A stretch of 64,000 bases of DNA. It comes from a virus. The stretch spans positions 1-64,000 of the IMG/VR virus record IMGVR_UViG_3300024352_000023; one strand, given 5' to 3'. Below, in pieces: positions 1-64,000 of this stretch (positions are counted from its first letter, which is position 1; each line of letters begins with the position of its first letter). The notes beneath the pieces are model-generated. The model was not told the origin of the DNA, made no database searches, and saw only the letters and a program-made list of their open reading frames with translations. The position numbers and the translations under genes were made by a program.

Positions 1-2
1 TC

Positions 3-155
3 GGTGGTCCGAACGCCCAGGTGCTCATCAACAACAACGACGACTTCAGCCGTTTCATCATCCTGATCTGGCAACTGTACGCCGGCTTCGAAATCCTGAA
101 CAAGGACTTCGTGACCACCGCGTTCAGCTTCGTGTCTGATGACGGTACTGTCTGA
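3..155 (+). CDS. C-terminal end of probable major capsid protein (partial, runs off window start)
   Basis: Frame reads GGPNAQVLINNNDDFSRFIILIWQLYAGFEILNKDFVTTAFSFVSDDGTV* with strongly C-ending codons. The D-x-x-R...W...G-x-x-IL pattern resembles N4-gp56-like capsid C-termini. Confidence 0.6.
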   Translation, partial: GGPNAQVLINNNDDFSRFIILIWQLYAGFEILNKDFVTTAFSFVSDDGTV

Positions 156-191
156 TAATTAACAAATAAAACACAACATAGGAAAAGATAA

Positions 192-992
192 ATGACCTAT
201 TTGTCCGCTAAAAAGATCTTCCCAGGTAACTGGGCAGAGCCTCTGAACGGTTGGTACAAGAACATTGATACCAACGATGACGGTACCAATAATGCCTCCA
301 AGGGCGGCCCCACTTCTGTGCTGGCCGTCCCCGGCTACCGTTACTTCCAGCAGCGCGGTTACGTTGCTGTTGCCACCGCTTCTGGCGCTGGTGCAGCCGC
401 TACCGGCAATGTGATCGTTCCTTCGCCTTACCGCCAGGACGACACCCGCCCCGACATCACCGGCATGGTGATCTCTGGTAGCGCAACCCTGCCTGCTTAT
501 GTGTATCGCGCCACCATTTCCGTGGCTTCTGGCTGGGGTGACGGCCGCGTTGCTTCCGGTATCTACGCTGCTACCGGCAACGTGATCACCTTCTGCCGCG
601 ATTCCAGCGGTCCTGTGTCTGCTTCCGGCGACGCTGAGGGTGTGGCCCAGGCAAACCTGACCTCCACCACCTCTGGTTCTCAGGCTGGCGAAATCTTCTT
701 CGCTGGTGGTTCGGCTGCTTACAGCACCAACCCCTTCCTGACTGCAACCGGCGCTGCTGGCGTGACCGCTACCAACGTCTACAAGAGCATCACTGGCTCC
801 ACCACCCTGAAAGTGTTCGCCCGTGGTACCACCACCGGCACCAGCACTTCTGGCGGTTGGTACATCTCTAGCGCCGATGCCAACGCTGGCCGCAGCGGCT
901 ACTTCGTTGTGGAAGTCTGCTACGTGCAACCTGACGAAGCTCCTGGCTACGAAGACATCGACGGTTACCTTCTCGGCCGCACTGTTAGCTGA
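192..992 (+). CDS. Virion structural protein (capsid decoration/cement-like)
   Basis: 266 aa, G/A/S/T-rich, directly after the capsid gene with the same high-expression codon bias. Confidence 0.5.
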   Translation: MTYLSAKKIFPGNWAEPLNGWYKNIDTNDDGTNNASKGGPTSVLAVPGYRYFQQRGYVAVATASGAGAAATGNVIVPSPYRQDDTRPDITGMVISGSATLPAYVYRATISVASGWGDGRVASGIYAATGNVITFCRDSSGPVSASGDAEGVAQANLTSTTSGSQAGEIFFAGGSAAYSTNPFLTATGAAGVTATNVYKSITGSTTLKVFARGTTTGTSTSGGWYISSADANAGRSGYFVVEVCYVQPDEAPGYEDIDGYLLGRTVS

Positions 993-1027
993 TTGAGTTA
1001 AACTAGGACCAGTGTAATACTGGTCCT

Positions 1028-1456
1028 ATGACAACCCTTCCGGCAATGCTTTATCAGCATAAAAAAACAGGTGCCCGAGTCAAGGTTGTAAGCGAATGGG
1101 ATAACGGCGATTGGTTTATGGTCGAAGACCAAGACGGTCGCCTTTTCACCGTTTACAAGAATGAAGTTGAACCTGATGAAGCTGCTACCAAGAAGGTGAA
1201 AACCCTTCAGGTAAAAGATAAGGCGGCGCAGGAAGAACCTCGTACTTTTCCCCCAGATCACCGTTTAAACATCAATGGCGCTACCGCCCAAATGATCGCT
1301 GATCATATTAAGGGTATCGGATTGAAAACAGCCCGAGAGATTAAAGATCTTCAGATGTCCTTATCGGGTGAAAGGTTCAACAATCTCGAACAGTTAAGGC
1401 AGATTAAACGTGTTGATTGGGATGCCGTACTGGCAGCTGATTTAATCAGGGTCTAA
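1028..1456 (+). CDS. Helix-hairpin-helix (ComEA-like) DNA-binding protein
   Basis: LNINGATAQMIADHIKGIGLKTAREI...ERFNNLEQLRQIKRV matches the HhH_3/ComEA pattern. Confidence 0.75.
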   Translation: MTTLPAMLYQHKKTGARVKVVSEWDNGDWFMVEDQDGRLFTVYKNEVEPDEAATKKVKTLQVKDKAAQEEPRTFPPDHRLNINGATAQMIADHIKGIGLKTAREIKDLQMSLSGERFNNLEQLRQIKRVDWDAVLAADLIRV

Positions 1457-1475
1457 TACTCATCTCCTTCTAATG

Positions 1476-1500
1476 ACCCTTGGGAAACCAGGGGTTTTTT
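1476..1500 (+). terminator. Rho-independent terminator
   Basis: ACCCTTGG-GAAA-CCAGGGGT stem with GNRA loop followed by a T-run. Confidence 0.75.
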
Positions 1501-1526
1501 AGTCTTAAAATTAAAAATAAAAAGAT

Positions 1527-2234
1527 ATGGCTGGCCCTTCCCTTTACTTAGGACGCATTGGTTCCACTGGAACATCAACGGCACCTCATGCGCATTGGGA
1601 GGTCATGAAAGACGGGAAACGCTTCCCGTTATCTCAGGCACGCTCTGATATTGGTCAATATTTACAATTTCGTTTACCAAACCAAGAGTCTTGGCAATCG
1701 CTGTATTCAAAACAAGGTAATGACTTTGTTCTGAATCCAGCTGCTACTTTAACTAGCCCCATGGGGATGCGCAAACATCCAGTTCATGGTGACATGCGTG
1801 AACACATGGGAGAAGATTATGGTGGCTTTCCAGAAGGTACGCAGCTTCGTTTTCTTGGGCAAGGTTCAGTTGCTACTCATGCCAACCGAGGTGGTGCTGG
1901 TAATGTTTCTAGCCTGCGTACAGGGCCTTATGAACTGCAGACCTTCCACCTGAGTGAATTACCTGGAGCATCCACAACACGGGGTAAAGTTCAGCAAGAT
2001 CAAACTGGAACAACTGCAACAACTGCAGAGGGAGAGGAAGAAGTTACCGGTGACGCTTTTGATGATTTACTAAATTCTTATATTGAGAATCAGTTAATGC
2101 AACAGTTGATTCAACAATCAACAGCAAAGGCGCAATCGCCGTTTGAGAAGTTCTCTCAGCTGTTAACAATGTTCCCAACAGGGGCAATGGCCAATCCTCT
2201 GACGGATCCAAAACAACAGCAGAAGGCCGGTTAA
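1527..2234 (+). CDS. M23-family peptidase, circularly permuted
   Basis: GSTGTSTAPHAHWEV (HxH) lies at the N-terminus and precedes TSPMGMRKHPV...HMGED (HxxxD) and GGAGN...FHLS. Confidence 0.75.
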   Translation: MAGPSLYLGRIGSTGTSTAPHAHWEVMKDGKRFPLSQARSDIGQYLQFRLPNQESWQSLYSKQGNDFVLNPAATLTSPMGMRKHPVHGDMREHMGEDYGGFPEGTQLRFLGQGSVATHANRGGAGNVSSLRTGPYELQTFHLSELPGASTTRGKVQQDQTGTTATTAEGEEEVTGDAFDDLLNSYIENQLMQQLIQQSTAKAQSPFEKFSQLLTMFPTGAMANPLTDPKQQQKAG

Positions 2235-2273
2235 TTCAGGTCCTTTATAATTAAAAACATACGGAAATAAGCG

Positions 2274-2735
2274 GTGCAGTTATCCGACTTTGACAAAAGT
2301 AGGGTCCGGTATCACCTGGGCTACTTCACGGTTTCCGTGCCAGCGGGCGACTATGCCCGTCTGGAAGAAGCAATGAATACGATCCCTGACTCGTACTTCT
2401 ACGACAAGATCGCTATTCAGATTGGTCGTTGTGATACGGCCGAAAAGAAAACCGAAGTAGCAACTTCACCTTCCACCAGGTTAGAGAGCATTGCTGGCGA
2501 CGTTGACCGTACGATCCGGTCGAGTAACGCCAAAGAAGCCCTCAAGGTTTGGGACGAGATTTATCTCTACGAAACCAACCGTTTAGCCGGCATCCTTTAC
2601 GTTCCTAACTACAAGGATCCGTTCCAAGCCAGGTACCGTTACGAACGCTCTGGCGCTGAATTCATCCAGGCACTCCCTGGTCCCGCCGACACAGCTGTTG
2701 GTTCTCGTCTTTATTTACATGAGGTTTGGAGGTAA
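2274..2735 (+). CDS. Putative virion head-completion/neck protein
   Basis: 153 aa, GTG start, TATAAT upstream, located in the structural cluster. Confidence 0.4.
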   Translation: MQLSDFDKSRVRYHLGYFTVSVPAGDYARLEEAMNTIPDSYFYDKIAIQIGRCDTAEKKTEVATSPSTRLESIAGDVDRTIRSSNAKEALKVWDEIYLYETNRLAGILYVPNYKDPFQARYRYERSGAEFIQALPGPADTAVGSRLYLHEVWR

Positions 2736-2737
2736 TT

Positions 2738-3751
2738 ATGCTTCAATTCGTTGGCCCAGCCTTACAAGGCGCTAGTCTCATTGGACGTGTTGGCGTTCCG
2801 CTTCTCCAGCAGGCAGGACTTGCAGCTGGCATGACTGCTATTGGTGCCGGAATTAATGCTTTAACGAATAAACCACAAGCTAAACCTCAGCTCACGGGTA
2901 GGCAAAAATTAGGACAAGCCTGGGGCACTATTCCCGACAGCCTTAATTATCCACAGGGCGGTGGTTTTGGTTACGCAAGGGGAAATAATAAGCGAGCTAC
3001 TCAGCCAAGTTATCAAGATGCACAAGGCAATACTTACGATGCCGTAAGTGGCCGTCTTCTTTACGCTGCTAAACCACGTAGAGGCTCTAGTCCTGTTGGA
3101 ACTAGCGGAGGCTCTCTTGGAGGTGGATCTCCTGCGGCAGAGCGTGAGTTCCAGGCTGAAGTGTCTCGTATTGCTCAGTTGACTGCGCAAGATCCTGAGC
3201 TTCAGCGTTATGAGCGTGCTGCAGCGCTGGCTCGTAAGCCTGGTGCAACTGAACAAGATGTTCAGACTGCAGAAGATATTGGTATGGCAATGTGGGCAAA
3301 GGCCAATCCAAAGCTTGCGGCAAAGGTCAAGCCTGGTCAGTCCGGTTATGAAGTCATTCAAAATGAATTGAATGCCGGTCAGATGGGTCCTGTGACAAAC
3401 TTCCCGTTTGACACGACTCGCCCCCTCAGCCCGACTCCCATTCCTCCTGAGCAGCGTGCAGTGACGTACGAAGGTGTGCGTCCTGTGAGTCTGGAAGGTG
3501 TGACCCCGATCGTTGGCGGTGGTTTCCCAACGGAACAAGCTGCTATGTTTGAGCGATTCCAACAAGCCATCGCTCCAAACAAGCCAACTTTCCAGGGCTC
3601 ACCTCTTGGTACAGCTACACCTTTAGTCGGTAATCTTTCTTACACCGGATCGATTACACCTATTGGTACCGCTGTGGAAGGCGGCGACTTCCGTTCCGAT
3701 AAGGCACGCAAGTTAGCTGAGATGTTTAAGAACGCTCAGTTCTCTAGCTGA
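2738..3751 (+). CDS. Hypothetical protein, probable internal virion/ejection protein
   Basis: G/A/Q/P-rich ORF in the structural cluster. Confidence 0.4.
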   Translation: MLQFVGPALQGASLIGRVGVPLLQQAGLAAGMTAIGAGINALTNKPQAKPQLTGRQKLGQAWGTIPDSLNYPQGGGFGYARGNNKRATQPSYQDAQGNTYDAVSGRLLYAAKPRRGSSPVGTSGGSLGGGSPAAEREFQAEVSRIAQLTAQDPELQRYERAAALARKPGATEQDVQTAEDIGMAMWAKANPKLAAKVKPGQSGYEVIQNELNAGQMGPVTNFPFDTTRPLSPTPIPPEQRAVTYEGVRPVSLEGVTPIVGGGFPTEQAAMFERFQQAIAPNKPTFQGSPLGTATPLVGNLSYTGSITPIGTAVEGGDFRSDKARKLAEMFKNAQFSS

Positions 3752-3759
3752 TCACATCC

Positions 3760-3786
3760 TTGGCATTGCTTTGCATGTAAGTCCAA
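3760..3786 (+). ncRNA. GGC(A/G)...GUAAGUCC internal-loop hairpin, copy A
   Basis: UUGG-C-AUUGC-UUU-GCAU-GUAAGU-CCAA; same loop as copies at 57373, 61363 and 62259. Confidence 0.45.
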
Positions 3787-3840
3787 CCAACTGGACACGA
3801 ATCTTTGATTCACGGGGGCCAGTGTTGTTGCTTTAAAACC

Positions 3841-3957
3841 ATGATTCTTTGCCCTAATTTTGTCAAACGCCTGGCCACTAAACTCAGCGTTGTTGTTGCA
3901 CTGCAAGCTGTCTTTACTCCTGGTCTCCGCGCAGAGTCAAATTGGGTAGGAGAATAA
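3841..3957 (+). CDS. 38-aa signal-peptide-like small ORF (below ORF-track cutoff)
   Basis: MILCPNFVKRLATKLSVVVALQAVFTPGLRAESNWVGE*: basic N-region, hydrophobic core, L-R-A cleavage-like site. Confidence 0.45.
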   Translation: MILCPNFVKRLATKLSVVVALQAVFTPGLRAESNWVGE

Positions 3958-3970
3958 CGAGACAGAAGTC

Positions 3971-4654
3971 ATGGCACCAAGGACCGTACAACAACTCTTT
4001 AATCTCAAACCGGAAGAGCTTAATGCCCTTACGGTTCTTTCGGGTCTGGAAGGTTTCCGGGGCGAAGGAGGACGTGATGTTGCTGCTGTTGCAGCCAACG
4101 TTTTGGCACGTCGATTAAAAGGTAATTGGGGCGGTGTTGACATTCGTAACATCGCAAAAGCACCTGGTCAATACGAAGCTGTTTTCAATTACTCAATGGA
4201 ACAGCTTGCAGACCCAGCGTTTGCAGCTCGTGTATTAGGTGGAGAAGCGGAATTCAAACGCCTCCGCGATATTGTCAACAATCCCAACGTTGTTGGTGAA
4301 GAGTTCAAAAAAGCAAAAGGTGCTCAATCGTTCCGTGGCGTTGCCGCTTACGGAAACAGGAAACCTACTGATTACACACCGGTTCCAGGTAGAAGCAACT
4401 TCTACTTCAATCCCCTGGATCCAACCACATATCAAAAAGGTGTCAACATCTTTGGTGCGACCAACGTCGCTGCCCAACCTCCTGTACAACAAGCAAAGCC
4501 AAAACCCAAGGCTCAAGACCTTGCGGGTCAAAATCCAGCGTTGTTGTCAATGGCACAGCAGTTGTTTGCACCTTTAGTTGCACCTTCCCCTTCCAGTGGT
4601 CCGTTTGATGCTTTCACCAAAGCATTAACTCGCTTTGCCACTTTGGGACAATAA
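3971..4654 (+). CDS. SleB/CwlJ-like cell wall hydrolase (Hydrolase_2), probably virion-associated
   Basis: LEGFRGEGGRDVAAVAANVLARR...APGQYEAV matches the E-x-RGE...AVA-x-V-x-x-R...QF/Y motif. Confidence 0.6.
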   Translation: MAPRTVQQLFNLKPEELNALTVLSGLEGFRGEGGRDVAAVAANVLARRLKGNWGGVDIRNIAKAPGQYEAVFNYSMEQLADPAFAARVLGGEAEFKRLRDIVNNPNVVGEEFKKAKGAQSFRGVAAYGNRKPTDYTPVPGRSNFYFNPLDPTTYQKGVNIFGATNVAAQPPVQQAKPKPKAQDLAGQNPALLSMAQQLFAPLVAPSPSSGPFDAFTKALTRFATLGQ

Positions 4655-5251
4655 ACCAATTTGTTTTGGTTTTATTTGTTTGCAGCCCTTGGAATCATGC
4701 CTTTCTTTTGAAAAGGCTTTTTCCAAGGGCCAGTCATTGTTTAATCTTTTTTGCATAGACTGCGGACTAATGCCTACTTCTTTTGCCCAATCTGCAATAC
4801 ACATTGTTTTTCCTTCGAACGTGTAAAGCCTGGTAGCACGTTTGCCACCTCTATTGCGTGTTTGCTCCTTGTGTGTCGCCCATCGACAGTTTTCTTTGCA
4901 GTAATTTTTATTGTTATCTATTCTTTCTAGCTCCATTTTGGGATCCAATTTTTTACCCATATCTTCAAGGAATAAACTGAAATTTTCCCAACGAGAATCG
5001 TAACTAATGCCACGACCTCCGTAACGGTCATAAGCGTTGTGGTTTTTATTATTGCAACGATTTTTCATTGCATTCCATGAGCTATATTCTGGCGTTCTAT
5101 CTCGATTTCCACCGTGTTTAAATGAGGCACAGTTTTTGGAACAAAAAGTATAACCACGTTTTTTTAAGCGTTTTCGATGCCATGCTGCAGTATTTCCCTT
5201 TCGTTCATAGAACTCGCCACAACAAGAACACTGAAAAGTTGTTTGTGCCAT
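4625..5251 (-). CDS. Free-standing HNH homing endonuclease
   Basis: YSSWNAMKNRC...YGGRGI...FLEDMG...LERIDNNKNYCKENCRWATHKEQ is the classic phage HNH motif; AT-rich and antisense to its neighbours. Confidence 0.85.
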   Translation of the reverse strand: MAQTTFQCSCCGEFYERKGNTAAWHRKRLKKRGYTFCSKNCASFKHGGNRDRTPEYSSWNAMKNRCNNKNHNAYDRYGGRGISYDSRWENFSLFLEDMGKKLDPKMELERIDNNKNYCKENCRWATHKEQTRNRGGKRATRLYTFEGKTMCIADWAKEVGISPQSMQKRLNNDWPLEKAFSKERHDSKGCKQIKPKQIGLLSQSGKAS

Positions 5252-5300
5252 TAGAATAAGGGAAGTTTTCGGAGGCCCCTGTCAATATAGCAGAGACAGG

Positions 5301-6086
5301 GTGTTTAGTCCAATATCTAGTACTGCCACTAACAAGCAGCCACTGCTCGTTGATCGTCCGTTATTTGATTCGGTTCGAGTAACGACCCAGACTGTTGGTA
5401 CGCCGTCTACTTTGTTTGTGCAAGGTGGTCAAGCTCCGTCCATTTTGGTGGACATGGATGCTGCCCTGGAGCTTGATAACAACAATGGTGGTGTGATTGA
5501 TTCCATCACCATTGTCCGTAACGACTATTACCGTGATGCGGACTATGTTGTATCTAGCGGCACTTCTGGGACTGTTATTTCTATTACTAGCGGTCAAGTC
5601 GTATTAGTTTATGACACGGGTGTTGTAACCACTCCTGCTGCTAGTGGATTTGGTTATTACACTTACACTGGTACCACTACTCTGACCGGTGTTAACACCA
5701 AGCTTCTGTACTCTGGTGGTACGTCGAGTGGTTTTGCATACAACGGTGTGAACTATGGCTACCAGCCAGAAGTCACCTTTGTGTTCTACCAGACCCGTGG
5801 TACCACCACTCCGATTCCGGCATCGGGTGATTACAAGGTACTCTTTGCTAAGCAAGTCCCAGCCAATACCCAGCGTGTCGACTGTTCGGACGTGATGCCT
5901 GAGATGGCCGCTCCGATTGTTTCCGCTGGTAACACCACAGGTCTTGGTAACGGCGCTCCTCTACGCAACCGTGGCGTTTACCTGGAACGTGGCGACCGTA
6001 TTTACGTTGGCGTCTTTGCTGATGGTCCCAACACTTCCGGTTATATTCCAGGTGCTCATATTTACGCACAAGGCGGATTCTTCTGA
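5301..6086 (+). CDS. Virion structural protein (tail-associated?)
   Basis: 261 aa, beta-rich T/G composition, structural cluster; start codon uncertain. Confidence 0.45.
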   Translation: MFSPISSTATNKQPLLVDRPLFDSVRVTTQTVGTPSTLFVQGGQAPSILVDMDAALELDNNNGGVIDSITIVRNDYYRDADYVVSSGTSGTVISITSGQVVLVYDTGVVTTPAASGFGYYTYTGTTTLTGVNTKLLYSGGTSSGFAYNGVNYGYQPEVTFVFYQTRGTTTPIPASGDYKVLFAKQVPANTQRVDCSDVMPEMAAPIVSAGNTTGLGNGAPLRNRGVYLERGDRIYVGVFADGPNTSGYIPGAHIYAQGGFF

Positions 6087-6088
6087 TC

Positions 6089-7651
6089 GTGGCCAAAAAG
6101 GGTGGAAGCTCTTTTGGTAATTTCAATCGGGCTGAGGTTTTTGATCCTCGGCCCGTAAAACCAATCACGACCGAGTTTTCAAAAGGTTCGGTTCCTGATT
6201 CGATTTATGCTGTCAACCGCGAGTCGGCCTGGTCCCGCTGGCGCCGTGGTTACGAGATCGCAACAGCTTGTTTCTACGACAACTCATACGATTATCCCTT
6301 CACCTACACTGTGCCGATCCCAGCTGGTACCCCATCGACCGGCGGCAACCAACCGACAATCCCAGGTGTTTTCAAAGGATTCCCGACAAAGAATAAAGAA
6401 TTCGGCATGCACTGGGCTGGCGTACGCGTGGCTGGCAGCCTACGGTTTGATAATGTTCTTGATAGCACTGGGGTGCGTGCTTCTATTTCTTCTGTCACTG
6501 AGGACGCTAATTTCTGGTACGTCAAGCTGACAGGAACTTGGAGTGTTAGTAACCCACTTCCGCCTCCGCTTTACGTAGCGATTCCTGGTGTGCCAGGTGG
6601 ATTAAAAGCAATCAACGGTGAGATCTTGGAGGATCGCATTATTACTCCTGGTGGAACTCCGATTACTAGGGATACGATTGATCCGACAACACAAAAACGA
6701 TACGGATATGTGTCTGCTGTTTTAGCAGATACGGATCCATTTAATGGCATTCTCAAGATCCGTAAAGCCGGTTCTGTTGAAGCAACACCTGACCGTGCAC
6801 TGGTAACACCTGCGACTAGGCCGCCAAACGTCGGTCGTTTCTTCATGACGGGAACACGGTATTGCTGTTCTTGTCAGGACTTCAACCGTAGAGATTACGG
6901 TTTCATGAGTTCGTTGAACAAAGTTTCCGACTCGTTAAAAACCATGTTCCCTCGTACAAATGTGGCTTCCCTTAAGCCGGGTCGCTACGAAGTTATGACA
7001 TTGAAAGGAGTTGTTGATAACAATGCGATGACCAGTGCCACGGAAAACCGTGACATGCGAATTATTTCTCCGGCGCCGCAATATAACGTTCCACCGACTG
7101 TTACACCAACTGTCTCAACCAAACCTGGTGCAGCCAGAGACAATCCCGGTGTTTTCAGGGATTTTGGTGCGATGTATATCCGAGATACATCAGATCCCTC
7201 ATTGCCAGGCTCCAGGGCAGAGGGTATGCCTAGTTACGAGGACTACTCCGCTGCAGGGAATGTCATCACATCACTGACGGATACATGGACCCCACTGCTA
7301 GATGAGATGCGTTACTGCAAACACATCTACGCCATGAAATATGAGGAGGGCGTGTTTCCGCCGGAACCTTCCGATTTTCCAGTCGGCATTGAAAGCATGG
7401 CGGCATGGGAGCAAAAACTGGTGGCAGAAACTGAAAGCGATCAGATTGAAGCAAGGGCTGCCAATCTTCAGAGGCGTTCGTTATCCACCATGGACGTACC
7501 GCCTTACAACTGTCAGGCGCCCATGATGATGCCGATGATGCAAAAACTGTTCAACATTCCATCAACCTTTGTGAAGATGGCTGGGTTTACCATGATCGAT
7601 AAGAACGGGGGCAAGTACATTCCGGCTTCCGGTCAACGACCCGCTGTGTAG
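6089..7651 (+). CDS. Hypothetical protein with split SWIM-like zinc finger
   Basis: RYCCSCQDF and RYCKHIYA are about 150 aa apart. Confidence 0.5.
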   Translation: MAKKGGSSFGNFNRAEVFDPRPVKPITTEFSKGSVPDSIYAVNRESAWSRWRRGYEIATACFYDNSYDYPFTYTVPIPAGTPSTGGNQPTIPGVFKGFPTKNKEFGMHWAGVRVAGSLRFDNVLDSTGVRASISSVTEDANFWYVKLTGTWSVSNPLPPPLYVAIPGVPGGLKAINGEILEDRIITPGGTPITRDTIDPTTQKRYGYVSAVLADTDPFNGILKIRKAGSVEATPDRALVTPATRPPNVGRFFMTGTRYCCSCQDFNRRDYGFMSSLNKVSDSLKTMFPRTNVASLKPGRYEVMTLKGVVDNNAMTSATENRDMRIISPAPQYNVPPTVTPTVSTKPGAARDNPGVFRDFGAMYIRDTSDPSLPGSRAEGMPSYEDYSAAGNVITSLTDTWTPLLDEMRYCKHIYAMKYEEGVFPPEPSDFPVGIESMAAWEQKLVAETESDQIEARAANLQRRSLSTMDVPPYNCQAPMMMPMMQKLFNIPSTFVKMAGFTMIDKNGGKYIPASGQRPAV

Positions 7652-7653
7652 CC

Positions 7654-7875
7654 ATGGCAAATTTTGGTGACGTTGTTGCTACAAACTTTATTTATTCTCA
7701 GGAGCAAATTGATAGCCGTATCTATGGGGATAGTGAAATCTCTTACAGCGGTATCCCAACGGTGTACCACGCTGGAGATGTAGTACATCTGCCCTATGAG
7801 TCGGGCGAGACTTCCACCATGGAAGCCATTGGCCTGGCTTGGGCTGCCTTTGCTAGCGGCATTGGGCCAGAGTAA
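7654..7875 (+). CDS. Hypothetical protein
   Basis: 73-aa ORF tightly coupled to the upstream gene. Confidence 0.5.
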   Translation: MANFGDVVATNFIYSQEQIDSRIYGDSEISYSGIPTVYHAGDVVHLPYESGETSTMEAIGLAWAAFASGIGPE

Positions 7876-7984
7876 ACATAAAGTAAACTTATGGTAATCT
7901 GCAAAAGCAGATTAAGAAAACCTTTACCCCTTGCGACCTGGATACCCCTCTGTTTAGGGTCAGGTTATCCAGTTCATCTCAGCT

Positions 7985-8359
7985 ATGTCTCAATCACCGC
8001 CTGTTGACCAGCGGATTGTGGATGAGTACTTCCAGCTGGCTTCCCATCGCAAAACCAAGGATGTGGCGTGGCTTTACGGCATGGTCGCCACCTATGGCTT
8101 GAATCCTGATGAGTTGTCTGGTTTTGAGTGGGGCGCAGATAATACGATCCACATCCCCTCCAAGAAACGTAACATTCGCCCACTGCATCCCCAGTGGGTT
8201 TTGTTATTTGGTCTCAAAGAAAAGCAGCCCCGCGATCTGCAGGACTGCTGGAGCACCCTCTCGTCATCTATCTATGAGGCAATGGCGTTCCAGGATGTTC
8301 AGTTGAACATAACGGATTTAATCCTTGCCCACAGACTCCGCAAAAACCATTACCGCTAA
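7985..8359 (+). CDS. Degenerate tyrosine-recombinase (integrase) C-terminal-like fragment
   Basis: WLYGMVATYGLNPDEL...RPLHPQW resembles the cyanobacterial integrase box W-x-YGMLATYGLRPHE, with the catalytic Arg replaced by Asn. Confidence 0.5.
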   Translation: MSQSPPVDQRIVDEYFQLASHRKTKDVAWLYGMVATYGLNPDELSGFEWGADNTIHIPSKKRNIRPLHPQWVLLFGLKEKQPRDLQDCWSTLSSSIYEAMAFQDVQLNITDLILAHRLRKNHYR

Positions 8360-8360
8360 C

Positions 8361-8621
8361 TCAAGCAACGGCAGCCATTGTCCCTTGCTTTTGCAGGTGC
8401 TTCCTGACTGCTGGCACATTCCAACGATAGTTATCGCGGGACATACAACCAGGGAAAGCAGCGAAGTGCGGACCCAGCTTCAGGGTGCCATCATCGCGGT
8501 ACTTGAAGAGCGTCTTGCGGTCAAGCCCCAGGAGCTCTTCTGCTTTTTGAACGGATACCCATCCGTTAGCGGTGGTCATGGCGTAGAGAAACGCTTGCCT
8601 TAGTACAGTATCCGATGTCAA
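8361..8621 (-). CDS. Excisionase/MerR-like HTH DNA-binding protein
   Basis: WVSVQKAEELLGLDRKTLFKYRDDGTLKLGPHF...YRWNV. Confidence 0.65.
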   Translation of the reverse strand: MTSDTVLRQAFLYAMTTANGWVSVQKAEELLGLDRKTLFKYRDDGTLKLGPHFAAFPGCMSRDNYRWNVPAVRKHLQKQGTMAAVA

Positions 8622-8716
8622 GAGGGTGTCAACAGCCTTAAGGAAAGTTTTATCTCTTTGTCTTACCTGGGAAATTGTGTAGGGAAATTAGAATAAATTA
8701 ACGGCAATTAAATAGC

Positions 8717-9055
8717 ATGTTTTGCAACGAGCACGAGCCCCTCGCCTTGCTAGTTGAATTAACACCAAAACTTGCGAAAAAGAAATTCAGAGAAAGTATA
8801 TACGAAGCATGGAATCACAAATGCGGTTATTGCGGAGACAAAGCAACAAGCCTGGATCACATCGTTCCACGTTTCAAGTCGGGTTCTTCTAATCGACACA
8901 ACCTTGTTCCTTGCTGTCGGCGTTGTAACGCCCATAAAGGATCAGAGGAAATGAGGAGTTGGTTTCAGAAGCAAGATTTCTTTTCTACTGAAAACCTTGG
9001 TAAGATTGAAGCCTGGGTCCAACAAGAATCAGTCTTTATTTTTGGTGAGTGCTAA
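8717..9055 (+). CDS. HNH endonuclease
   Basis: CGYCG...LDHIVPRFKSGSSNRHNLVPCCRRCNAHK. Confidence 0.85.
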   Translation: MFCNEHEPLALLVELTPKLAKKKFRESIYEAWNHKCGYCGDKATSLDHIVPRFKSGSSNRHNLVPCCRRCNAHKGSEEMRSWFQKQDFFSTENLGKIEAWVQQESVFIFGEC

Positions 9056-11754
9056 TGGGCGTATTTGCTGATTACGTTAATACCTACGGAGATATTAAAA
9101 ATGCTTTGAATAGCGCAGAGCGTGCCAATGGTTTGTATGTAGATAACAATCCAGACTTGGCAGCGGAATGGGAATCAAATAAAAATAAGAAGAAATTTTT
9201 AGAACAATATCCAACCAAGGGTTCTTACGGTGCTTGGCATTACGATAATTTTGGTCGCAACGAAGGCCGTGAGATGTTTTACCACACGTTGGTAAGAGAT
9301 CCTGGTATTGGAACTGTTTTTTGGGATCGTTATGTTGATAACAATGGAGATGTAAATAAAGCCTGGAGAAATGCTGGTCAACCAGATAAATCAACTTTTG
9401 GACAACAGTATTGGAATAGAACGGGACGCGCTAGGGGTGATATGGTTCCAACCAGGGTTAGAGGCCCTGAGGGCTGGGGCCAAGCACACTGGCAAACATA
9501 TGGCGTCAATGAAGATCGTATCCTTAGTGGTGCAAAGTTTGGTCTTGATTCTCAAGGAAAAGTTTATGTAGCCAACCCAGGATCCATAGGTGCAGCGGCT
9601 AGAAGAAGATATGACGACGTTGTTAATACAATCAATAATGCAAAAGAAGGCACATATAAAAGTGTGATGGAAAGCCTAGGCAATCGCCTAGGTGATGTTG
9701 GATTAAGAGATTTAGTTGATAGCAACGGCATTGATACGTTAGCCGCGTCTTACCAGAGACGAATTACGCCCTGGGATTCCAGTAAAGCAGCTCAACCTCC
9801 AACGGGTGGCTTTGATGCAGGTTATTACAGGAACAATACCCCTGGAGGATCACAAGCAGAAGCTCAGTGGGATGCTGCTCAGGAAGCTGTCAATGTTGGT
9901 GGAGAAAGAATACCTGATCTTGATGTTGTAGGACGCTACAACTTTGATAGCTATCTCCACTGGCACTACACCACACAAGGCAAGGCTGCTGGGTACCGAG
10001 GTAACGAAGCGTCTCTTGCTGAGTTGCCTGAGTATTACGAAGAAGCAATGACCGATGCTGAATACCAGCAGTATCGGGACAAAGTTCTTGGGATAGAAGG
10101 GGAAACAATTTTAAGCAAGAGTGTTGGCACAGAACTTTCTGCAAAAGAGAAGCAGGTACAGCAGCAGTTTGGTTCGTTAACAAATGATTCGCTCAAAAAA
10201 GCAGCAGATGAATTAGTAAAAGCGAAAGCACGAGAAAGAGACTTTGAGTTTTATAAAGGACTCGAAGGGTTTAATGAGGTGATGACCATCAATGAAACCA
10301 TTACCAACTCATTGCTTGGTGATAGCGGCATTGGTGGCATCCTTGGCTTCGTTACCAATCCTGAGAAAGCAAGAGAGAGCCTAGAAGAAAGCTTGTCAAA
10401 AGCTACGGGCATTCCGACTTTTAATGGTGTCACCTACAACTGGCAAAAGTGGTTTGATGAGCAGCTTGCTGGTAACTACCAAAAAGGAATTACAGTACCA
10501 GATCCAGTTGATCCAACAAAAACCTATACATTAACTGGTGATTTTGCTAAGCGGTACATTGATGAATACCTGAAGCCGCGCTTTGATAACTCCAAGTCAA
10601 TGAGCGAGTTTATTAGTACGATTGAGCTTCAGCAGCAAGACAAGAATATCTTTGATGTTCAAAGTGCTTTGGTTAAGTTAAAAGATATTGCAGCGCTACG
10701 AGCAGAGGCTTATTTGGATGGTGTATATAACACTGCACCTCTTAACTTTAATGCAGATTTTTACATGAATCCAACCGGTAACTTTACGCCGGATGACCCA
10801 AAAGTTGCTAAGTATCAAGAACAGTCAAATCAGATCAACAGTGACTGGGAAACAGCAAGACGGAATGGAGAATCCAAAGTACCAGGTACTGATTGGACTT
10901 GGAACCAGTGGGCATACCATTACGGTTTAGATCTGAACGATAAAAATCAATTTGCCAAACTCCATTACCAAGTCGTTGGTGCAGGCAAAGGGTTTGATCC
11001 TGCTCGCGATGTGATTACCCTCAAAGATGCAACTGATTATATCAACACAAAAATTCTTCCCGAAATCGCATCAAAAGACATTGATCTTGCTGATGTTAAC
11101 TTCTTGAAGTTTGTTACTCCAGAAGAATTTGCCGACAGTGTTATTGAAGGTGTTAGCCCTGAAACTAACAAAGAAGAATGGGACAAAATGCTAGGAACCC
11201 TTGGTATTGCAGGCAAGGGCATGGGTGTTGATGATGTCAAACAATATATCGCAGATCAATTTAGAACCAACAATGCAGTTAACGTACGTGAAGCTATTAA
11301 ATACCTTAACGAAAAAGGAGTTACACCAACTCAGAAAAAGATTGGCGTCGAGTACATTCAGCGTCCTGAAGACGCAAAAACTACAACGTCACCGTATGCC
11401 ACCAGTCTTTACAAGGTTTTTAAAAATGCTGGGTATCAAGGAAGCGAAGATGATTTTTACGGCAAGTTCATGACCGATGTCAGTAAAGAAGAAATGCAGT
11501 TGATGGAACAGGGCGCTTCCGATAAAGGTCTGCAGCTTGGCGGTGCTTACGCAGGTCTAACCAGTAGCGATCCATTTACTGCCCTTGGTTCCGTCAGCAG
11601 CCTCTTTGGTTCCACAGAAACAGGAACTGAGAAAGAGAAAGCAACATCCAGTTATTTTAAACTGTTAGATGACGAAGAAAAAGAAGATTACAAATCCAAG
11701 TCCGGTGAACGGATTCTTGGTGAGTTTACTTCCCTCTTTAAAGGGTTTACTTGA
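9055..11754 (+). CDS. Large virion (internal/ejection) protein
   Basis: About 900 aa with N-terminal YV(D/N)-x-x-x-D...HY/W...G repeats; located in the late cluster. Confidence 0.45.
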   Translation: MGVFADYVNTYGDIKNALNSAERANGLYVDNNPDLAAEWESNKNKKKFLEQYPTKGSYGAWHYDNFGRNEGREMFYHTLVRDPGIGTVFWDRYVDNNGDVNKAWRNAGQPDKSTFGQQYWNRTGRARGDMVPTRVRGPEGWGQAHWQTYGVNEDRILSGAKFGLDSQGKVYVANPGSIGAAARRRYDDVVNTINNAKEGTYKSVMESLGNRLGDVGLRDLVDSNGIDTLAASYQRRITPWDSSKAAQPPTGGFDAGYYRNNTPGGSQAEAQWDAAQEAVNVGGERIPDLDVVGRYNFDSYLHWHYTTQGKAAGYRGNEASLAELPEYYEEAMTDAEYQQYRDKVLGIEGETILSKSVGTELSAKEKQVQQQFGSLTNDSLKKAADELVKAKARERDFEFYKGLEGFNEVMTINETITNSLLGDSGIGGILGFVTNPEKARESLEESLSKATGIPTFNGVTYNWQKWFDEQLAGNYQKGITVPDPVDPTKTYTLTGDFAKRYIDEYLKPRFDNSKSMSEFISTIELQQQDKNIFDVQSALVKLKDIAALRAEAYLDGVYNTAPLNFNADFYMNPTGNFTPDDPKVAKYQEQSNQINSDWETARRNGESKVPGTDWTWNQWAYHYGLDLNDKNQFAKLHYQVVGAGKGFDPARDVITLKDATDYINTKILPEIASKDIDLADVNFLKFVTPEEFADSVIEGVSPETNKEEWDKMLGTLGIAGKGMGVDDVKQYIADQFRTNNAVNVREAIKYLNEKGVTPTQKKIGVEYIQRPEDAKTTTSPYATSLYKVFKNAGYQGSEDDFYGKFMTDVSKEEMQLMEQGASDKGLQLGGAYAGLTSSDPFTALGSVSSLFGSTETGTEKEKATSSYFKLLDDEEKEDYKSKSGERILGEFTSLFKGFT

Positions 11755-12053
11755 TGTCTGATAAACACCGTAAGGCTGCAGGCGCAGCCAAGATTGCCAA
11801 AGATAAGATGGCTTGCAACAAGCCACAGAAGACCCCTGGTCATCCCACCAAGAGTCATGTGGTGAAGGCTTGTGAGGGCGGAGAAGAGAAGATCATCCGC
11901 TTTGGTCAGCAAGGAGTAGAAGGCGCTGGTAAACACCCAAAGACGGAAAAGGATAAGGCCCGTAAGCGTTCGTACTATGCGCGACATAACGCTCAAGATC
12001 CCAACCCTGACAAGATGTCAGCAAGATATTGGTCACATAAGGTCAAATGGTGA
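11754..12053 (+). CDS. Conserved basic phage hypothetical protein
   Basis: KIIRFGQQG...RKRSYYARH...SARYWS motif, common in tailed phages. Confidence 0.6.
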   Translation: MSDKHRKAAGAAKIAKDKMACNKPQKTPGHPTKSHVVKACEGGEEKIIRFGQQGVEGAGKHPKTEKDKARKRSYYARHNAQDPNPDKMSARYWSHKVKW

Positions 12054-12091
12054 TTTTCTCGCTAAGCTGCGTGAGCTGATTCCTTACCAGC

Positions 12092-12214
12092 ATGGCAAAA
12101 CCCAAGTCAACCACAATCCGTCTTGAGTCCAAACCGAAGCGCACGAGACAAGGCCAGGGGCGTAATTCTTTGCCTAGTCATGGCCGTAAACTACGTCGCG
12201 GTCAGGGTAAATAA
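12092..12214 (+). CDS. 40-aa basic small protein
   Basis: MAKPKSTTIRLESKPKRTRQGQGRNSLPSHGRKLRRGQGK*, read directly from the sequence. Confidence 0.55.
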   Translation: MAKPKSTTIRLESKPKRTRQGQGRNSLPSHGRKLRRGQGK

Positions 12215-12249
12215 TTTGTGTATGATTGGAGGTAATAATAGTTACCTCC

Positions 12250-12909
12250 ATGTCGGATCTTTCGCGTGCGATTAATCTAATTCGTAAACACGAAGGGTTT
12301 AACGAGAAGGCGTACTCAGATCCGGTCACAGGAGAAGAGCCCTATACCATCGGGTTTGGAACTCAGTTCTACCCCGATGGTTCTCCTGTTAAACGTGGTC
12401 AATGCTGCAGTAAAGAAAAAGCACTGGAGTATTTATTCCACGAAGCTTCTGTCATTGACACCCAGCTGATCAAGCTGAACCTGGGACTTGATGACAGCAT
12501 GCGTCAGGCCCTTATCTCCTTCATCCACTCCATCGGATGGGAGCCATTCCTGTACAGTAATGTAATCGATTGCATTGAACGGGAAGATTTCTGTGAAGCC
12601 ACCAAGGAGATGGGGCAGTGGATCTTTGATCAAAACCATTCCGTCGTCGGCACCCTTGTTGATCGCCGCCGGGAGGAAATTGCTTTGTTCCTTGCTGAAG
12701 TAGACGCCAATCCCTGGTCCTCCACAGAGATCTTGCTTGCTGCCTTCCGTAATTACACCGCTGCTCCCCACCAGGTGAGGGCAATCAGGTCCTTGGAAGA
12801 ACACATCAACCCTTACGTCCTGTCTAAGTTTGCCAACGACTTTGATATTGACGAGGATCCATGGTGCACCTTTGCGTCAGAGGAGCTCGATCTGCTGTTT
12901 AATAGCTAG
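12250..12909 (+). CDS. Lysozyme (GH24, phage lysozyme-like)
   Basis: LIRKHEGFNEKAYSDPVTGEEPYTIGFGT with catalytic E/D/T; LVDRRREE near the C-terminus of the domain. Confidence 0.85.
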   Translation: MSDLSRAINLIRKHEGFNEKAYSDPVTGEEPYTIGFGTQFYPDGSPVKRGQCCSKEKALEYLFHEASVIDTQLIKLNLGLDDSMRQALISFIHSIGWEPFLYSNVIDCIEREDFCEATKEMGQWIFDQNHSVVGTLVDRRREEIALFLAEVDANPWSSTEILLAAFRNYTAAPHQVRAIRSLEEHINPYVLSKFANDFDIDEDPWCTFASEELDLLFNS

Positions 12910-12945
12910 CATTAGAATAATTGCTAGGAATTAATGCAGAGTGGC

Positions 12946-13239
12946 ATGGAGCGTTCGGTAGAACCACGGGAGTTTGAACTACCTTTGGAGCTGCAATTTG
13001 CAATGCGCAAGGCCGAGCTCCAGGCCCAAGAGATGACATGGGATGAGCTGTATGCCGCTCTTTTGAATCTCTATCACCAACGCCTGATGGAATGGCATGC
13101 CATCAAGGACATCATGGCTGGTGAGAACATTGATATTGATGTGGACTGGCCCACGGATCTAGAGCTGGCAGAACTCGCCGCCGCTTGTGTGTACAGCGAC
13201 GACGAGGACGAGGAAGACGACGATCTTCAGCCGTTCTGA
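12946..13239 (+). CDS. nblA: NblA-like phycobilisome degradation protein with acidic tail
   Basis: ELPLELQFAMRKAELQAQEMTWDELYAALLNLYHQRLM matches the L-x-LE-Q-x-F...MS-x-EQ...L-x-x-LY-x-Q pattern. Confidence 0.6.
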   Translation: MERSVEPREFELPLELQFAMRKAELQAQEMTWDELYAALLNLYHQRLMEWHAIKDIMAGENIDIDVDWPTDLELAELAAACVYSDDEDEEDDDLQPF

Positions 13240-13769
13240 ATTTCGTCAATCTGCACTAAACGGTCCAGATACCACTGGGCCTTTTTTAGTGAAGTTGTTC
13301 CGCCTTTGATGCGTTCACGCCAAAGATATTTGACGCAATTGCCTTTCAGGTAACCACGGTACTCCTCTGGAGTCAACTGAGCTTCAATGGCTTCAATACA
13401 CTCAATCACACCATCGGTATAGTGCGACGGATGATTGACCTCATCTTCCTGGATCACAGGAGGACCATCAAACGTAAAGACAGGATTCTCTAAAGGTTTG
13501 GTGGCCCAGGGCACTGGGCACACACCATCCTTACATTCACCGAATGAAAGTACGTCAGGAGCTTCAGTACTTACCGGCGCAAACCAAGTCTTTTCGCTGA
13601 CAGCATCTTCTCCTTCTCGTCCGGCTCTTCCAGTTCCAAAACTAAAGAGCGGGGCTTCGGTGATGCTCCCATTGCTAGTCCCTCCTCCATTGAGGGAATC
13701 AATCCCGTTACTCCGGGACGCTTCATCCCCTCCAAGAATAACGGATTCCTTTCCAGACCTTGTTCGCAT
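13227..13769 (-). CDS. DUF3310 (SaV-like) protein
   Basis: VNHPSHYTDGVIECIEAI...GYLKGNCVKYLWR...LKKAQWYLDRL; start uncertain. Confidence 0.75.
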   Translation of the reverse strand: MRTRSGKESVILGGDEASRSNGIDSLNGGGTSNGSITEAPLFSFGTGRAGREGEDAVSEKTWFAPVSTEAPDVLSFGECKDGVCPVPWATKPLENPVFTFDGPPVIQEDEVNHPSHYTDGVIECIEAIEAQLTPEEYRGYLKGNCVKYLWRERIKGGTTSLKKAQWYLDRLVQIDEIQNG

Positions 13770-13915
13770 GCAACTAAACCTCTGTTGTACATGTCATACA
13801 AGGGTACATCATTTTCTTCGTTATCGAGAGGTTGACCGAAGTCACCTTCATCAAGACAACGACACATAACCTCGTCTTGTACAAACGCATCGAGGAAGGC
13901 GGCCGCGTTATGCAT
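13571..13915 (-). CDS. Hypothetical protein
   Basis: 114-aa ATG ORF overlapping the DUF3310 ORF. Confidence 0.45.
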   Translation of the reverse strand: MHNAAAFLDAFVQDEVMCRCLDEGDFGQPLDNEENDVPLYDMYNRGLVACEQGLERNPLFLEGMKRPGVTGLIPSMEEGLAMGASPKPRSLVLELEEPDEKEKMLSAKRLGLRR

Positions 13916-13955
13916 TGTATTTAAGCTTTTGATTCACTCCTTTTACAATGATACT

Positions 13956-14381
13956 ATGGCAAGATTCTATAACCCACGAGAAGGAGAGGAACGTCGTCCA
14001 GTTGAGATTGGATACGACCCCACTTCCGATGCTGGTACATCAGGCGCAGAAGTTTCAGACCTACGGCCAGAGCAAGCGTATGACACTGATTTGCGTCGCT
14101 TGCCGCAAGATGAACGCTTCCAAGCAGAGTCGTTAAACGATAATCAAGGACGTGTTGCCAAATTTATGCGGGCAGCAAAGTCCGCTGGTGCGTACAAGCT
14201 GCGTGCTGGTATTGATGAGCCAATGATTCGTGGCAGAACCCCCAGGGTTCCGGCTTCGATTCAAGGTGTGGCGCTACCAACGACCGGTGATTCGGGTGGA
14301 CGATCCGGCGCTGTTGGGTACGCAGATAAGCCCAAGCCAAGGTCTGGTCGGGCTTACAACTGGCTCGATGCGTTCTCTTGA
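13956..14381 (+). CDS. Hypothetical protein
   Basis: MARFYNPR... start a few nt after a TACAAT box. Confidence 0.5.
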   Translation: MARFYNPREGEERRPVEIGYDPTSDAGTSGAEVSDLRPEQAYDTDLRRLPQDERFQAESLNDNQGRVAKFMRAAKSAGAYKLRAGIDEPMIRGRTPRVPASIQGVALPTTGDSGGRSGAVGYADKPKPRSGRAYNWLDAFS

Positions 14382-14981
14382 TCAGACTTGAGAAAAAACG
14401 ACACGATCTGGTTGGTCTTGATACTTACCCTTGCGATCTTGGTAAGTTACATGACAGGGGTTGCCCCGATAGAAAAGCAACTGTGTGATGCCTTCGTTAG
14501 CATAAATGCGATTGAAGAGGCCAGTGCAGTTACTGATTTCAAGTGTTAGGTAACCTTCCCACCCACTTTCAGCGGGGGTGATGTTCACCAGGATGCCAGA
14601 GCGTGCATAGGTGGATTTACCGACAGCAACGACGGTCACATCACGGGGAAGCTTGAGACGCTCCTGGGCCACACCAAGACAGTATCCGTATGGAGGCAAC
14701 AGGAAGTATTGACCGCGCTCATCTTCCAAAAGCTCGGAAGGTTTCAGGATCTCAGGATCAAAGTTCTTTGGATCGCAATCACCTTCTGAAATGCGACCAA
14801 AGATGAGACACTGCTCAGGGGAAAGACGGATGTCATATCCATAAGAGCTCAAGCCATAACTGAGAAGCTTGCGACCATCTTCCTTGCTGACCAGATGGTC
14901 AACAAAGGGAGCAATCATTTCTTCTTCTTCTGCAAGCTGCTTGATTTCCCAATCGGCCAGAACGCTCATGGACCCTGTCAT
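14382..14981 (-). CDS. dcd: dCTP deaminase
   Basis: SYGLSSYGYDIRL, GKSTYARSG, EGYLTLEISN, YQDRKGKYQ. Confidence 0.92.
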   Translation of the reverse strand: MTGSMSVLADWEIKQLAEEEEMIAPFVDHLVSKEDGRKLLSYGLSSYGYDIRLSPEQCLIFGRISEGDCDPKNFDPEILKPSELLEDERGQYFLLPPYGYCLGVAQERLKLPRDVTVVAVGKSTYARSGILVNITPAESGWEGYLTLEISNCTGLFNRIYANEGITQLLFYRGNPCHVTYQDRKGKYQDQPDRVVFSQV

Positions 14982-15002
14982 TCGATTTTTAGTATACAGA
15001 AA

Positions 15003-15599
15003 TCACGAGAGAATATGCCCGCGTTCCGAATAAACATCAATGAAACGTTCGACTGCCACATCAGATGAATCTGTGGGCGGAAGATAGACAACTAGAGAAG
15101 TGCACGTCCGATGCGGCTTAATTCCTTGACTGTTATGACGCAACAGGCTAGGAGCAACCCTCAGGATGCATAAAGGAAAACTAAAAATCTTGGGCTCATA
15201 CCGTATCATGTCCGGACAATTGGTAAAGTAAATGGCTTGCTTGATTTCCTTCGCAAGCCAAGACCGATACAGCTTTCTGAACCAGACGGCGTGAGAGGAC
15301 GTAAGTGATGGAGAGGATGCCCGTGTCATCTTCCATCGTTCGTTCTTAATGTCCCAGAAGTATGCTCCCGCTGGTGGGAACAAATAAACATTCCCGTACC
15401 ACTGCTGTCCGTTCAACCCATCGTCCGATGGTGTAAAGAAAGCAGGGGCCTGGACGTATTCATTGGCAACCTTGCTGCTGGCAACATCGAGTTCGATGCC
15501 ACCCATCACTTCGTTGGCAGCAACGATCAGATCTGAGTTAGTAATCAACTCAGCATCTTCTGATCTTGATTTAACACCACGGACCCCAGCTTCTTTCAT
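15003..15599 (-). CDS. Phage N6-adenine DNA methyltransferase-like protein with altered catalytic motif
   Basis: IELDVASS..AN..V.A..FFT..DDGL...WYGNVYLFPPA; the family normally has NPPY here. Confidence 0.6.
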   Translation of the reverse strand: MKEAGVRGVKSRSEDAELITNSDLIVAANEVMGGIELDVASSKVANEYVQAPAFFTPSDDGLNGQQWYGNVYLFPPAGAYFWDIKNERWKMTRASSPSLTSSHAVWFRKLYRSWLAKEIKQAIYFTNCPDMIRYEPKIFSFPLCILRVAPSLLRHNSQGIKPHRTCTSLVVYLPPTDSSDVAVERFIDVYSERGHILS

Positions 15600-15985
15600 T
15601 TCTCCGATGTTTTGTTGTAATCAATCTCGCAATAGCGGATGCCATCTTTGTCATTAATGACGTAACCGGCTTTTTCCGTTGGATCAATCTTCTGTGCAGC
15701 CGAGAGGATGCGACGGAAAGTCTCTGCCATGTCGCCATCGTTGCTCCGTTCACAATCTTCTTGGGCCGAGTGAATTTCTTTGAGAGTCCAGAAGAACATA
15801 GAACGCTCCTTGTTTTCTGGTTGGAAGACCATCACTCCAGGTCCTTCCAGTTCCCACATCTTGCAATACTGTTGTCCCATGTCACCAAGGATGAGCTTGA
15901 TGGTGGCATCCAGCATCCGTGCCTTGGTTTGGTCCAGCTCTGGACCAATGACAGAAGCAATTAACTTTTCACGCCTGCTTACCAT
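15596..15985 (-). CDS. Hypothetical protein
   Basis: ORF translationally coupled to its neighbours. Confidence 0.55.
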   Translation of the reverse strand: MVSRREKLIASVIGPELDQTKARMLDATIKLILGDMGQQYCKMWELEGPGVMVFQPENKERSMFFWTLKEIHSAQEDCERSNDGDMAETFRRILSAAQKIDPTEKAGYVINDKDGIRYCEIDYNKTSEK

Positions 15986-16439
15986 TTTCAATCAGTCCTT
16001 GACGATGTAGGGATTCTAGAAGCTTTTCGGTCGGTTGATACAAGACAACAAGTTTGCCAAGGACGCCACGTTTTTTGACAAGTTTGCCGTTCTCGTCACG
16101 AACCTTGTCAAATTCACCGGAACGAATGAGGTACTCAGCAACGCAACGCAACCTTCTTTTGAGCGGCAACTCGGCTTGCGGAAACTTGCCGCAGATCGTA
16201 TCAGGTGCTAGATCCTGGAACGCAAGACGCAATCGATTGGCAAGGGTCATGCCAGAGTTGGCGTCTTCTTCTTCATAGTTTTTCAGGTTCTCCAGGTACC
16301 GCCTGAGGCATCCGTCGTCGAATGACCCCTCTGGTGGCATGAACATTTCGACTTGCCGGATGAGAGATTCCGGAAGGAGTTGCTCGTGATTCTCAATGGT
16401 TACGGAGGAGATATCAACTCCACGGAATCGATGGGCCAT
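15969..16439 (-). CDS. Hypothetical protein
   Basis: 156 aa, TAATG overlap with the upstream gene. Confidence 0.55.
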   Translation of the reverse strand: MAHRFRGVDISSVTIENHEQLLPESLIRQVEMFMPPEGSFDDGCLRRYLENLKNYEEEDANSGMTLANRLRLAFQDLAPDTICGKFPQAELPLKRRLRCVAEYLIRSGEFDKVRDENGKLVKKRGVLGKLVVLYQPTEKLLESLHRQGLIENGKQA

Positions 16440-16861
16440 TATTCAAGAAAGCCCCTGTCTGTCTTGTACATCTTGGTTGCACTGTCGCCTTTACCTCTTA
16501 GATCTCCTGATTCCAGGTCCCTGTTCTTGGAGAAGGATTGCACCAGTTGGTTCCAAGGCACGCGAAGGACAGCTTTACGGTTGGGATCAGGAGAGACATT
16601 GACGAAATGGATGCCTTCTGTCCATCCTTTATTTGGATCACGCCGACCGATGGCAATCCAATTACGGATGGTCTGATCGGAGACTCCCAATCGTTTTCCG
16701 CATTCTTCTGTCGAGATGTACTCATCGGCATAAGCCTCTGGATTCAACACATCAATTTCACCGGTTGAATAACGGCTGTGCCACATGGAACTAAGGACGT
16801 TCTTGATTCCTTTTAGTTCAAACGCAATATCTTCCAGGCTTTTGCGCAGACCGTATTTCAT
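16439..16861 (-). CDS. HTH DNA-binding protein (excisionase-like)
   Basis: YISTEECGKRLGVSDQTIRNWI...W.EGIHFV. Confidence 0.6.
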   Translation of the reverse strand: MKYGLRKSLEDIAFELKGIKNVLSSMWHSRYSTGEIDVLNPEAYADEYISTEECGKRLGVSDQTIRNWIAIGRRDPNKGWTEGIHFVNVSPDPNRKAVLRVPWNQLVQSFSKNRDLESGDLRGKGDSATKMYKTDRGFLE

Positions 16862-16915
16862 AGCGGCAAACATTTTGGTTAGATGCTAGTGTATGGGCAA
16901 ATCTTTTGCACCACG

Positions 16916-17287
16916 ATGGAAGAACAAATTCCTTCCAGTACTCCTACTCAGTCGGCTGAAAAGCCTCAAATGCCGCCTGCACTTCAGGGAATTACTCCTG
17001 AGATGCTGGAAGCCATGAAGGCTCGTGCACGGGAAGAAGCCGTTCGGATGACGATTCTGCAGCAGCAAAAGCAAGTGGCTCCTCCAGAGGAAGTCCCCGT
17101 GGCACCACGTCCGTCGATTCCCGTATTTCAGCCGCCACAACCGCAAGTTGTTTATGTGCGCCGCAACCTAACCGTTGCCGAACTCATTGTTGTCTTTGCG
17201 ATTGCTTGCGGCCTAGTCACAGGTGTTCAGGCAGCCTGGAACTTTACGACTAACCACTTACCGCGCATTGAAATCAAGGCTCGTTAA
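16916..17287 (+). CDS. Membrane-anchored hypothetical protein
   Basis: Pro/Gln-rich region followed by a C-terminal hydrophobic helix (LIVVFAIACGLVTGV). Confidence 0.55.
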   Translation: MEEQIPSSTPTQSAEKPQMPPALQGITPEMLEAMKARAREEAVRMTILQQQKQVAPPEEVPVAPRPSIPVFQPPQPQVVYVRRNLTVAELIVVFAIACGLVTGVQAAWNFTTNHLPRIEIKAR

Positions 17288-17343
17288 GTGGGTAGACACA
17301 CTGCGACTATAATTCATTTTATGGGGTTTTTGTGATTTAATAG

Positions 17344-20037
17344 GTGGCCAACAGGCGTATATCCGAGCTACAAGAACTTGCCGGCATCCAGTTAGCGGAT
17401 GGAGATCTGCTGACAGTTGTGGATGTCGGTGAGGTCGACCCTGCGATTAAGAATAAGAAGCTAACAATATCTGGCACCAAGGCATACCTTAATATCTATT
17501 ACTTACCGCGCACTGGCGGCACTGTCAGTGGTTCGGTTCTTATTGAAGACAACCTGACGGTTCAAGACCAGGCCACGATCTCTGGTCTGAATGTTAGCAA
17601 TACAACAAATATCGGAACCCTTTACGTTTCTGGTACAACAAACGTTACCGGTACGTTCAGTGGTACGACCATTACCGGTACCAACGTCAACGCAACAAAC
17701 GTAACTGCAAACACATTAAGTACTAATAGTTTTTCTGTGACCACCCTGACGGGTGTATCCGGTACTTTTACAACGATTGTTTCTGGTGCCACCGTTACTG
17801 GTAATACAGGTAACTTTGGAAACCTGGCTGCGGTTTCTGGTGTATTCAGTAACTACCTAAGAGGTGGTACTGTTACCGGCGACTTTGGTGCCTTTGGTAC
17901 TGCAACCGGTATCACCGGTATTTATACGACGTTACTGTCCGGAGCCACGGTTACTGGTACGACAGCTAACTTCACGACGGGTAACTTCCAGGTCCTGAAC
18001 GCTGGATCTCACATCATCACTGGTAACTCGACCATCAGTGGTGATCTGATTGTTCGTGGTTCTGGTTTCTTTAGTTCTGGTGTACAAATCACTGGTACTG
18101 TCAGTGGTACCACCATCACTGGTACCAACGCACAGTTCACAAACGTCACTGGCGTTAATATCATCGGCACGACCCAAGTCTCTGGTGCGACTATCACTGG
18201 TGGCCTTGGTCAATTCGGAACACTAACTGGTAACTCTGCAGGGTTTACAACGGTTACTGGCACTACCGTCACAGGTAATACCGGTAATTTCACAACGCTA
18301 AATGCAATTACTGCATTCTTTACAACTGGCATTGTTCGAGAGAACATTACAGTCACTGGTACCGCTACGGTCAACAGCGATCTTTTAGTCCGTGGTTCAG
18401 GACTCTTTAGTTCTGGTATTAACGTCACGGGTCGTGTTAGTGGCATCACCATCACCGGTGCAGGTGGTGGTTTTACAACTCTTACGGGTACTACTGTTAC
18501 CGGCTCTGTTGCCAACTTTGTTAGTGGCGTTTTTACGACCCAGGTTTCTGGTCTAAATGTAACCGGTGAATACGGACGTTTCCTGAGCTTAGAAGGGAGC
18601 GTTATTACTGGCGGTACCGTCATTGGTACGACCACTGTTTCTGGTATTTCCATCCAGGGCAACAATGGTTTCTTTGGTACCGTCACCGGAAACACTGCTG
18701 GTTTCACAACTGTCACCGGAACAACCATTACCGGTACTACTGCCAACTTTGTTAGCGGCGTCTTTACAACCCAGGTTTCTGGTCAGACTGTTACTGGTGG
18801 AACAGCACGTTTCACAAGCGGTATCTTTGGCACCCTTGTTGCTGCTTCTCATACCGTCACTGGTGATCTTGTTGTCTCCGGCAACCTACGAGTCGAAGGC
18901 TCTGGTTACTTCAGCTCTGGTGTTCAAATAACTGGGACTTTAAGCGGCACCACGATTACAGGTACGACGCTTCAGGCAACCAATATCACTGGTGTATCAG
19001 GCGTCTTTACCTCTCAAATCTCTGGTGCCACTGTTACTGGAAACTTAGCTCAATTCACAGCACTAACTGGAGGGACGGCTGGATTCACCACGGTTACTGG
19101 AACAACAGTAACAGGTACAGCTGCCAATTTTGTTGGTGGTAACTTTACAACTAGCATCACAGGCACTACCGTCACCGGTACAACGGCTAACTTCGTAAGC
19201 GGTGTTTATACAACACAAATTTCTGGTGCCTTAATCACTGGCAATGCAGTACAAGCAACAGCAATAACCGGTGTCAATGGCGTATTTACAACCCAGGTTT
19301 CTGGTGCAGTTGTAACGGGTGACGCGGGTCGATTTAGTAGTATCACTGGAATCTCTGGTGTATTTACCAGCAACCTTTCCGGTACCACAATTACTGGTAA
19401 TACGGTTTTAGGAAGCAACATCACGGGGATCAGTGGTGTATTTACTACTTCGTTAAGTGGTACAACGATTACCGGAAACACCGGTCAGTTTGGGACATTA
19501 ACGGGGAATACCGCAGGATTTACTACTGTCACAGGAACAACGATTACCGGTACGACTGCAAACTTTGTCACTCTCTCCGGTTCTTCCATTACCGGACAGA
19601 CAGCAAACGTTACTCAAATCACTGGAGTTAGCGGAGTCTTCACGGCTCAGATCTCTGGTGCAACCATCACAGGCGATACGGTTCGAGCAACGACTGGTAT
19701 TTTTGTTACTAACTCTGGCGATACGTTTATTGCGGGTGGTGCAACATTTGTTACCGGCTCTGGTGATGTTCGCCCCAGGGGTTTATTCTCTTTCCCAACC
19801 ACAGTTGGTACTGCGGGATTCGTTCTGCAAACCAATGGAAATGGTACAACATCTTGGGTTGTTCAGAGTGGTGGTGGTGGAAGTGCAATCACTACCATCA
19901 TGCAAAGCAAGATTGTGATTGACGTAAACTTTGGTCTTACTGCTGGATATAATGGATTGAGTCAAGGACCAGTTGAAATTCAAACTGGCTTCACGGTAGA
20001 CGTTCCAAGTGGGTCACTTTGGAACATACTTGAGTAG
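17344..20037 (+). CDS. Long tail fibre/spike with Thr-Gly-rich repeats
   Basis: N-terminal RRISEL..L...DLL.VVD attachment motif; many SG(A/T)T(V/I)TG / GxFTT repeats; C-terminal GPVEI..G.TV.VP.GS.W.IL motif. Confidence 0.75.
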   Translation: MANRRISELQELAGIQLADGDLLTVVDVGEVDPAIKNKKLTISGTKAYLNIYYLPRTGGTVSGSVLIEDNLTVQDQATISGLNVSNTTNIGTLYVSGTTNVTGTFSGTTITGTNVNATNVTANTLSTNSFSVTTLTGVSGTFTTIVSGATVTGNTGNFGNLAAVSGVFSNYLRGGTVTGDFGAFGTATGITGIYTTLLSGATVTGTTANFTTGNFQVLNAGSHIITGNSTISGDLIVRGSGFFSSGVQITGTVSGTTITGTNAQFTNVTGVNIIGTTQVSGATITGGLGQFGTLTGNSAGFTTVTGTTVTGNTGNFTTLNAITAFFTTGIVRENITVTGTATVNSDLLVRGSGLFSSGINVTGRVSGITITGAGGGFTTLTGTTVTGSVANFVSGVFTTQVSGLNVTGEYGRFLSLEGSVITGGTVIGTTTVSGISIQGNNGFFGTVTGNTAGFTTVTGTTITGTTANFVSGVFTTQVSGQTVTGGTARFTSGIFGTLVAASHTVTGDLVVSGNLRVEGSGYFSSGVQITGTLSGTTITGTTLQATNITGVSGVFTSQISGATVTGNLAQFTALTGGTAGFTTVTGTTVTGTAANFVGGNFTTSITGTTVTGTTANFVSGVYTTQISGALITGNAVQATAITGVNGVFTTQVSGAVVTGDAGRFSSITGISGVFTSNLSGTTITGNTVLGSNITGISGVFTTSLSGTTITGNTGQFGTLTGNTAGFTTVTGTTITGTTANFVTLSGSSITGQTANVTQITGVSGVFTAQISGATITGDTVRATTGIFVTNSGDTFIAGGATFVTGSGDVRPRGLFSFPTTVGTAGFVLQTNGNGTTSWVVQSGGGGSAITTIMQSKIVIDVNFGLTAGYNGLSQGPVEIQTGFTVDVPSGSLWNILE

Positions 20038-20078
20038 AATTAAAGTAAATTAAAACGTAAGAAGACCAGGAAAATCGA

Positions 20079-20855
20079 ATGGCTTACGGGACTTTAAAAG
20101 TTGATAATTTAACTTATACGTCAGGTGGCTCTGATGCTACAACTACCGTTAGCGGGCTGCTTGGCATTGCAGCAGGTAACTTCAATAATATTACGGCAAC
20201 TGGAACCATATCTGGAGCGACCATTACCGGTAATACAGCTCAATTCAATACAGTTACAGGTAACACAAGTCAATTCACGACGATTACAGCAGTTACCGGT
20301 ATTTTTACCACAACTCTTAGCGGTGCCACTGTTCTTGGTCCAACTCATACTGGATCTGTCGCTAATTTTAATAGTGCAAATTTTACAAGCACAGTAACGG
20401 GAACAACATTTAGCGGTACAACTATTAATGCAGTCAGCGCTAATTTTACGACCAGCATAACTGGAGTTACTGTTACAGGTATCACTGCTAACTTTAGTTC
20501 TGGCAACTTTACTACACAAGTTTCTGGTGCTACGACTCGTGATAGTAAAGGTGATGTCAGAAGCATTCCAGCAAACGCTCAGTCAACCAGTTATACCCTT
20601 GTTATTGGAGACGCCGGAAGGCATATTTCTACAACTGCAGGCGTTACAGTTCCAGCTTCTGTATTCTCTACTGGAGATGCAATAAGTATCTACAATAATT
20701 CCGCTTCAAGCATTACCATTACACAAGGTGCAAGCGTTACCCTAAGACAAGGGGGTACTGCAAATACAGGAAACAGAACACTTTTATTGAGAGGAGTTGC
20801 TACAATACTTTGCGTAGCATCTAATGAATTTGTAATCAACGGAAATATTTCTTAA
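20079..20855 (+). CDS. Tail fibre-related protein
   Basis: MAYGTLKVD N-terminus, the same T/G repeats, and C-terminal SYTLVIGDAG...ITITQGASVTL...F.I.GN. Confidence 0.65.
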   Translation: MAYGTLKVDNLTYTSGGSDATTTVSGLLGIAAGNFNNITATGTISGATITGNTAQFNTVTGNTSQFTTITAVTGIFTTTLSGATVLGPTHTGSVANFNSANFTSTVTGTTFSGTTINAVSANFTTSITGVTVTGITANFSSGNFTTQVSGATTRDSKGDVRSIPANAQSTSYTLVIGDAGRHISTTAGVTVPASVFSTGDAISIYNNSASSITITQGASVTLRQGGTANTGNRTLLLRGVATILCVASNEFVINGNIS

Positions 20856-20862
20856 GAAACAA

Positions 20863-21798
20863 ATGTCTATTCTTCAGCTATTTCTTGCAGGCACTCTTGG
20901 AAAAATATCGGGATCTGGGGGGAACTCAACCCTTACCCCTGGTGATGGTTATACATACCATGTCTATACATCACCTGGACCATTTACCGTTCTTTCTGGT
21001 CGAGGAGATGTAGAGCTATTATCCATTGGCGGCGGTGGCGGCGGCGGTGGACAAGATGGTCCTGCAGGAGGAGGCGGCGGAGGCGGCGGAGGAGCCGGAT
21101 ATTTAGTTGTACCAGTTTCTCCAAGCACATCTTTATCAGTCACTATTGGTGGTGGAGGTACTGGTGGTACTGGTTCTGCTGTAGGTACAGGAGGTGGGGC
21201 AGGGGGTACCAACGGTGGTGGTCCAGGAGGCAATGCCGGTCCAAGCGGGTCATCTGGCGGTGGCGGTGGCGGTGGCGGTTGGACAACTATTCAAAGTGGT
21301 GGCGATAATTGGGTAGTTGGTGGCGGTGGTGCTGGTGGCGGTGGATCTAACGAAGGACCTGCAAATGAAACAATTGCTAGAGGTGGTGGTTCTCCTGCTA
21401 ATAGTTATCGCCCCAATTCAAGCACTGGAGATGCGGGTTCTCCATATCCCGGAGATGGAGGTGGTTATGGAGGATGTGGTGGCGGTGTGAATAGTGTAAA
21501 TGCCTCGTCTGGTGGGGGCAGCGGCGGACAAAGTGGTTTTGGAGGTTCTAATTACTTTTATCCCGTTGTTGGGGGCAGTGGTGCAACTTATGCAGGAGGT
21601 GATGGGGCAATTCAGGGACAGAGTCCAGATCGGGCGGGTGGTTCAAGATGTCCTGGATTCTTCCCGACCAATCCTGGTTGGTCAGCTGTAATTCCAGCAA
21701 CAGCAGGAAACGGAGGCGATGGACAACCTGGTCCTTCTCCATCTGGATCAGGTGCGTCAGGTAATTCTGGAGTAGCAGTGATCCGTTACCCCGTTTAA
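20863..21798 (+). CDS. Glycine-rich tail/receptor-binding protein
   Basis: YTYHVYTSPG.F...GGGGGGG...SGVAVIRY architecture. Confidence 0.65.
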   Translation: MSILQLFLAGTLGKISGSGGNSTLTPGDGYTYHVYTSPGPFTVLSGRGDVELLSIGGGGGGGGQDGPAGGGGGGGGGAGYLVVPVSPSTSLSVTIGGGGTGGTGSAVGTGGGAGGTNGGGPGGNAGPSGSSGGGGGGGGWTTIQSGGDNWVVGGGGAGGGGSNEGPANETIARGGGSPANSYRPNSSTGDAGSPYPGDGGGYGGCGGGVNSVNASSGGGSGGQSGFGGSNYFYPVVGGSGATYAGGDGAIQGQSPDRAGGSRCPGFFPTNPGWSAVIPATAGNGGDGQPGPSPSGSGASGNSGVAVIRYPV

Positions 21799-21843
21799 AT
21801 CTTAATTTATCTGCTATGATCTGCTTATCTTAAACCTTTAAGA

Positions 21844-22464
21844 ATGGCGTTTCAAAGCGTTTGGTATTACACAGATATACCCGAAAATATTGTAGAAATT
21901 TTAGAAAAAGATTTAATAAAGTCTTTTGAGTCGAAAATGGAAGATTCAAAACTGACTGGAGATATTTTAAATAAAGAGATAAGAAATTCTGAGAATACAT
22001 GGATACCTTCTCACCATTGGATAGGTGGTTTTATTTGGCACTATGTACAAAGAGCAAATAGAGAAAATTTTTTATATGATCTTCATTGCATAGACAACGA
22101 ATCTTTGCAATATACAAAATATAAAGAAGGACAATTTTACGGGTGGCATAATGATTCAGGCTTAGCAGGTTCATATAAACCTGTATCAGTAGGTAACCGA
22201 ACAGAAGGATTAGCGCAAGATTTTTTCAATCAAAACATCGAGTTAGTGCGTAAGTTATCTTTTTCTTTGCAATTATCTGATCCAGATTCTTATGAGGGGG
22301 GGAATGTGCAATTTCTTGATGAAAAAGGAAAATCTTATTTTGCACCGAGAAGAAAAGGTACTATTGTTCTTTTTGACTCAAGAACACAACATCGAGTTCT
22401 TAAAGTAAAAAAAGGAGTTAGAAAATCCTTGGTAGGTTGGGTGGTTGGCCCCCGCTGGAAATAA
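21844..22464 (+). CDS. 2OG-Fe(II) oxygenase (prolyl-hydroxylase-like)
   Basis: YGWHND...RKLSFSLQLS..YEGG...HRV.KV..G.RKSLVGW; HxD...H triad. Confidence 0.85.
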   Translation: MAFQSVWYYTDIPENIVEILEKDLIKSFESKMEDSKLTGDILNKEIRNSENTWIPSHHWIGGFIWHYVQRANRENFLYDLHCIDNESLQYTKYKEGQFYGWHNDSGLAGSYKPVSVGNRTEGLAQDFFNQNIELVRKLSFSLQLSDPDSYEGGNVQFLDEKGKSYFAPRRKGTIVLFDSRTQHRVLKVKKGVRKSLVGWVVGPRWK

Positions 22465-22470
22465 AACATC

Positions 22471-23178
22471 ATGGAAGAAAAGCTTGTTATCGACGCAGAA
22501 CGTCAAAACACAGGAACAACTTGGACTCGCAATTCTTTTTTTGAAGAAAATGGTTATTTAATATTAAAAGATCTTTGTGATCCTCAAACTATGGAAGAAA
22601 AACCTCCAAAAGACAGGGGACAATTAAATTACTGGGGGAAAAAATTAGATCAAGTAAATCATGTCCCAATTGAAGAACAAGTTAAAGGATCCTTGTCTCG
22701 TTACTGGTACCCCAAATATAGAAAAATACACACTGAAATTAAGAATAAATTAGAGCAAAAATTAGGAAGATCTTTATATGAAACGTATTACTACGATCGT
22801 TTTTATTTTCCGGGCCAGGACTTAAAAAAACACGTAGACCGAGACGCATGTGAGATTTCAGTAACAGTTCATATAAGTACAAATTTAAAAGGAAAAGAGA
22901 AAGAATGGCCAATCTTTGTTAAAACACCTGATATTTATATTGACGAATCAAAAAAAATAATTTCAAAAAAAGGAGAGGAAAAAGGCGTGATTTTAGCTCC
23001 AGGAGATGGCATGGTTTACAAAGGATGTGAAAGACCCCACTGGAGAACACCAATGCCAGGAAAGCGAAAGTGGTTTGAGTTATTTAAAAAAGACGACTTT
23101 TATTATCATCAAATATTTTTTCATTATGTACTGCAAGATGGATGCAGATCTCATTTTGCTTTTGACACATTAAGGTAA
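22471..23178 (+). CDS. 2OG-Fe(II) oxygenase-like protein
   Basis: LKKHVDRDACEISVT...PGDGMVYKGC...HWR...QIFFHYV. Confidence 0.75.
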   Translation: MEEKLVIDAERQNTGTTWTRNSFFEENGYLILKDLCDPQTMEEKPPKDRGQLNYWGKKLDQVNHVPIEEQVKGSLSRYWYPKYRKIHTEIKNKLEQKLGRSLYETYYYDRFYFPGQDLKKHVDRDACEISVTVHISTNLKGKEKEWPIFVKTPDIYIDESKKIISKKGEEKGVILAPGDGMVYKGCERPHWRTPMPGKRKWFELFKKDDFYYHQIFFHYVLQDGCRSHFAFDTLR

Positions 23179-23221
23179 ACGTTAGGTCAATGTTTTATAA
23201 TTAGACAAAGAAGCACTTTTT

Positions 23222-23620
23222 ATGGCTGATACTTTTTTTTGGCATATTATCAACCTCAAGAGAGAGATTGATACCGGTTTTGTTTCAAACGTTGTCTGGC
23301 AATTGAACGCAACACGACAACCCCTTGGAACAAATTTTGTTACTTCAACGCCTACAGGCGTGAGCGGAGAGGTTTTGGATAGTGTTACTTTCCAGGAAAA
23401 TAATGGTCCTGTTCTGTCCGCCTCGCAAGCAGGTTCCACGGATTTGCCAAAACCTAATCCAGATATTTTTGTTCCTTATGAAGATTTGACGGAGGCCTTA
23501 GTTGTTAATTGGATTACAGATTTTCTTGGAGAAGAAAATGTTTTAGAGTTAGAAAACGCTTTAAAAATTGATTTGGATAATCAAGAAAATCCAAAAACGG
23601 CAAATGGAACTCCCTGGTAA
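23222..23620 (+). CDS. Tail-fibre-associated hypothetical protein
   Basis: FVPYEDLTEALVVNW...PW C-terminus, typical of small genes beside tail fibres. Confidence 0.5.
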   Translation: MADTFFWHIINLKREIDTGFVSNVVWQLNATRQPLGTNFVTSTPTGVSGEVLDSVTFQENNGPVLSASQAGSTDLPKPNPDIFVPYEDLTEALVVNWITDFLGEENVLELENALKIDLDNQENPKTANGTPW

Positions 23621-24626
23621 TTATGAAATAAATTTAATTTATGCGGCAGAATATTTTAAAAAACTGCCGCATCAAATTAAAGCTTGGGAATGGCTTCAAA
23701 CAGCTGTTCCCAAGGATGTTATTGATGAATTTGCCAGGCGATACAGAGATGCTCCTAAACCAGCAGAACAATTTCCCAATACGTGGGAAGGTGTTCTTGC
23801 AGCAGCAAAGAAAGCCGGTGCAAAGTTCCCGGAATGCGTTGCTGCTCAGTGGTATTTAGAGAGTGCGCAAGGAAAACATCTTTCATGCACCCATAACTAC
23901 TTCGGTATCAAATCAAAAGATGGAGAAGGTTGTTACGTCTCAACTCAGGAAGTTTACGGTGTTCAGACAGTAACCATCAAAGATTGGTTTAAAGCTTTCG
24001 ATACGTTGTATGACTGCGTTGATTACCTGGTAACTCGTTGGTACAAGGACTACAAGGGATATAAAGGTGTTAATCGTGCTAGCAATCGTAATGAATGCGC
24101 ACGTTTGTTGAAAGAAGAAGGTTACGCTACTGATCCTTCGTATAGTACAAAATTAATCCAGATCATGGATCGCATGACTGGAACCCCTGGTAATACAGAT
24201 AAACCAAAATTCAATCCCTGGAGCCCATTCACTTATAAAGTCACACCTAACATTACGTATGGAGAGTTGACGCTCAACCAGGAAGCACGTCGATTCACCA
24301 AGCAATACCAATGTGACGTAGCACTAGAGCTCTGTCAGTTCCTTGAAAAAGCCCGTAGTGCGTTTGGTAACAAACCATTGATCATCACCAGTGCTTCTCG
24401 TCCGGAGCCCATCAACACACAAGTAGGTGGTGCCAAGAACAGCGAGCACACTTATAACGCACCATCCAAAGGAGCCGTTGACTTCTACATCGAAGGAGTC
24501 GACATCTATAAGGTGCAAGCCTGGTGCGACAAGAACTGGCCTTACTCAGTAGGATACGGTGCACCAAAAGGGTTTGTGCATCTTGGCATCAGGGAAGGAA
24601 GGCCTCGCGTACGCTGGGACTACTGA
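23604..24626 (+). CDS. Endolysin: GH73 glucosaminidase-like domain plus M15 peptidase
   Basis: AAQWYLESA...NYFGIK...GYATDPSY (GH73); ITSASR...N..VGGA.NSEH...AVDF...FVHLG (M15). Confidence 0.85.
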   Translation: MELPGNYEINLIYAAEYFKKLPHQIKAWEWLQTAVPKDVIDEFARRYRDAPKPAEQFPNTWEGVLAAAKKAGAKFPECVAAQWYLESAQGKHLSCTHNYFGIKSKDGEGCYVSTQEVYGVQTVTIKDWFKAFDTLYDCVDYLVTRWYKDYKGYKGVNRASNRNECARLLKEEGYATDPSYSTKLIQIMDRMTGTPGNTDKPKFNPWSPFTYKVTPNITYGELTLNQEARRFTKQYQCDVALELCQFLEKARSAFGNKPLIITSASRPEPINTQVGGAKNSEHTYNAPSKGAVDFYIEGVDIYKVQAWCDKNWPYSVGYGAPKGFVHLGIREGRPRVRWDY

Positions 24627-24627
24627 G

Positions 24628-24789
24628 ATGAAATGTAAGAAAGATCCGCGTATACGCGTCAATATGTGCTGGGAACTTGGTGACGAAAAAAAGTGCGTCA
24701 CTCTTGAGAAGAACAACGCACTTGCAACTCGTGATTGGGTGGAAAAGCAAGGTGGAACTGTGTTTTGGTTCCAGGCCCTGCCTGATTGA
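24628..24789 (+). CDS. Small hypothetical protein
   Basis: MKCKKDPRIRVNMCW... begins right after the lysin stop. Confidence 0.4.
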   Translation: MKCKKDPRIRVNMCWELGDEKKCVTLEKNNALATRDWVEKQGGTVFWFQALPD

Positions 24790-24954
24790 TCAGCGCTGCT
24801 TGGCGCGACCGATGTTCAGAGCAATAAACTCAAGGACTTTGTAAGCCTTACGCAGGATGTCATCATCCTTAGGCGTAGGAGTCAGAGCGCAAATAGCAGA
24901 AGCTGCCGCATGAATTGCCAGTGCAACTTCAATGTATTCGTTAAGTTTGTGCAT
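24790..24954 (-). CDS. Small hydrophobic protein, holin-like
   Basis: MHKLNEYIEVALAIHAAASAICALTPTPKDDDILRKAYKVLEFIALNIGRAKQR*; near the endolysin. Confidence 0.55.
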   Translation of the reverse strand: MHKLNEYIEVALAIHAAASAICALTPTPKDDDILRKAYKVLEFIALNIGRAKQR

Positions 24955-25208
24955 GGGTATCTCCCGTTTCTTTCATTCTAACGGTCGAATATATTTTCCT
25001 CTTGTACTGCAAAAAAATCTTCCCAATCTTTTTCGGTTGCGTCTGTGATATTTGGATTGGAGTATTTGTTTTCCTCTTTGTTTAGTTTTTGTTCTTCTTC
25101 AGACATCGTAAATGCGGCAACATGGAGCGCTTGGATTCTTTTCACAATAACGCTTCCAAGCCATCTCAGGTGAATGCTTCTGTTTAAATACAGACAAAAG
25201 ACGTGTGA

Positions 25209-26123
25209 TCATGGCCTATTTGTCAGTGGGATAAAGAGATCCGGGAACTTATCATCAGGGTGATGTTGTGCGTTCCAGGCATCCCTCCATTCTGACAGTG
25301 TATGATCGTGAATAATATCAAGGAAAGATTCGTTTCCGTATTCAAGTAAGAAGAAGTCATTGGCAGCAATACCAGCAGTGGTTTGTTGCCCAATCAACCA
25401 CTCAGAACCATCCAAAACGGTAACAGTTACACCTGAAACAATCTCGCACAAATCTTGCGTAAAACCGTTAGGCTTCCCTGGCTCTGCTGAAATAACAGTA
25501 TTAACTGTAACTGGAGAATCAACGGTTACTGTTGTGACTGGATCAATTGTTGTTTCTTGCAAGAACAACGTATAGTCTTCTAATGCCAAGAAAAGTTCAG
25601 TTTGTGCAAACTCAACAACAATTCCGACTGAATAATCAATCCGTTCATTGCGTGTGGAAGATACGCAAAGCAAATAACTTCCTGCAGGCAGTGGGTAGTA
25701 ACGGTCGTCACCACGATCCAGGCGAACAGGATCAAATGAATTGTATAGATCAGACTGATGGCTCATTACCGTATCAAGATACGGAATATAAACAGAGCCA
25801 ACATTATTCAACCCTTGCCTAATGGAATCTGCATCGAAAATCGGCAGTCCATTGACAGGGTTGGTATTTAAGTCGTAAACAGAAGTTTGAATGTAATTAG
25901 GTCTGGGACCACCCTTGGCAACAATGATCCAGGCAGGGCTAACCAAGTTGATGCGGAACCAGTGGTTATACGTACCACCGCCGTAACCATTCAGACCCAC
26001 CTGGCTCAAAGGACCAAGCGTACCCGTCAAGTAACGCAAAGAAAGTTCACCAAACGTGCCAAGGTCCAGTGGATTTTCTTTTGTGCGTTGACGTTGACTA
26101 GTTTGATTGGATACCCGTGACAC
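25209..26123 (-). CDS. Hypothetical (possibly virion) protein
   Basis: 304-aa beta-rich ORF. Confidence 0.45.
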   Translation of the reverse strand: MSRVSNQTSQRQRTKENPLDLGTFGELSLRYLTGTLGPLSQVGLNGYGGGTYNHWFRINLVSPAWIIVAKGGPRPNYIQTSVYDLNTNPVNGLPIFDADSIRQGLNNVGSVYIPYLDTVMSHQSDLYNSFDPVRLDRGDDRYYPLPAGSYLLCVSSTRNERIDYSVGIVVEFAQTELFLALEDYTLFLQETTIDPVTTVTVDSPVTVNTVISAEPGKPNGFTQDLCEIVSGVTVTVLDGSEWLIGQQTTAGIAANDFFLLEYGNESFLDIIHDHTLSEWRDAWNAQHHPDDKFPDLFIPLTNRP

Positions 26124-26143
26124 TTCTACCCAACAATCCTTAT

Positions 26144-26827
26144 TTATTCATTGTACTCGGGGCGATTCTTGACGTATTCAGGGTTGGTAATGGGGTTTTT
26201 GTGATCTCTAAGAATCACCTTGGTCACATCCAGGCCGTTATGCTCCCCCTGGTTGAACATCATCAACTTTTTGGCTTCAAATTCCGTGACGCAAGGAGCA
26301 ATCGTTTGAGGAGGAAAGTTTCTGTTGAAGCTTGATACCAAGTGCAGTGGGTTGCCGCACTTTTTGTTCCCGCACAGACGTGTCACCAACAGGGATCCCA
26401 CATCCCCCCAGGCGCACTGGTAGATCGCCTTATGGATATTGACGTTTTCGGACTTCTGTTTGCTGTAGAGGGATCGGTAAGACGGAAGACACACGCGCTT
26501 GGGTGTGGTACCAGAGGGTCCATTGATTTCCCAACACTCGTCCGGGAAGGTGACGTTGACTTGCTTCCAGACCTTGGCGTACTTGATGCGGTAATCAGTC
26601 TGTAGGTAGTTCACATCAAATCCACAGACGTTACTGAGGATCTTCTTGGCGCACTCATAGCACCAATGCTCAGATGAGTCTCGGATGAGATGACCGTGAG
26701 GACAAGCAAACCCTGTGTAGTACCCCAGCTCATTGAGTCGTTCTTCCTCCAGGGACTCGATGGCGTTGACGTGCCTGAATCTCGCGAGTCCCAGCGTGGT
26801 TTCAAATGTCTTGATGAAGCTTGCCAT
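26144..26827 (-). CDS. His-Cys box/HNH-like zinc-binding protein
   Basis: CPHGH..R...CYEC and CWE...H...Y...RLCGNKKCGNPLHL. Confidence 0.55.
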   Translation of the reverse strand: MASFIKTFETTLGLARFRHVNAIESLEEERLNELGYYTGFACPHGHLIRDSSEHWCYECAKKILSNVCGFDVNYLQTDYRIKYAKVWKQVNVTFPDECWEINGPSGTTPKRVCLPSYRSLYSKQKSENVNIHKAIYQCAWGDVGSLLVTRLCGNKKCGNPLHLVSSFNRNFPPQTIAPCVTEFEAKKLMMFNQGEHNGLDVTKVILRDHKNPITNPEYVKNRPEYNE

Positions 26828-26828
26828 C

Positions 26829-27191
26829 TCAGTTCAGAACGGTGGTTTGACGACGGTTGCGGCGAGTACGTGGTTGCTTTTCCTTCCGCGACTCAAGCCA
26901 CAGCTCAGTAGGCAGCTCATGCTTGGGGCAATCCTCAGGACGCTTCACGTCTGCGTTCCTGGGGTCTTCGCCCGTACGCAGGTAGTACACGATGCGGTGG
27001 GCGTGCAGCTTTTGGTTGTCGATAGAGACCACGTAGTACCTGCCGTGGTGCTCCAGGTACCCAGCCATATCACCTTCTTTATGGCGACCAGTGGTTTCTG
27101 CCCACTCCAGGCCACTGGGGTACTTGTCGGTCAGTCTCAATCTTTGTTGCATGTATCTCAATGGAGGCATCGGTCGGTACTGACGGGCCAT
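26829..27191 (-). CDS. Degenerate HNH homing endonuclease-like protein
   Basis: AG...YYVVSID...LHAHRIVYYL.TGEDP N-terminal half; the DH..N catalytic part is not evident. Confidence 0.45.
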   Translation of the reverse strand: MARQYRPMPPLRYMQQRLRLTDKYPSGLEWAETTGRHKEGDMAGYLEHHGRYYVVSIDNQKLHAHRIVYYLRTGEDPRNADVKRPEDCPKHELPTELWLESRKEKQPRTRRNRRQTTVLN

Positions 27192-27391
27192 GGCAGGTAG
27201 GGCGGACTTTCGGACTTTACAGTATTATCTATCTTTCTATGAGCTAAATAACAACTCGTAGCATCTTGTCATTAAAAGGACTATGACATCTTATTTCCTA
27301 TTGTCATTTACGCCACGTAAGGATTGAAATACCTCTAAAGTCCGAATCCCTGACCTGCGCTTTTGGTCTCATCATGAGACTGCCTTTCCAT

Positions 27392-27421
27392 AAAAAAGCC
27401 CCTCGTTGCGTCGAGAGGCTT
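27392..27421 (-). terminator. Rho-independent terminator downstream of glycosyltransferase
   Basis: Minus strand AAGCCTCTCGA-CGCA-ACGAGGGGCTT followed by a T-run. Confidence 0.6.
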
Positions 27422-27452
27422 CATCCACCCATGCGGATCGTCCGGTCAGATC

Positions 27453-28721
27453 TTAGACAGCAGCGAGTGCTGCACCTTGAGACTTCCCTTTCTTTTTAGC
27501 TTTCTTACCCTTCGGCTCCAGCGTCACTTCCGGCTTCGGTGGGTTGAGCACCTCCTGGAACACCCCATCAAATTGTGCGGCAACCGTATCCCAGTTGAAC
27601 TGCTCGTCCGTTGCGCGGATGTAGCACAGCTCAGCGACGGCATCCAGCTTGTCCCGATCTTCGTAAAGTTCGTTGAGAATCTCTGCAAGGTGTTCGGCGG
27701 AGGGGCAGGGCATCTCACGGGCAAAGTTGGTATCCACATCAACGTGGTCACAACGGATCAACTTGCCGTAGCCCTCGAAGATCTCCTTGCAAGAGGTGTG
27801 ATCAGGCACAACCTGTGCCACACGGCAGGCTGCGTGCTCAAAGTTGACCAGTCCCCAGCCTTCACCTTTACAGGTATTGACGCCCACATCGACTGCTTGG
27901 TAAATGGTCTCCAGCATCTCGACGGGTACGGACGGCGGACCAGCAGTGGGGGAGGTCATGATGATGCGACCGTTGGGATCGAGGCCACGTTTCTGCATCT
28001 CACGTGCGAAGACCTGCATCACATCCCAGCCTTGGTCCTTGGTACCCATATGCAGGTACAGCTGGGTATCAGGTTTGTCCTTGGCAAATTCAGCAAAGGC
28101 GTCGATGGTGATGTCGATCCGTTTGCGGAACTGGTTGCGGTTGCCATTGAAAACGATGAAGGTATCTTCTTTCAGGCCCAGCTTCTTACGTGCTTCGATC
28201 TTGTCACCAGGCTTGAATTGACCAGCCGTCACACCGTGGGGGATGACGTGGATGGCCTTCTGGATGCCACCTTTAATGAATTCGTGGGCACCAAATTCCG
28301 TATAGGAGACCACTGCGTCCCAGTGATTGGCGGTATCACCAAGAGAACCGATCCAACCGTAAGAGTCCATGGGCATGTAACCCACGAACTTGAAGCCCAT
28401 GCTCTTGTGGAGATCAGCGATCTGTGCGTACTGAGCGTTGATGATCCAGCAGTCATTGATTGTGAAGACCACATCCGGCCGTTCACGTTCAACGATCTCA
28501 CGGATGCGTTCTTCACCGAAGGGCGCCTGCCGGAACCGATTAGACGCCGGGTACATTTTGAATTGTTCCTGCATGGGATCGGGATCCCCATACCAGTTAC
28601 AACCCAAGACCACGATTTCGTATTGATCCTTGAGTCGTTCGATGACGTTATGGGTAACGCGGGCAAAACCCGTCATGGCAACAACGTCACCGACCCACAA
28701 AAGCTTCGGTTTTTTACTCAT
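27453..28721 (-). CDS. Glycosyltransferase, GT4/GT-B
   Basis: TGFARV, IPHGV, NRNQFRKR, GEGWGLVNFEHAAC...QVVP. Confidence 0.85.
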   Translation of the reverse strand: MSKKPKLLWVGDVVAMTGFARVTHNVIERLKDQYEIVVLGCNWYGDPDPMQEQFKMYPASNRFRQAPFGEERIREIVERERPDVVFTINDCWIINAQYAQIADLHKSMGFKFVGYMPMDSYGWIGSLGDTANHWDAVVSYTEFGAHEFIKGGIQKAIHVIPHGVTAGQFKPGDKIEARKKLGLKEDTFIVFNGNRNQFRKRIDITIDAFAEFAKDKPDTQLYLHMGTKDQGWDVMQVFAREMQKRGLDPNGRIIMTSPTAGPPSVPVEMLETIYQAVDVGVNTCKGEGWGLVNFEHAACRVAQVVPDHTSCKEIFEGYGKLIRCDHVDVDTNFAREMPCPSAEHLAEILNELYEDRDKLDAVAELCYIRATDEQFNWDTVAAQFDGVFQEVLNPPKPEVTLEPKGKKAKKKGKSQGAALAAV

Positions 28722-28744
28722 TAAATCGAGATATTCTCGATTAA

Positions 28745-29104
28745 CTATACACAAACTGACGGAGTAATAGAACGTGTTAATTCCCGCTCTTCAGATGTTT
28801 TGGCTTTGAGCTTATGTTTTAAAAACTCAGCTGCCTTATGGGTATTTGTTGTGTCCCCGCAGGTATAGAGGTCGACGGCGGCGTATCCAATCTCCGGCCA
28901 GGTATGGATGGAGGCATGGGATTCGGCCAGCAGTGCCAGAAGCGTCACCCCTTGGGGCTGAAACTTCTCCCCAAAGATCCGAAGAATCGTTGCGTTTGAC
29001 ATACGCAGTGCAGTCTCCAACATTTCGGAGAGGTAGTCGTAGTCATCCAGGACTTCTGCACTGCAGTCATACAGATCCAGGATCAGGTGCCGCCCATTAG
29101 ACAT
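28745..29104 (-). CDS. speD: S-adenosylmethionine decarboxylase proenzyme
   Basis: GRHLILDLY.C, FQPQGVT, LAESHASIHTWPE, VDLYTCG. Confidence 0.9.
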   Translation of the reverse strand: MSNGRHLILDLYDCSAEVLDDYDYLSEMLETALRMSNATILRIFGEKFQPQGVTLLALLAESHASIHTWPEIGYAAVDLYTCGDTTNTHKAAEFLKHKLKAKTSEERELTRSITPSVCV

Positions 29105-31745
29105 CTTGAATTTCTAGTTCATCCTCCATTTTCGCATTAGGGTCCACATCCAGTGACATCCCATAAAACTCTTTGTACTTTTCCTTATCGGACGCCACCT
29201 CTACGACGGACGGCCAACCTTCGTACTTCTCACTGGACTCACGTACTACCAGGTTGACGATCCGCATGCCCTTGGTATTACGCAGGGGGTAGGCATTGAT
29301 CTTCAGCTGGTGCTTACAGATGTCGAGGAGTAGAGGTTCAAAGCGGTTACGCGACATGATGCCGACGTTGCACTGACGGCAGAACTCCGCATAGCTTGCG
29401 TACAGCCAGGTGTCCTTATTGGCGTAGATATTGGAGGCACCCATCGGTGCGTTCTTCGTGAAGCCAATGGCTGAGGTCACACCTGGGTCAAATACCACCT
29501 TGTGATCCAGCCAGTCGAGCAGTGGGTTGGAACGCAGAGTTTGAGTACGCTCGTACTTCTGGAAGAACTTCACCTTCTTGGAAGTCTCCATCAGGTATTC
29601 ACGCATCTCATCTTCCGACATATCCAGCAGCCAGTTCACCAGACCAGGCAGCAGCGGAGAGAAGACACCTTGCGGTTCACCCTTGGAATTGAACTTGATC
29701 AGTTCCTTCTGTTCATTCGGTGCGCCGGTGAACGGACGGTCGAACGGAATGGTGAGACGACGACGGGCAAGACCAGAGGTGTAGTCGGTGGACTGAATCG
29801 CTTCGTTGGCGGTGATCATCACCATCCCGTGGTATTGGAATGGGTCCAGTGCTTCGCCTTGATACTTGCGCTCACTACGAATCCAGTCGTTACCGGTGAT
29901 GGCTTTCAGACGGGATACGGAACCACCCCAACGGTCAGCATCCTGGAACAGCAGAAGCTTTTTACCCATGTAGGCCGCTGCTTCAAAGCGGTTCTTCTCC
30001 AGGTTTTCAAAGTCTGTAGAGTAGGTGTTGCTCTTACCGACCAGTGCTACTGCCAGGTTTGCGTAGGTGGATTTACCGGATTTACCAGGACCGACAATCT
30101 CCACAAACTTCTGGATCTCATAGCGCCCGAGTAGTGTTGCCCGCAGCCATGCACGCAATACCTGAGTGCGTTCCCAGCTGTCGTGTTGCGTGTGCTTGAG
30201 CCACTTCACAATGTCTTCACAGGTTGCCGCAGGGTTGTAGGCGTACGGCATTTGCTGCAGCATGTGCAGTTCCCGGTTGAAGGGAAGCAGCTCCCTGCTT
30301 TCAATATTCAGCACACCATTGGTGAATAGCAGAAGTTCAGTGCCGTCATACCAATCCTCAAAGGCAAGTACTGATTGCAGCTGTGTGTAGACATCGTTCA
30401 TCAAGTTGCTTGTGAAGCCACTTGGCAGGAAGTCACCCAGCATTTGCAACCGGTGACGGATGTCACCTAATGCTTCGACCTTGGTGAGGGGAGACCAAAG
30501 ACCTTGCGATTCTTTGGCATACATAAAGAATTGACCATGCGGCTGACTGAACAGCAGGTTCCCCCTATACTCCTGCAACAAGACATCCGTGATCTCACCA
30601 GATGAAGGGTTACGCGTACGTTGGTCTTTTCCTTCTTTCTTGTTTCGCCGGGACTCCCGTTGCAGCGAAGGAGTTTGCAGAGGAGCGGACGCTACAACTT
30701 CTTCAGCAACTTCAAGGGGCATGGCAAGATCCTGCTCTAATTCAGCCAGTAATTTCGAAACGTGTTCAAGTGTCTCATCATCAACATTCATCGCACGGGA
30801 GTTGTCAGGAGGAGGATTCCAGCCATTCTCTTTAGCGATATGAATCAGGGAGCCAAGGCCCCGGCCACCACCTTTTGAAAAGGAACGCCAACGCCTGTGG
30901 CACTCACCCTCGCGATACTTTTCGGAGTGCTTGGACCACTCATCCCATACGTCAAGGAGAGATTCATCGAGTTGATGGAGGGTCTGACCAACGGTGATCC
31001 AGATGTCGTAATCATCTGCGGCACCTGGGTTCTTTTCCAGTAATCCCCAGGTTGCTTCCGTTGCCAGCTGGATGTCCCGCTCCAGCGACACTTCCGAGTT
31101 GATCGCAAAACCAGGACCAATGACCCTGGTGCGCTCTTTAGCAGGAGTACCTTGTCTGACGTTTTTATTGATGATGGCGTTCAGTAGCCAGTCCGGAAAT
31201 TCCGGCAGCTCTTCTGCCCACTCAAAACCTTGGTTTTCTGCAGTGAAGTAGCCATCGGTTTCAGGGTGCAGCCCCATCAGCACACCCTGATGCTTCTTCC
31301 AGAGGATCTCTAGTTTTTCTTTGTCTTCTTCTGCGTGCCAAGTGTACTTGTTACGGGCAAAGTGCTTGTGCTTTTCCCTGCTTAATTTGTAGAGCTTCCG
31401 TTCACGGCCAATCTTGCCGCTGAGGATGGTCAGGGTATCGGGCAGTGCTTCTTTGAGGGGAAGATCAGAAATTTCCTCAATCAGTTTGTAGACACTTGGG
31501 CCATCAACATCGACCCATACCAATCCATAGGGATGGTTGTAGACAGGGCCACCGAGCAGACCGATGGCACGGCACTCGCCACTGACAATTTCTTCTTCAA
31601 TATCACGGACGCTGAACGGTTTATTTTGCCAGCCTTGAACGTAAGGATCTTTCTTGGCACCTAATGGCGTGAGCGGCCAATCAATAGGGATATAGCTCAG
31701 GTTGATTTCGCCTGGCTTCAGTGCTTGCTCGTTCTGATTTGTCAT
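29097..31745 (-). CDS. Primase-polymerase / PriCT-2 / D5-like SF3 helicase
   Basis: N-terminal Prim-Pol (WVDVDG), YDIWITVG..L..WDEWS (PriCT-2), Walker A GPGKSGKST, RRRLTIPF. Confidence 0.88.
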   Translation of the reverse strand: MTNQNEQALKPGEINLSYIPIDWPLTPLGAKKDPYVQGWQNKPFSVRDIEEEIVSGECRAIGLLGGPVYNHPYGLVWVDVDGPSVYKLIEEISDLPLKEALPDTLTILSGKIGRERKLYKLSREKHKHFARNKYTWHAEEDKEKLEILWKKHQGVLMGLHPETDGYFTAENQGFEWAEELPEFPDWLLNAIINKNVRQGTPAKERTRVIGPGFAINSEVSLERDIQLATEATWGLLEKNPGAADDYDIWITVGQTLHQLDESLLDVWDEWSKHSEKYREGECHRRWRSFSKGGGRGLGSLIHIAKENGWNPPPDNSRAMNVDDETLEHVSKLLAELEQDLAMPLEVAEEVVASAPLQTPSLQRESRRNKKEGKDQRTRNPSSGEITDVLLQEYRGNLLFSQPHGQFFMYAKESQGLWSPLTKVEALGDIRHRLQMLGDFLPSGFTSNLMNDVYTQLQSVLAFEDWYDGTELLLFTNGVLNIESRELLPFNRELHMLQQMPYAYNPAATCEDIVKWLKHTQHDSWERTQVLRAWLRATLLGRYEIQKFVEIVGPGKSGKSTYANLAVALVGKSNTYSTDFENLEKNRFEAAAYMGKKLLLFQDADRWGGSVSRLKAITGNDWIRSERKYQGEALDPFQYHGMVMITANEAIQSTDYTSGLARRRLTIPFDRPFTGAPNEQKELIKFNSKGEPQGVFSPLLPGLVNWLLDMSEDEMREYLMETSKKVKFFQKYERTQTLRSNPLLDWLDHKVVFDPGVTSAIGFTKNAPMGASNIYANKDTWLYASYAEFCRQCNVGIMSRNRFEPLLLDICKHQLKINAYPLRNTKGMRIVNLVVRESSEKYEGWPSVVEVASDKEKYKEFYGMSLDVDPNAKMEDELEIQDV

Positions 31746-31927
31746 GCCTTACTTTTTTCCTCAACCTCTACTTTAAAGATTCGTTCCGGGAAGGAGCTAT
31801 CTTTTACCAGCTGAAATGCATGCAGATGCATAAGAGTGGGCAGATAAAAACAGTCCCCATCCGTCGCACTCATCATGCGACTCATGAGACTATTTATCCA
31901 CTCACCCGAATGAACGTTGATGTCCAT
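31742..31927 (-). CDS. Small hypothetical protein
   Basis: 61 aa, ATGA-coupled to the primase gene. Confidence 0.45.
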   Translation of the reverse strand: MDINVHSGEWINSLMSRMMSATDGDCFYLPTLMHLHAFQLVKDSSFPERIFKVEVEEKSKA

Positions 31928-32141
31928 GGGTGGGGGCTGGATTTGGGTGTTTTCTTATCCTACGGCCGCCAATCCGAGAGGACCATTACGCCTTTCGATA
32001 GATCAGTGAGTCTTATGCGACTCATTTAATGCGGGAATGGGATCAATTTCCTGGAACTTCCGCATCAATCTTTCGTACACCTGCAGGGCATCTTCCTTTG
32101 TAACAACAGCTGTCTCACATGCGACTTGCCATGCGTGACGT

Positions 32142-32426
32142 TCACGGCTCTCCATCTTTCCGTTCGGGTTCCAGGCCATCAGTGTACCAAGGGGCAGTCA
32201 ACCGCATTTCACCGCCGAGCTTTTGAGACTCACCAGTTTGCAGCTTTGGATCAACTGGATATTCTCTGTAGATCGGTTTGTTTTGTTCTTCCCGTTCTAA
32301 CTCAGATTGAATCCGGTTTTCAAATTCAATCATATCAAGCCTGGCCTTCAGCTTTGCTTCAAACCAAACTTTCTTCCACCACTTGATTACGGCATCAATA
32401 ATGTCTGCGAATAGGGTCCGAATCAT
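32142..32426 (-). CDS. Hypothetical protein
   Basis: 94-aa ATG ORF. Confidence 0.45.
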   Translation of the reverse strand: MIRTLFADIIDAVIKWWKKVWFEAKLKARLDMIEFENRIQSELEREEQNKPIYREYPVDPKLQTGESQKLGGEMRLTAPWYTDGLEPERKDGEP

Positions 32427-32642
32427 TTTGTTATAATGAATTTACATATAACTATAGACATGCAGGATTATTCCCTCGACCGTTTCAGCCAGCTGCTTGG
32501 CAACCTCAAGGCTCAAAAAGAAAACGAAAAGCAAGAGGGCGACGAGCGTGCAATTCGTTTCAACGAAGCAGCCGCCGATAGCGATGACGGCATGATGGAA
32601 TAATACAGGTTTTGATATAATCAACTGATAGATTTTAGAGCA

Positions 32643-32957
32643 ATGCGAGACACACGTACTGGCGCCGCCCGTAAAGGAACTCCTAAGGGTGCCGCTGTTG
32701 ATCGAACTGGTAAAGGAGGGATGCCTACCCCCAAAGGTGGTAGTAGCTCTGAACCAAAGCCTGCACCTAAAGGCCAACCGATTGCCCCCCGTGGCACTAG
32801 CACAAAAACCCCAGCTGTAAAAGCAAAAGTAGAGCGAGCAAAAGCAGAACTTCGCGAAAAAGAAAAGCGTCAAAAGGAAGCAGAAGCTCGTCGTGCGAAG
32901 AATAAGAGTGAAGCACCAAAACTTGCTGGCCGCTACCGAAATTTAGCCGGCGGTTAA
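32643..32957 (+). CDS. Basic Lys/Ala/Pro-rich protein
   Basis: TATAAT upstream; strongly basic composition. Confidence 0.5.
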   Translation: MRDTRTGAARKGTPKGAAVDRTGKGGMPTPKGGSSSEPKPAPKGQPIAPRGTSTKTPAVKAKVERAKAELREKEKRQKEAEARRAKNKSEAPKLAGRYRNLAGG

Positions 32958-33808
32958 ATTAGATCTGGATCGTACACATTGCAGTTTTCAATCTGCTTGT
33001 AGTATTCATCTACGATCTTGAGCCAATCCTCCCGGAGCATGTTGAGAAAGTTTCGGGAGATCTTGAAGACCTGGGTACGAGCTGGTGTTGAGACCAGGAT
33101 TGCTGCCTGCTGCACCTTCATGCCCAGGGTCTGTTCAATTGCAATGTCGTAGGCCGCAAGTTGCTTGCAGGTCTTCTTGAATTTCATGTGACCACCGAGC
33201 AGATCCCTCCACTCCTGGGACCCCTTCTCCAGATCTTTCGGCCACTTACGGCTGTAGGGTTTAACGCTGGTCTTTAAGTCCGCGAGCGTCAGCTTGTTAT
33301 TAGCCACAGCGATAATGTCAGGAGCACCAGCCCAAGCCCTGCCTTCGTCATCGCAACCCCAGACACGAGCGACATCATCAGCACCAATAGTGAAATCAAA
33401 CTTATCGAGTACAGGAGACTCAGCCCAAAGGACTTCCTGGAACTGATCCAGAATTGATGGCATACCTGCCCAAAAGTCTGCGTATTCCTCCTTGATTTCC
33501 GGGCTTTTATTCCCTTTGAGGTACTGCTCCATACCATAGTGAATGGCAGTGCCCCGCTCGGCTGCTTGTTCTTTAACACCTGGATTTGCTTTCGACCACA
33601 TTTCGAGCTTCCGTTTGTTTGCTTCGGAAGCTGTTTCGCTGATAATCGTAGTTACGGACGGCGCAGGTCCAGTGGGTAACGGAGTTGTATAGTGACGTTT
33701 TCCGTTAAGCGTAATTCTGGCTGCGGTCCTATTAAGGTCCCGCATCATCTCTGGTTGCTTATCCTTGGACTCAATCCAAGGATCACCTTGATTTATGTTA
33801 GCAACCAT
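32954..33808 (-). CDS. PD-(D/E)xK exonuclease
   Basis: PSVTTI, AAERGTAIH, WAGAPD...ADLKTS, QLAAY. Confidence 0.8.
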   Translation of the reverse strand: MVANINQGDPWIESKDKQPEMMRDLNRTAARITLNGKRHYTTPLPTGPAPSVTTIISETASEANKRKLEMWSKANPGVKEQAAERGTAIHYGMEQYLKGNKSPEIKEEYADFWAGMPSILDQFQEVLWAESPVLDKFDFTIGADDVARVWGCDDEGRAWAGAPDIIAVANNKLTLADLKTSVKPYSRKWPKDLEKGSQEWRDLLGGHMKFKKTCKQLAAYDIAIEQTLGMKVQQAAILVSTPARTQVFKISRNFLNMLREDWLKIVDEYYKQIENCNVYDPDLI

Positions 33809-33860
33809 TGATGGTTTTGTATATTGCTGTTAGCTTAACGCATAAGTCAAGGCTTAGAAG

Positions 33861-33965
33861 ATGGACGATTTTAACTATGCAATTGCCGCGATCCTTGGGG
33901 CAATGCTTGTTGTCGTTAGCATGGATGCCTTCATTTTCTTCACTGAGGTTGCTGCCCGGCGATGA
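33861..33965 (+). CDS. 34-aa single-TM peptide
   Basis: MDDFNYAIAAILGAMLVVVSMDAFIFFTEVAARR*, ATGA-coupled to hli. Confidence 0.4.
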   Translation: MDDFNYAIAAILGAMLVVVSMDAFIFFTEVAARR

Positions 33966-34213
33966 ATAAGTTTTGGTATGGAGTGAAGGGGTACGTCTCC
34001 TGTTTTGGCTGGATCTTTGGTGCGGTTCTCCAATACATCTGGGAGGAATGTCCCGACCTTAAGTTCTGGGAATGGCACGAGAATTTAGGTGATCATATCT
34101 GGTATGCAGAACGGGTGAATGGCCGTGTGGCAATGCTTGCTCTGTCTATTGTGCTGATCTTAGAATTAGTCTCACACGAATCTATTTGGGACTTAGTTTT
34201 ATGCGCAACTTAA
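33962..34213 (+). CDS. hli: High-light-inducible protein (HLIP)
   Basis: AERVNGRVAML chlorophyll-binding motif plus a TM helix. Confidence 0.8.
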   Translation: MNKFWYGVKGYVSCFGWIFGAVLQYIWEECPDLKFWEWHENLGDHIWYAERVNGRVAMLALSIVLILELVSHESIWDLVLCAT

Positions 34214-34355
34214 CTCGTTTCTATTACGACTTCGACGAGGACTGCCGCACTGGTTGCTTCAACAACCTTGCCTACGAAGACATCGAAACGATAGATGCGG
34301 ACGAATTTGAAGCTAAGCTGCGGGAACAAGACGTTCCGTACACACGCATCGACTT

Positions 34356-35204
34356 ATGAAGGACTCCAAGATTGTGGCTGTGCTTTCGCTCTGGCGCGAT
34401 AGTGAAGGCTACATCGATAGGTCCCTCAAGCAATTCGAAGCAATGGAAGAGGTCCTGCGTAAGGAGAACACCCGTTGCGTCTACAGCTTTTTTGAGAACG
34501 ATTCCACTGATGAAACGCCTTATATCCTGATGGATTGGCTGCGTAATCGTAAAGGAATCCTGTTGGCTGAGAATATTGATGCACCTAAGTGGGGCAGCGT
34601 CTCCTCTATTGAACGCGTCCAGTATCAAGCTCGGTACCGGAACATGGCCTTGGCACCACTCGACACTTACTACAACTTTGATTACCTACTGGTTGCCGAC
34701 AGTGACGTGCACTGGGAACCGGAGCTGATCACAGGAATGATCAAAGCCCTGGATGACAACCCCACATGGGGTATGGTCTCACCCAACACCACACAAAACG
34801 TACGTGATTACGTTGAGGATACCGACCGCCCCTCTTATTTTGACAGCTGGTCCCTCAAGGATCGAGACGACAAACAGTGTTTGACGTTTGCCGCCAACCC
34901 CTTCTTACATACAGAAGATCGCATGCGCTGGGACCAGTGCGAACCGGTGAGTTGCAATAGTGCTTTTGGTTCCATTGCCATGGTGAAAGCTGAAGCAATG
35001 GATTCAGAAGATGGCGTTGAGTGGGCAGTGGTTGATGGTGTGGAGCACTGGGAATTTTGCGCTGGCATCCGCAGCAATGGCTATGAAGTAATTGCAGATC
35101 CCAGGTTGCATGCCGAGGTTATCCACAAAAAAGAGGTGGTTCCCCACCCCGATATTGTAAAGTTTCACCAAGGCCGCCTTCAAGAGGCGTTGCTGATGTC
35201 GTAG
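34356..35204 (+). CDS. Glycosyltransferase-like protein (GT-A)
   Basis: ENDSTD.T, ARYRN.AL, LLVADSDV (DxD), YFDSW, SAFG. Confidence 0.65.
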   Translation: MKDSKIVAVLSLWRDSEGYIDRSLKQFEAMEEVLRKENTRCVYSFFENDSTDETPYILMDWLRNRKGILLAENIDAPKWGSVSSIERVQYQARYRNMALAPLDTYYNFDYLLVADSDVHWEPELITGMIKALDDNPTWGMVSPNTTQNVRDYVEDTDRPSYFDSWSLKDRDDKQCLTFAANPFLHTEDRMRWDQCEPVSCNSAFGSIAMVKAEAMDSEDGVEWAVVDGVEHWEFCAGIRSNGYEVIADPRLHAEVIHKKEVVPHPDIVKFHQGRLQEALLMS

Positions 35205-36205
35205 GCAACCATTTCTTCCACCAGTTTCTCAAGGGTGGAATTGAGTTTCCACCCCAGCTTCTTCTGTGCATAACTGGAGTCGCCCAAGAGGGAATCAACT
35301 TCTGCGGGACGGTAATACTCAGGGTTGATACGGATCACAACCTGATCGAGCTTGGGGCAGTAACCGACTTCATCCAGTCCTTCTCCTTCCCACCTGATGG
35401 GTAGACCGGCCTGCTCAAATGCCATCTCACAGAAGGTACGCACGCTGGTCTGTTGACCTGTTGCGATTACGTAGTCGTCCGGCTCATTTTGCTGGAGCAT
35501 GAGATACATCGCTTCCACGTAGTCACGAGCATGACCCCAGTCTCGTTTTGCGTCCAGGTTACCAAGCTCCACAAATTCCTGGCGCCCTTTCCAGATCTGA
35601 CCGACAGCTTTGGTGATTTTACGGGTGACGAACTCCTCTCCACGCAGCGGTGATTCATGGTTGAAGAGGATGCCGTTGCAACCGAAGAGGTCGTAGCTCT
35701 CCCGGTAGTTGATCGTCAGCCAGTACCCAAAGAGTTTGGCGACACCATACGGGCTACGTGGGTAGAAGGGCGTCGACTCCACCTGGGGCACCTGCTGCAC
35801 TTTCCCGAACATCTCGGAAGTTGCGGCCTGATAAAACTTTGGTTTGGCATTGGCATTACGGCAAGCCTCCAAAATATTCAGCACCCCAATTGCGTTCGTA
35901 TACGAGGTGCTACCTGGCGACTTAAAACTGACACCAACGTGGCTTTGGGCAGCGAGATTGTACACCTCATCTGGTGCGAAGGCATCAACGGCCCTATGCA
36001 CTGAGGTGGCATCCGTCATATCGGAGTATTCAAATTTGACGGTAGGGGGGATGTGGCCATGAAAGATCCACTTGAGTTTGTCTTTATTCCCTGGATTGGC
36101 ATTGTTTCGAACGAGGCCCAGCACTTCGTATCCTTTTGACACGAGACTATGGGTGAGATAGGCACCATCTTGTCCCGTAATTCCCGTGATCAGTGCTTTT
36201 TTCAT
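35180..36205 (-). CDS. gmd: GDP-mannose 4,6-dehydratase
   Basis: ALITGITGQDGAYL, NLAAQSHV, PRSPYGVAK, LFNHESP.RG..FVTRKI. Confidence 0.95.
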   Translation of the reverse strand: MKKALITGITGQDGAYLTHSLVSKGYEVLGLVRNNANPGNKDKLKWIFHGHIPPTVKFEYSDMTDATSVHRAVDAFAPDEVYNLAAQSHVGVSFKSPGSTSYTNAIGVLNILEACRNANAKPKFYQAATSEMFGKVQQVPQVESTPFYPRSPYGVAKLFGYWLTINYRESYDLFGCNGILFNHESPLRGEEFVTRKITKAVGQIWKGRQEFVELGNLDAKRDWGHARDYVEAMYLMLQQNEPDDYVIATGQQTSVRTFCEMAFEQAGLPIRWEGEGLDEVGYCPKLDQVVIRINPEYYRPAEVDSLLGDSSYAQKKLGWKLNSTLEKLVEEMVAYDISNAS

Positions 36206-36256
36206 CGAAACTTTTGTCTATACTCATAACTATAACCAAGATGTAAAGCGGTAGAA

Positions 36257-37429
36257 ATGGCTCAATTTGATTGGCCCCTCCAGAAAAACACCATTGGGGT
36301 GCAGGAGAAATTTGAGCTGACCAAATTCATCTTGACCAGTGACCGTTTTACCAACGGTCCCAAGTGTCGTGAGTTTGAAAACGAGTGGTCCTCCTGGCAG
36401 AAACGCCAGTTCTCTTTGTTTGTCAGCAGCGGTACCACTGCTAATACGTTGCTGCTGGACGCCGTACGTGAGTTGTATTTTGGCAAGCATGCCAAGTTAA
36501 AGATCTTCTGCCCTGCCGTGAACTGGGCTACGAACATCTCGACGTTCAAGCAGCAGGGCCACGAGATGTTCTTCTATGACATTGACTACGAAGCCTATTC
36601 GCCGTGCTTTGAATCTTTAAAGAGATTTAAGGAATTGGACATTGAGCCTGATGTGATCTATGTGACGCACATCATGGGGTTTGCCAATGACCTGCGGCAG
36701 ATCAAAGAGTACTGGCCCGACGCAATCTTGCTGGAGGATTGCTGCGAATCCCATGGTGCCCTGGATCTTGACGACGAAAAAGTCGGCAATGCAGGCCTGG
36801 GCTCAACTTTCTCGTTTTACTTTGGGCATCACATGACCACCATTGAAGGCGGCATGGTCTGCACCGATAACGAGGAGCTGTACAACCTGATGCGTGCCAA
36901 GCGTTCTCACGGTATGTCTCGTGAGATGTACGGCTCGTACCGTCTGGCAGAAGAAGCCGCTGCCCCTGATATTGACCCGGCCTTCCTGTTCCCCACCGAA
37001 GGATATAACTTCCGCAATAACGAGTTGGGCGCAGTGATTGGCCTGGTGCAACTAAAGAAACTCGATAAGTTTGTCAGCAAACGCCAACAAAACTACTTTC
37101 AGTTCTACATGCACATGATGGATCACCCCTGGATCAAGCACTTACCCAACCCGTTTGGTAACAGTGCCATGACCTTCCCGTTCCATTGTGTATCATCTGA
37201 GACACGCAATTACCTGATCAAGCATCTGCGAGCGATTGGCGTGGAGACACGTCCCTTCCTGGTCGGCAACCTACTCCGTCAGCCTTTCATGAGGGATTAC
37301 AAGAAAAGTCCGTATTTGCCCAACAGCGAGGAGATTCACGACCACGCCTTCTATATTGGCAATAACCATTTCATTACAGAGCGCCAGATCAAAGCCCTGG
37401 CCAAGGAGTTGCACTCATGCGCTGCCTGA
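36257..37429 (+). CDS. DegT-family PLP enzyme, ColD/RfbH-like 3-dehydratase
   Basis: EDCCESHG and SFYFGHHMTTIEGG; His replaces the Schiff-base Lys, as in ColD/E1. Confidence 0.8.
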   Translation: MAQFDWPLQKNTIGVQEKFELTKFILTSDRFTNGPKCREFENEWSSWQKRQFSLFVSSGTTANTLLLDAVRELYFGKHAKLKIFCPAVNWATNISTFKQQGHEMFFYDIDYEAYSPCFESLKRFKELDIEPDVIYVTHIMGFANDLRQIKEYWPDAILLEDCCESHGALDLDDEKVGNAGLGSTFSFYFGHHMTTIEGGMVCTDNEELYNLMRAKRSHGMSREMYGSYRLAEEAAAPDIDPAFLFPTEGYNFRNNELGAVIGLVQLKKLDKFVSKRQQNYFQFYMHMMDHPWIKHLPNPFGNSAMTFPFHCVSSETRNYLIKHLRAIGVETRPFLVGNLLRQPFMRDYKKSPYLPNSEEIHDHAFYIGNNHFITERQIKALAKELHSCAA

Positions 37430-38151
37430 TCTCAACCATCATTCGCAACCGAGCCAAGCACGTTTCCACCTGGGCCAACCAGCTGCAGAGCCTGTGTGAT
37501 GTGCACCAGGATACCGTTTTTGATCTTGTTGTCCTGGAGAACGACTCAAACGATGGTACCAAACAGGCGTTGAATGCAGTTGAGCCCCTGCTTAAAAAGA
37601 AACTGAACAAGGTCAACATTGCGATCCGCAACTTTGATTGGCCTTACTTCCACTCCATCAAGGCAGAAGAACGGGTCAAGTACCTGGCCATGGCACGCAA
37701 CAAGACCTTATCAATTGCCGATGAGATTGTTGGCCTAGAGGCTTACGACAAGGTGATCTCCATCGAACCCGATGTGACGTACAGCACCGTAGACGTAGGC
37801 CGGATGATTCATTCTGACCTTGATATTGCATCTGGCTACAGTGTTCTACCCCAAGGCATGGGTGTACCGGACTGGATTTATGACAGCTGGGCTACCAGGG
37901 TTAATGCTGATGACTCCGAGTATTTCGGCCCCAAAATTTCGGAGCTCCCCGATTGTCTCCCCTTAGCGGCCACCTTCAATTGTTTCTGTGTTTACAAGGC
38001 AGATCCGATTGCACAAGGCATTCGTTTTTCGGAAATCAACCCAAAAACCAAGCAATGGGATTGTGATACCACTACCATCTGCATGGAATTTGCCAAGAGA
38101 GGGCATGACAGAATTGGTATGTACAAGGTACCAATCCTTCATAAGCCCTAA
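37417..38151 (+). CDS. Glycosyltransferase-like protein (GT-A), paralogue of 34356..35204
   Basis: ENDSNDGT, YLAMARNKTL, IEPDV, IYDSWATR. Confidence 0.6.
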   Translation: MRCLISTIIRNRAKHVSTWANQLQSLCDVHQDTVFDLVVLENDSNDGTKQALNAVEPLLKKKLNKVNIAIRNFDWPYFHSIKAEERVKYLAMARNKTLSIADEIVGLEAYDKVISIEPDVTYSTVDVGRMIHSDLDIASGYSVLPQGMGVPDWIYDSWATRVNADDSEYFGPKISELPDCLPLAATFNCFCVYKADPIAQGIRFSEINPKTKQWDCDTTTICMEFAKRGHDRIGMYKVPILHKP

Positions 38152-38533
38152 TGTATATCGTTGCCCCTATAGTAAGAACACCCAAAGAATCCGAGATGTC
38201 TCTTTCTGCTCAAGTCAAAGAGTCTGTCATGCAGGCATCCGATAACTTGCGTGATGCGATTGCATTTGCTGCCCGTGGTGAACACCCCATCGTGATCAGT
38301 ATGTTGTCTGACATGATCACTAGGCTCGAATCCCTGGAGCAAATGGACGAAATCATGGAGAAGTTTGGTGGCCGAACAGAAAAGAAAATTTAGGCAGCCA
38401 ACGGAACAAGAAAGACTAGAAGAATACTTCTGGCAGTTAGAACGACTGATACCCAATCCTCCAAAGGATTGGGCTAAGTCTGCTCGTCCATGTAAGTGGG
38501 CTAAAATATTAGAAGAGAAGAAAAATAATCCTG

Positions 38534-38818
38534 ATGTCTCAGGAGAGTGGTAAGTATACGAAACCAGAGTTACGCGAGCGTATCAAAGATCGTGTGATGG
38601 CTGGATCGAAGGGCGGAAAGCCTGGGCAGTGGTCTGCCCGTAAGGCTCAGCTTGTGGCCCAGGAGTATAAGGAAGCAGGCGGCGGGTATAAAGGAGGTAA
38701 GGGTGAGAAGCAGAAGTCCCTGGAGAAGTGGGGCAAAGAGAAGTGGATGACGAAAGACGAATACGAGAAGCGCAGTAAAGCTAAGTCTGCTGCAAAGAAA
38801 TACAAAGAGAGTAAGTGA
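38534..38818 (+). CDS. DUF5872-like protein, N-terminal half
   Basis: KYTKPELRERIK...GGKPGQWSARKAQL...YKEAGGGYKG. Confidence 0.6.
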   Translation: MSQESGKYTKPELRERIKDRVMAGSKGGKPGQWSARKAQLVAQEYKEAGGGYKGGKGEKQKSLEKWGKEKWMTKDEYEKRSKAKSAAKKYKESK

Positions 38819-39777
38819 TGGGTAACTTATTTCAACAGCTTTTAAATAAGGTTAACCGTGGTTACGGTCAAGCAGACAAGAATTTATTTGGTGGGTTGTT
38901 GCCTGGTGGTGCAGCAACACCTATAGGTGCAGCATTACAAAGATCAGGCATTCCTAAAAATAGACAGCCAAGTGATTTTGAGCGTAGGAAAGCATCATTA
39001 ATTGATGCAGCGGCTACTGCCGTAAGTAATTCCCAACCTTTTGTTGAGAAAACAATTAAAGCATCTCCAGAATCGGTACAAGGTGCAATTGCTTCTGGAT
39101 TAAATGCGCTTCCTTTTAGCGTTAACTTATTTGGTAGGTATTACACAGGTTTAGGCGATAAGAATCTTCAGATACCCGAATCCGCAACTCGTGGCATTAA
39201 ACAAGTTTTAGATACTTCTGTTGCAAACACTCAGAAAAGAATTAAAGAATCAGAATCAACAATAGAAAATTTATCTAGCATGTTGACTGCAGTTCGTAAT
39301 AAACAATATCCACTTCAACAAGCAACTGCATCAGGTCCATTTGGTGGGTATGTACCACCAGCAGAAGAGATAAACAATGCTTTAGCCGAAGAAAAAAGTA
39401 AGTTAAACAGGATAAAACAAGGGGATATTCCTTTTTATGGTTACTCAGCAACTGACAGTAATCCTTTGACTTCACCTGCTACTTCTTTTGGAAGTCTGTG
39501 GTTTAGCCCAAATCAAAACGGATATAGATCAAACGAAAAATACGATTTTGTTTACGGAGCTGCTGATGCAAAAGTTCCAAGTGGACCAGATCCAATGGGA
39601 GTTACCTTCTTAGATCCTTCTCAAGAAGCGGCTTTAAATGCTGCAATGGGGATACAATTACCAGGAGGAAAAAAACAAATGGTCACAACAACAACGCATC
39701 CTCTTACCTTCTTTGGTCGTTCAGTTGTGATGAAGATGCCAGATAAATCGTTTACATATCCAATTAACATTCGTTAA
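38818..39777 (+). CDS. Hypothetical protein (possible virion protein)
   Basis: About 320-aa AT-richer ORF between the two DUF5872-like halves. Confidence 0.5.
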   Translation: MGNLFQQLLNKVNRGYGQADKNLFGGLLPGGAATPIGAALQRSGIPKNRQPSDFERRKASLIDAAATAVSNSQPFVEKTIKASPESVQGAIASGLNALPFSVNLFGRYYTGLGDKNLQIPESATRGIKQVLDTSVANTQKRIKESESTIENLSSMLTAVRNKQYPLQQATASGPFGGYVPPAEEINNALAEEKSKLNRIKQGDIPFYGYSATDSNPLTSPATSFGSLWFSPNQNGYRSNEKYDFVYGAADAKVPSGPDPMGVTFLDPSQEAALNAAMGIQLPGGKKQMVTTTTHPLTFFGRSVVMKMPDKSFTYPINIR

Positions 39778-39779
39778 TT

Positions 39780-39980
39780 ATGGCTGATAAAGCTATACAA
39801 AAGGGATATACAAAGCGTTACCTCCCAGAGAGTGCGTGGGCTTCTTTATCCAAAGAAGAACGTCAGGAGACGGATCAAAAGAAACGTGCTGCTAGTCGAG
39901 AAGGAAAGCAATTTGTACCGAATACAGAGAAGGCAAAACAAGCCGGTCGTGCCGCCCGTCGTTATAAACAAAGTAAGTAA
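39780..39980 (+). CDS. DUF5872-like protein, C-terminal half
   Basis: TKRYLPESAWASLSKEERQETDQKKR.ASREGKQFVPNTEKAK. Confidence 0.55.
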   Translation: MADKAIQKGYTKRYLPESAWASLSKEERQETDQKKRAASREGKQFVPNTEKAKQAGRAARRYKQSK

Positions 39981-40011
39981 ATCTATAATCAAAAGAGATA
40001 CTTAAAGATTC

Positions 40012-40179
40012 ATGGCACAAGCTAAAAAGCCAGCTGCAGGCAAGGCAGTTCCCCCTAAAGGTAGAGCGGTTCCTCCCAAAGGGAAAGCAGGTGCCACCGA
40101 TAAGCAAGCTGCTGCTCGCGACAAGTTCAAAGAGATGATTGCAAAGAAGAAGGAAGCTGCCGCGAAGAAGAAAAAATAG
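40012..40179 (+). CDS. 55-aa histone-like basic protein
   Basis: MAQAKKPAAGKAVPPKGRAVPPKGKAG...KKKEAAAKKKK*; TATAAT upstream. Confidence 0.55.
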   Translation: MAQAKKPAAGKAVPPKGRAVPPKGKAGATDKQAAARDKFKEMIAKKKEAAAKKKK

Positions 40180-40201
40180 TGATATCCTGACACAGGAGCA
40201 A

Positions 40202-40268
40202 TTCAGCTCTGGGACTAATAGTCGAAAAGTCCCTCCACGTTACGAACGTGGCGCTTACGGCAGCTGAG
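40202..40268 (+). ncRNA. Candidate structured RNA (multi-stem junction)
   Basis: UUCAGCU/AGCUGAG closing stem enclosing GGGACU/AGUCCC and CCACGUU/AACGUGG hairpins; intergenic. Confidence 0.45.
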
Positions 40269-40283
40269 TGAGAAGGAAGTTAT

Positions 40284-40311
40284 GATCCCGGTATAACAAC
40301 CGGGATTTTTT
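40284..40311 (+). terminator. Terminator-like hairpin
   Basis: ATCCCGGT-ATAACA-ACCGGGAT followed by a T-run. Confidence 0.6.
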
Positions 40312-40992
40312 GTGACTACTCTTGTAGCCAACGTACCACCAGTCAAGGTGTGGGTACGCAGGGAGTATTTACGTGATCTGCGGGATGGGCATGGTGAGTA
40401 CACGCCCGGCTATTGGGTGACGTGTAAATCCCTTACGGGTCGTGCCCTGTACTTTGAGACCTACTTGACGGAGTACGGTGCGTTGTATGACAAGCTTCCT
40501 ATCAGTGCATTTCTTGCATGGGATCCCAACCATCCGAAAAAACCAGAAAGTCCAACACCAGACCTGGAGCTAACTGACCTGCAGTTTTGGAATGGATTTG
40601 ATCACGGGCTTACGGTCATTGAAAAGAACTTGATCTTCAATATGGAGTTTCAAGTGATGACGCGTAGTGCGGGTGTAATGAAGGGCACATACTTATTTAC
40701 GATTGACAATTATCATCCTCATAGAAACGAACCCGATTTCTACTTTGCGGAGTTCCCCGATGAGCACAAATCCCATAACATTGTGGCTCTGGACAACGGT
40801 CAAATTGGTGCTTATCCCAATAACCGTTGCCGCATGTGCGATCCATCACTGACCAATCACAACCTCAAGACCCCAGACTTCAAAGTATCTACCCGTTACT
40901 TTGATGTGGAGCATGCGCCCAAATGGGGACGCTTGGGCGAACAAGATGATTACTTCTGGAAGACACCCAACGAAATAAACACAGAAAGTTAA
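40312..40992 (+). CDS. Conserved phage hypothetical protein
   Basis: GALYDKLPISAF...YLFTID...EHKSHN...LDNGQ..AYPNNR. Confidence 0.65.
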   Translation: MTTLVANVPPVKVWVRREYLRDLRDGHGEYTPGYWVTCKSLTGRALYFETYLTEYGALYDKLPISAFLAWDPNHPKKPESPTPDLELTDLQFWNGFDHGLTVIEKNLIFNMEFQVMTRSAGVMKGTYLFTIDNYHPHRNEPDFYFAEFPDEHKSHNIVALDNGQIGAYPNNRCRMCDPSLTNHNLKTPDFKVSTRYFDVEHAPKWGRLGEQDDYFWKTPNEINTES

Positions 40993-41023
40993 CGTAATTA
41001 GAATAGAGAAAAGCAATACAGCA

Positions 41024-41731
41024 ATGGCGCGTTCTACTGATTTCCTTTATCGATACCGTGACGTTTTAAACAAGTTACGTTCTGATAAGGATTCTGGTTT
41101 ATCCAATAAGCAGGAGCGCCGTACTGCGGCAAGGCAAGCACGTTCTGGCATCCGGAAAGATAAGGCTGCCGCCGCTGCTGCTGGTAATATTTATCAATCT
41201 CCTGCTGATAGAGCAGCTTCTGTTGCTGCCATTCCGCAAGAGTTCATTGATCGTTATGGCTCTCAGGCAGGAAGTATGTATGCCAACAGCCAAGTTAAGA
41301 GCGCAGATCTGAACAAACAATACGCTGCCGTTGGTGCAACCCAACAAGATATTGATCGTTACGGCAGTGATGCCTTAGATGTGGCGCGTGCACGTCAGTT
41401 AAACGAACTTCAAAAAAGTCGTGGTTTAGAAAGATTGACCGCTGGTTCACCAGAGCAACGTCAACAAGCTTTGGATGAAAGCTATCGGTTGGCGCAATCG
41501 GCTGGTATTCCTGCTGCCCGTGGATCCAAGGAAGCAACTCGTGAGTTCTATACCAAGGAGTTTGCAAAGTTTGGTGATAATCCAAACGTGTTTGGTATGA
41601 AGGATTTACTTGAGATGCGCAATCGTGGCGAGAGTGAAGGCGACATTCGTCGTATGGCTTTAACCATTGGTGCCGTTGGTCCTCAGGCCCAGAAAGCATT
41701 AGGCCTTGGCTATTTGAACCGCAACTTCTGA
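41024..41731 (+). CDS. Hypothetical protein (possible virion protein)
   Basis: TAGAAT upstream; Ala/Gln-rich helical ORF with an internal IDRYGS repeat. Confidence 0.5.
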   Translation: MARSTDFLYRYRDVLNKLRSDKDSGLSNKQERRTAARQARSGIRKDKAAAAAAGNIYQSPADRAASVAAIPQEFIDRYGSQAGSMYANSQVKSADLNKQYAAVGATQQDIDRYGSDALDVARARQLNELQKSRGLERLTAGSPEQRQQALDESYRLAQSAGIPAARGSKEATREFYTKEFAKFGDNPNVFGMKDLLEMRNRGESEGDIRRMALTIGAVGPQAQKALGLGYLNRNF

Positions 41732-41851
41732 TTTGACAAGTTGGTATAATAAAAAAGTTCCCGCTCTCTTTTGATCGGGCTAAGTCCTGGGAAACCAGGC
41801 CGCCAGTTCTGAGGTCCGTCGTTGGTTGCGGGTTGCCTTCCCTGGCGTCAG

Positions 41852-41925
41852 CGAGAATTAGCGCAGTTTGGTAGCGCATCTGCTTTGGGAGCAGAGGGCC
41901 GCAGGTTCAAATCCTGCATTCTCGA
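41852..41925 (+). tRNA. tRNA-Pro(UGG)
   Basis: CGAGAAT acceptor, GCGCAGTTTGGTAGCGC D-arm, CTGCT-TTGGG-AGCAG anticodon arm, GGTTCAAATCC T-arm; CCA not encoded. Confidence 0.92.
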
Positions 41926-42000
41926 TTATTCAGATTCTCGATAAATTGCGTTTATCAAGAATCCTGATAAATTATATTTACGCGTGCACAAAAACTATAC

Positions 42001-42279
42001 GTGGCTTGGGCTGATGCCAAAAAACGTATCGATAAGAATCGACAAAAGCTTCTGGAGTACAAGAAGACTTTGCAGTGCGAGAAGTGTGGGCTGGATGATC
42101 ACCGCGTCCTTGAGTTCCACCACGTAGGTGATAAGGATAACAACATTTCAAGTATGGTGAATCACGGTTACGCCTGGAGCAGGGTAGAGCAAGAGATCGA
42201 GAAGTGCATCCCTCTTTGCTGCAACTGCCATCGCCTGGAGCATTGGGAATCTAGTGTTCTTCAAACACATATTCCATAA
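42001..42279 (+). CDS. Small HNH endonuclease
   Basis: CEKCG...LEFHH...EIEKCIPLCCNCHR.EH. Confidence 0.75.
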   Translation: MAWADAKKRIDKNRQKLLEYKKTLQCEKCGLDDHRVLEFHHVGDKDNNISSMVNHGYAWSRVEQEIEKCIPLCCNCHRLEHWESSVLQTHIP

Positions 42280-42438
42280 TGCATCCATAGAGCTTGGACT
42301 TCATTTCAGCCAAGAACTCAACTTCAGGTGAATCAGTGTCCTCAGGAGGCCACTGTTCATGAACTGATTTAATTGTGTTGTAAAGAAACCGGAGACCTCT
42401 GATGTCCAGCTCAATAGTGCAAGCTGACTTGAAGGTCA

Positions 42439-42990
42439 TCAACCATTCCGCAGCGTTGCTTTGACAAACCAAGCAGCTTTAAAGGCTTGACCACAGAGGT
42501 CAGCCATGTAGTTCTGGATATCAATAGCACCGACCTTAGCAGCGATGGGCTCCAGCTTTTTGGTCTTCATGCCCAGTTCTTCCAGGTTCTTGTAGTACGT
42601 GGCGAGTTGATCCGTACCTTTATAGCTGGTAACGTGTTGAATACCAGGGCCAGCATCAGCTAGACCCCTGGCGCACATTGGCAGCAGGTAGTCCATGCTG
42701 CGAATGAATTCAGCAAGCGTATCAAACTGAGTCTGATGAGCCTCGTATTGGTCTCCAAGGAATGCGTGCACCCCGAGGAAGTTCGACCCCTCGTAGTTCA
42801 GGTGAATCAGATGGGCCTGTGTCTGAAGTTCCTTGAGGTAGGAACACAGGGAGATGCACTGCTGGATGAATGCCCCGACATCACCATTCTTTGATTTACC
42901 AGGAGCTTTTGGCTTCTCTTGTGGCTGAGGAGCAGTTTGAGGAGCGGGGGTTTGAGCTACGGGAACCGTCTGGGGGCCGGGGGTATACAT
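42439..42990 (-). CDS. dps: Dps/ferritin-like DNA-protecting protein
   Basis: HLIHLNYEGSNFLGVHAFL...QFDTLAEFIR ferroxidase signature. Confidence 0.75.
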   Translation of the reverse strand: MYTPGPQTVPVAQTPAPQTAPQPQEKPKAPGKSKNGDVGAFIQQCISLCSYLKELQTQAHLIHLNYEGSNFLGVHAFLGDQYEAHQTQFDTLAEFIRSMDYLLPMCARGLADAGPGIQHVTSYKGTDQLATYYKNLEELGMKTKKLEPIAAKVGAIDIQNYMADLCGQAFKAAWFVKATLRNG

Positions 42991-43016
42991 AGTCTTAATG
43001 CGCTTTTTCTAGTTTA

Positions 43017-44327
43017 TCAGCGAGAAACTTCTTCCCAATCCAATGCTGAGAAGACAGTATCACCATCTGATTTAGAGGCAACAGCAAAGATCAGTTCTGT
43101 TGGTGTACCTGTAAAAGAATCCCGTTCCAGCTGGTACTTAAACAGTTGATCAGTCGTCAGCTCTAATACGTTTTGGCCTTGTGTATTGGCGGAGATAAAA
43201 CCTGCAGCTAGTGTGTTACCACCGGAGATGGAGACACCGCTGAGGTTGTATTCCACAGGAGAGTTCGTGCCAGCACTGGTCCACGTACCACCAGACACGG
43301 TACCGCCTTGGATAACCTTCCAGTTAAAGACAGCGTTGTTCCCTTGTCCAAGCATGCTTAACGCATTAGGAATGACAACAGCATCAAGACGTGTGGACTT
43401 CAGGCGGATGGCCGCCGCTGGATAGAACACACCACTGTTGGTGCAAACACGTGGCGAGTTAAGTGCGTTGGATGCAGAGTTGGCATCCCCACGAACTTGA
43501 TACCCACCTTCTGAGATGACGGTGGAGCAGATTTGCTTGAGGGTACCGCTTGCGCTGAGGGTATTCAGTGCCTCAATTTCGTAACGTGCCGGCAGAGTTG
43601 CTGTTGTGATGTAGGTACCAGGAACGATGTTGGCGTGGTGGAATGAATGGCAAAGGATGAATTGACCGTTGATCACAAAGCCAGTGCGGACGGTGCCGAC
43701 ACCAAGCCATTCGATATCAGCCCAGAAGATTTGAGACTTGGTTGGATCCAGAGTGATCTTGGATTCACCACTACCGTTGAGCTTGTCACCATTCCAGCTG
43801 GACTGAGGGATGATGGTTTCAGTAACGGTGCCACTGACAGAGGAGCGTTCAACGATGGAATAGGTATCACCCGACTGCTGGAAGTAAATGCCATTGCCGC
43901 TGCTGAAGTAACCAGCCCGTTGCCGCAGGTTGGTTTGACCAGAGGACATGACAAAGGTGTTCATGATCAGCAGGGATTTACCTGGCTGATACGGGAACAC
44001 ACGATTGGTTTCACGGTAGACCTTGGAACCCGATACGGTTCCAACACTCATGTTGACCAGGCCTTCGTTGCTGCTAAAGGTGACGGTACCGCTGGTGCCT
44101 GTGGATGTAGCCCAGTGGCCATTAACGCTATAGCGATGGCTGGAATCAAAGAGTGTGAGTGGATTAGAGACGCGTAAACGTCCAAAGGCATCACCAGCTG
44201 TAGTCGCTGGTTGCATATAAACAGTATTGCCGCTTGCTGTAGTGACCTCCAGTGGTTGCCCACTGCAGGTCTGAACTTTAACAACTTCGTATAAAAGGGG
44301 TTCCCCTGACTCTCTATAGATGGGCAT
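43017..44327 (-). CDS. Conserved phage (probable virion) protein
   Basis: DAFGRLRVSNPLTLFDS...YQPGKS...EWLGVGTVR.GF motifs. Confidence 0.6.
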   Translation of the reverse strand: MPIYRESGEPLLYEVVKVQTCSGQPLEVTTASGNTVYMQPATTAGDAFGRLRVSNPLTLFDSSHRYSVNGHWATSTGTSGTVTFSSNEGLVNMSVGTVSGSKVYRETNRVFPYQPGKSLLIMNTFVMSSGQTNLRQRAGYFSSGNGIYFQQSGDTYSIVERSSVSGTVTETIIPQSSWNGDKLNGSGESKITLDPTKSQIFWADIEWLGVGTVRTGFVINGQFILCHSFHHANIVPGTYITTATLPARYEIEALNTLSASGTLKQICSTVISEGGYQVRGDANSASNALNSPRVCTNSGVFYPAAAIRLKSTRLDAVVIPNALSMLGQGNNAVFNWKVIQGGTVSGGTWTSAGTNSPVEYNLSGVSISGGNTLAAGFISANTQGQNVLELTTDQLFKYQLERDSFTGTPTELIFAVASKSDGDTVFSALDWEEVSR

Positions 44328-44870
44328 GATTTATAGATCGTTTCTTTTTATTATCTCAGCCCTCCATTTTGCACGCAGGTGACCGTAGTCCCTTGGCTCT
44401 GTTACAGGGACATTATCAGCTTCGCAGATATCACAAGTTCCGTTGTGATAAGTAGCGCAATGATGAGGCGGACCAATGTAATACCCTTTTTTGTACCAGT
44501 TACCGTAGCTTGCTCCACAGTCATGGCAGATCTTTGTGGGGTAGTTGTCGTTATTGTACCGAGACATCTTTCTTGATAAGGTCAAGGAGTGTTTTAGCTT
44601 TGTCGTACTCTTTCTTGCAATGCTCGTAGTTATCTTCTAGTGCTGTGATTAAACACTGATAGATCTGATCTGGCGTTAATTCACCAGCTGCTTCAACGAT
44701 TGTGTCGCCAAAGCTATCAGTTGTTTTCTTGATTGGGTCATAGCTGTTGGCATTAAACCAAGTTTGCCATTCATTGATGGCATCAATAGGTTCGTGAGGA
44801 TGTTCCATAGTACAAAGGACGCACCACCAGGGTGGCACGTCCAGTAAGTTTTGTTAGTTCAATGTAAGCA

Positions 44871-45140
44871 TTAAGCAACAATTTCTACAGGTTCAGTGAC
44901 AGCCTGTAGCTTTCCTTCTTCATATTGGCGTACGGCATCCAACATTTCGAAGTAACGATCCCGCATGATAGGACCTGCTTCACGGATGCAGAACTCTTGC
45001 CACAAACCGGTATAGAGTCCGACAATACCAGGGCCTGCATTGGCACGACCAGAGCATTGATACATGTGCTCCATGAAGTCAGCTTTACGTTGCTCGGCGT
45101 TTACATCCCAGCCGGCAAGATAGTCAGTGTTCATGGTCAT
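44871..45140 (-). CDS. Hypothetical protein
   Basis: ORF in a run of small coupled - strand genes. Confidence 0.45.
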   Translation of the reverse strand: MTMNTDYLAGWDVNAEQRKADFMEHMYQCSGRANAGPGIVGLYTGLWQEFCIREAGPIMRDRYFEMLDAVRQYEEGKLQAVTEPVEIVA

Positions 45141-45369
45141 CAGTCGTCAGTTGCAATGGCGGTACAAGAAGTATAGACACCAGTGACCTGGTCCAGCTCA
45201 AAGAGAAGGTCATGCAATTCATCTTGCAGCGACTCAGCTATTTCTTCTGCCGTTTTGCCGCTGAAAGAATTGTATGTAACTTCAACGTCAACTGCAAATG
45301 ACACAGTTAACTTAGGGACCGGTACAGTTTCCATCCTTTGGATGTATGGCGTATTAACTGTAGCAGTAT

Positions 45370-45777
45370 TTAGAAGAGAGTTCCGAAGTCAAAGTTACCC
45401 ATATAACGACCAGCCAATGCTTGATTTGTAAAGATATCTGCAGCTTGGTTGGCAGTATTCAAGAACCCGCTACCTGTATAACCAAGCAGGTTACTAAGGC
45501 TTAAGTCATTAACACCAGGACGCCGTGGCCGCAACTCAGAAAGCTTACGGGCATAGCCACTTTCCCTTAGTGCGTTAACCAGTTCCCGTGCTTGGCCTGA
45601 AACGTCTTGTGCTTCTGTGATGTCACCACGACGACGGCTATTCTTTAGACGATACAGCGCTGTCTGTGCCACAGGACTGCTTTGATCCCATGCACCAGTG
45701 CTGCCAAGGGAACCTAAGGAATTCCAGGTTGATTCAGGGTTGCTATAGCTTCTAGCAAGTTGGCCTGCGTAGCCCAT
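45370..45777 (-). CDS. Hypothetical protein
   Basis: 135-aa ORF coupled to the upstream gene. Confidence 0.45.
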   Translation of the reverse strand: MGYAGQLARSYSNPESTWNSLGSLGSTGAWDQSSPVAQTALYRLKNSRRRGDITEAQDVSGQARELVNALRESGYARKLSELRPRRPGVNDLSLSNLLGYTGSGFLNTANQAADIFTNQALAGRYMGNFDFGTLF

Positions 45778-45778
45778 C

Positions 45779-46042
45779 TCAGTTACCTAACAGACGCTCG
45801 AGCGAATGTGCTTGGTGTTGCTGGTAGTAACCAAGCCGTTCTTGAATCAAGTTGTAGTAGTTGATTGCAGCATCAACCATTTCTTCTGCATCCATTGAGG
45901 ACGCAAGGTTTTCATTGGCAAGCATGGATGCCGTCAAGATGACGACACCATGTTCCATTTTGGAACCAATGGTTGCAGACAATGGAGTCCCATCATTGGT
46001 AAAACCAGCGATCAACTTGTTCAGCACTGGATCACCGCCCAT
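45779..46042 (-). CDS. Hypothetical protein
   Basis: 87 aa with an AGGAG SD-like sequence upstream. Confidence 0.5.
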   Translation of the reverse strand: MGGDPVLNKLIAGFTNDGTPLSATIGSKMEHGVVILTASMLANENLASSMDAEEMVDAAINYYNLIQERLGYYQQHQAHSLERLLGN

Positions 46043-46324
46043 GGGACTCCTGTCGTATCTACCTATTGTATTGCAGTTTATTTAGCTACTTTCTCACGTT
46101 GCAGCCAATACCAATAGGCATGGGATGCATTCTGATGAAAGCGTTTACCCACCAGTAGTTTGAGCTTCTTTTGCTCTAGTTCATCAAGGCGTCCTTCGTT
46201 GTAAGGAAGAACTTCATTGCCATCGGCAAGCATGTTGATCTCAAGAGCATTCATCTCCAGTTGGAGGTTGAAGTCTTCGATGGCATGCTCATGGCAATTC
46301 ATCTTGATGCGTGCATCTTCCCCA

Positions 46325-47038
46325 TCAGTCGGCGGCGTCAATTTCAGGTAGAAGCTCTCCTGGATACTCGGATGCAGCCAAGTCCATTCCTTTACGGTCG
46401 AAGACTCGTGTGGAACGTACGCTGTAGTCTTGTTTGACTTGGACTCCAGCTGGTAATTGTTTACCCGTTTGATAGGCGTCACGGATTGCATCGAGGTTAG
46501 GGAGGACTTTAGTGGTTGATTTGGGTTCGATTCTCTCATCGAGAATGTCTCCTGAGAGTGATCGTAATACAACTCGCTTGGTTGTGGTGACTGTTTCTTC
46601 AACGCAATAAAGTTCTCTTTCTTTAGTGTGCCAAAACTCCGGGTCCGTGGAGATTTCGACTGTGAGTTCCTTCTTTTTAACAAGGGTGAACTGGTAGTTA
46701 CGACCGGTGATCTTGTTCGAATCCTGGGGCAGAACCCGACGTAAATAACTTAGCAAGCCTTTGAGGGACCGCAGTTGGGATTCGTGGTGACGCTTGGCTT
46801 GCGTGATGAGATCCCCTTCTTTTTTGATCCGCTCCAACGCATCTTCATGCGCTGCCATTGCGTAGTAGATGCGATCAATCTTCTCTGAACGGAGGAGGGC
46901 ACAAGCTTCCAGCTCAGCTTTTGCCAGCTCTTGGGATTCAGGAGTGAGAAGAGGCAGAGACTTTTCGAGAGCAGCATAGTGCTCGTAAAGCTTAAGGATA
47001 TTGAGATCCTTGAGTTTAGTCTGTGTGATTTGAGTCAT
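46325..47038 (-). CDS. Siphovirus Gp157-like protein
   Basis: Coiled coil EKID...IKKE...LK.LL.YL and C-terminal PNLDAIRDA...G.QLP.GV. Confidence 0.6.
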   Translation of the reverse strand: MTQITQTKLKDLNILKLYEHYAALEKSLPLLTPESQELAKAELEACALLRSEKIDRIYYAMAAHEDALERIKKEGDLITQAKRHHESQLRSLKGLLSYLRRVLPQDSNKITGRNYQFTLVKKKELTVEISTDPEFWHTKERELYCVEETVTTTKRVVLRSLSGDILDERIEPKSTTKVLPNLDAIRDAYQTGKQLPAGVQVKQDYSVRSTRVFDRKGMDLAASEYPGELLPEIDAAD

Positions 47039-47041
47039 GGC

Positions 47042-47155
47042 TCAGTTGAATTGAGTTTGAACTTTGTTGATTAAATAGGTCACCAGCATGCCTGCTGCTG
47101 CCCAAAGAAGATCTTTCATCACCGGAAGTACGGCGGCAAACAAGGATTCGAACAT
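47042..47155 (-). CDS. 37-aa hydrophobic peptide
   Basis: MFESLFAAVLPVMKDLLWAAAGMLVTYLINKVQTQFN*; directly downstream of pseudoknot copy 1. Confidence 0.5.
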   Translation of the reverse strand: MFESLFAAVLPVMKDLLWAAAGMLVTYLINKVQTQFN

Positions 47156-47173
47156 GAGTTGAAGTGAGATGGA

Positions 47174-47201
47174 TGGTCAGTTTTACGTCATGACCAGGAC
47201 G
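47174..47201 (-). ncRNA. Leader pseudoknot repeat, copy 1
   Basis: CGUC-C-UGGUCA-U-GACG-UAAAAC-UGACCA. Confidence 0.8.
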
Positions 47202-47909
47202 GCGGAGTACCACACCCGGTGGCGGAGTCAGTCTACCAGGTCAGTCAAGCCCTTAGTCGTGACCTTGACCAGCTCAGAGAGGTAGTCAGTAAGTGCTTCG
47301 ACCTTGGCGTTGACGGATTGGATTTCCTCCATCAGCTCCTCCCTGGAGGGAGTCAAACCAAAGATGTCGTTGTCCTTCAGTGCCTCTGGGTTGTTGGCCT
47401 TTTGGTACCGGCGACAATCATCGTTGGCTGCATAAACAGCATCTGTGAACAACTCATGAGTTGCTTTTAACTCCAAGTATCCAAGATCTTCTTCATCCAA
47501 GATGGCATGTGCACGTTTGTACAACTTGGCAGTAAACCTGATGTTGTCTTCAAAGAACTCCTCGTACTGTTCAGAGGGAAGGCCGTAGGTGTCAATCGAC
47601 ATAACAATCCAAAGCTTCTCGGAGTGCATCAATCATAAAGGTTTCTTGTCCTTCTGGACCTAAGTCGGTCCACCATTGAAGATCAGGATCTTTGTCATCC
47701 CAATCAATACGGATGGTCATGGATCCATCCTCTTCATCAATGCATTCAATCTGTAGCTTGTTGATCGAGTTCGGATTCAACGTGGCCCAAGAGGATGTTT
47801 TCTGCATAGGTTTCACAATCAGTTCTGATCTCTGCACCAAGTTTAATCAGACCCCAGTAGGTATCTTCATTAACCTCAAGGTGCAGAGAATACTTACCAT
47901 TTGAAAGCA

Positions 47910-48854
47910 TCATTGCTTTTTCACAGCGGCTTTGAGTTGTGGCAGAGATACACCAGGAAATGGTGTGTAACCAGCCTCCATCATATTGAAGAAAAGATCC
48001 CAGGCATGGTGCTGCGTGAACACCTCTTGTGGTTTGTACGTACGCCAGTGGGATAGAGGAGCTTGAGCACCAGACTTGGTGTGGAGCAGAACAAAGCGAC
48101 CATCACTGATGTGATCCGAGGGCGGCGCATACCACCAGGCCACACACTTCTCAGGTGTACCGCTGGGACTGGCATTACGGGTATCAGTGCGTTTGCACAG
48201 CAGTTCCCTGTACTTGTTGAACCAAGTCAGGTGTATACACCACGGTTTAAATCCCTGGATTTCTTCTTGGAAAGCAGATAGATTTGAAAGCTGGCGTTGA
48301 AAGGACCCACATGAACAACTAGGTTCACCAAACGAGGACTGTTGTTCTTGCACATCATCCAGTTCACCGTCCATATCAAGCGGCCGATTCGGAAGCCGAA
48401 GTCCGTCAGGCGCAACCAAATGGCCCAGGTCCGTTTGGTCAGACTGAAGGAGTGCTTTGATCTTTTCGGGGTCTGATACATGTATGAACTTATCTGCCCA
48501 ATGGGTTTGGAGTTTTGCATTCGAGGTTAGGTGTCCGAGTGCGTGCGTGTAGTTCCAGCCCTTAAACAATATGTAAGCATTGTTATGCCATACACTAGGG
48601 CCACGATAATTAGGGCCAAGATAAGAAAAGAAATCTTTGAGACGGTGGGTGTAAGAAGAGTAGGCAGCTTTGATTAGCTCCCGTGCGTAAGCCTGCTGAC
48701 TACCATCGCGACGCACCACAACACAATCAGTATCTCGCAGATAGATCCCAGCAATGTCGGTGTCATCAAAGTCTTGGTACGCACGGCGGATGTTCGTCCG
48801 CGTGTAGATGCACGCCTGCGCCGCGTTGAGTTCCTGGAGGATTTGCGTTGACAT
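47910..48854 (-). CDS. SWIM zinc-finger-containing protein
   Basis: CSCGSF...WCIHL. Confidence 0.55.
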   Translation of the reverse strand: MSTQILQELNAAQACIYTRTNIRRAYQDFDDTDIAGIYLRDTDCVVVRRDGSQQAYARELIKAAYSSYTHRLKDFFSYLGPNYRGPSVWHNNAYILFKGWNYTHALGHLTSNAKLQTHWADKFIHVSDPEKIKALLQSDQTDLGHLVAPDGLRLPNRPLDMDGELDDVQEQQSSFGEPSCSCGSFQRQLSNLSAFQEEIQGFKPWCIHLTWFNKYRELLCKRTDTRNASPSGTPEKCVAWWYAPPSDHISDGRFVLLHTKSGAQAPLSHWRTYKPQEVFTQHHAWDLFFNMMEAGYTPFPGVSLPQLKAAVKKQ

Positions 48855-48878
48855 GATTTGAATTGGGTTGAGTTGAGA

Positions 48879-49082
48879 TCAGATGTAAAGGTCATGGTCT
48901 GGAGGAACTGACCTGTCTCTGGAACGTTCGCGAGCCATCTCGCGTGCTGCCTTACCGATACGGTATGAACCGTAGATGACAGCAGCCCATGCCACTGGTG
49001 TGGTTAGGCATGCGGCAATTGTACCAGCAACCAAAACCGTGGCGCCACCAGCAGTGATTGCAGCTTTGTCTTCAGGTTTCAT
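48879..49082 (-). CDS. Small membrane protein
   Basis: Hydrophobic N-terminal half. Confidence 0.45.
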   Translation of the reverse strand: MKPEDKAAITAGGATVLVAGTIAACLTTPVAWAAVIYGSYRIGKAAREMARERSRDRSVPPDHDLYI

Positions 49083-49160
49083 CAGTAATCCTTAATACAT
49101 TTGGAAAGTGGTTGTTGAACTTAACTGTAGAAGTAAAATGTTTGTAACAACTTAATACAG

Positions 49161-49424
49161 ATGGAAGAGATTAAGTACGTACCATTAACTCAGTTCCAGA
49201 TTGAACCAACACTTGATGATAAGTTTTGGCTGGAAAAAATCAAACGATCCATACAAGAATGTGACTCTGTTAGTACCTTGAAAGAAATGGCGACCTTGCT
49301 TGCGCAGATCGCCACGAATCGTCAAGGTGTGATAAGGGGATTGATCCAAGACATGTTCATCTTCAACAATGTTGCAGTTGAACCAAGTGATGTGACCAAC
49401 CCCCAGGTTCCTGGATCAGAGTGA
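49161..49424 (+). CDS. Second NblA-like protein (divergent)
   Basis: EPTLDDKFWLEKIKRSIQECDSVSTLKEMATLLAQ resembles phage-type NblA (TLE-x-x-F-x-L...I...D...L); lone + strand gene with TAAAAT upstream. Confidence 0.4.
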   Translation: MEEIKYVPLTQFQIEPTLDDKFWLEKIKRSIQECDSVSTLKEMATLLAQIATNRQGVIRGLIQDMFIFNNVAVEPSDVTNPQVPGSE

Positions 49425-50432
49425 CTCGTCTTCCCCGGTGAGTTCGTTGCGTGAGGGCAGAGCCTTCACTTCAACGGCATCAGTGGTACGGGAGACGGGC
49501 AGGATCTGCACGCCATCCTTGATTCCATAGGCACCACCAAGACGCTGGGCATCTTGACGGGAGTGCTGGTTGATGTAGTCATCAAACATCTCCTGCATCT
49601 TCCAGGTGGATTCACGATCTTCATCAGGAATCGACAGGCGATTCAAGGATTCGACCGCATCATCCTGGGAGCTGTAATCAGGAATCTCGAAGGATTCGAT
49701 AGCGCAGATCTCAACGTTGTTAGCACCACGCATCTCATTAGCGAGGACGGGAGCAAACACCGTGGTGGCATAGAACTTCTCGTTGAATGCCAGAGGCACT
49801 TCAGAGTCCAGTGCTTTGCTCAGGCACTTGGACATTTCCTTCTCGTACAGCTTGACCTTGTCCGATACGTCGGTGCCGTTGAGACCCTTAAGAGTAAGGA
49901 CCATCGGGATCTTGTGAGCACGCTTGTTGTCCTGGGTCAGGATGTAGACCAGATACTTGGTGCGCACGCTGTACTTGCGCTTGTACATCTCACCTTTGCT
50001 GTTGGCCAGATCAGCGGCCACCTTGTCGTTGTCAAACATGGCTTTGACATCGGGATCTTCAAAGGTGCCAATCGTCTGGCGCATCCCAGTGGTTTCTTCC
50101 ACCATCAGTGGAGAACGCAACAGGATCTGAACGCGGGGTTCAGTGAAGTTGAGACCTTCCTCGATGGAAGTGTTGGGTGCCATGCCAAAGGTTTGCTTGT
50201 AATCCCAGATGACAGAACCTTTGGTGAACTGATCTTCTGTTGCAGTCCAACCGCAGGTATCAAGATCGGACTTACGGACAAACCAACCGCGTACTTTGGA
50301 TTTGTTTAGAGGTTGAATGGTGACAAGATTCTGGTAACCAGAAACAAATTCTTTGGACTGAAACATCCGGAAGGAGTCGAGTCCACGGGTTGCAAGCGCA
50401 GCAGTTTTCTTGGTGGTCATGGAAGAAGTCAT
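49416..50432 (-). CDS. Conserved cyanobacterial/phage protein (DUF5895-like, possibly ssDNA annealing)
   Basis: Adjacent to ssb, with strong codon bias. Start reassigned to MTSSM, 20 nt after pseudoknot copy 2. Confidence 0.45.
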   Translation of the reverse strand: MTSSMTTKKTAALATRGLDSFRMFQSKEFVSGYQNLVTIQPLNKSKVRGWFVRKSDLDTCGWTATEDQFTKGSVIWDYKQTFGMAPNTSIEEGLNFTEPRVQILLRSPLMVEETTGMRQTIGTFEDPDVKAMFDNDKVAADLANSKGEMYKRKYSVRTKYLVYILTQDNKRAHKIPMVLTLKGLNGTDVSDKVKLYEKEMSKCLSKALDSEVPLAFNEKFYATTVFAPVLANEMRGANNVEICAIESFEIPDYSSQDDAVESLNRLSIPDEDRESTWKMQEMFDDYINQHSRQDAQRLGGAYGIKDGVQILPVSRTTDAVEVKALPSRNELTGEDESL

Positions 50433-50452
50433 GGTTGTTTCGTAGTCAGGAG

Positions 50453-50480
50453 TGAGCAGTTTAACGTCATGCTCAGGACG
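50453..50480 (-). ncRNA. Leader pseudoknot repeat, copy 2
   Basis: CGUC-C-UGAGCA-U-GACG-UUAAAC-UGCUCA. Confidence 0.8.
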
Positions 50481-50485
50481 GATCA

Positions 50486-50728
50486 TCAGTCTGCTTTGGA
50501 TCCACCCGCATTCATCACGTACACCTCAGTACTTAATGAATCGAAGTACATCTCAGACAGCTCCTTCATAGCTTCAAAGATGTTGCTTTCCATGTAGCCG
50601 CAACCCTTGAGGAAATCCACAAGGTGTTGCACGACATCATCAGCAACCAGTGCTTTGAATTCGTGGAGGACTTTGGTGTTTTCGTCTTCGTAAAGCAGAG
50701 TGAATTGATCGTGAGTTGGAGTTGACAT
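50486..50728 (-). CDS. Hypothetical protein
   Basis: 80 aa, TGATG-coupled to ssb. Confidence 0.5.
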   Translation of the reverse strand: MSTPTHDQFTLLYEDENTKVLHEFKALVADDVVQHLVDFLKGCGYMESNIFEAMKELSEMYFDSLSTEVYVMNAGGSKAD

Positions 50729-51549
50729 CAGAATGGAAGTTCTTCAAGTTCAGGTGCTGCTCCGTATTGACCGGGCAGATCAGGCAACCCACCACCTGAG
50801 GCCTGGTTCCAGGGATCAGATTGTGTGTTGTTGCTTGCCCATAGGTTAACGGTGTTTTCAGCCGCTGCATTGTTTGTGGTGGATGCCACAGGTTTCACTT
50901 GGGACTCAACTGCACCATTGTCACTGGCCTTAGGAGGCAGGGTGAGATTGGAGACTTGAATCTTGGTAGATGTGCGGCGCTCCTTGGTTGCCTTATCAGT
51001 CCAGGCATCGGTCACCAGCTTGCCGTGAATCGTCAGGCCAACGCCCTTACGGGTGTAGTTGGCAATCAACTCTGCGTTATTCAGGCGATCTTTCGTGGAG
51101 TTGATGGCAAAGAAGTTAAAGAGATCTGCTTTGTTCTTGCCCATGGGGACAGAGAGCGTCTGGTTGCAGATCATCAGACCATCAGCTGTAGTGCGGAACA
51201 CACGCTCATCTGATTCATCGATGTCTTTGATGCAACGACCCGAGAGGATCACATCGTTGAGGATGGGTGTACTTTCAGTAACTTCATACACAATTCCTCC
51301 ATGCAACGAATACGTTCTGGATTGAACGTCGAAACGTAACTTGGCGCTGTGAATGTGCAGACGTGCGCCTGCTTTGTAGGTACGGAATTTCTCACAAGCT
51401 TTACCGTAGACATTGAGTTCAAGTGGAGTGGGTGCTTTGTTACTGACCGGAGGCAGGTTAACGAGAGCACGCAGATTGAATGATGTCTCACTGGTGTAAA
51501 CCTCACGGGGTTCTTCCATGAGGACAGCGCAGACAGATGCGAAGTTCAT
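50728..51549 (-). CDS. ssb: Single-stranded DNA-binding protein (tandem OB folds)
   Basis: NDVILSGR...AELIANYTRKG..LTIHGKLVTDAWTDK.T.ERR; acidic tail ending EELPF. Confidence 0.8.
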   Translation of the reverse strand: MNFASVCAVLMEEPREVYTSETSFNLRALVNLPPVSNKAPTPLELNVYGKACEKFRTYKAGARLHIHSAKLRFDVQSRTYSLHGGIVYEVTESTPILNDVILSGRCIKDIDESDERVFRTTADGLMICNQTLSVPMGKNKADLFNFFAINSTKDRLNNAELIANYTRKGVGLTIHGKLVTDAWTDKATKERRTSTKIQVSNLTLPPKASDNGAVESQVKPVASTTNNAAAENTVNLWASNNTQSDPWNQASGGGLPDLPGQYGAAPELEELPF

Positions 51550-51569
51550 TGATTCAGACGGTAGGTGTT

Positions 51570-51597
51570 AAGGCAGTTTAACGTCATGCCTAGGACG
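51570..51597 (-). ncRNA. Leader pseudoknot repeat, copy 3
   Basis: CGUC-CU-AGGCA-U-GACG-UUAAAC-UGCCU-U. Confidence 0.8.
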
Positions 51598-51602
51598 TGG
51601 CA

Positions 51603-53462
51603 TTAGTGGGTTTGTGCCCAGGTGTAGCCGACGTGAGAGTCGCCTTCAATCTTACAGCGAAACCCAAAGAAGTCTTGTGCTTTCGGGAAGGCAGCCAGTG
51701 CGTGTTCCTGGATGATGGGCACGGTGTTCTCTGGGCAAGACAGCTGCACTTCATCGTGGATCATGGCGTGTTGGATCCAGTCCTTGCCATGCACCAAGCC
51801 AGCTGTTTCCAGTGATTCATGAATGTTGATGACCACTTGCTTCATGAGTACAGCACCTGCAGCTTGGAGCAACACGTTCAATGCTTTGAATTCAGAGCGA
51901 CACCAGAGTGCACGACCATCCAGTCCACGTAAGTAACCACGGTCACAGAGTGCAAGCTCAAGGTTTTGTTTGAGTTTCTTGAGTGCTGGCACACCGTTCA
52001 TAAATCCATTGATGGCGGACTTACCTAGCTGACGCAATGTTTCTGTATCTTTCTCATTCGGATCGATGATGGTACCAGCCTTAATGGCACCACATCCATA
52101 CAACATTCCATACAGCAAACGCTTACTGATGTCCCTCGTCTCTACACCAAATTGTTGTTGGTTATAGGTATGGATATCAATGGATTCATCAGTTACCAGA
52201 TTGGCGTACTCACCGTCATCCCAAACGGCTAGGTACCCTGCAAGACAACGGAGTTCCAATGCTTTAGCATCCACCCCAATGAGATGCCAGTTGTAAGGAG
52301 CGTGAAAAAGATTACGGCATTCCTTGCCATAGGGTGAGTAAGACGCTGGAACCTGACCCATATTTGGATACCGATGGCTACAACGCCCAGTGATACAACC
52401 ATTAGTAACCACGTCCCCGTGAATACATAGATCATCATTGTTGACAAGCTTGAGCCATGCATTGTTTCCATCGGCAATTTGTCCAAGACGTTTTTTGATG
52501 AGCATGTACTCAGCCAGGGGCTGAGCTTCTGGGAATGGAAGCTGTTCTAGAACTTCATCATTAAGGATTGGATTTCCTTTCTCAGTTGTTTTCTCTGGTT
52601 TCCATCCGTACTTTTTCCACAGTCTATTAACAATTTGGTCACGAGATCCAGGATTGAATTCCTCTGACCGTCGTTTAATAAATGGTTGTCCTTTAACATA
52701 ACCACGCTTGCTGTTGTTTACCTTAGGGATAAACGTTTCTTCATGGATGATGGGCGGAAACAATTCCTTTAGATGAGACTCCAGTTCTTCTTGTTTTGCT
52801 CTAAGCACATCCACAAGATCAAGGCATGCATCAACATCAAAAGGAAAACCTGCTCGCACTTGTCTGTTAATTGCCAAGGCAAAGTCATGCTCAAGCTTGA
52901 GCGCTGGTTCCTCATAGTTTTGCCGTGTGATCTGCTCCCAGAGTTTTGTGGTGACCACAACATCCTGGATGCAGTAGTCAAGCATCTCTTGAGAAAATTC
53001 GGAGAAGTCTTTGAAGTTGATCTTGTGATCGGCCAACCTCCATCCCCATGCCTTAAGTGATGCGGATCCACGTAAGTCCTTTGGAACTTGCGGATATTGT
53101 TCGCAGTCCAAGTCATAGAGTCTCTCCTTTGGCCAGATCAGACGTGTGCAGATGAGGGTGTCAAGGATGCGTGCTTTGCAGACGAATTGATGCAGCTTTT
53201 GCAGAACCGGTACGTCATAGAAGATCACGTTGTGACCAATGAGTACATCAGCGGTTGCCAGATGAGCAAGAGCATCAGCAATACGATCAGGCCCATAAGC
53301 AAAAGTTTGTTGTTTGTTGATGTCATAAATCACCAGACAATGAACAACAGAAGCTTTGTCATACAGGCCATCAGTCTCGCAGTCAAAGACTAGCCACGTT
53401 TCATTTACGGAACTGGGCTTCGTCGCGAACTTGGAGTTCTTCACTGGCAAGACTGGTGTCAT
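51603..53462 (-). CDS. polA: Family A DNA polymerase (T7-like) with 3'-5' exonuclease
   Basis: FDCETDG, GHNVIFYD, DAKALELR (motif A), KRLLYGMLYG (motif B), IHDEVQ (motif C). Confidence 0.95.
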   Translation of the reverse strand: MTPVLPVKNSKFATKPSSVNETWLVFDCETDGLYDKASVVHCLVIYDINKQQTFAYGPDRIADALAHLATADVLIGHNVIFYDVPVLQKLHQFVCKARILDTLICTRLIWPKERLYDLDCEQYPQVPKDLRGSASLKAWGWRLADHKINFKDFSEFSQEMLDYCIQDVVVTTKLWEQITRQNYEEPALKLEHDFALAINRQVRAGFPFDVDACLDLVDVLRAKQEELESHLKELFPPIIHEETFIPKVNNSKRGYVKGQPFIKRRSEEFNPGSRDQIVNRLWKKYGWKPEKTTEKGNPILNDEVLEQLPFPEAQPLAEYMLIKKRLGQIADGNNAWLKLVNNDDLCIHGDVVTNGCITGRCSHRYPNMGQVPASYSPYGKECRNLFHAPYNWHLIGVDAKALELRCLAGYLAVWDDGEYANLVTDESIDIHTYNQQQFGVETRDISKRLLYGMLYGCGAIKAGTIIDPNEKDTETLRQLGKSAINGFMNGVPALKKLKQNLELALCDRGYLRGLDGRALWCRSEFKALNVLLQAAGAVLMKQVVINIHESLETAGLVHGKDWIQHAMIHDEVQLSCPENTVPIIQEHALAAFPKAQDFFGFRCKIEGDSHVGYTWAQTH

Positions 53463-53634
53463 GTTTGTTAATCCACGTCAAGATCTGCTGAGCACCAGCC
53501 CTATATGGGTGGGAGAAGATCTTATTCAGAGCTACTTCTGAATCTAACGGAATTAATTGGAATTGATTTGAAGTCTTGCAGGCAGTGATGGCAAATGGCC
53601 TGCCATCTTTCCATGTAGCAATGACGTAAGACAT
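53401..53634 (-). CDS. Hypothetical protein
   Basis: 77-aa ORF overlapping the polA start. Confidence 0.45.
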   Translation of the reverse strand: MSYVIATWKDGRPFAITACKTSNQFQLIPLDSEVALNKIFSHPYRAGAQQILTWINKHDTSLASEELQVRDEAQFRK

Positions 53635-53689
53635 AAAGGAATGAAAGACGGACAGATACTATCCGATCTTTCATTCCCGTCAAGGTTCT

Positions 53690-54457
53690 TCAAGTTGTCT
53701 TCTGGTTTGATTTGCCGTATCCAACAAATCCACCTTCCTTCTTACGTTGAGAAAGTGCTTTGCTTGCAGCGGACCCAGCACGCTGGGAGCCATGAACCAG
53801 CAGTGCGAAAGGTTTGTCACCTAAGCAGTGGCTATCGTCGTGATCAATCTCAAGCCCACGTTCTGCAGCCTCAACTTCTGTGTAGACCACATAAGCAATG
53901 CGCTGGAACACATGCGGATACTTTGGGATGAGGTAGTCAAGTGTCCCACCGAAAGATGCAGTGAGGTAGAAGTTGGATGGGATCTGATCACGCAGGTTGA
54001 TCCACATACCAAGGGACTTGGTGTAGCTGTAGAACTTTTGCTTGGGCCGCTCCTGGGCAACCATGAGCCAAGCCTTCATGTAGTTCTCAGTCCAGTAGTC
54101 ACCAGATTCGTGGACACGAACAAGGTCCCGTGGTGGTTGCATCAGCAGCGACATGTCAATCAGATCACGGAGGAGTGTGACCTGATTGCCGTTCATGTGG
54201 ATGGTTTCACGCAGCAGATCCCAGTTGTGCCAACGGGCTTCACGTACGTTGGGTCTGGTCTCTGCCATGGCAGCAAAGCAGCGGTACTCATCTGCTTCTG
54301 TACCAGTGAGCTGAGGTAGGTCACGGATCTCACCAGTGACACGATCAGCCATGGTCTTACAGACACCAGCGTGTGGGCAGGAGTAGCCCGCTGGGATATT
54401 GAAGATGAGTCGGTTCTTGAGCTTGCCGTTACCAGTGGAGAACTTGAGGAGTTTCAT
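53690..54457 (-). CDS. Gp88-like protein
   Basis: GNGKL...FNIPAGYSCP.AGVC...CFA...RVHESGD...FYSYTK; start reassigned to MKLLKF. Confidence 0.65.
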   Translation of the reverse strand: MKLLKFSTGNGKLKNRLIFNIPAGYSCPHAGVCKTMADRVTGEIRDLPQLTGTEADEYRCFAAMAETRPNVREARWHNWDLLRETIHMNGNQVTLLRDLIDMSLLMQPPRDLVRVHESGDYWTENYMKAWLMVAQERPKQKFYSYTKSLGMWINLRDQIPSNFYLTASFGGTLDYLIPKYPHVFQRIAYVVYTEVEAAERGLEIDHDDSHCLGDKPFALLVHGSQRAGSAASKALSQRKKEGGFVGYGKSNQKTT

Positions 54458-54492
54458 GGTGTTAAGTTGAGTTGAATGATAAGTAAAACTAA

Positions 54493-54520
54493 TGAGCAGT
54501 TTAAGGACATGCTCAGGTCC
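54493..54520 (-). ncRNA. Leader pseudoknot repeat, copy 4
   Basis: GGAC-C-UGAGCA-U-GUCC-UUAAAC-UGCUCA. Confidence 0.8.
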
Positions 54521-54605
54521 ATCTTCCCGTTCGGGAGTGTTACACAATGAACGACATCATATACATCAAGCGTCATATACTTTCCGTATCAATCGCTACA
54601 GAATC

Positions 54606-54758
54606 ATGACGCTTACGTATCGGGGTGTCAAGTATGACAAGGACGAACAGGCTAAGAAAGATAAAGCCTGGTGGAATCTAGCCCATCGTCCGTGGCTACG
54701 CCTGACATACCGTAACATCGGCTACAATCCTTTCCTTACTGGAGGTCAAATCAAATGA
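54606..54758 (+). CDS. DUF4278-like small protein
   Basis: MTLTYRGVKY...LTYRNIGY. Confidence 0.6.
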   Translation: MTLTYRGVKYDKDEQAKKDKAWWNLAHRPWLRLTYRNIGYNPFLTGGQIK

Positions 54759-54953
54759 ACAAAGCATTGATTGTTTACCTGGTGAACCAGAAAAAGAAAG
54801 TGGCACGCAAGGATGTGGAATCCAAGCATGCCATCAAGGAATTAGAAAAACAAACAACCGCGACCTTCTGATCGCCATTTGTTTACTTCGCCCTCTTGTT
54901 CTTCAGAGGGCTCACTGTATTTAAAGCCATCCATGCAGTTGAGCCATGGTGCA

Positions 54954-55592
54954 TCAGTCGTCTGAGAAGGCAGCTTCTCCGATGATGGGAAATTGTTCGC
55001 AGAAAATTTTTCGGATGGCTCGTGCAATTTGTTGGTGCTCGAGTTGAGTTCCATTGGAGCAGCGGAGATCGAGGTAGTGGATCCACGAACGGAGTGTACC
55101 ATTCATGAAGAGACGGGTCTGTGTCGATAGTGGCAAAACGGAACGAGCACATTCCTTTGCAATGCCATTGCTGACCATCTCACGGTAGAGATGCTCCGAG
55201 TTTTCATACAGCTCACTAATGCGTCTGTAGAAAGTACCAAGCATCTCAACAGGGATGTCATCAATGCTGTTCTGTCTGTTCTTCAGGTCTTGCCTGCGTA
55301 GGTGCGGGATCACAGCAGAGCCAAGCTCGCTGGTATCTGCATAACGCTGGCTAAATTCCTGGAATGAGAACGAACGATGACGCAAGATTTGTGGTGAGAT
55401 GGCACGTGTTGTTTCAATCTCAACGCACATGTTTGCCATTTCAAATGGCGACCAGTGCTTATTGCGAATGAGGTACTTGAGTAATCGTGGTGCAGTATCC
55501 ATGTTGTCTTGATTCTTCGGGGCTGATACCCGAGCCATCTTGACAATCATTTCTTCTGCACTGGGCGTAACCCAAACAAGATCAACGTTCAT
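54954..55592 (-). CDS. thyX: Flavin-dependent thymidylate synthase
   Basis: HWSPFEM, QILRHRSFSFQEFSQRY, KECARSVLP, RSWIHY.DLR. Confidence 0.95.
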   Translation of the reverse strand: MNVDLVWVTPSAEEMIVKMARVSAPKNQDNMDTAPRLLKYLIRNKHWSPFEMANMCVEIETTRAISPQILRHRSFSFQEFSQRYADTSELGSAVIPHLRRQDLKNRQNSIDDIPVEMLGTFYRRISELYENSEHLYREMVSNGIAKECARSVLPLSTQTRLFMNGTLRSWIHYLDLRCSNGTQLEHQQIARAIRKIFCEQFPIIGEAAFSDD

Positions 55593-55929
55593 AGTCATCC
55601 TCCAATCGTTCGATGTCGTCTTCTGAAATAATTTCACCGCACTGTACTTCAACAATGCGGATGTCTTGATCTTGTGCAGTCAAACGATGGACTGAACGTT
55701 TGGGAATGTAAAGGTGTGTACCTTCCTTCACCAATTGTACGTGTCCATCGCATTCGAATAAGCCTTCGCCTGTCACCACGATCCAGTGTTCTGATCGATG
55801 TTGATGACGCTGGAGGCTAAGGCGATGACCTTTCTTGACATGCAGTTCTTTGACGAGATAGCCACGGAACAAAGCAGTTTGTTCTGGGGTCAGTGTGTAG
55901 TACCAACCCCAGGGCTTATCAACCTTCAT
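55582..55929 (-). CDS. Mannose-6-phosphate isomerase-type cupin
   Basis: KPWGWY...VK.L.V..G.RLSLQRH.HRSEHW...EVQ.G..ISEDDIERLEDDY. Confidence 0.8.
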   Translation of the reverse strand: MKVDKPWGWYYTLTPEQTALFRGYLVKELHVKKGHRLSLQRHQHRSEHWIVVTGEGLFECDGHVQLVKEGTHLYIPKRSVHRLTAQDQDIRIVEVQCGEIISEDDIERLEDDYER

Positions 55930-56228
55930 TCGATTTGAAATCCATAGCCTTCAGCTTGTAGCTTAACAAGTTGATCGGCAGGACAAATCCGCATCTGCGC
56001 ATGTTCTGTGGGTGACTGAAGGTGGTCCCATTTAATGAGCAGGAACTTCTGTTTACTGCCACTGCGGTTGGGTTTGATGTTGATACCAACCACAGTGCCA
56101 TACCGTTGAGTGCGGTACTGCTGGATACGATCCTTAACTTCTTGACGAATCGCAAAGATTCCGTGTGCCTTGGGGCGTTCGGCAACACGTTCACCAATAG
56201 CGTATTGATGCTGGGCCTTAGTGCTCAT
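55926..56228 (-). CDS. Hypothetical protein
   Basis: Coupled ORF; start at MSTKAQ. Confidence 0.5.
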   Translation of the reverse strand: MSTKAQHQYAIGERVAERPKAHGIFAIRQEVKDRIQQYRTQRYGTVVGINIKPNRSGSKQKFLLIKWDHLQSPTEHAQMRICPADQLVKLQAEGYGFQIE

Positions 56229-56568
56229 AGTGATTGCAGTCGTAAGAATCAGCAGTGTCGTATTCAGGAAACTCAAATGCACAAGCATCGCCCTGGTTAT
56301 GAGAGCAATCAGCGCATTTGATGATGACTGGTTGAGATGCTAAAGCGTTACCACTTAGCAACGCATAGAGCTTAGAGACAAGGATGAGGTTCTGCTGTGC
56401 TTCGTTATAGAAGTCAGCAGATACTTCATGAGTTGTAAACCTGTAGTCACAGCACTCGCATGCCTTGCGGCGGCGTGTGCCATGGGATGTTTTCCTGGAT
56501 TCGATGATACGTAATCCAGGTTGTTTGCATTGAGGACAGTCAGGAAGGAGTTGCTTCTGAAAGGCCAT
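56218..56568 (-). CDS. NrdR-like N-terminal zinc ribbon protein
   Basis: CPQC...IIESR...TRRRKACECCDYRFTTHE; no ATP-cone. Confidence 0.7.
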   Translation of the reverse strand: MAFQKQLLPDCPQCKQPGLRIIESRKTSHGTRRRKACECCDYRFTTHEVSADFYNEAQQNLILVSKLYALLSGNALASQPVIIKCADCSHNQGDACAFEFPEYDTADSYDCNHYEH

Positions 56569-56863
56569 CCGTTGAGTTGAGGTTTAACGAGTCAAGGTGA
56601 TAGGCAGTTTGTTCTGCACCAATCAGTCGGAACGAATCTTTGATTAGTTCACTGTGTGGTGCGTCGAGATAGAACGCGTTGAGAAGTTGTTCAGCAGTTT
56701 CAAATGCATCGCATTTGCCTGTGAGTTTCATCATGACATCAGATGGCATGTTGTCCACAATCTTCTCGACCAGATGGTGACAGACGCGTTCCCACTCTGC
56801 ATCTGGAATGCAATCGGCAATGAGTTCTGTTACATCTTTAACAATCAGTGATTCAGAGATCAT
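56540..56863 (-). CDS. Hypothetical protein
   Basis: Start at MISESL after a terminator-like hairpin. Confidence 0.45.
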   Translation of the reverse strand: MISESLIVKDVTELIADCIPDAEWERVCHHLVEKIVDNMPSDVMMKLTGKCDAFETAEQLLNAFYLDAPHSELIKDSFRLIGAEQTAYHLDSLNLNSTDGLSEATPS

Positions 56864-56911
56864 GAAGAAAAGACCCCCGCTAGTGCAGGGGCCAAACATT
56901 CCGAGCAGATC

Positions 56912-57274
56912 TTAGGCAGCTTCTGCAGTGGTGTCTAGGGGCTCGTCTAGGACCCCTGACTCGCGGAGCTTATCGAGCATGCCAACCATAAGTGTGGCGT
57001 GTGCTCTGGTCTGTTCCATGAAGTGCTTAGCACGTTCTGGAGAGATGGTATGGACAGCGCCGTTGGGTTCAACGTAACGCCAGCTTCCATCAGGTTGCGG
57101 TTCACCCTGGAGCGCAAGCCGCTCAGAGTTATGGACGTACCGCATCTCAAGGTTGTGGTAATCCCGCAGACCATCGGAGCTAGTCCATGTAGCACCAAGG
57201 TTGTAGCGATTCTCTTCATCCGCATAAGCGTGGAACTCAGGGATGAGGGACTTAAAGGCAGCAAAGAATTGCAT
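56912..57274 (-). CDS. Hypothetical protein
   Basis: ACUCAACUCAAC leader immediately after tRNA-Leu. Confidence 0.55.
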   Translation of the reverse strand: MQFFAAFKSLIPEFHAYADEENRYNLGATWTSSDGLRDYHNLEMRYVHNSERLALQGEPQPDGSWRYVEPNGAVHTISPERAKHFMEQTRAHATLMVGMLDKLRESGVLDEPLDTTAEAA

Positions 57275-57295
57275 GATGTTGAGTTGAGTGTGGGC

Positions 57296-57371
57296 TGGTA
57301 GCCGACCCCGGATTCGAACCGGGACTTGAGCGATTTTAAGTCGCTTGCCTCTGCCGTTGGGCTAGTCGGCC
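57296..57371 (-). tRNA. tRNA-Leu(UAA), short variable loop, CCA encoded
   Basis: GGCCGAC-UA-GCCCAACGGCAGAGGC-A-AGCGA-CUUAAAA-UCGCU-CAAGU-CCCGG-UUCGAAU-CCGGG-GUCGGCU-A-CCA. Confidence 0.9.
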
Positions 57372-57580
57372 TCACTTGGACTTACCTCTACATCAATGGA
57401 TGTGGAGTGCCAAGTGTGGTCATGGGGTAATGGCTCAGTGCCATACTCCCATGTGTCGTAGTCTTCCTCGTTACGAGGATCGTCTTCAATCAGGATGTAC
57501 TTAGGTGAGTTGTCTGTGATGTACTCACCAATGTTTGCCATTGCCATGGCAAGCAGTTGATCATCTGTGTAATCAGACAT
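57362..57580 (-). CDS. Acidic hypothetical protein
   Basis: 72 aa; the stop codon lies inside the 5' end of the tRNA. Confidence 0.4.
   Translation of the reverse strand: MSDYTDDQLLAMAMANIGEYITDNSPKYILIEDDPRNEEDYDTWEYGTEPLPHDHTWHSTSIDVEVSPSEAD
57373..57416 (-). ncRNA. GGC(A/G)...GUAAGUCC internal-loop hairpin, copy B (abuts tRNA-Leu 5' end)
   Basis: CACUUGG-CA-CUC-C-ACAUC-CAUU-GAUGU-A-GAG-GUAAGU-CCAAGUG. Confidence 0.6.
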
Positions 57581-57630
57581 GAGTTAAAGGGGCATCCCTA
57601 TAACGAGGATAGGATGCCCCTGCTGTGGCT

Positions 57631-59337
57631 TCAGCTATCAGATGCTAGCTGTTTCTCACGAGATTGCAAGGCTTGCTTGAATGCTTGTGAGTATTGCTCA
57701 CGTTGCTCATCATCAAGGCGTTGGTTTGCAACACCTGCAATCTGAACAACGTTCATGACACCCATGGATACATCCAGCTGGATGGTGAAGGTTGGCTTGC
57801 CATCAATCATGCAGAGCACAATGAAGTGCTTGCGTTTCTTGATGTCTTCTGCATACCTGGATGCAGAGCCAACACAGTTACGTACTGCTTGTCCCCACTG
57901 TGCAAGTTGGTGGGTATCCATTGGCTGGAAGAATGTCCAGTCACTGTCATCCACGTTGACCTTGATTGGTTGAGGGAACAGATCCTGGTGCAATGACTCC
58001 TTACGATTGGTTACCTTCCATGCTTCTGCTTGCACATAGTCATGGAAGTCAGGCATGCGCCAGCGCTTGGGTGCTTCAAGTTCCTTACCATTCTCCAAGA
58101 TACGCATGATCATGGAGAATGTATCATTCATCTCAAAGAATGATTTGACATGGTAGTCGTAATCACTCCATGAGCTACGAAGTGCACCTGTCTCCGTTTC
58201 ATTAAACTTGCGTAGCATATTAAAGAACGATGCAACGGGCGTGTTCTCCTTCAACCATTGGATAAGACGTTCGTCATACCTGAATTGGTTGAGATTAATA
58301 CAACGCAGTTCATTGAAGTATGTACGATAGTGATCAATAGGGCAGTCAGGCCAGATTCGAATAATGAATTCAATAGAATTACAAGTCTGTTCAAATTCCT
58401 TGAAACCATACTTGATAGATTTACGTTGTGTATTTTCTGGACTGTTGTACTCAGTAGTTGAACGATCAAGCATTGCTTGAAGTTGTTTCTTGATATACGG
58501 AGTAGTAATGATTGTTTCAGTCTTGCTTAAACATGTACCGTAAGACGAATAGCCATAGTCATTCTTCAGTAGCTTAGATGTTGCAATTAAGTTATCAACA
58601 GTGAGTTCATACTTGGTCTTGTCAGGTATAGGTTTGCTAAAGAATGCAGGCATGTCGAGTGCATCAACAAGGTTGTTGCAACGCAAGCGATCAAAGATAC
58701 CACGGCTATCAGTCCATTGAGGAATGGTTGTCATCAACTGAGATTCAAACCTATTAATTGTTTCATTAATGTCACGTGCTTTCTGGTAGTAACTAGCAAT
58801 ACCCATGGCACGCCAGTTGCGACTGTCTTTGCCATTGATGATGTCTTGCTTAGTTACTGTTGCAGAGTAAGTAAAGACTTGTGAACCACGACCAATGGTA
58901 TGTGGAGTACAAGTTTCTATTGTCTTGTAAATATGATTTGGAACCTGCTTAGCAGCAGCTGCAGTGTTCTTGAATGCGTAGGCGTAGCCATAGACATAGT
59001 CTTCGCCTTTCTGTGGGAGCCATGCTGCGTACCAGCATTGCTCGAAGTGATAAAGGACAGCGATAGGTACAGTGCGTGCTTGTGAAGTTGCCACGTCCAC
59101 AAGCTTGGTAAACAAACGAATACGCCCTGGTGCTAGCTGTGCATTGATATGATCAATAGCTTCTTGCTGATAGCTGGAGCGTACCACATCTTCAGGGATG
59201 AGATGTGGGATGTTACCCAGTGGATACTTAGCTTTCTTCGTAGCTTTCTTGGGTTGATTGTCTTTGACCAAAGCCTTGAGCTTTGGATCATAAGCAAGCA
59301 GTTCTTGTTGGAGATGAGAGGGAAGTTGGAAATGCAT
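57631..59337 (-). CDS. PcfJ-domain protein
   Basis: FHDYV...LAQWGQAVRNCVGS..Y...FTIQL...VQIAGVAN; start reassigned to MHFQL. Confidence 0.7.
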   Translation of the reverse strand: MHFQLPSHLQQELLAYDPKLKALVKDNQPKKATKKAKYPLGNIPHLIPEDVVRSSYQQEAIDHINAQLAPGRIRLFTKLVDVATSQARTVPIAVLYHFEQCWYAAWLPQKGEDYVYGYAYAFKNTAAAAKQVPNHIYKTIETCTPHTIGRGSQVFTYSATVTKQDIINGKDSRNWRAMGIASYYQKARDINETINRFESQLMTTIPQWTDSRGIFDRLRCNNLVDALDMPAFFSKPIPDKTKYELTVDNLIATSKLLKNDYGYSSYGTCLSKTETIITTPYIKKQLQAMLDRSTTEYNSPENTQRKSIKYGFKEFEQTCNSIEFIIRIWPDCPIDHYRTYFNELRCINLNQFRYDERLIQWLKENTPVASFFNMLRKFNETETGALRSSWSDYDYHVKSFFEMNDTFSMIMRILENGKELEAPKRWRMPDFHDYVQAEAWKVTNRKESLHQDLFPQPIKVNVDDSDWTFFQPMDTHQLAQWGQAVRNCVGSASRYAEDIKKRKHFIVLCMIDGKPTFTIQLDVSMGVMNVVQIAGVANQRLDDEQREQYSQAFKQALQSREKQLASDS

Positions 59338-59366
59338 GAGTTGAGTTCGTAGTTGGTTCGTAGTGT

Positions 59367-59394
59367 TGAGCAGTTTAACGTCGTACTCAGGACG
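59367..59394 (-). ncRNA. Leader pseudoknot repeat, copy 5
   Basis: CGUC-C-UGAGUA-C-GACG-UUAAAC-UGCUCA (U-G wobble in stem 2). Confidence 0.8.
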
Positions 59395-59402
59395 TGATGT
59401 CA

Positions 59403-60143
59403 TTACGATTCAACTGTTAACAATTGAATGTTGTAATGTTTGATCCATTCCACCAGCTTTGCTGTGGCTTCTGGTGACTCCAGACCAATGCATCCACTGG
59501 TACCGGACTCACCGTTGAGTTTGCCCCAGCTTGGATCTTGGTGGAAGCCAAGGGCTGAACGGTTGGTGTTGAATAAAGGAATCACTGGTACCCAGAATCC
59601 TTTACCAAGTTCTGGATCATCGAATGGTGCACGGGCAATGCCGTACCGATCGATGGAGTATGTGCCGATGGGCAGTGGTGATTTGTTGCCAGCAATGTTG
59701 CGATTCGCTGTTTGCTTAGAGGCACGTCCTGTTAGAGCAGGCATGCTATCCAGGACTTGACCGTTGGCAACCAACTGTAGTTTCCAGATTGGATCCTTGG
59801 TTTGCTTAACGGTCTCCTTGGTGCGAATCAGCAACAGCTTTGCTGACGGACGATTGCGTGCAGGTGGGATGGGTACATTGTTCTTGAATTGGATCTCAGG
59901 ACGCTCGGAGCCTGGCTCTGGTGGGGCACCAGGGGTTGGTGTGGCATCGAGGGGTAGCATCCCATCAGGGACGCTGCGAGCCATATCACCAGGCCCTTGC
60001 TCTAGAGGTTGTGAGTACATCAATGAACGCAAGTGATCTTGCTGTTCATTGTGATGAGTAACCATGTTGTTGATGTTGTGGACTGCAACGGCAGATCCAA
60101 CACCAAGTGCAGTTGAGATGAGTGCAATCATTGGTAGTTTCAT
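59403..60143 (-). CDS. Secreted/anchored L,D-transpeptidase (YkuD-like)
   Basis: N-terminal hydrophobic segment; PLPIGTY...LGFH.D...GTSGCIGL catalytic H...C motif. Confidence 0.75.
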   Translation of the reverse strand: MKLPMIALISTALGVGSAVAVHNINNMVTHHNEQQDHLRSLMYSQPLEQGPGDMARSVPDGMLPLDATPTPGAPPEPGSERPEIQFKNNVPIPPARNRPSAKLLLIRTKETVKQTKDPIWKLQLVANGQVLDSMPALTGRASKQTANRNIAGNKSPLPIGTYSIDRYGIARAPFDDPELGKGFWVPVIPLFNTNRSALGFHQDPSWGKLNGESGTSGCIGLESPEATAKLVEWIKHYNIQLLTVES

Positions 60144-60146
60144 TGG

Positions 60147-60536
60147 TTACATGTTACCTGGCCCTGTGGGTGCAGGCGCTGAGTAGTATGCAGGAGCTGC
60201 ATCAAAGTTTCCAGGTCCTGTGCTTGGAGCACGAGGAGGTGGCGGTGGAGGAGTAGGTTGCGGTACAACAGGTTGTTCAACAACAGTTGGAGTTGGTTGC
60301 TGAGTTTGTTGTACTGGTTCTTCTTTGGTTTCAGTTTGGGTCTGGCCGTCTTCTTTGAGCTTGGCTTCCCATTCTTGTTTCGCTTTTACCTGTGGGTCAG
60401 GATCAAGCTTGCCGTCCTGGTCAGGTTGATTATTTGGCATCAATCCACCAATGACCATTTGCATGGTGGCAACACCAGCACAGGCGATGAGGAAGCCAAT
60501 GAAGACTGCGACGCCAAGGATGATCTTTCTTGTCAT
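60147..60536 (-). CDS. Membrane-anchored Pro/Gln-rich protein
   Basis: N-terminal TM helix, Pro-rich linker, twice-repeated TGPGN. Confidence 0.55.
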   Translation of the reverse strand: MTRKIILGVAVFIGFLIACAGVATMQMVIGGLMPNNQPDQDGKLDPDPQVKAKQEWEAKLKEDGQTQTETKEEPVQQTQQPTPTVVEQPVVPQPTPPPPPPRAPSTGPGNFDAAPAYYSAPAPTGPGNM

Positions 60537-60802
60537 CGGCAGAGGTAGTCAGAGCGCATCCAGCCAACGAGTCCGTTGTATTCAACGCGATACCAACGCA
60601 TTTGATCACCGCCCCATACCCAGTCCAATGCCCGGAGGTATTGACTGTTCGGTATGGAGGCGATGACTGTGTTGTTCTTGGATGGGCCATTGCGTAGGTT
60701 GACAGATGAACCAGGGTCCCTGGTACATGTCATGGCCCATTGTGCGTTGGCCGGAAGTGCGATAAAGAAGTTAAGTGCGAGTAGTGAAAGCCAGTGTTTC
60801 AT
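60533..60802 (-). CDS. Secreted bacterial SH3 (SH3b) domain protein
   Basis: Signal peptide ending ANA; VNLRNGPS...VIASIP...WYRVEYNGLVGWMRSDYL. Confidence 0.8.
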   Translation of the reverse strand: MKHWLSLLALNFFIALPANAQWAMTCTRDPGSSVNLRNGPSKNNTVIASIPNSQYLRALDWVWGGDQMRWYRVEYNGLVGWMRSDYLCR

Positions 60803-60822
60803 GGATAGGTAGATACTGTTAA

Positions 60823-60850
60823 TGGGCAGTTTAACGTCATGCCCAGGACA
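60823..60850 (-). ncRNA. Leader pseudoknot repeat, copy 6
   Basis: UGUC-C-UGGGCA-U-GACG-UUAAAC-UGCCCA. Confidence 0.8.
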
Positions 60851-60900
60851 ATGTGTTAAAGAGTTAGAACTTCTTTAACGTATTAGAAGTTATGTGTTAG

Positions 60901-61155
60901 TTAATCATATTCAACGAGTTGCCACTGTGGATCGAGCTGATCAAGATACAGAGCGAAGCCATCTTCGTCAAGAGGAATCGGTTCGTCTGGATCCAGCTCG
61001 ACAGTTGCTGTACAAAGTGCTGGAGCCCACTCTTCAGGATCAAGATGAGTTGCTCGATAGAGTAGGCGCATTTCGTCAACAAGCGCTGTAACAGTGACAT
61101 GAGTTTCAGTGAATTGAACGTCTTCAATAGCAAGGACTGAACAGTAGTTAACCAT
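60901..61155 (-). CDS. Hypothetical protein
   Basis: 84 aa, acidic, TAATG-coupled. Confidence 0.5.
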   Translation of the reverse strand: MVNYCSVLAIEDVQFTETHVTVTALVDEMRLLYRATHLDPEEWAPALCTATVELDPDEPIPLDEDGFALYLDQLDPQWQLVEYD

Positions 61156-61340
61156 TAGCCTTCATCCACGTAGGAATACGTTTTGGTGATGACGCACTTG
61201 TACTTATTCCATGCACGAGCACTGGTGTACTCGGCATTGAAACGTTGTTCGTTAAGTACGTTGGCTTGTGCCCTGCGCACAGCGCATGCAGCAAGATTAA
61301 TTCGATCAAACAAGTTGATGTCGTCGGTGAAAGCAGACAT
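61155..61340 (-). CDS. Hypothetical protein
   Basis: MSAFTDD start after an ACUCAACUCAAAUC leader. Confidence 0.5.
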   Translation of the reverse strand: MSAFTDDINLFDRINLAACAVRRAQANVLNEQRFNAEYTSARAWNKYKCVITKTYSYVDEG

Positions 61341-61362
61341 GATTTGAGTTGAGTTAGTGGAC

Positions 61363-61427
61363 AGAAGCTGGGACTTACACTGCCTCCTTCTGTGCTGTTT
61401 GCACAACGAGTACAGACGCCCAGTTCT
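61363..61427 (-). ncRNA. GGC(A/G)...GUAAGUCC internal-loop hairpin, copy C
   Basis: CUGGG-CG...UGUGC-AAACA-GCACA...GUAAGU-CCCAG; intergenic. Confidence 0.55.
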
Positions 61428-61625
61428 TTAGATTAGCTTAATGTTTGGAATGCTTAGTCCAGTGCCAGGAATACTGACTGATCCTTTGACGCCATTGGGA
61501 CTGGCGTTGAGAGTCAGCTGGAATGGACCAAGCTTGACTGCTTTAGTCAGTGATTTGACACCGTGTTCGGTGATGTTTACACCATGGATGGTGCGATCAA
61601 AACTGATGAGTGATTTCTTAGTCAT
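61428..61625 (-). CDS. DUF4236-like small protein
   Basis: KAVKLGPFQLTLN.S..GV..SVSIPGTGLS. Confidence 0.5.
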   Translation of the reverse strand: MTKKSLISFDRTIHGVNITEHGVKSLTKAVKLGPFQLTLNASPNGVKGSVSIPGTGLSIPNIKLI

Positions 61626-61828
61626 TTGAGATCGTCTGGTAGTAGCGCTTGGGATTCTTCTTCGTCCATATTTGTCATAACAAATTTCTGTCCATCGGGG
61701 GCAATAAAGCCCCCTATGAATCCCATACCAAGACGATCGGATGTTTCCTTCATACGTGCAACTAATTGCATAGCTTGAAGTCTTTGCATATCCATGGAGT
61801 CTGGTATGCGAGGAGTGTTGTTAGTCAT
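61622..61828 (-). CDS. Hypothetical protein
   Basis: MTNNTPR start after a CAUUCACUCCACAC leader. Confidence 0.5.
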   Translation of the reverse strand: MTNNTPRIPDSMDMQRLQAMQLVARMKETSDRLGMGFIGGFIAPDGQKFVMTNMDEEESQALLPDDLK

Positions 61829-61958
61829 TGAGATAGTGTGGAGTGAATGATGAGAGTCTACCAGGCTTGTCAAGGTAAGACCAGGGGTATGTAGATAAAG
61901 GTTCCTTATCTAATATAAGGTTTACCCCTGGTACTCCCCTGCGGGGGTGCAGGGGGGA

Positions 61959-62231
61959 TTACGAGTGCATAGCCTGGTGTTCTTTCCATGCAGCTGCGTG
62001 CATTTCTGCAGCAGTGATAGGTGGTTCACCTAGTTCGTTTGGTGTTGGGTCGTAGTCAAGTTCTTCCTCCAGCATGGAGATGATCTCTTCGACTACACCT
62101 TTGGTATGTGGTGCAAGATGTTCGTCCATCTCATGTCGCTTGCTTTCGCGAGCAAGGACATTCTTAAGGATGGAGCGTACTTCTTCCAGGTAGTAATACT
62201 CGTTTTGTGGATAAGCTTTGGCTTGTTCCAT
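61959..62231 (-). CDS. Hypothetical protein
   Basis: MEQAKAY start after an identical CAUUCACUCCACAC leader. Confidence 0.5.
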   Translation of the reverse strand: MEQAKAYPQNEYYYLEEVRSILKNVLARESKRHEMDEHLAPHTKGVVEEIISMLEEELDYDPTPNELGEPPITAAEMHAAAWKEHQAMHS

Positions 62232-62258
62232 GATTGGTTTGGTGTGGAGTGAATGTAA

Positions 62259-62303
62259 ACCCTGGGACTTACGCACCGTACTTACGTCGATGCTGCCCAG
62301 GGT
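62259..62303 (-). ncRNA. GGC(A/G)...GUAAGUCC internal-loop hairpin, copy D
   Basis: ACCCUGGG-CA-GCAUCG-ACGUAAGUA-CGGUGC-GUAAGU-CCCAGGGU. Confidence 0.6.
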
Positions 62304-62318
62304 ATGTCGGTATAACAC

Positions 62319-62570
62319 TTACGTTGACTTGGGATCAAGCATGATCCAGCCAGTGTAGTTAGCACTGCTTCGGTCAACGCGTATTAAACCGTATTGTTCC
62401 AGTTTGATCAATGCGTTGAGGTATTGATCAAGCCTGGATACTTGAGTTGAACACCGTGGTACATAACACGGTGTGTTCTTATGTCTCTTCTTGTGTGCCA
62501 AGAAGTAGAGATAAATGTTGCGTTGATTGATGGTCAGTCCCCGAACCTGAGGCAGTGCTTCTGTTGTCAT
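62319..62570 (-). CDS. Winged-helix-like hypothetical protein
   Basis: LTINQRNIY.Y...YLNALIKLEQYGLIRVDR. Confidence 0.5.
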   Translation of the reverse strand: MTTEALPQVRGLTINQRNIYLYFLAHKKRHKNTPCYVPRCSTQVSRLDQYLNALIKLEQYGLIRVDRSSANYTGWIMLDPKST

Positions 62571-62938
62571 CAGCAGTAGTGTGGTTTGGATTCGGGGTAG
62601 ACCTTAGCGAAGTCGTTGGCGAAGTTGACTTCGTAGTTGTGGTACGTCGTCGAGAGCCCGAGGCTTGGCTGGTCTGCGATCTCGTACTCGTCGAAGTATT
62701 GGATGAAGGTTTGGACCGCTTGCTTCTTGGAGAAGATGCAATGGGTGAGGACTGGGAGTCCTGCCTGGTAGTACCATCCACCTTCCTCTGGACCGCCGTA
62801 GTTGAGCGTGGTTTCGTGGACGGTGACAGTCGTTGGGTCTTCGTGTTCCCAGTCCTTGTGGGTGTTGTAGCGCTGGATTGCGTAGCGCAACTTGTAGGAC
62901 TTGGGGTAGTACTTCTGGAGTTCAGAGAGGTAAGACAT
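62570..62938 (-). CDS. Hypothetical protein
   Basis: YGGPEEGGWYY motif; TGATG-coupled to the downstream gene. Confidence 0.55.
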   Translation of the reverse strand: MSYLSELQKYYPKSYKLRYAIQRYNTHKDWEHEDPTTVTVHETTLNYGGPEEGGWYYQAGLPVLTHCIFSKKQAVQTFIQYFDEYEIADQPSLGLSTTYHNYEVNFANDFAKVYPESKPHYC

Positions 62939-63025
62939 TGGATTGCGTCGATGAGTTCAGTGATCAGGATTAAGATGATAGCGATGATAACAATGACGAT
63001 GTCAGTGTCATCTTGCTGAGTGTGC

Positions 63026-63235
63026 TTAGCTTTGGTCATCGTGAAAGTCCTCCATTGGTTCGATGAATTGGAATTCGGATTGATCTGCTTCTCGCATGGC
63101 TTCTTCTAGTTCGTGTGCACGATCAGCCATGGCGTCAAGCAAGTCAGAGTTGTAGTTGTTATCAAGATCTGCCATTGATTCGTCGGCAAGCCAAGGAAAC
63201 ATGGCATCTTCTTGAAGCATGTCAATGTTTGTCAT
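63026..63235 (-). CDS. Acidic hypothetical protein
   Basis: 69 aa, D/E-rich, 22 nt after pseudoknot copy 7. Confidence 0.5.
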   Translation of the reverse strand: MTNIDMLQEDAMFPWLADESMADLDNNYNSDLLDAMADRAHELEEAMREADQSEFQFIEPMEDFHDDQS

Positions 63236-63257
63236 GGTTTGAATTGAGTGAATTGGC

Positions 63258-63285
63258 TGAGCAGTTTAAGGACATGCTCAGGTCC
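63258..63285 (-). ncRNA. Leader pseudoknot repeat, copy 7
   Basis: GGAC-C-UGAGCA-U-GUCC-UUAAAC-UGCUCA (identical to copy 4). Confidence 0.8.
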
Positions 63286-63315
63286 ATGAATGATATGTAT
63301 GTACTACTGCGGTAG

Positions 63316-63816
63316 TTAGATCTTCACCTGGGTCCAGGATGTACCCTTGTGAATGTTAGAGATTGTGTGGTGACTGACGTTGTACACACGTGCAATCTCT
63401 TCGTAGGCTTGCTGCCTTGACTTAAAGCGATTCATTGTCGCTTTGTCGGACAGCATCAGCTTGATCTCTCGTACCTTCTGGTTATCTAACTTGTAGTTAC
63501 CACCATGAGGTACAGGCTTCTTAAAAGATCGATCAGCTGTAGTTCCTTGGTCCTTGGAGGCAAGCTTCTCGAGATAAGCTAAGCTTGCTTCTCGTTGATA
63601 CTGAGATTGAATCTTGGCATCTTTAACAGCCATCATCTGTGGTGCCGGCTGTTGTTGGAGGGGGACTGGGGGAGTCGTATTGAAGACAGCTTTGATCGGA
63701 AAGCCCAGTGTCACTGATGCACCGTCTTTCGTTACCGAGACAGTGATCTTGCCATCCCTGGTGATGACAGAGACGTGATCAGGGCTTTGAACGTCAAGTT
63801 GGCTGAGGGGTTCCAT
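63316..63816 (-). CDS. Protein with C-terminal HTH
   Basis: KLDNQKVREIK...EEIARVYNVSHHTISNIHKGTSW; start at MEPLSQ. Confidence 0.55.
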   Translation of the reverse strand: MEPLSQLDVQSPDHVSVITRDGKITVSVTKDGASVTLGFPIKAVFNTTPPVPLQQQPAPQMMAVKDAKIQSQYQREASLAYLEKLASKDQGTTADRSFKKPVPHGGNYKLDNQKVREIKLMLSDKATMNRFKSRQQAYEEIARVYNVSHHTISNIHKGTSWTQVKI

Positions 63817-64000
63817 GGCTTTGATTGAAGTGAGTGCGATGGATGCAGATAGAGGATAGCTGGTACATACATGGATGCAAGTACCAGCCGTAGCGTCGGG
63901 ATTCTTGAGAACACCAGATGTGTGGTGTGAGTTACTGCATGTAGAGGTAAGCGCCAGCCCAGTCGGCATTCTTGAGGCAGGTCTCAAACGATACGTCGTC

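Follow-up and report, generated by a model that had tools for sequence, protein, structure and literature searches.

The window (the whole 64,000-nt stretch analyzed here, positions 1 to 64,000 of IMG/VR record IMGVR_UViG_3300024352_000023) derives from an 83-kb phage distantly related to Synechococcus phage S-EIVl. A first-pass annotation, made from the letters alone, had described four hairpins with a common asymmetric internal loop. All four were located where it had placed them, each displaying the signature GG-C(A/G)...G-UAAGU-CC:

3760–3786, plus strand: copy A, outer stem UUGG/CCAA, short inner hairpin, GUAAGU loop (27.1 bits, E = 9e-5)
57373–57416, minus strand: copy B, outer stem CACUUGG/CCAAGUG, 9-pair inner stem (37.1 bits)
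61368–61423, minus strand: copy C, outer stem CUGGG/CCCAG, long imperfect inner hairpin (34.3 bits)
62259–62303, minus strand: copy D, outer stem ACCCUGGG/CCCAGGGU, inner stem GCAUCG/CGGUGC (46.9 bits, E = 1.3e-10)
57296–57371, minus strand: tRNA-Leu(UAA) adjoining copy B (ARAGORN and Rfam RF00005)
57362–57580, minus strand: conserved 72-aa ORF with copy B in its last codons and its stop codon inside tRNA-Leu
61341–61367, minus strand: 27-nt G-poor leader from copy C to its start codon
62232–62258, minus strand: 27-nt G-poor leader from copy D to its start codon

A covariance model trained on 57 distinct copies from related phages recovers exactly these four copies from the window (E = 1.3e-10, 1e-7, 6.5e-7, and 9e-5) and nothing else convincing, and the 83,145-bp record, searched in full for the exact pattern, yielded no fifth copy. 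The perfect outer stem of copy C spans 61423–61368; the initially annotated 61427–61363 includes an imperfect extension. The motif is not at chance level, with GTAAGTCC occurring seven times in the window compared with 1.5 ± 1.1 times in shuffled sequence; the remaining three sites (50268 and 52017 on the minus strand, 53072 on the plus strand) fall within ORFs and form no hairpin. Folding z-scores relative to shuffles are −3.0, −2.6, and −4.8 for copies B, C, and D, and −0.5 for the short copy A, which energy alone does not separate from shuffles. Membership of copy A in the family follows from the covariance model and from its syntenic counterpart in S-EIVl (65516–65541, after CDS AHV82233.1).

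Across the family, the consensus reads 5'-C-U-N-G-G-C-R-[variable hairpin]-G-UAAGU-C-C-N'-A-G-3'. Stems that differ between copies yet still pair, as initially claimed for the window, are confirmed by covariation: both stems covary and are almost mismatch-free. In the 57 distinct copies, pairing holds in 86.8% of cells, whereas shuffles reach 72.4% and sliding the partners leaves 47% or less; alignment pair 6–60 is GC in 40, UA in 15, and AU in 2 copies with zero mismatches, and inner-stem pairs cycle through CG, UA, UG, and AU. The same covariation result was obtained for 123 additional distinct copies. G-U pairs occur in the stems, and in 109 of 166 copies folding is better on the sense than on the antisense strand; together with the covariation, this argues for a genuine RNA fold. 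Sequence, length, and loop of the inner hairpin are all free to vary (at sites orthologous to copy C it is either long or 10 nt), and the shortest members, such as CUGGGCAUCCGUAAGGUGUAAGUCCCAG, comprise only 9–10 base pairs, divided between a 5-bp outer and a 4–5-bp inner stem. The loop itself proved as constant as proposed, with GUAAGU in 64 of 78 distinct copies and UAAG near-invariant. Bases before the hairpin are A-rich, and U is enriched just after it (62%, 51%, and 44% at +2 to +4).

Conservation in related phages was borne out: hundreds of uncultured phages carry the hairpin, with no fewer than 119 stretches from IMG/VR and no fewer than 120 contigs from metagenomes containing it. Carriers include unrelated phages, among them a lambda-like group and a group with the hairpin preceding the major capsid gene. 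Lone copies in unrelated phages lie before the major capsid gene or between terminase and portal, and several early genes per genome carry one, giving 4–8 copies on one strand within about 10 kb. The strict subtype has no match in 185,579 prokaryote species genomes, and matches to a loose pattern in prokaryote genomes look like chance. Judging from these searches, the family is phage-only. Against Rfam 15, the window yields tRNAs alone at gathering score and nothing overlapping copies A–D at E up to 10, and seven related loci likewise give only tRNAs; membership in any Rfam 15 family was rejected, as no covariance-model match came near gathering score. The RNA family is new, with no match in RNA databases and no published description found.

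The hairpin invariably lies on the sense strand. Copies C and D, annotated as lying upstream of start codons, both end 27 nt before an ATG (61340 and 62231) and begin 4 nt and 15 nt past a stop codon (61430–61428 and 62321–62319), respectively. Copy A begins 8 nt past the stop of ORF 2726–3751 and has no start codon nearby, the next ORF beginning at 3971, 184 nt downstream. The proposed association with the 5' side of mRNAs and tRNAs holds family-wide. An ATG-ORF begins 16–40 nt downstream in 139 of 194 distinct contexts (72%; 62% at 22–33 nt), compared with 13.8% of random same-strand positions (7% at 22–33 nt) and 11% antisense, and a copy ends at most 6 nt (mostly 1–4 nt) upstream of 40 of the 55 non-redundant tRNA genes in the loci examined. 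Typical distances are about 28 nt before genes and 1–4 nt before tRNAs; the latter comprise two types of tRNA-Leu(UAA) and one tRNA-Asn, with several unrelated hairpins in front. On the upstream side, the hairpin commonly starts 0–12 nt past a stop codon; a stop within 15 nt is present in only 108 of 194 contexts, and 36 copies lie inside the upstream ORF. In copy A and about 19 other contexts, the upstream stop is close and the downstream start is not.

Copy B ends 1 nt before tRNA-Leu(UAA), in agreement with the first-pass annotation. The annotation had missed that this copy overlaps the C-terminal codons of the 72-aa ORF, in whose frame the loop reads GUA AGU CCA (V S P). The 72-codon ORF is a real gene. 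It is homologous to S-EIVl CDS AHV82188.1 and has 22 orthologues; a strain variant differs solely at sites spaced by multiples of three, and the S-EIVl homologue of copy B keeps the fold through compensatory changes. RNA-library contigs, which are shallow, unable to show ends, and possibly DNA-containing, span copies B and C with no visible break, and one (57296–58089) terminates exactly at the 3' end of tRNA-Leu(UAA).

Other early genes of the window are preceded by a different fold, resembling the coremin motif of RNA viruses:

60821–60849, minus strand: coremin-like pseudoknot GUC-CUGGGCAU-GAC-GUUAAAC-UGCCCA, at the equivalent position before an early gene
63256–63284, 59365–59393, 54491–54519, 51568–51596, and 50451–50479: five further coremin-like pseudoknots before other early genes

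All six carry GUUAAAC or CUUAAAC. The hairpin had been put forward as a second dispersed sense-strand element at pseudoknot-type sites, and this is sustained by relatives that exchange both at orthologous genes. The gene at 63235 has a pseudoknot in the window phage, and its orthologues have the hairpin in eight cases and the pseudoknot in two; sites orthologous to that of the copy D gene show 17 hairpins and one pseudoknot, those of a PcfJ-like gene 17 pseudoknots and two hairpins. Coremin stalls Xrn1 and scanning ribosomes, and its hp1 is a 3-bp GUC/GAC stem with a YGAD or YGNNAD loop (PMC10520033). Like the phage hairpin, coremin (xrRNA-C of beny-, cucumo-, and other RNA viruses) is a small portable intergenic fold, and the coremin-like knot and the hairpin share an A-rich single strand (GUUAAAC versus UAAGU) entering the 3' arm of a CUGGG/CCCAG-type helix. 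However, coremin combines a GUC/GAC hairpin, a GUUAAAC spacer, and a pseudoknot, whereas the phage hairpin is nested, lacks all three, and has a variable apical loop. Assignment to coremin was rejected: the GUC/GAC stem with its YGAD or YGNNAD loop is absent from every copy, as is a GUUAAAC(UAC) spacer with a second hairpin, the conserved (G)UAAGU sitting inside the hairpin.

The fold of the hairpin, its conservation, its spread, its position, and its swapping with the pseudoknot are observations. As their explanation we tentatively favor a portable RNA module that may delimit the RNA unit behind it (an mRNA leader of about 28 nt or a tRNA) at its 5' boundary and protect it there. Transcribed within polycistronic phage messages, the hairpin would act in cis: two G-C pairs, the C-G pair, and the invariant UAAGU bulge would form a compact, sequence-specific junction halting 5'-to-3' decay that arrives from upstream, with the RNase J exonuclease and 5'-end-dependent RNase E as candidates, and the downstream unit would keep a structured, protected 5' end. 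The G-poor leader past the hairpin would remain single-stranded for ribosome loading, RNase P would remove the module at tRNAs, and hairpin and coremin-like pseudoknot would share one job. We infer the barrier function and the enzymes from the genuine fold, its coupling to the downstream unit, and its interchange with the pseudoknot, and from two precedents, namely the stalling of Xrn1 by coremin (PMC10520033) and the resistance of Synechocystis fragments with strong 5' structure to 5'-end-dependent decay (PMC8682795). RNase E and RNase J are both essential in cyanobacteria. The hairpin also looks self-sufficient, as single copies occur in unrelated phages and no RNA-handling protein was recognized: the 116 phage ORFs, most of them unannotated, include no recognizable nuclease, RNA-binding domain, sigma factor, or RNA polymerase. 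Several points weaken the boundary reading. A plain stable hairpin would suffice as a barrier, so that the model alone does not explain the invariant bulge; a tRNA is already strongly structured and scarcely needs a 5' shield; the RNA-library contigs, shallow and possibly DNA, run across copies B and C; a nearby downstream start is missing at copy A and in about 19 other contexts; host groups of some unrelated phages may be without a 5' exonuclease; and the coremin analogy is built on eukaryotic enzymes. A stronger version, which we consider doubtful, is that the hairpin represents an unknotted class of nuclease-resistant RNA in bacterial viruses, in which UAAGU would fold back onto the invariant G-C, G-C, U-A, and C-G pairs of the outer stem and lock the junction, and RNase J or scanning RNase E would halt at its 5' base.

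Known RNA elements resemble the family in part. Stem-loops act as 5'-terminal stabilizers in the E. coli ompA leader and in B. subtilis. Like the family, they combine a stable hairpin at a message's 5' edge with an unstructured leader behind it. They are, however, promoter-proximal and gene-specific and lack a conserved loop, whereas the phage module is mobile, lies internally, and has an invariant bulge. In class 3 plant-virus xrRNAs, a T-loop-like L2B apical loop docks J1/2 and pairs with 3' sequence, closing a ring (PMC12397905). This class was rejected, as the apical loop of the phage hairpin is unconserved and sometimes only 4 nt, and bulge-to-leader pairing is found in 23 of 131 leaders against 14.5 ± 3.5 expected. 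A kink-turn (3-nt bulge plus tandem sheared G-A) was also rejected, the opposite strand offering only C-A/G, which makes tandem G-A impossible.

A site-specific processing signal is possible, though we hold it to be improbable. A host or phage endonuclease would recognize the bulged junction and cut within or just 3' of it, freeing an mRNA with a leader of about 25–35 nt or, at a tRNA, a single-stranded 5' leader for RNase P. The loop and four of the five outer-stem pairs are strictly conserved in sequence, which fits such a signal, as does the fixed spacing to start codons and tRNA +1, and the U at +2 to +4 and the A-rich upstream bases recall the A-U clamp of cyanobacterial RNase E (PMC8682795). 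However, contig ends do not pile up at the hairpins in 120 metagenome contigs, and RNA-library contigs cross copies B and C, which is weak evidence against a cut. The model for this reading is the RNase III site of T7, where an internal loop directs a single 3'-side cut. The T7 early-mRNA sites (R0.3–R1.3, e.g. R1.1) are intercistronic hairpins with a helix of about 20 bp, and canonical RNase III substrates span about two helical turns. Both systems place intercistronic hairpins with an asymmetric internal loop in a polycistronic phage message, with the functional spot on the 3' side of the loop and the next start codon a few tens of nucleotides away. They differ in helix length (about 20 bp versus a minimum of 9–10 bp here) and loop sequence; unlike the T7 sites, the phage hairpin also adjoins tRNAs, and its cleavage is only predicted. 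A T7-type site was rejected on the stems of the shortest members, which fall below the canonical RNase III requirement of about two turns, and the RNase III-like processing suggested in the first-pass annotation is unlikely for the same reason. Its other candidate enzyme, a phage nuclease, finds no recognized candidate among the 116 ORFs, and single copies in unrelated phages fit a self-sufficient fold or a host factor better.

That the hairpin instead serves the upstream gene, as a stabilizer against 3' exonucleases or a weak terminator, is unlikely. The hairpin would become the 3' end of the upstream message once RNase P (at a tRNA) or RNase E (in the leader) had cut shortly beyond it, and the usual start 0–12 nt past a stop codon, the gap of 1–4 nt to tRNA +1 that leaves almost no 3' tail, and the position of copy A and its S-EIVl counterpart after a virion-module gene, about 185 nt from the next gene, all agree with this. 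Yet the hairpin is tied more closely to the start downstream than to the stop upstream (139 versus 108 of 194), 36 copies lie within the upstream ORF, and the conserved bulge is unnecessary for such a role. U runs follow a few copies (L121, L160, L096, and L147), but there is no general U tract, with enrichment at only +2 to +4 (44–62%); an intrinsic terminator was rejected on these grounds, and a terminator scan at copy A found none.

We give still less credence to an operator for a trans-acting RNA-binding protein of phage or host that would co-regulate translation or folding of the genes behind it, comparable to the MS2 or PP7 coat-protein hairpins or the T4 RegA or gp32 sites. Invariant unpaired bases between invariant G-C pairs typify protein sites, and several early genes per genome carry the hairpin (4–8 copies, about 10 kb). 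Nevertheless, it also precedes untranslated tRNAs, ends about 28 nt before the ATG, beyond the usual range of steric repression, and occurs singly in unrelated phages with no detectable shared protein in the stretches compared; among the mostly unannotated ORFs of the window phage, none showed an RNA-binding domain.

A DNA-level role, as a promoter (GTAAGT as a −10-like box, or an N4-type hairpin promoter) or as a recombination hotspot, is very improbable. GTAAGT lies 9–11 nt from tRNA +1, leader length is uniform, presence is variable at orthologous sites, and dispersed conserved repeats among small early ORFs resemble the PeSL cassettes of T4-type phages, which are likewise short conserved stem-loops between small early genes in variable regions (PMC2839356, PMC4122927). 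Both could be a substrate for modular shuffling, but PeSLs carry a sigma-70 early promoter, whereas the family has no recognizable promoter and its conservation tracks RNA pairing rules, G-U pairs being part of the covariation. Shuffling may be a by-product and leaves the conserved bulge unexplained. A sigma-70 promoter, with −35 and −10 hexamers 16–18 nt apart, was rejected: the A(−11)/T(−7) pattern is missing from GTAAGT, a −35 element is absent, the distance from 5' arm to box varies (10–40 nt), and a promoter scan at copy A found none. The phage also has no recognizable RNA polymerase or sigma factor.

Collectively, the hairpin and the coremin-like knot show that these phages use interchangeable small RNA folds as punctuation in long messages. 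The means by which phages divide up and stabilize polycistronic RNA without promoters or Shine-Dalgarno sites at each gene are poorly understood. The family is numerous and clear-cut, its hundreds of copies coming from viral contigs of marine and freshwater origin, and it is available in culture through S-EIVl and its host Synechococcus sp. PCCC-A2c. If nuclease-resistant, the hairpin would be a 28-nt self-sufficient bacterial counterpart of eukaryotic-virus xrRNAs, functionally interchangeable with the coremin-like knot. If the fold alone blocks or directs ribonucleases, it would provide a 28-nt module for insulating and stabilizing cyanobacterial transcripts and extend the xrRNA principle to bacteria.

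All four bulged RNA hairpins claimed by the first-pass annotation are present in the window as described, and are termed copies A to D:

3760-3786 (+), copy A
57373-57416 (-), copy B
61368-61423 (-), copy C
62259-62303 (-), copy D

Each copy follows the same order of outer stem, GG, C, A/G, variable inner hairpin, G, UAAGU, CC and outer stem. The motif GTAAGTCC occurs more often than chance predicts (7 times in the window, 1.5 expected); its three extra sites lie within ORFs and do not fold, and no further exact copies were found across the remainder of the 83,145-bp source genome, rated complete in IMG/VR. A weak fifth match to R1, the covariance model of the hairpin family, at 33761-33783 (-) (E = 0.055) was rejected as a member, being a plain hairpin that lacks the internal loop. 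In the apical loop of copy D (62277-62287, -) the motif is repeated (ACGUAAGUAC) and a C-GUAA-G tetraloop could form, which is not required since D-type copies of relatives carry GUAAAU, GUCAGU or GCCAAC there. The gene upstream of copy A (2726-3751, +) matches neither Pfam nor PHROG and has 566 relatives, none of them named. Many of these lie on contigs of ~1.1 kb, barely longer than the gene, which could have been assembled at transcript size from a virion gene with high expression. Neither a promoter nor a terminator was found by scan at copy A.

Searching with the PcfJ-like protein of a neighbouring gene (57631-59403, -) yielded 23 related IMG/VR loci, in which GTAAGTCC occurs up to 7 times per 20 kb on the strand of the PcfJ-like gene and 0-2 times on the opposite strand. 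In an alignment of 57 distinct copies, U, GG, GUAAGU, CC and A are invariant and one C is nearly so. In 86.8% of cells the bases pair as the structure requires, compared with 72.4% in shuffles and at most 47% with slid partners. Pair 6-60 is GC in 40 copies, UA in 15 and AU in 2, with zero mismatches, and two inner pairs vary among CG, UA, UG and AU. A covariance-model search of relatives, the check proposed by the first-pass annotation, sustained the family: R1 recovers all four window copies together with three in Synechococcus phage S-EIVl (KJ410740), the only cultured relative found (12% of a 6-kb query aligns, at 73% DNA identity). Copies in S-EIVl, which infects Synechococcus sp. PCCC-A2c, are located at 36745-36782 (-), 40726-40787 (-), 41436-41478 (-) and 65516-65541 (+). 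GUAAGU is present in 64 of 78 distinct rows of the R1 search, the others being AUAAGU (6), GUAAGC (3) and singletons. The consensus reads 5'-C-U-N-G-G-C-R-[hairpin of 8 to about 40 nt]-G-UAAGU-C-C-N'-A-G-3', its shortest form measuring 27-28 nt (e.g. CUGGGCAUCCGUAAGGUGUAAGUCCCAG). One subtype (CUUGGCAUCCACACUUCAGUGGUGUAAG(U/C)CCAAG) lies enclosed by GGUCACG and CGUGACC (L023:3700-3800, L025:3818 and loci L048, L100 and L112) and looks like part of a longer conserved structure or coding stretch.

The window further harbors six coremin-like pseudoknots, all on the same strand (GUC-CUGRGCAU-GAC-GUUAAAC-UGCYCA). The proposal that hairpin and pseudoknot fill the same kind of site is borne out in 25 related genomes, where the type of element swaps among orthologous genes.

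Type of element at orthologous genes of relatives
Gene at 63235 (pseudoknot in the window phage): hairpin 8, pseudoknot 2
Copy D gene: hairpin 17, pseudoknot 1
PcfJ-like gene: hairpin 2, pseudoknot 17

Both modules contain a CUGGG(C)/(G)CCCAG-type helix that an A-rich strand enters from the 5' side; this similarity may reflect a common origin or a common reader. Pseudoknots 59365-59393 and 50451-50479 (-) fall inside the longest-ORF calls of the PcfJ-like gene and a 356-aa gene, whose true starts are probably ATGs about 27 and 20 nt past the pseudoknots, near 59337 and 50431, respectively.

Copy B ends 1 nt upstream of tRNA-Leu(UAA), as had been noted, and the gap between hairpin and tRNA is 1-4 nt in 15 loci checked. 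Over all loci examined, a copy ends no more than 6 nt before 40 of 55 non-redundant tRNA genes; because the loci were gathered via the hairpin, this fraction is inflated but the spacing is not. The tRNAs preceded by hairpins include 76-nt and 86-nt tRNA-Leu(UAA) types and one tRNA-Asn, and the hairpins before them are of several unrelated kinds. As tRNAs are untranslated, the general function of the hairpin cannot be translational. In relatives (L019, L023, L029, L030), the site corresponding to 57296-57371 (-) holds a 76-nt or 86-87-nt tRNA-Leu(UAA); the latter is a class II form, and the 76-nt form is devoid of a long variable arm, an unusual trait in a bacterial tRNA-Leu.

Copy B also falls in the final codons of an ORF of 72 aa, which S-EIVl carries as the annotated CDS AHV82188.1. 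Differences in this ORF in a strain variant, recovered as an RNA-library contig, are all spaced at multiples of three. In the S-EIVl homologue of copy B the fold is kept by replacement of both bases of a U-A pair with G-C and by repair of a mismatch, with different amino acids; S-EIVl has no tRNA at this site, and the same ORF ends 15 nt past the hairpin. The TAG stop of the 72-aa ORF forms positions 8-10 of tRNA-Leu (57362-57371, -), so that processing by RNase P would deprive the upstream message of its stop codon.

That the hairpin is a cleavage signal appears doubtful. The first-pass annotation had named an RNase III-like enzyme as one candidate for processing; RNase III as such is unlikely because the smallest hairpins have 9-10 base pairs. 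RNA evidence comes from Logan contigs of four of six RNA-labelled riverine runs, with a depth of 1-8, no joints, starts or ends recorded, and uncovered parts being uninformative. One contig (57296-58089) extends from the PcfJ-like gene across copy B to the exact 3' end of the tRNA, and another (60711-61559) spans copy C; both give weak hints of unprocessed precursors. No pile-up of contig ends was detected at hairpins in 120 metagenome contigs.

A role as 3' stabiliser of the upstream gene is unlikely. In most of 194 distinct contexts, the start of the hairpin lies 0-12 nt past a stop codon; a stop codon is located within 15 nt upstream in only 56% of contexts, and the upstream ORF enters or crosses the hairpin in 36 of the 194. 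An ATG-ORF follows 16-40 nt downstream in 72% of contexts, compared with 13.8% at random same-strand and 11% at antisense positions, and the hairpin is therefore coupled closer to what follows. The distance from hairpin end to ORF-opening ATG is mostly 22-33 nt (mode 26-30 nt). G makes up 1-11% of the leader 3' of the hairpin, which shows U enrichment at +2 to +4. Leaders following hairpins, pseudoknots and the tRNA (61341-61367, 62232-62258 and 57275-57295, -) have common G-poor ACUCAACUCAA-like repeats and no Shine-Dalgarno sequence; 47 of 131 leaders contain ACUCAA. Some leaders carry ACUUAC, which is complementary to GUAAGU. A pseudoknot between bulge and leader was rejected as a general feature, with a 5-nt complement in 23 of 131 leaders versus 14.5 +/- 3.5 in shuffles.

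The invariant bulge and the sequence-fixed outer-stem pairs are the feature least explained and suggest that the junction is locked by tertiary contacts or recognised by a specific reader. A protein operator is quite improbable. Pfam searches of 116 ORFs, repeated for 40 early ORFs, identified no phage-encoded RNA polymerase, sigma factor, RNase or RNA-binding domain as partner, which is weak evidence of absence as most ORFs are without a family. Action at the DNA level is highly improbable: the sense strand folds better than the antisense strand in 109 of 166 elements, and this bias, together with G-U pairs (104 of 2,234 predicted pairs), fits RNA on the coding strand.

The family extends well beyond the window phage. 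The pattern CTGGGCR-N9-39-GTAAGTCCCAG occurs in at least 119 IMG/VR stretches, with 98 distinct sequences among the matches listed, nearly all folding as expected; R1 yields 193 matches in 100 of these stretches, with 96% pairing. Among the 119 viral stretches listed, 42 have no protein in common with the window phage or S-EIVl; these 42 span G+C values of 0.28 to 0.65. In one unrelated group, the hairpin lies 45-49 nt upstream of a Phage_cap_E major capsid gene; in this group (L079, L103, L106, L107 and others) another conserved hairpin (GUGUGCACAC) comes next, and then UUUGAAGACA and a ribosome-binding site, GGAG, which makes the leader a composite one of 45-49 nt. A lambda-like group (G+C about 0.63) carries it between gpA terminase and lambda-type portal. 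At least 120 metagenome contigs from JGI and elsewhere, some of them marine, contain the strict subtype CTGGGCAUCC...GGUGUAAGUCCCAG, which was found in none of 185,579 prokaryote species (one genome each). Loose-pattern matches pass the inner-stem test in 9 of 121 cases in prokaryote genomes versus 78 of 152 in viral contigs, the former behaving like chance. The hairpin has no match in Rfam 15, with E values of up to 10 allowed. Seven related loci contained neither a hammerhead nor any other Rfam family apart from tRNAs, and no paper on the hairpin family was found. As for cultured phages, 50,697 phage records searched by BLAST with a 34-nt copy returned partial chance matches only; the search is insensitive for such a short, variable element.

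Complete relatives of the window phage carry 4-8 copies on one strand within about 10 kb. As a mechanism we tentatively prefer a barrier to 5'-to-3' decay, by analogy with the coremin motif, which blocks Xrn1 in the same manner (PMC10520033). The hairpin would halt decay arriving from upstream, and the downstream RNA unit would stay capped and protected; such a barrier also fits hosts possessing RNase J and a 5'-sensing RNase E (PMC8682795). Most likely, the hairpin is a self-sufficient RNA module bordering the 5' side of each RNA unit.

Follow-up and report, generated by a model that had tools for sequence, protein, structure and literature searches.

A 28-nt motif that recurs seven times on the minus strand of a viral genome segment is predicted to fold, in each copy, into a self-contained H-type RNA pseudoknot, and it belongs, as judged by sequence comparison, to a very large family that spans many bacterial phyla, is not phage-specific and is absent from Rfam. 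The segment, hereafter the window, is the whole 64,000-nt stretch analyzed (positions 1 to 64,000 of IMG/VR virus record IMGVR_UViG_3300024352_000023). Across the family, the motif is tied more tightly to the end of the upstream gene than to the leader of the downstream gene, and its context points to a cis role at RNA ends. The best, if tentative, explanation is that the knot may act as a roadblock between cistrons, defining and protecting RNA ends, above all that of the upstream cistron at its 3′ side.

Seven copies of the motif in the window

All seven copies occupy exactly the positions given in the original prediction (Table 1). A degenerate pattern allowing up to three mismatches retrieved 7 copies versus 0 in shuffled sequences, and a geometry-only scan, in which the pseudoknot layout was searched with AA[AC] at the end of loop 3 as the sole sequence constraint, retrieved exactly the same seven versus 0.6 in shuffles. 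No copies beyond these seven were found in the whole 83,145-bp virus record. The predicted distances to the downstream ATG were correct for every copy, as was the location of three copies 5–8 nt past the upstream stop, and Pfam searches bore out the names proposed for the neighboring genes (Gp157, DUF5895, SSB, GP88, PcfJ, and SH3). A Pfam search with the 69-aa ORF downstream of copy 7 gave no match. Neither a U-run nor an adjacent tRNA accompanies any of the seven copies.

Table 1. Copies of the 28-nt motif in the window, with flanking genes and orthologous copies
Copy	Position	Strand	Motif features	Upstream stop to motif	Motif to downstream ATG	Orthologous copies
1	47174..47201	-	CGUC CU GGUCA U GACG UAAAAC UGACC A	26 nt	18 nt; 37-aa ORF, then Gp157-like gene	S-EIV1 (L008:27656)
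2	50453..50480	-		5 nt (tandem TGA TGA)	20 nt; DUF5895-like gene	S-EIV1 (L008:24406)
3	51570..51597	-		5 nt; family A DNA polymerase	20 nt; ssb	S-EIV1 (L008:23062); also L009, L015, L113, and others
4	54493..54520	-	S1 GGAC/GUCC	75 nt	35 nt; GP88-like gene	S-EIV1 (L008:19973), S2 CAAGCA/UGCUUG
5	59367..59394	-	G-U pair in S2	8 nt; YkuD-domain gene	29 nt; PcfJ-like gene	S-EIV1 (L008:14766), ahead of homologous 1758-nt gene
6	60823..60850	-	U-G pair opens S1	46 nt	20 nt; SH3-domain gene	
7	63258..63285	-	28-mer identical to copy 4	30 nt	22 nt; 69-aa ORF	

Whether the motif is always intergenic, as had been claimed, hinges on the choice of start codon for copies 2 and 5. ATGs that overlap the upstream stop (TGATG, TAATG) lie 3 nt ahead of copies 2, 3, and 5, and such in-frame ATGs would put copies 2 and 5 within longer ORFs. 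In the S-EIV1 orthologue of copy 2, the longer frame, read by hand, is closed by a TAA within the motif, and we therefore favor reading the motif as non-coding.

Covariation on the sense strand

The motif consists of a first stem (S1) of 3–4 bp, a CU loop 1, a second stem (S2) of 5 bp, a 1-nt junction, and an NNAAAC loop 3. Paired cells made up 91% of the alignment, compared with 79% in shuffles, and double-sided changes numbered 146, compared with 59; none of the 500 shuffles reached the observed values, and slid controls paired only 22–46%. Finds made without sequence constraint added more compensatory variants of both S1 and S2. Pair 3–14 swaps between A-T and T-A in 108 of 108 copies. The ratio of G-U pairs to A-C mismatches was 37:16 among viral copies and 46:12 among genome copies, and G-U pairs are tolerated on the sense strand only. 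The earlier proposal that selection acts on a sense-strand RNA pseudoknot is thus upheld.

The H-type topology and the compensatory changes of the originally drawn architecture stood, but its sixth S2 pair did not. The outermost pair (columns 6–28) forms in only 56% of 108 sequences, with a mutual information of just 0.04–0.11 bits in two distinct motif sets (100 and 117 unique members), and because it is unsupported, we assign 5 bp to S2 and CU to loop 1. Position 28 is unpaired, and it is A in 66 of 108 copies. The A-run of loop 3 probably occupies the S1 minor groove. S2 alone is weak (-3 to -7 kcal/mol, with an 11-nt loop). The upstream flank is unconserved, and the 60 nt downstream show no conservation beyond a depletion of G, which affects the ~20 nt downstream of the motif. 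The conserved loops are a feature that blocking of 3′ exonucleases alone leaves unaccounted for, since a plain GC-rich hairpin would suffice for that purpose.

A family spread across phages and bacterial phyla

Copies of the same motif turned up in 137 isolate phage records; scans of IMG/VR and of bacterial genomes yielded at least 116 and at least 120 contigs, respectively, the latter drawn from many phyla. Its hosts include phages of Firmicutes, Actinobacteria, cyanobacteria, and alpha- and gamma-proteobacteria, as well as chromosomes of many bacterial phyla; a search of 5,426 E. coli genomes, sensitive to near-identical copies only, did not find it. The genes downstream are likewise diverse, encoding replication proteins, capsid proteins, tRNAs, Rrf2 regulators, and many others. 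As the original prediction had supposed, the motif is not a named Rfam family: cmscan with the 4227 covariance models of Rfam 15 matched no family to it. In the window, only two tRNAs scored above the gathering threshold, and the best sub-threshold match over a copy was snoRNA noise (E = 1.2).

This distribution contradicts the notion of a regulon private to the early/middle arm of one phage. Because the motif spans many phages and bacterial chromosomes, a phage-specific regulator is very unlikely, including the phage SSB that had been suggested as its binder: the family occurs in bacteria and in phages with other SSBs, and six of the seven copies precede other genes.

Positional rules across the family

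Eighty viral copies lie no more than 15 nt from the stop of an upstream ORF; all of them start at least 4 nt past it, most often at 5 nt. The same limit applies in bacterial genomes, except for 3 of 110 copies, which start within 2 nt of the stop. In the geometry of a terminating ribosome, 5 nt past the stop is the closest position that the ribosome need not unwind. The motif-to-start distance, by contrast, is broad outside the cyanophage clade and fixed within it. Recruitment of ribosomes to starts without a Shine–Dalgarno sequence (SD), one of the functions initially considered, does not fit this pattern, and many copies are followed by a tRNA, a U-run, or an SD-bearing gene 30–65 nt away.

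What follows the motif varies. A U-run comes immediately after 19% of viral and 29% of genomic copies, compared with 2–12% at control positions. A tRNA starts 2–10 nt downstream of 11 of 286 copies, and likewise in phages Molivia and NMeng1; within tRNA arrays, knots sit at tRNA-like spacings, 1–10 nt from the neighboring tRNAs. RNase P would cut at an adjacent tRNA, so that the knot would be left as a 3′ terminus and removed from the downstream RNA. In two loci (L121 and L014), the knot lies between convergent genes. At ~49 bacterial loci, it is found exactly 7 nt past the last conserved codon of a tiny ORF, followed by varying downstream genes, and many bacterial tiny ORFs extend into the knot. 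In phages of Staphylococcus, Lactobacillus, and Geobacillus, all Firmicutes, it lies immediately ahead of the scaffold and major capsid genes. Pistol ribozymes occur 100–600 nt from motif copies in 3 of 50 viral records. A test of flanking-gene orientation gave a symmetric, noisy result.

RNA contig ends and distribution of RNase J

Assembled metatranscriptome contigs from four assemblies cover the region. Of the contig ends listed, 4 lie no farther than 5 nt from a knot edge, compared with ~0.5 expected, although the ends of assembled contigs are not proof of RNA ends. At copy 1, contigs from two RNA runs end at 47202 and 47208, 1 and 7 nt 5′ of the knot. At copy 2, one contig (49157–50481) begins 1 nt 5′ of the knot, and an upstream piece (50485–50774) halts 5 nt before it. 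At copy 4, a contig (54495–54762) ends at the 3′ edge of the knot. As a control, the end of one contig coincides exactly with the 3′ end of tRNA-Leu. In the deepest RNA run, contigs extend across four copies.

RNase J, proposed earlier as the enzyme that the element would block, was found in 20–21 of 36 motif-bearing genomes and in the control Synechococcus. In 15 of the 36, which include Bacteroidota, Planctomycetes, Omnitrophota, and Zixibacteria and one complete chromosome, no credible RNase J is present, and a Vibrio phage carries a true copy of the motif. For this phage, an xrRNA-like block to RNase J is conceivable; as a function shared by the whole family it is not.

Proposed function and alternatives

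We infer a roadblock function for the motif, and the direction in which it acts, from these results. The knot would be a cis "punctuation" on the long minus-strand early/middle transcript, a compact roadblock placed just beyond the footprint of a ribosome terminating on the upstream gene. Most likely, it would halt 3′-to-5′ exonucleases, leaving the upstream cistron with a stable 3′ end. In this phage, that end could be generated by an endonuclease cut in the G-poor leader; elsewhere, copies with a tRNA behind them could rely on RNase P and copies with a U-run on termination. The stop-spacing limit, the broad motif-to-start distances outside the cyanophage clade, the 7-nt spacing after tiny ORFs, the U-runs, the tRNA-adjacent copies, the convergent loci, and the contig ends all suggest such a role. 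The original idea that the element carves stable sub-operonic mRNAs thus survives in modified form, with the motif linked more tightly to where the upstream gene ends than to the downstream leader. Several observations go against the roadblock. The contig that starts 1 nt 5′ of copy 2 looks as if the knot headed the downstream RNA, and the placement before scaffold and capsid genes in Firmicutes phages suits a 5′ stabilizer equally well. The seven copies of this phage have neither U-run nor adjacent tRNA and are bridged in four cases by the deepest RNA run, a plain GC-rich hairpin would be enough against 3′ exonucleases, the flanking-gene test came out symmetric and noisy, and tiny ORFs run into the knot.

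The 5′ stabilizer just mentioned, put forward in the original prediction, is an unlikely alternative, in which the knot would become the 5′ terminus after cleavage or trimming, block entry of RNase J or of 5′-end-dependent RNase E, and stabilize the following gene. Besides the contig at copy 2 and the capsid-gene placement, it could draw on the fixed position of the knot 18–35 nt before the ATG in this clade, ahead of the G-poor leader, and on the presence of RNase J in cyanobacteria and Firmicutes, which served as search controls. Against it, RNase J is missing from 15 of the 36 motif-bearing genomes, the Vibrio phage has a true copy, RNase P would sever copies located 2–10 nt before tRNAs, and there is nothing downstream to protect at U-run copies or between convergent genes.

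We regard as doubtful a processing signal in which the coaxial S1/S2 stack and the unpaired, mostly A residue would mimic a tRNA acceptor/T arm and direct RNase P and/or RNase Z to cut its edges, splitting polycistronic RNA as tRNAs do in mitochondrial transcripts. The knots within tRNA arrays at tRNA-like spacings, the resemblance of position 28 to a discriminator base, the contig ends at both knot edges, and the spread over many phyla, as expected of a universal enzyme, are all consistent with it, and the nearby pistol ribozymes suggest a shared processing neighborhood. Its difficulties are that the stack has just 9–10 bp versus 12 in the tRNA arm, that loop 3 fills the place of a free 3′ tail, and that the motif went unseen in E. 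coli, which has RNase P, by the search for near-identical copies. We give similarly low credence to a broader view of the motif as a universal, protein-independent "punctuation mark" in transcripts of prokaryotes and phages, either a tRNA-arm mimic directing RNase P/RNase Z cuts between cistrons or a minimal catalytic relative of pistol, that in anaerobic bacteria would double as a programmed obstacle to ribosomes, set exactly 7 nt downstream of a conserved 16-aa His/Cys peptide.

A translation insulator seems improbable. Here, the knot would stop post-termination ribosomes from sliding or reinitiating and keep upstream coding RNA off the downstream initiation region, allowing independent initiation on an open leader. 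The minimum stop-to-knot spacing fits the geometry of the ribosome, the knot would block initiation at the stop-overlapping ATGs ahead of copies 2, 3, and 5, and the ~20 nt downstream are G-depleted; yet copies located ahead of tRNAs or U-runs, and those between convergent genes, are left unaccounted for, and the distance to the next start is unconstrained outside one clade.

Less credible still is a transcription element in which S2 would be an intrinsic terminator hairpin or a hairpin-stabilized pause, strengthened by S1 and loop–stem triples. U-runs follow S2 directly in 19–29% of family members, but in 0 of the 7 copies here, four of which the deepest RNA run bridges; S2 alone is weak, and a terminator scan placed no site at any of the seven.

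It is very improbable that the motif is a minimal self-cleaving or otherwise catalytic relative of pistol ribozymes. The catalytic residues of pistol are carried by P2, P3, and the internal loop, all of which the motif lacks. P1, the A-rich linker, and the loop pseudoknot are arranged as in real pistols, one of which (L257) has the linker letters TTAAAC, and contigs end at the motif edges. Occurrence in several phyla, a pseudoknot, and invariant residues are together criteria for biochemically sophisticated RNAs (PMC5737381), and the motif shows all three. The flanks, however, are unconserved, cmscan yielded no Pistol match at E up to 10, and 28 nt is far below the size of any known natural self-cleaver.

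A DNA-level element, be it a promoter or the operator of a dimeric protein, is scarcely plausible. Like phage promoters, the 28-nt repeat is intergenic, oriented in the sense direction, and located 18–35 nt before starts, and BPROM predicted a promoter over one other copy (B166), but the compensatory changes are interleaved, pair 3–14 swaps in all 108 copies, G-U pairs are tolerated on one strand only, and the upstream flank is unconserved. Sigma-70-like sites numbered 18 versus 22 expected and were not aligned with the copies, and the post-stop exclusion zone is an RNA/ribosome feature.

Three further candidates found no support: frameshift or read-through recoding (read-through frames of 0–18 codons, tandem stops before copies 2 and 5, and no consistent frame relation to the next gene), a metabolite riboswitch (downstream genes too diverse, with no single pathway), and a gene 32-type autoregulatory operator (seven sites, six before non-SSB genes, in a family shared by bacteria and unrelated phages).

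Comparison with known systems

As modeled here, the core of the motif is laid out like the P1/pseudoknot core in the Pistol ribozyme (RF02679), minus the catalytic arm. Pistol also has a hairpin of 4–5 bp, a loop that pairs over 5–6 bp with a downstream strand, and an A-rich linker, which reads TTAAAC in L257:1501–1562. However, ~9–11 nt (the P2 5′ strand and the internal loop) separate the linker from the pseudoknot strand in Pistol, which is then followed by the cleavage site, P3, and the P2 3′ strand, whereas in the motif S2′ comes directly after the linker and none of these parts is present. Searched with cmscan, copy 2 and the B166 copy gave no Pistol match at E up to 10, and the window gave none at the gathering level (34.5 bits).

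Three other compact pseudoknots are also comparable. Luteovirus (BWYV-type) frameshift knots are H-type knots of 26–28 nt whose 2-nt loop 1 starts with C, whose junction is 1 nt long, and whose A-rich loop lies in the S1 minor groove; their stability is very high for such a small size, and they serve as ribosome roadblocks. The motif differs in lying outside a reading frame, without a slippery site, and shows no sequence relationship to them. The preQ1-I riboswitch, the smallest known, is likewise an H-type knot with an A-rich loop 3, but the 1-nt loop 2 of the motif has no room for a ligand-recognition residue, no Rfam match was found, and its highly diverse downstream genes are unrelated to queuosine. 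The T2/T4 gene 32 leader, to which the motif had been likened, resembles copy 3 in that a compact H-type knot and then an unstructured leader precede an ssb-type gene. The likeness holds for topology and nothing beyond it: gene 32 has a single autoregulatory site bound by gp32, compared with seven motif copies before unrelated genes. Rfam holds no gene 32 model (PMC10690425).

Theta (minimal HDV-like) ribozymes lie beside phage tRNA genes and have a proposed role in RNA end processing (PMC10879173). Like the motif, they are small structured RNAs embedded beside such genes. Theta ribozymes are self-cleaving nested double pseudoknots of ~50 nt found downstream of tRNAs, whereas the motif lies mostly upstream of tRNAs and has no evident catalytic core. 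The MALAT1-type 3′ triple helix with its tRNA-like RNA has a layout like that of the motif subset, an A-rich, triplex-type element 2–10 nt before a tRNA that would yield an RNase P-made, protected 3′ end; as a eukaryotic lncRNA element with another fold, it offers an analogy only. Finally, the function proposed for the motif is also that of REP elements and the T7 RNase III sites that leave 3′ hairpins, repeated, sense-oriented intercistronic structures in long transcripts that set and protect RNA ends; they are long hairpins rather than a 28-nt pseudoknot that has invariant loop residues.

Seven Copies in the Early/Middle Arm

The 28-nt motif, modeled as an H-type RNA pseudoknot composed of stem S1, loop 1, stem S2, a 1-nt junction, and loop 3 (NNAAAC), occurs at the seven predicted places on the minus strand, which is also the strand of the adjoining genes. 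A degenerate pattern allowing up to three mismatches recovered these seven copies and no others, compared with none in 100 shuffles, and a geometry-only pseudoknot scan again gave exactly these copies, shuffled genomes averaging 0.6. No further copies were found in the remainder of the virus genome, whose IMG/VR record comprises 83,145 bp. The original prediction was correct about how far off the downstream ATGs lie and about three short spacers behind upstream stop codons, and Pfam agrees with the gene names Gp157, DUF5895, SSB, GP88, PcfJ, and SH3. Genes upstream of the copies include those for a family A DNA polymerase and a YkuD-domain protein (Pfam). The YkuD and SH3 genes are cell-wall-related, which is unusual for an early/middle arm.

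At copies 2 and 5, the frame of an ATG overlapping the upstream stop codon is open through the knot into the next gene, giving alternative, longer ORF calls. The G-poor leaders between knot and ATG of copies 1, 4, 5, and 7 carry repeated CAACU/CAACUC units, as do the leaders of related loci (L042, L047, L112, and L113), and a CA-rich leader like these lies behind the copy of the T4-like cyanophage S-H35 (L253:1528-1554). Such repeats may serve cyanophages specifically as a signal for SD-independent initiation.

Positions of the motif copies and associated features (L-numbers denote motif-bearing loci or contigs retrieved from viruses or bacteria)
Feature	Sequence	Position	Strand	Remark
Motif copy 1	window	47174-47201	-	
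Motif copy 2	window	50453-50480	-	
Motif copy 3	window	51570-51597	-	
Motif copy 4	window	54493-54520	-	
Motif copy 5	window	59367-59394	-	
Motif copy 6	window	60823-60850	-	
Motif copy 7	window	63258-63285	-	
YkuD (L,D-transpeptidase) domain protein	window	59403-60143	-	early/middle arm
Small SH3-domain protein	window	60533-60802	-	early/middle arm
ATG overlapping upstream stop (TGATG or TAATG)	window	50484-50488		3 nt ahead of copy 2
ATG overlapping upstream stop (TGATG or TAATG)	window	51601-51605		3 nt ahead of copy 3
ATG overlapping upstream stop (TGATG or TAATG)	window	59401-59405		3 nt ahead of copy 5
Leader with CAACU-type units	window	54458-54492		copy 4
Leader with CAACU-type units	window	59338-59366		copy 5
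tRNA-Leu(UAA)	window	57296-57371	-	inside early/middle gene array
tRNA-Pro(UGG)	window	41852-41925	+	
Tiny ORF	L217	1320-1367	+	example; tiny-ORF loci range from L126 to L244
Tiny ORF	L186	5458-5505	+	example
Tiny ORF	L142	4322-4375	-	example
Dense motif cluster	L097	345-527	-	
Dense motif cluster	L231	251-3994	+	
tRNA-Thr, knot, tRNA-Ala, knot, tRNA-Ser	L097			all inside about 400 nt
Pistol ribozyme	L255	1501-1567	same as motif	IMG/VR record; 50-66 bits for the three
Pistol ribozyme	L256	1501-1567	same as motif	IMG/VR record
Pistol ribozyme	L257	1501-1562	same as motif	IMG/VR record

Covariation Supports an RNA Pseudoknot

The closest isolate, the freshwater Synechococcus phage S-EIV1 (KJ410740), shares about 70% nucleotide identity with the virus across the replication module and carries the element at five orthologous sites, ahead of the pcfJ, Gp88, ssb, DUF5895, and Gp157-peptide homologues. 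Its copies contain new compensatory stems, such as CAAGCA/UGCUUG, UGUC/GACA, and AGUC/GACU. A scan of IMG/VR and GTDB species genomes with a pattern for part of the motif returned at least 116 and at least 120 stretches, respectively. Pair 3-14, a position left free by the pattern, was Watson-Crick in all 100 unique viral motifs, split almost evenly between A-U and U-A. Mutual information reached 0.25-0.64 bits at pairs 1-16, 7-27, and 8-26, and was at most 0.13 in non-pair controls. In an alignment of 108 sequences, the interleaved structure paired 91% of cells, compared with 79% in shuffles and 22-46% when slid, and double-sided changes numbered 146 versus 59 in shuffles; none of 500 shuffles matched the observed values. 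Additional copies found by geometry in the same contigs differed even at positions fixed by the pattern, with compensation, and their stems include CAUC/GAUG, UCUC/GAGA, ACAC/GUGU, GGACA/UGUCC, and GAACA/UGUUC. The predicted RNA structure with compensatory stem changes is thus borne out by covariation that exceeds all shuffled and slid controls. G-U pairs outnumber A-C mismatches on the sense strand (37:16 in viral and 46:12 in genome copies), an excess that argues for action as a single-stranded sense molecule, that is, as RNA.

Stem 2 had been predicted to comprise 5-6 bp. Five of these pairs hold, but the outermost, 6-28, is unsupported, which leaves S2 with 5 bp, loop 1 as CU, and position 28, usually A, unpaired. 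The residues constant across the family (C4-G13, C5, mostly U6, A11-U23, A19-A21, and C22) are all grouped about the helical junction. By itself, each stem has little stability (-1.4 to -7.3 kcal/mol), from which we infer that coaxial stacking and contacts between loops and stems probably hold the fold together. In a subset of copies, comprising L246:2527-2545 and many of Firmicutes type (L033, L090, L150, L205, and L229), a conserved AUGC (TTTTTATGC) stands behind a U-run that follows the knot. This AUGC is complementary to GCAU, which spans the 3′ end of S2a and the junction, and an alternative pairing or switch is therefore possible.

The Motif Is Widespread in Phages and Bacteria

With one copy as query, blastn found the motif in 137 isolate phage records, 83 of which are staphylococcal siphoviruses. 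The intergenic region of the B166 copy matched 85 staphylococcal phage records, including phiETA, phiNM4, 80, 96, 52A, and phiMR11. In these records the motif always separates the minor head gene from the scaffold and major capsid genes, and in Lactobacillus phage phiEF-1.1 and Geobacillus phage D6E a copy lies directly ahead of scaffold and capsid. The motif is also present in Mycobacterium phage Labelle, Arthrobacter phage Molivia, Paracoccus phage ParMal1, Nostoc phage NMeng1, S-H35, and Vibrio phage D456. Bacterial hosts of the motif include Firmicutes, Patescibacteria, Desulfobacterota, Omnitrophota, Planctomycetes, Zixibacteria, cyanobacteria, Bacteroidota, and Chloroflexi, among others. 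No gamma- or betaproteobacteria appeared by name among the 120 matches listed, and E. coli genomes gave no match to a 32-nt query that could pass near-identical copies only. Some contigs contain dense clusters, and one Selenomonadaceae contig has six copies inside 3.8 kb. The motif is therefore not a regulon private to this phage. A protein search for relatives guided by the SSB found one close contig only, and all-against-all BLAST of 3,996 ORFs from motif loci revealed no protein cluster common to motif-bearing contigs that might be a partner, a result of little weight because the loci are short.

At about 49 bacterial loci, a tiny ORF has its last conserved codon exactly 7 nt ahead of the knot. 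This ORF encodes 16-30 aa, has a strong Shine-Dalgarno sequence of its own, and follows the consensus M-x-R-F/Y-M-I/L-P-R-V-A-H-C-x-x-G-C/H; synonymous CGN/AGR arginine codons show it to be coding. The place of its stop codon, before or inside the knot, and the downstream gene both differ among loci. The roughly 49 carrier genomes belong to Desulfobacterota, Omnitrophota, Planctomycetes, Zixibacteria, Clostridia, and others, and in Planctomycetes and Omnitrophota the next gene encodes an Rrf2-type regulator. The peptide matched no family in Pfam or NCBIfam; it could be metal- or redox-related, or a stalling leader. In many anaerobes this His/Cys ORF keeps its place 7 nt ahead of the knot, and it makes a separate, testable lead.

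Placement Points to a Possible Roadblock on Polycistronic RNA

Among 80 viral copies within 15 nt behind an ORF stop codon, none starts less than 4 nt from the stop, and the modal spacing is 5 nt. Unrelated lineages and bacterial genomes keep this rule, with the exception of three of 110 genome copies. When the A site holds a stop codon, mRNA exits from the entry channel of the ribosome approximately 5 nt farther on. By this geometry, the modal spacing places the knot as near to the stop as it can lie without being unwound by the terminating ribosome. The spacing limit is a constraint at the RNA level and suggests that ribosomes have difficulty opening the knot. A U-run directly follows 19% of viral and 29% of genomic copies, compared with 2-12% at control positions. 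Far above chance, 11 of 286 copies have a tRNA starting 2-10 nt past the knot, an arrangement also seen in Molivia and NMeng1.

These features fit a cis-acting roadblock on polycistronic RNA, which, needing no protein, would punctuate the transcript by defining or protecting RNA ends. Proximity to upstream stops, U-runs, tRNAs behind the knot, placement between convergent genes (L121 and L014), and linkage to the tiny ORF lead us to favor, tentatively and at somewhat less than even odds, a role in protecting the upstream cistron at its 3′ end. RNase P cleavage at a tRNA behind the knot would leave the knot as the 3′ end of the upstream RNA. We keep alive the alternatives that the knot is a 5′ protector, a processing signal, or an insulator: copy 2 has one metatranscriptome contig starting at its 5′ edge, the knot precedes capsid genes in Firmicutes phages, many bacterial tiny ORFs extend into it, and 3′ protection leaves the conserved loops unexplained. 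As to a 3′ versus a 5′ role, the orientation of flanking genes gave symmetric counts dominated by ORF-calling noise.

The region is present in four riverine metatranscriptome assemblies, from which we used neither uncovered stretches nor depth figures. Contig ends at 47202, 50481, 50485, and 54495 each lie no more than 5 nt from a knot edge, against an expectation of about 0.5 such ends for the pieces listed. Another contig stops exactly at the 3′ end of tRNA-Leu (57296), indicating that contig ends can mirror processing; as these are assembled contigs and not reads, the ends near knots are only a hint. Between 50394 and 50435, RNA contigs of four runs diverge from the window, with loose ends on each side, in what looks like a strain variant that has other sequence in place of about 40 nt where the DUF5895-like gene begins.

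Blockage of RNase J, as originally proposed, may operate in a cyanobacterial host. It cannot explain conservation of the family, since, of 36 motif-bearing genomes, only 20-21 gave a credible RNase J hit to a family model, those lacking it being from Bacteroidota, Planctomycetes, Omnitrophota, and Zixibacteria and including a complete 3.8-Mb chromosome, and since a Vibrio phage carries a good copy. Given the distribution over unrelated phages and bacteria, no regulator that this phage encodes, the suggested SSB included, can be the general partner. Ribosome recruitment, the third proposal, is contradicted by the U-runs and tRNAs behind knots and by knot-to-start distances that are narrow (20-24 nt) in the cyanophage clade only and broad in other lineages. 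A sigma-70 promoter was rejected: upstream sequences are not conserved, sigma-70-like sites are neither enriched nor aligned, and the covariation is strand-specific. A riboswitch was likewise rejected, from the gene context.

The motif would provide a direct handle on how phages without RNases of their own cut and stabilize long polycistronic transcripts, and it offers a natural 28-nt insulator or stabilizer part for synthetic operons. Isolates workable at the bench carry it, including S. aureus phages of the phiETA, phiNM4, and 80 types, mycobacteriophage Labelle, Arthrobacter phage Molivia, and cyanophage S-EIV1.

Comparison With Known RNA Families

As anticipated, cmscan at gathering thresholds against Rfam 15 found two tRNAs in the window and no family covering the motif. 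Rfam scans of copy 2 and the B166 copy at E-values up to 10 gave noise only, and a scan of 20 loci at gathering thresholds gave tRNAs only. Text searches of the literature found no description; they did not cover every catalogue of candidates, so an earlier description is possible. Our findings suggest a new family relative to Rfam 15 and the searchable literature, on a known kind of fold. If truly undescribed, it would be among the smallest and most widespread conserved RNA structures of phages and bacteria.

In shape, the motif resembles luteovirus frameshift knots, which are 26-28 nt long; recoding was excluded at the window copies. When 50 motif-bearing viral records were searched with the Pistol model, three true pistol ribozymes were found, two of them near-identical, 100-600 nt away from a motif copy, a nearness whose weight depends on the base rate of pistol in IMG/VR. 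On the plan shared with the motif, pistol has a 5-bp P1, whose six loop bases pair with a downstream strand, and behind P1 an A-rich linker, which in L257 is TTAAAC, identical to loop 3 of the motif. Unlike the motif, pistol has an extra segment between linker and pseudoknot strand as well as later helices, and the flanks of the motif are not conserved. The motif thus acts as the folding core of pistol does, without belonging to that class. It is a possible evolutionary scaffold for the pistol ribozyme.
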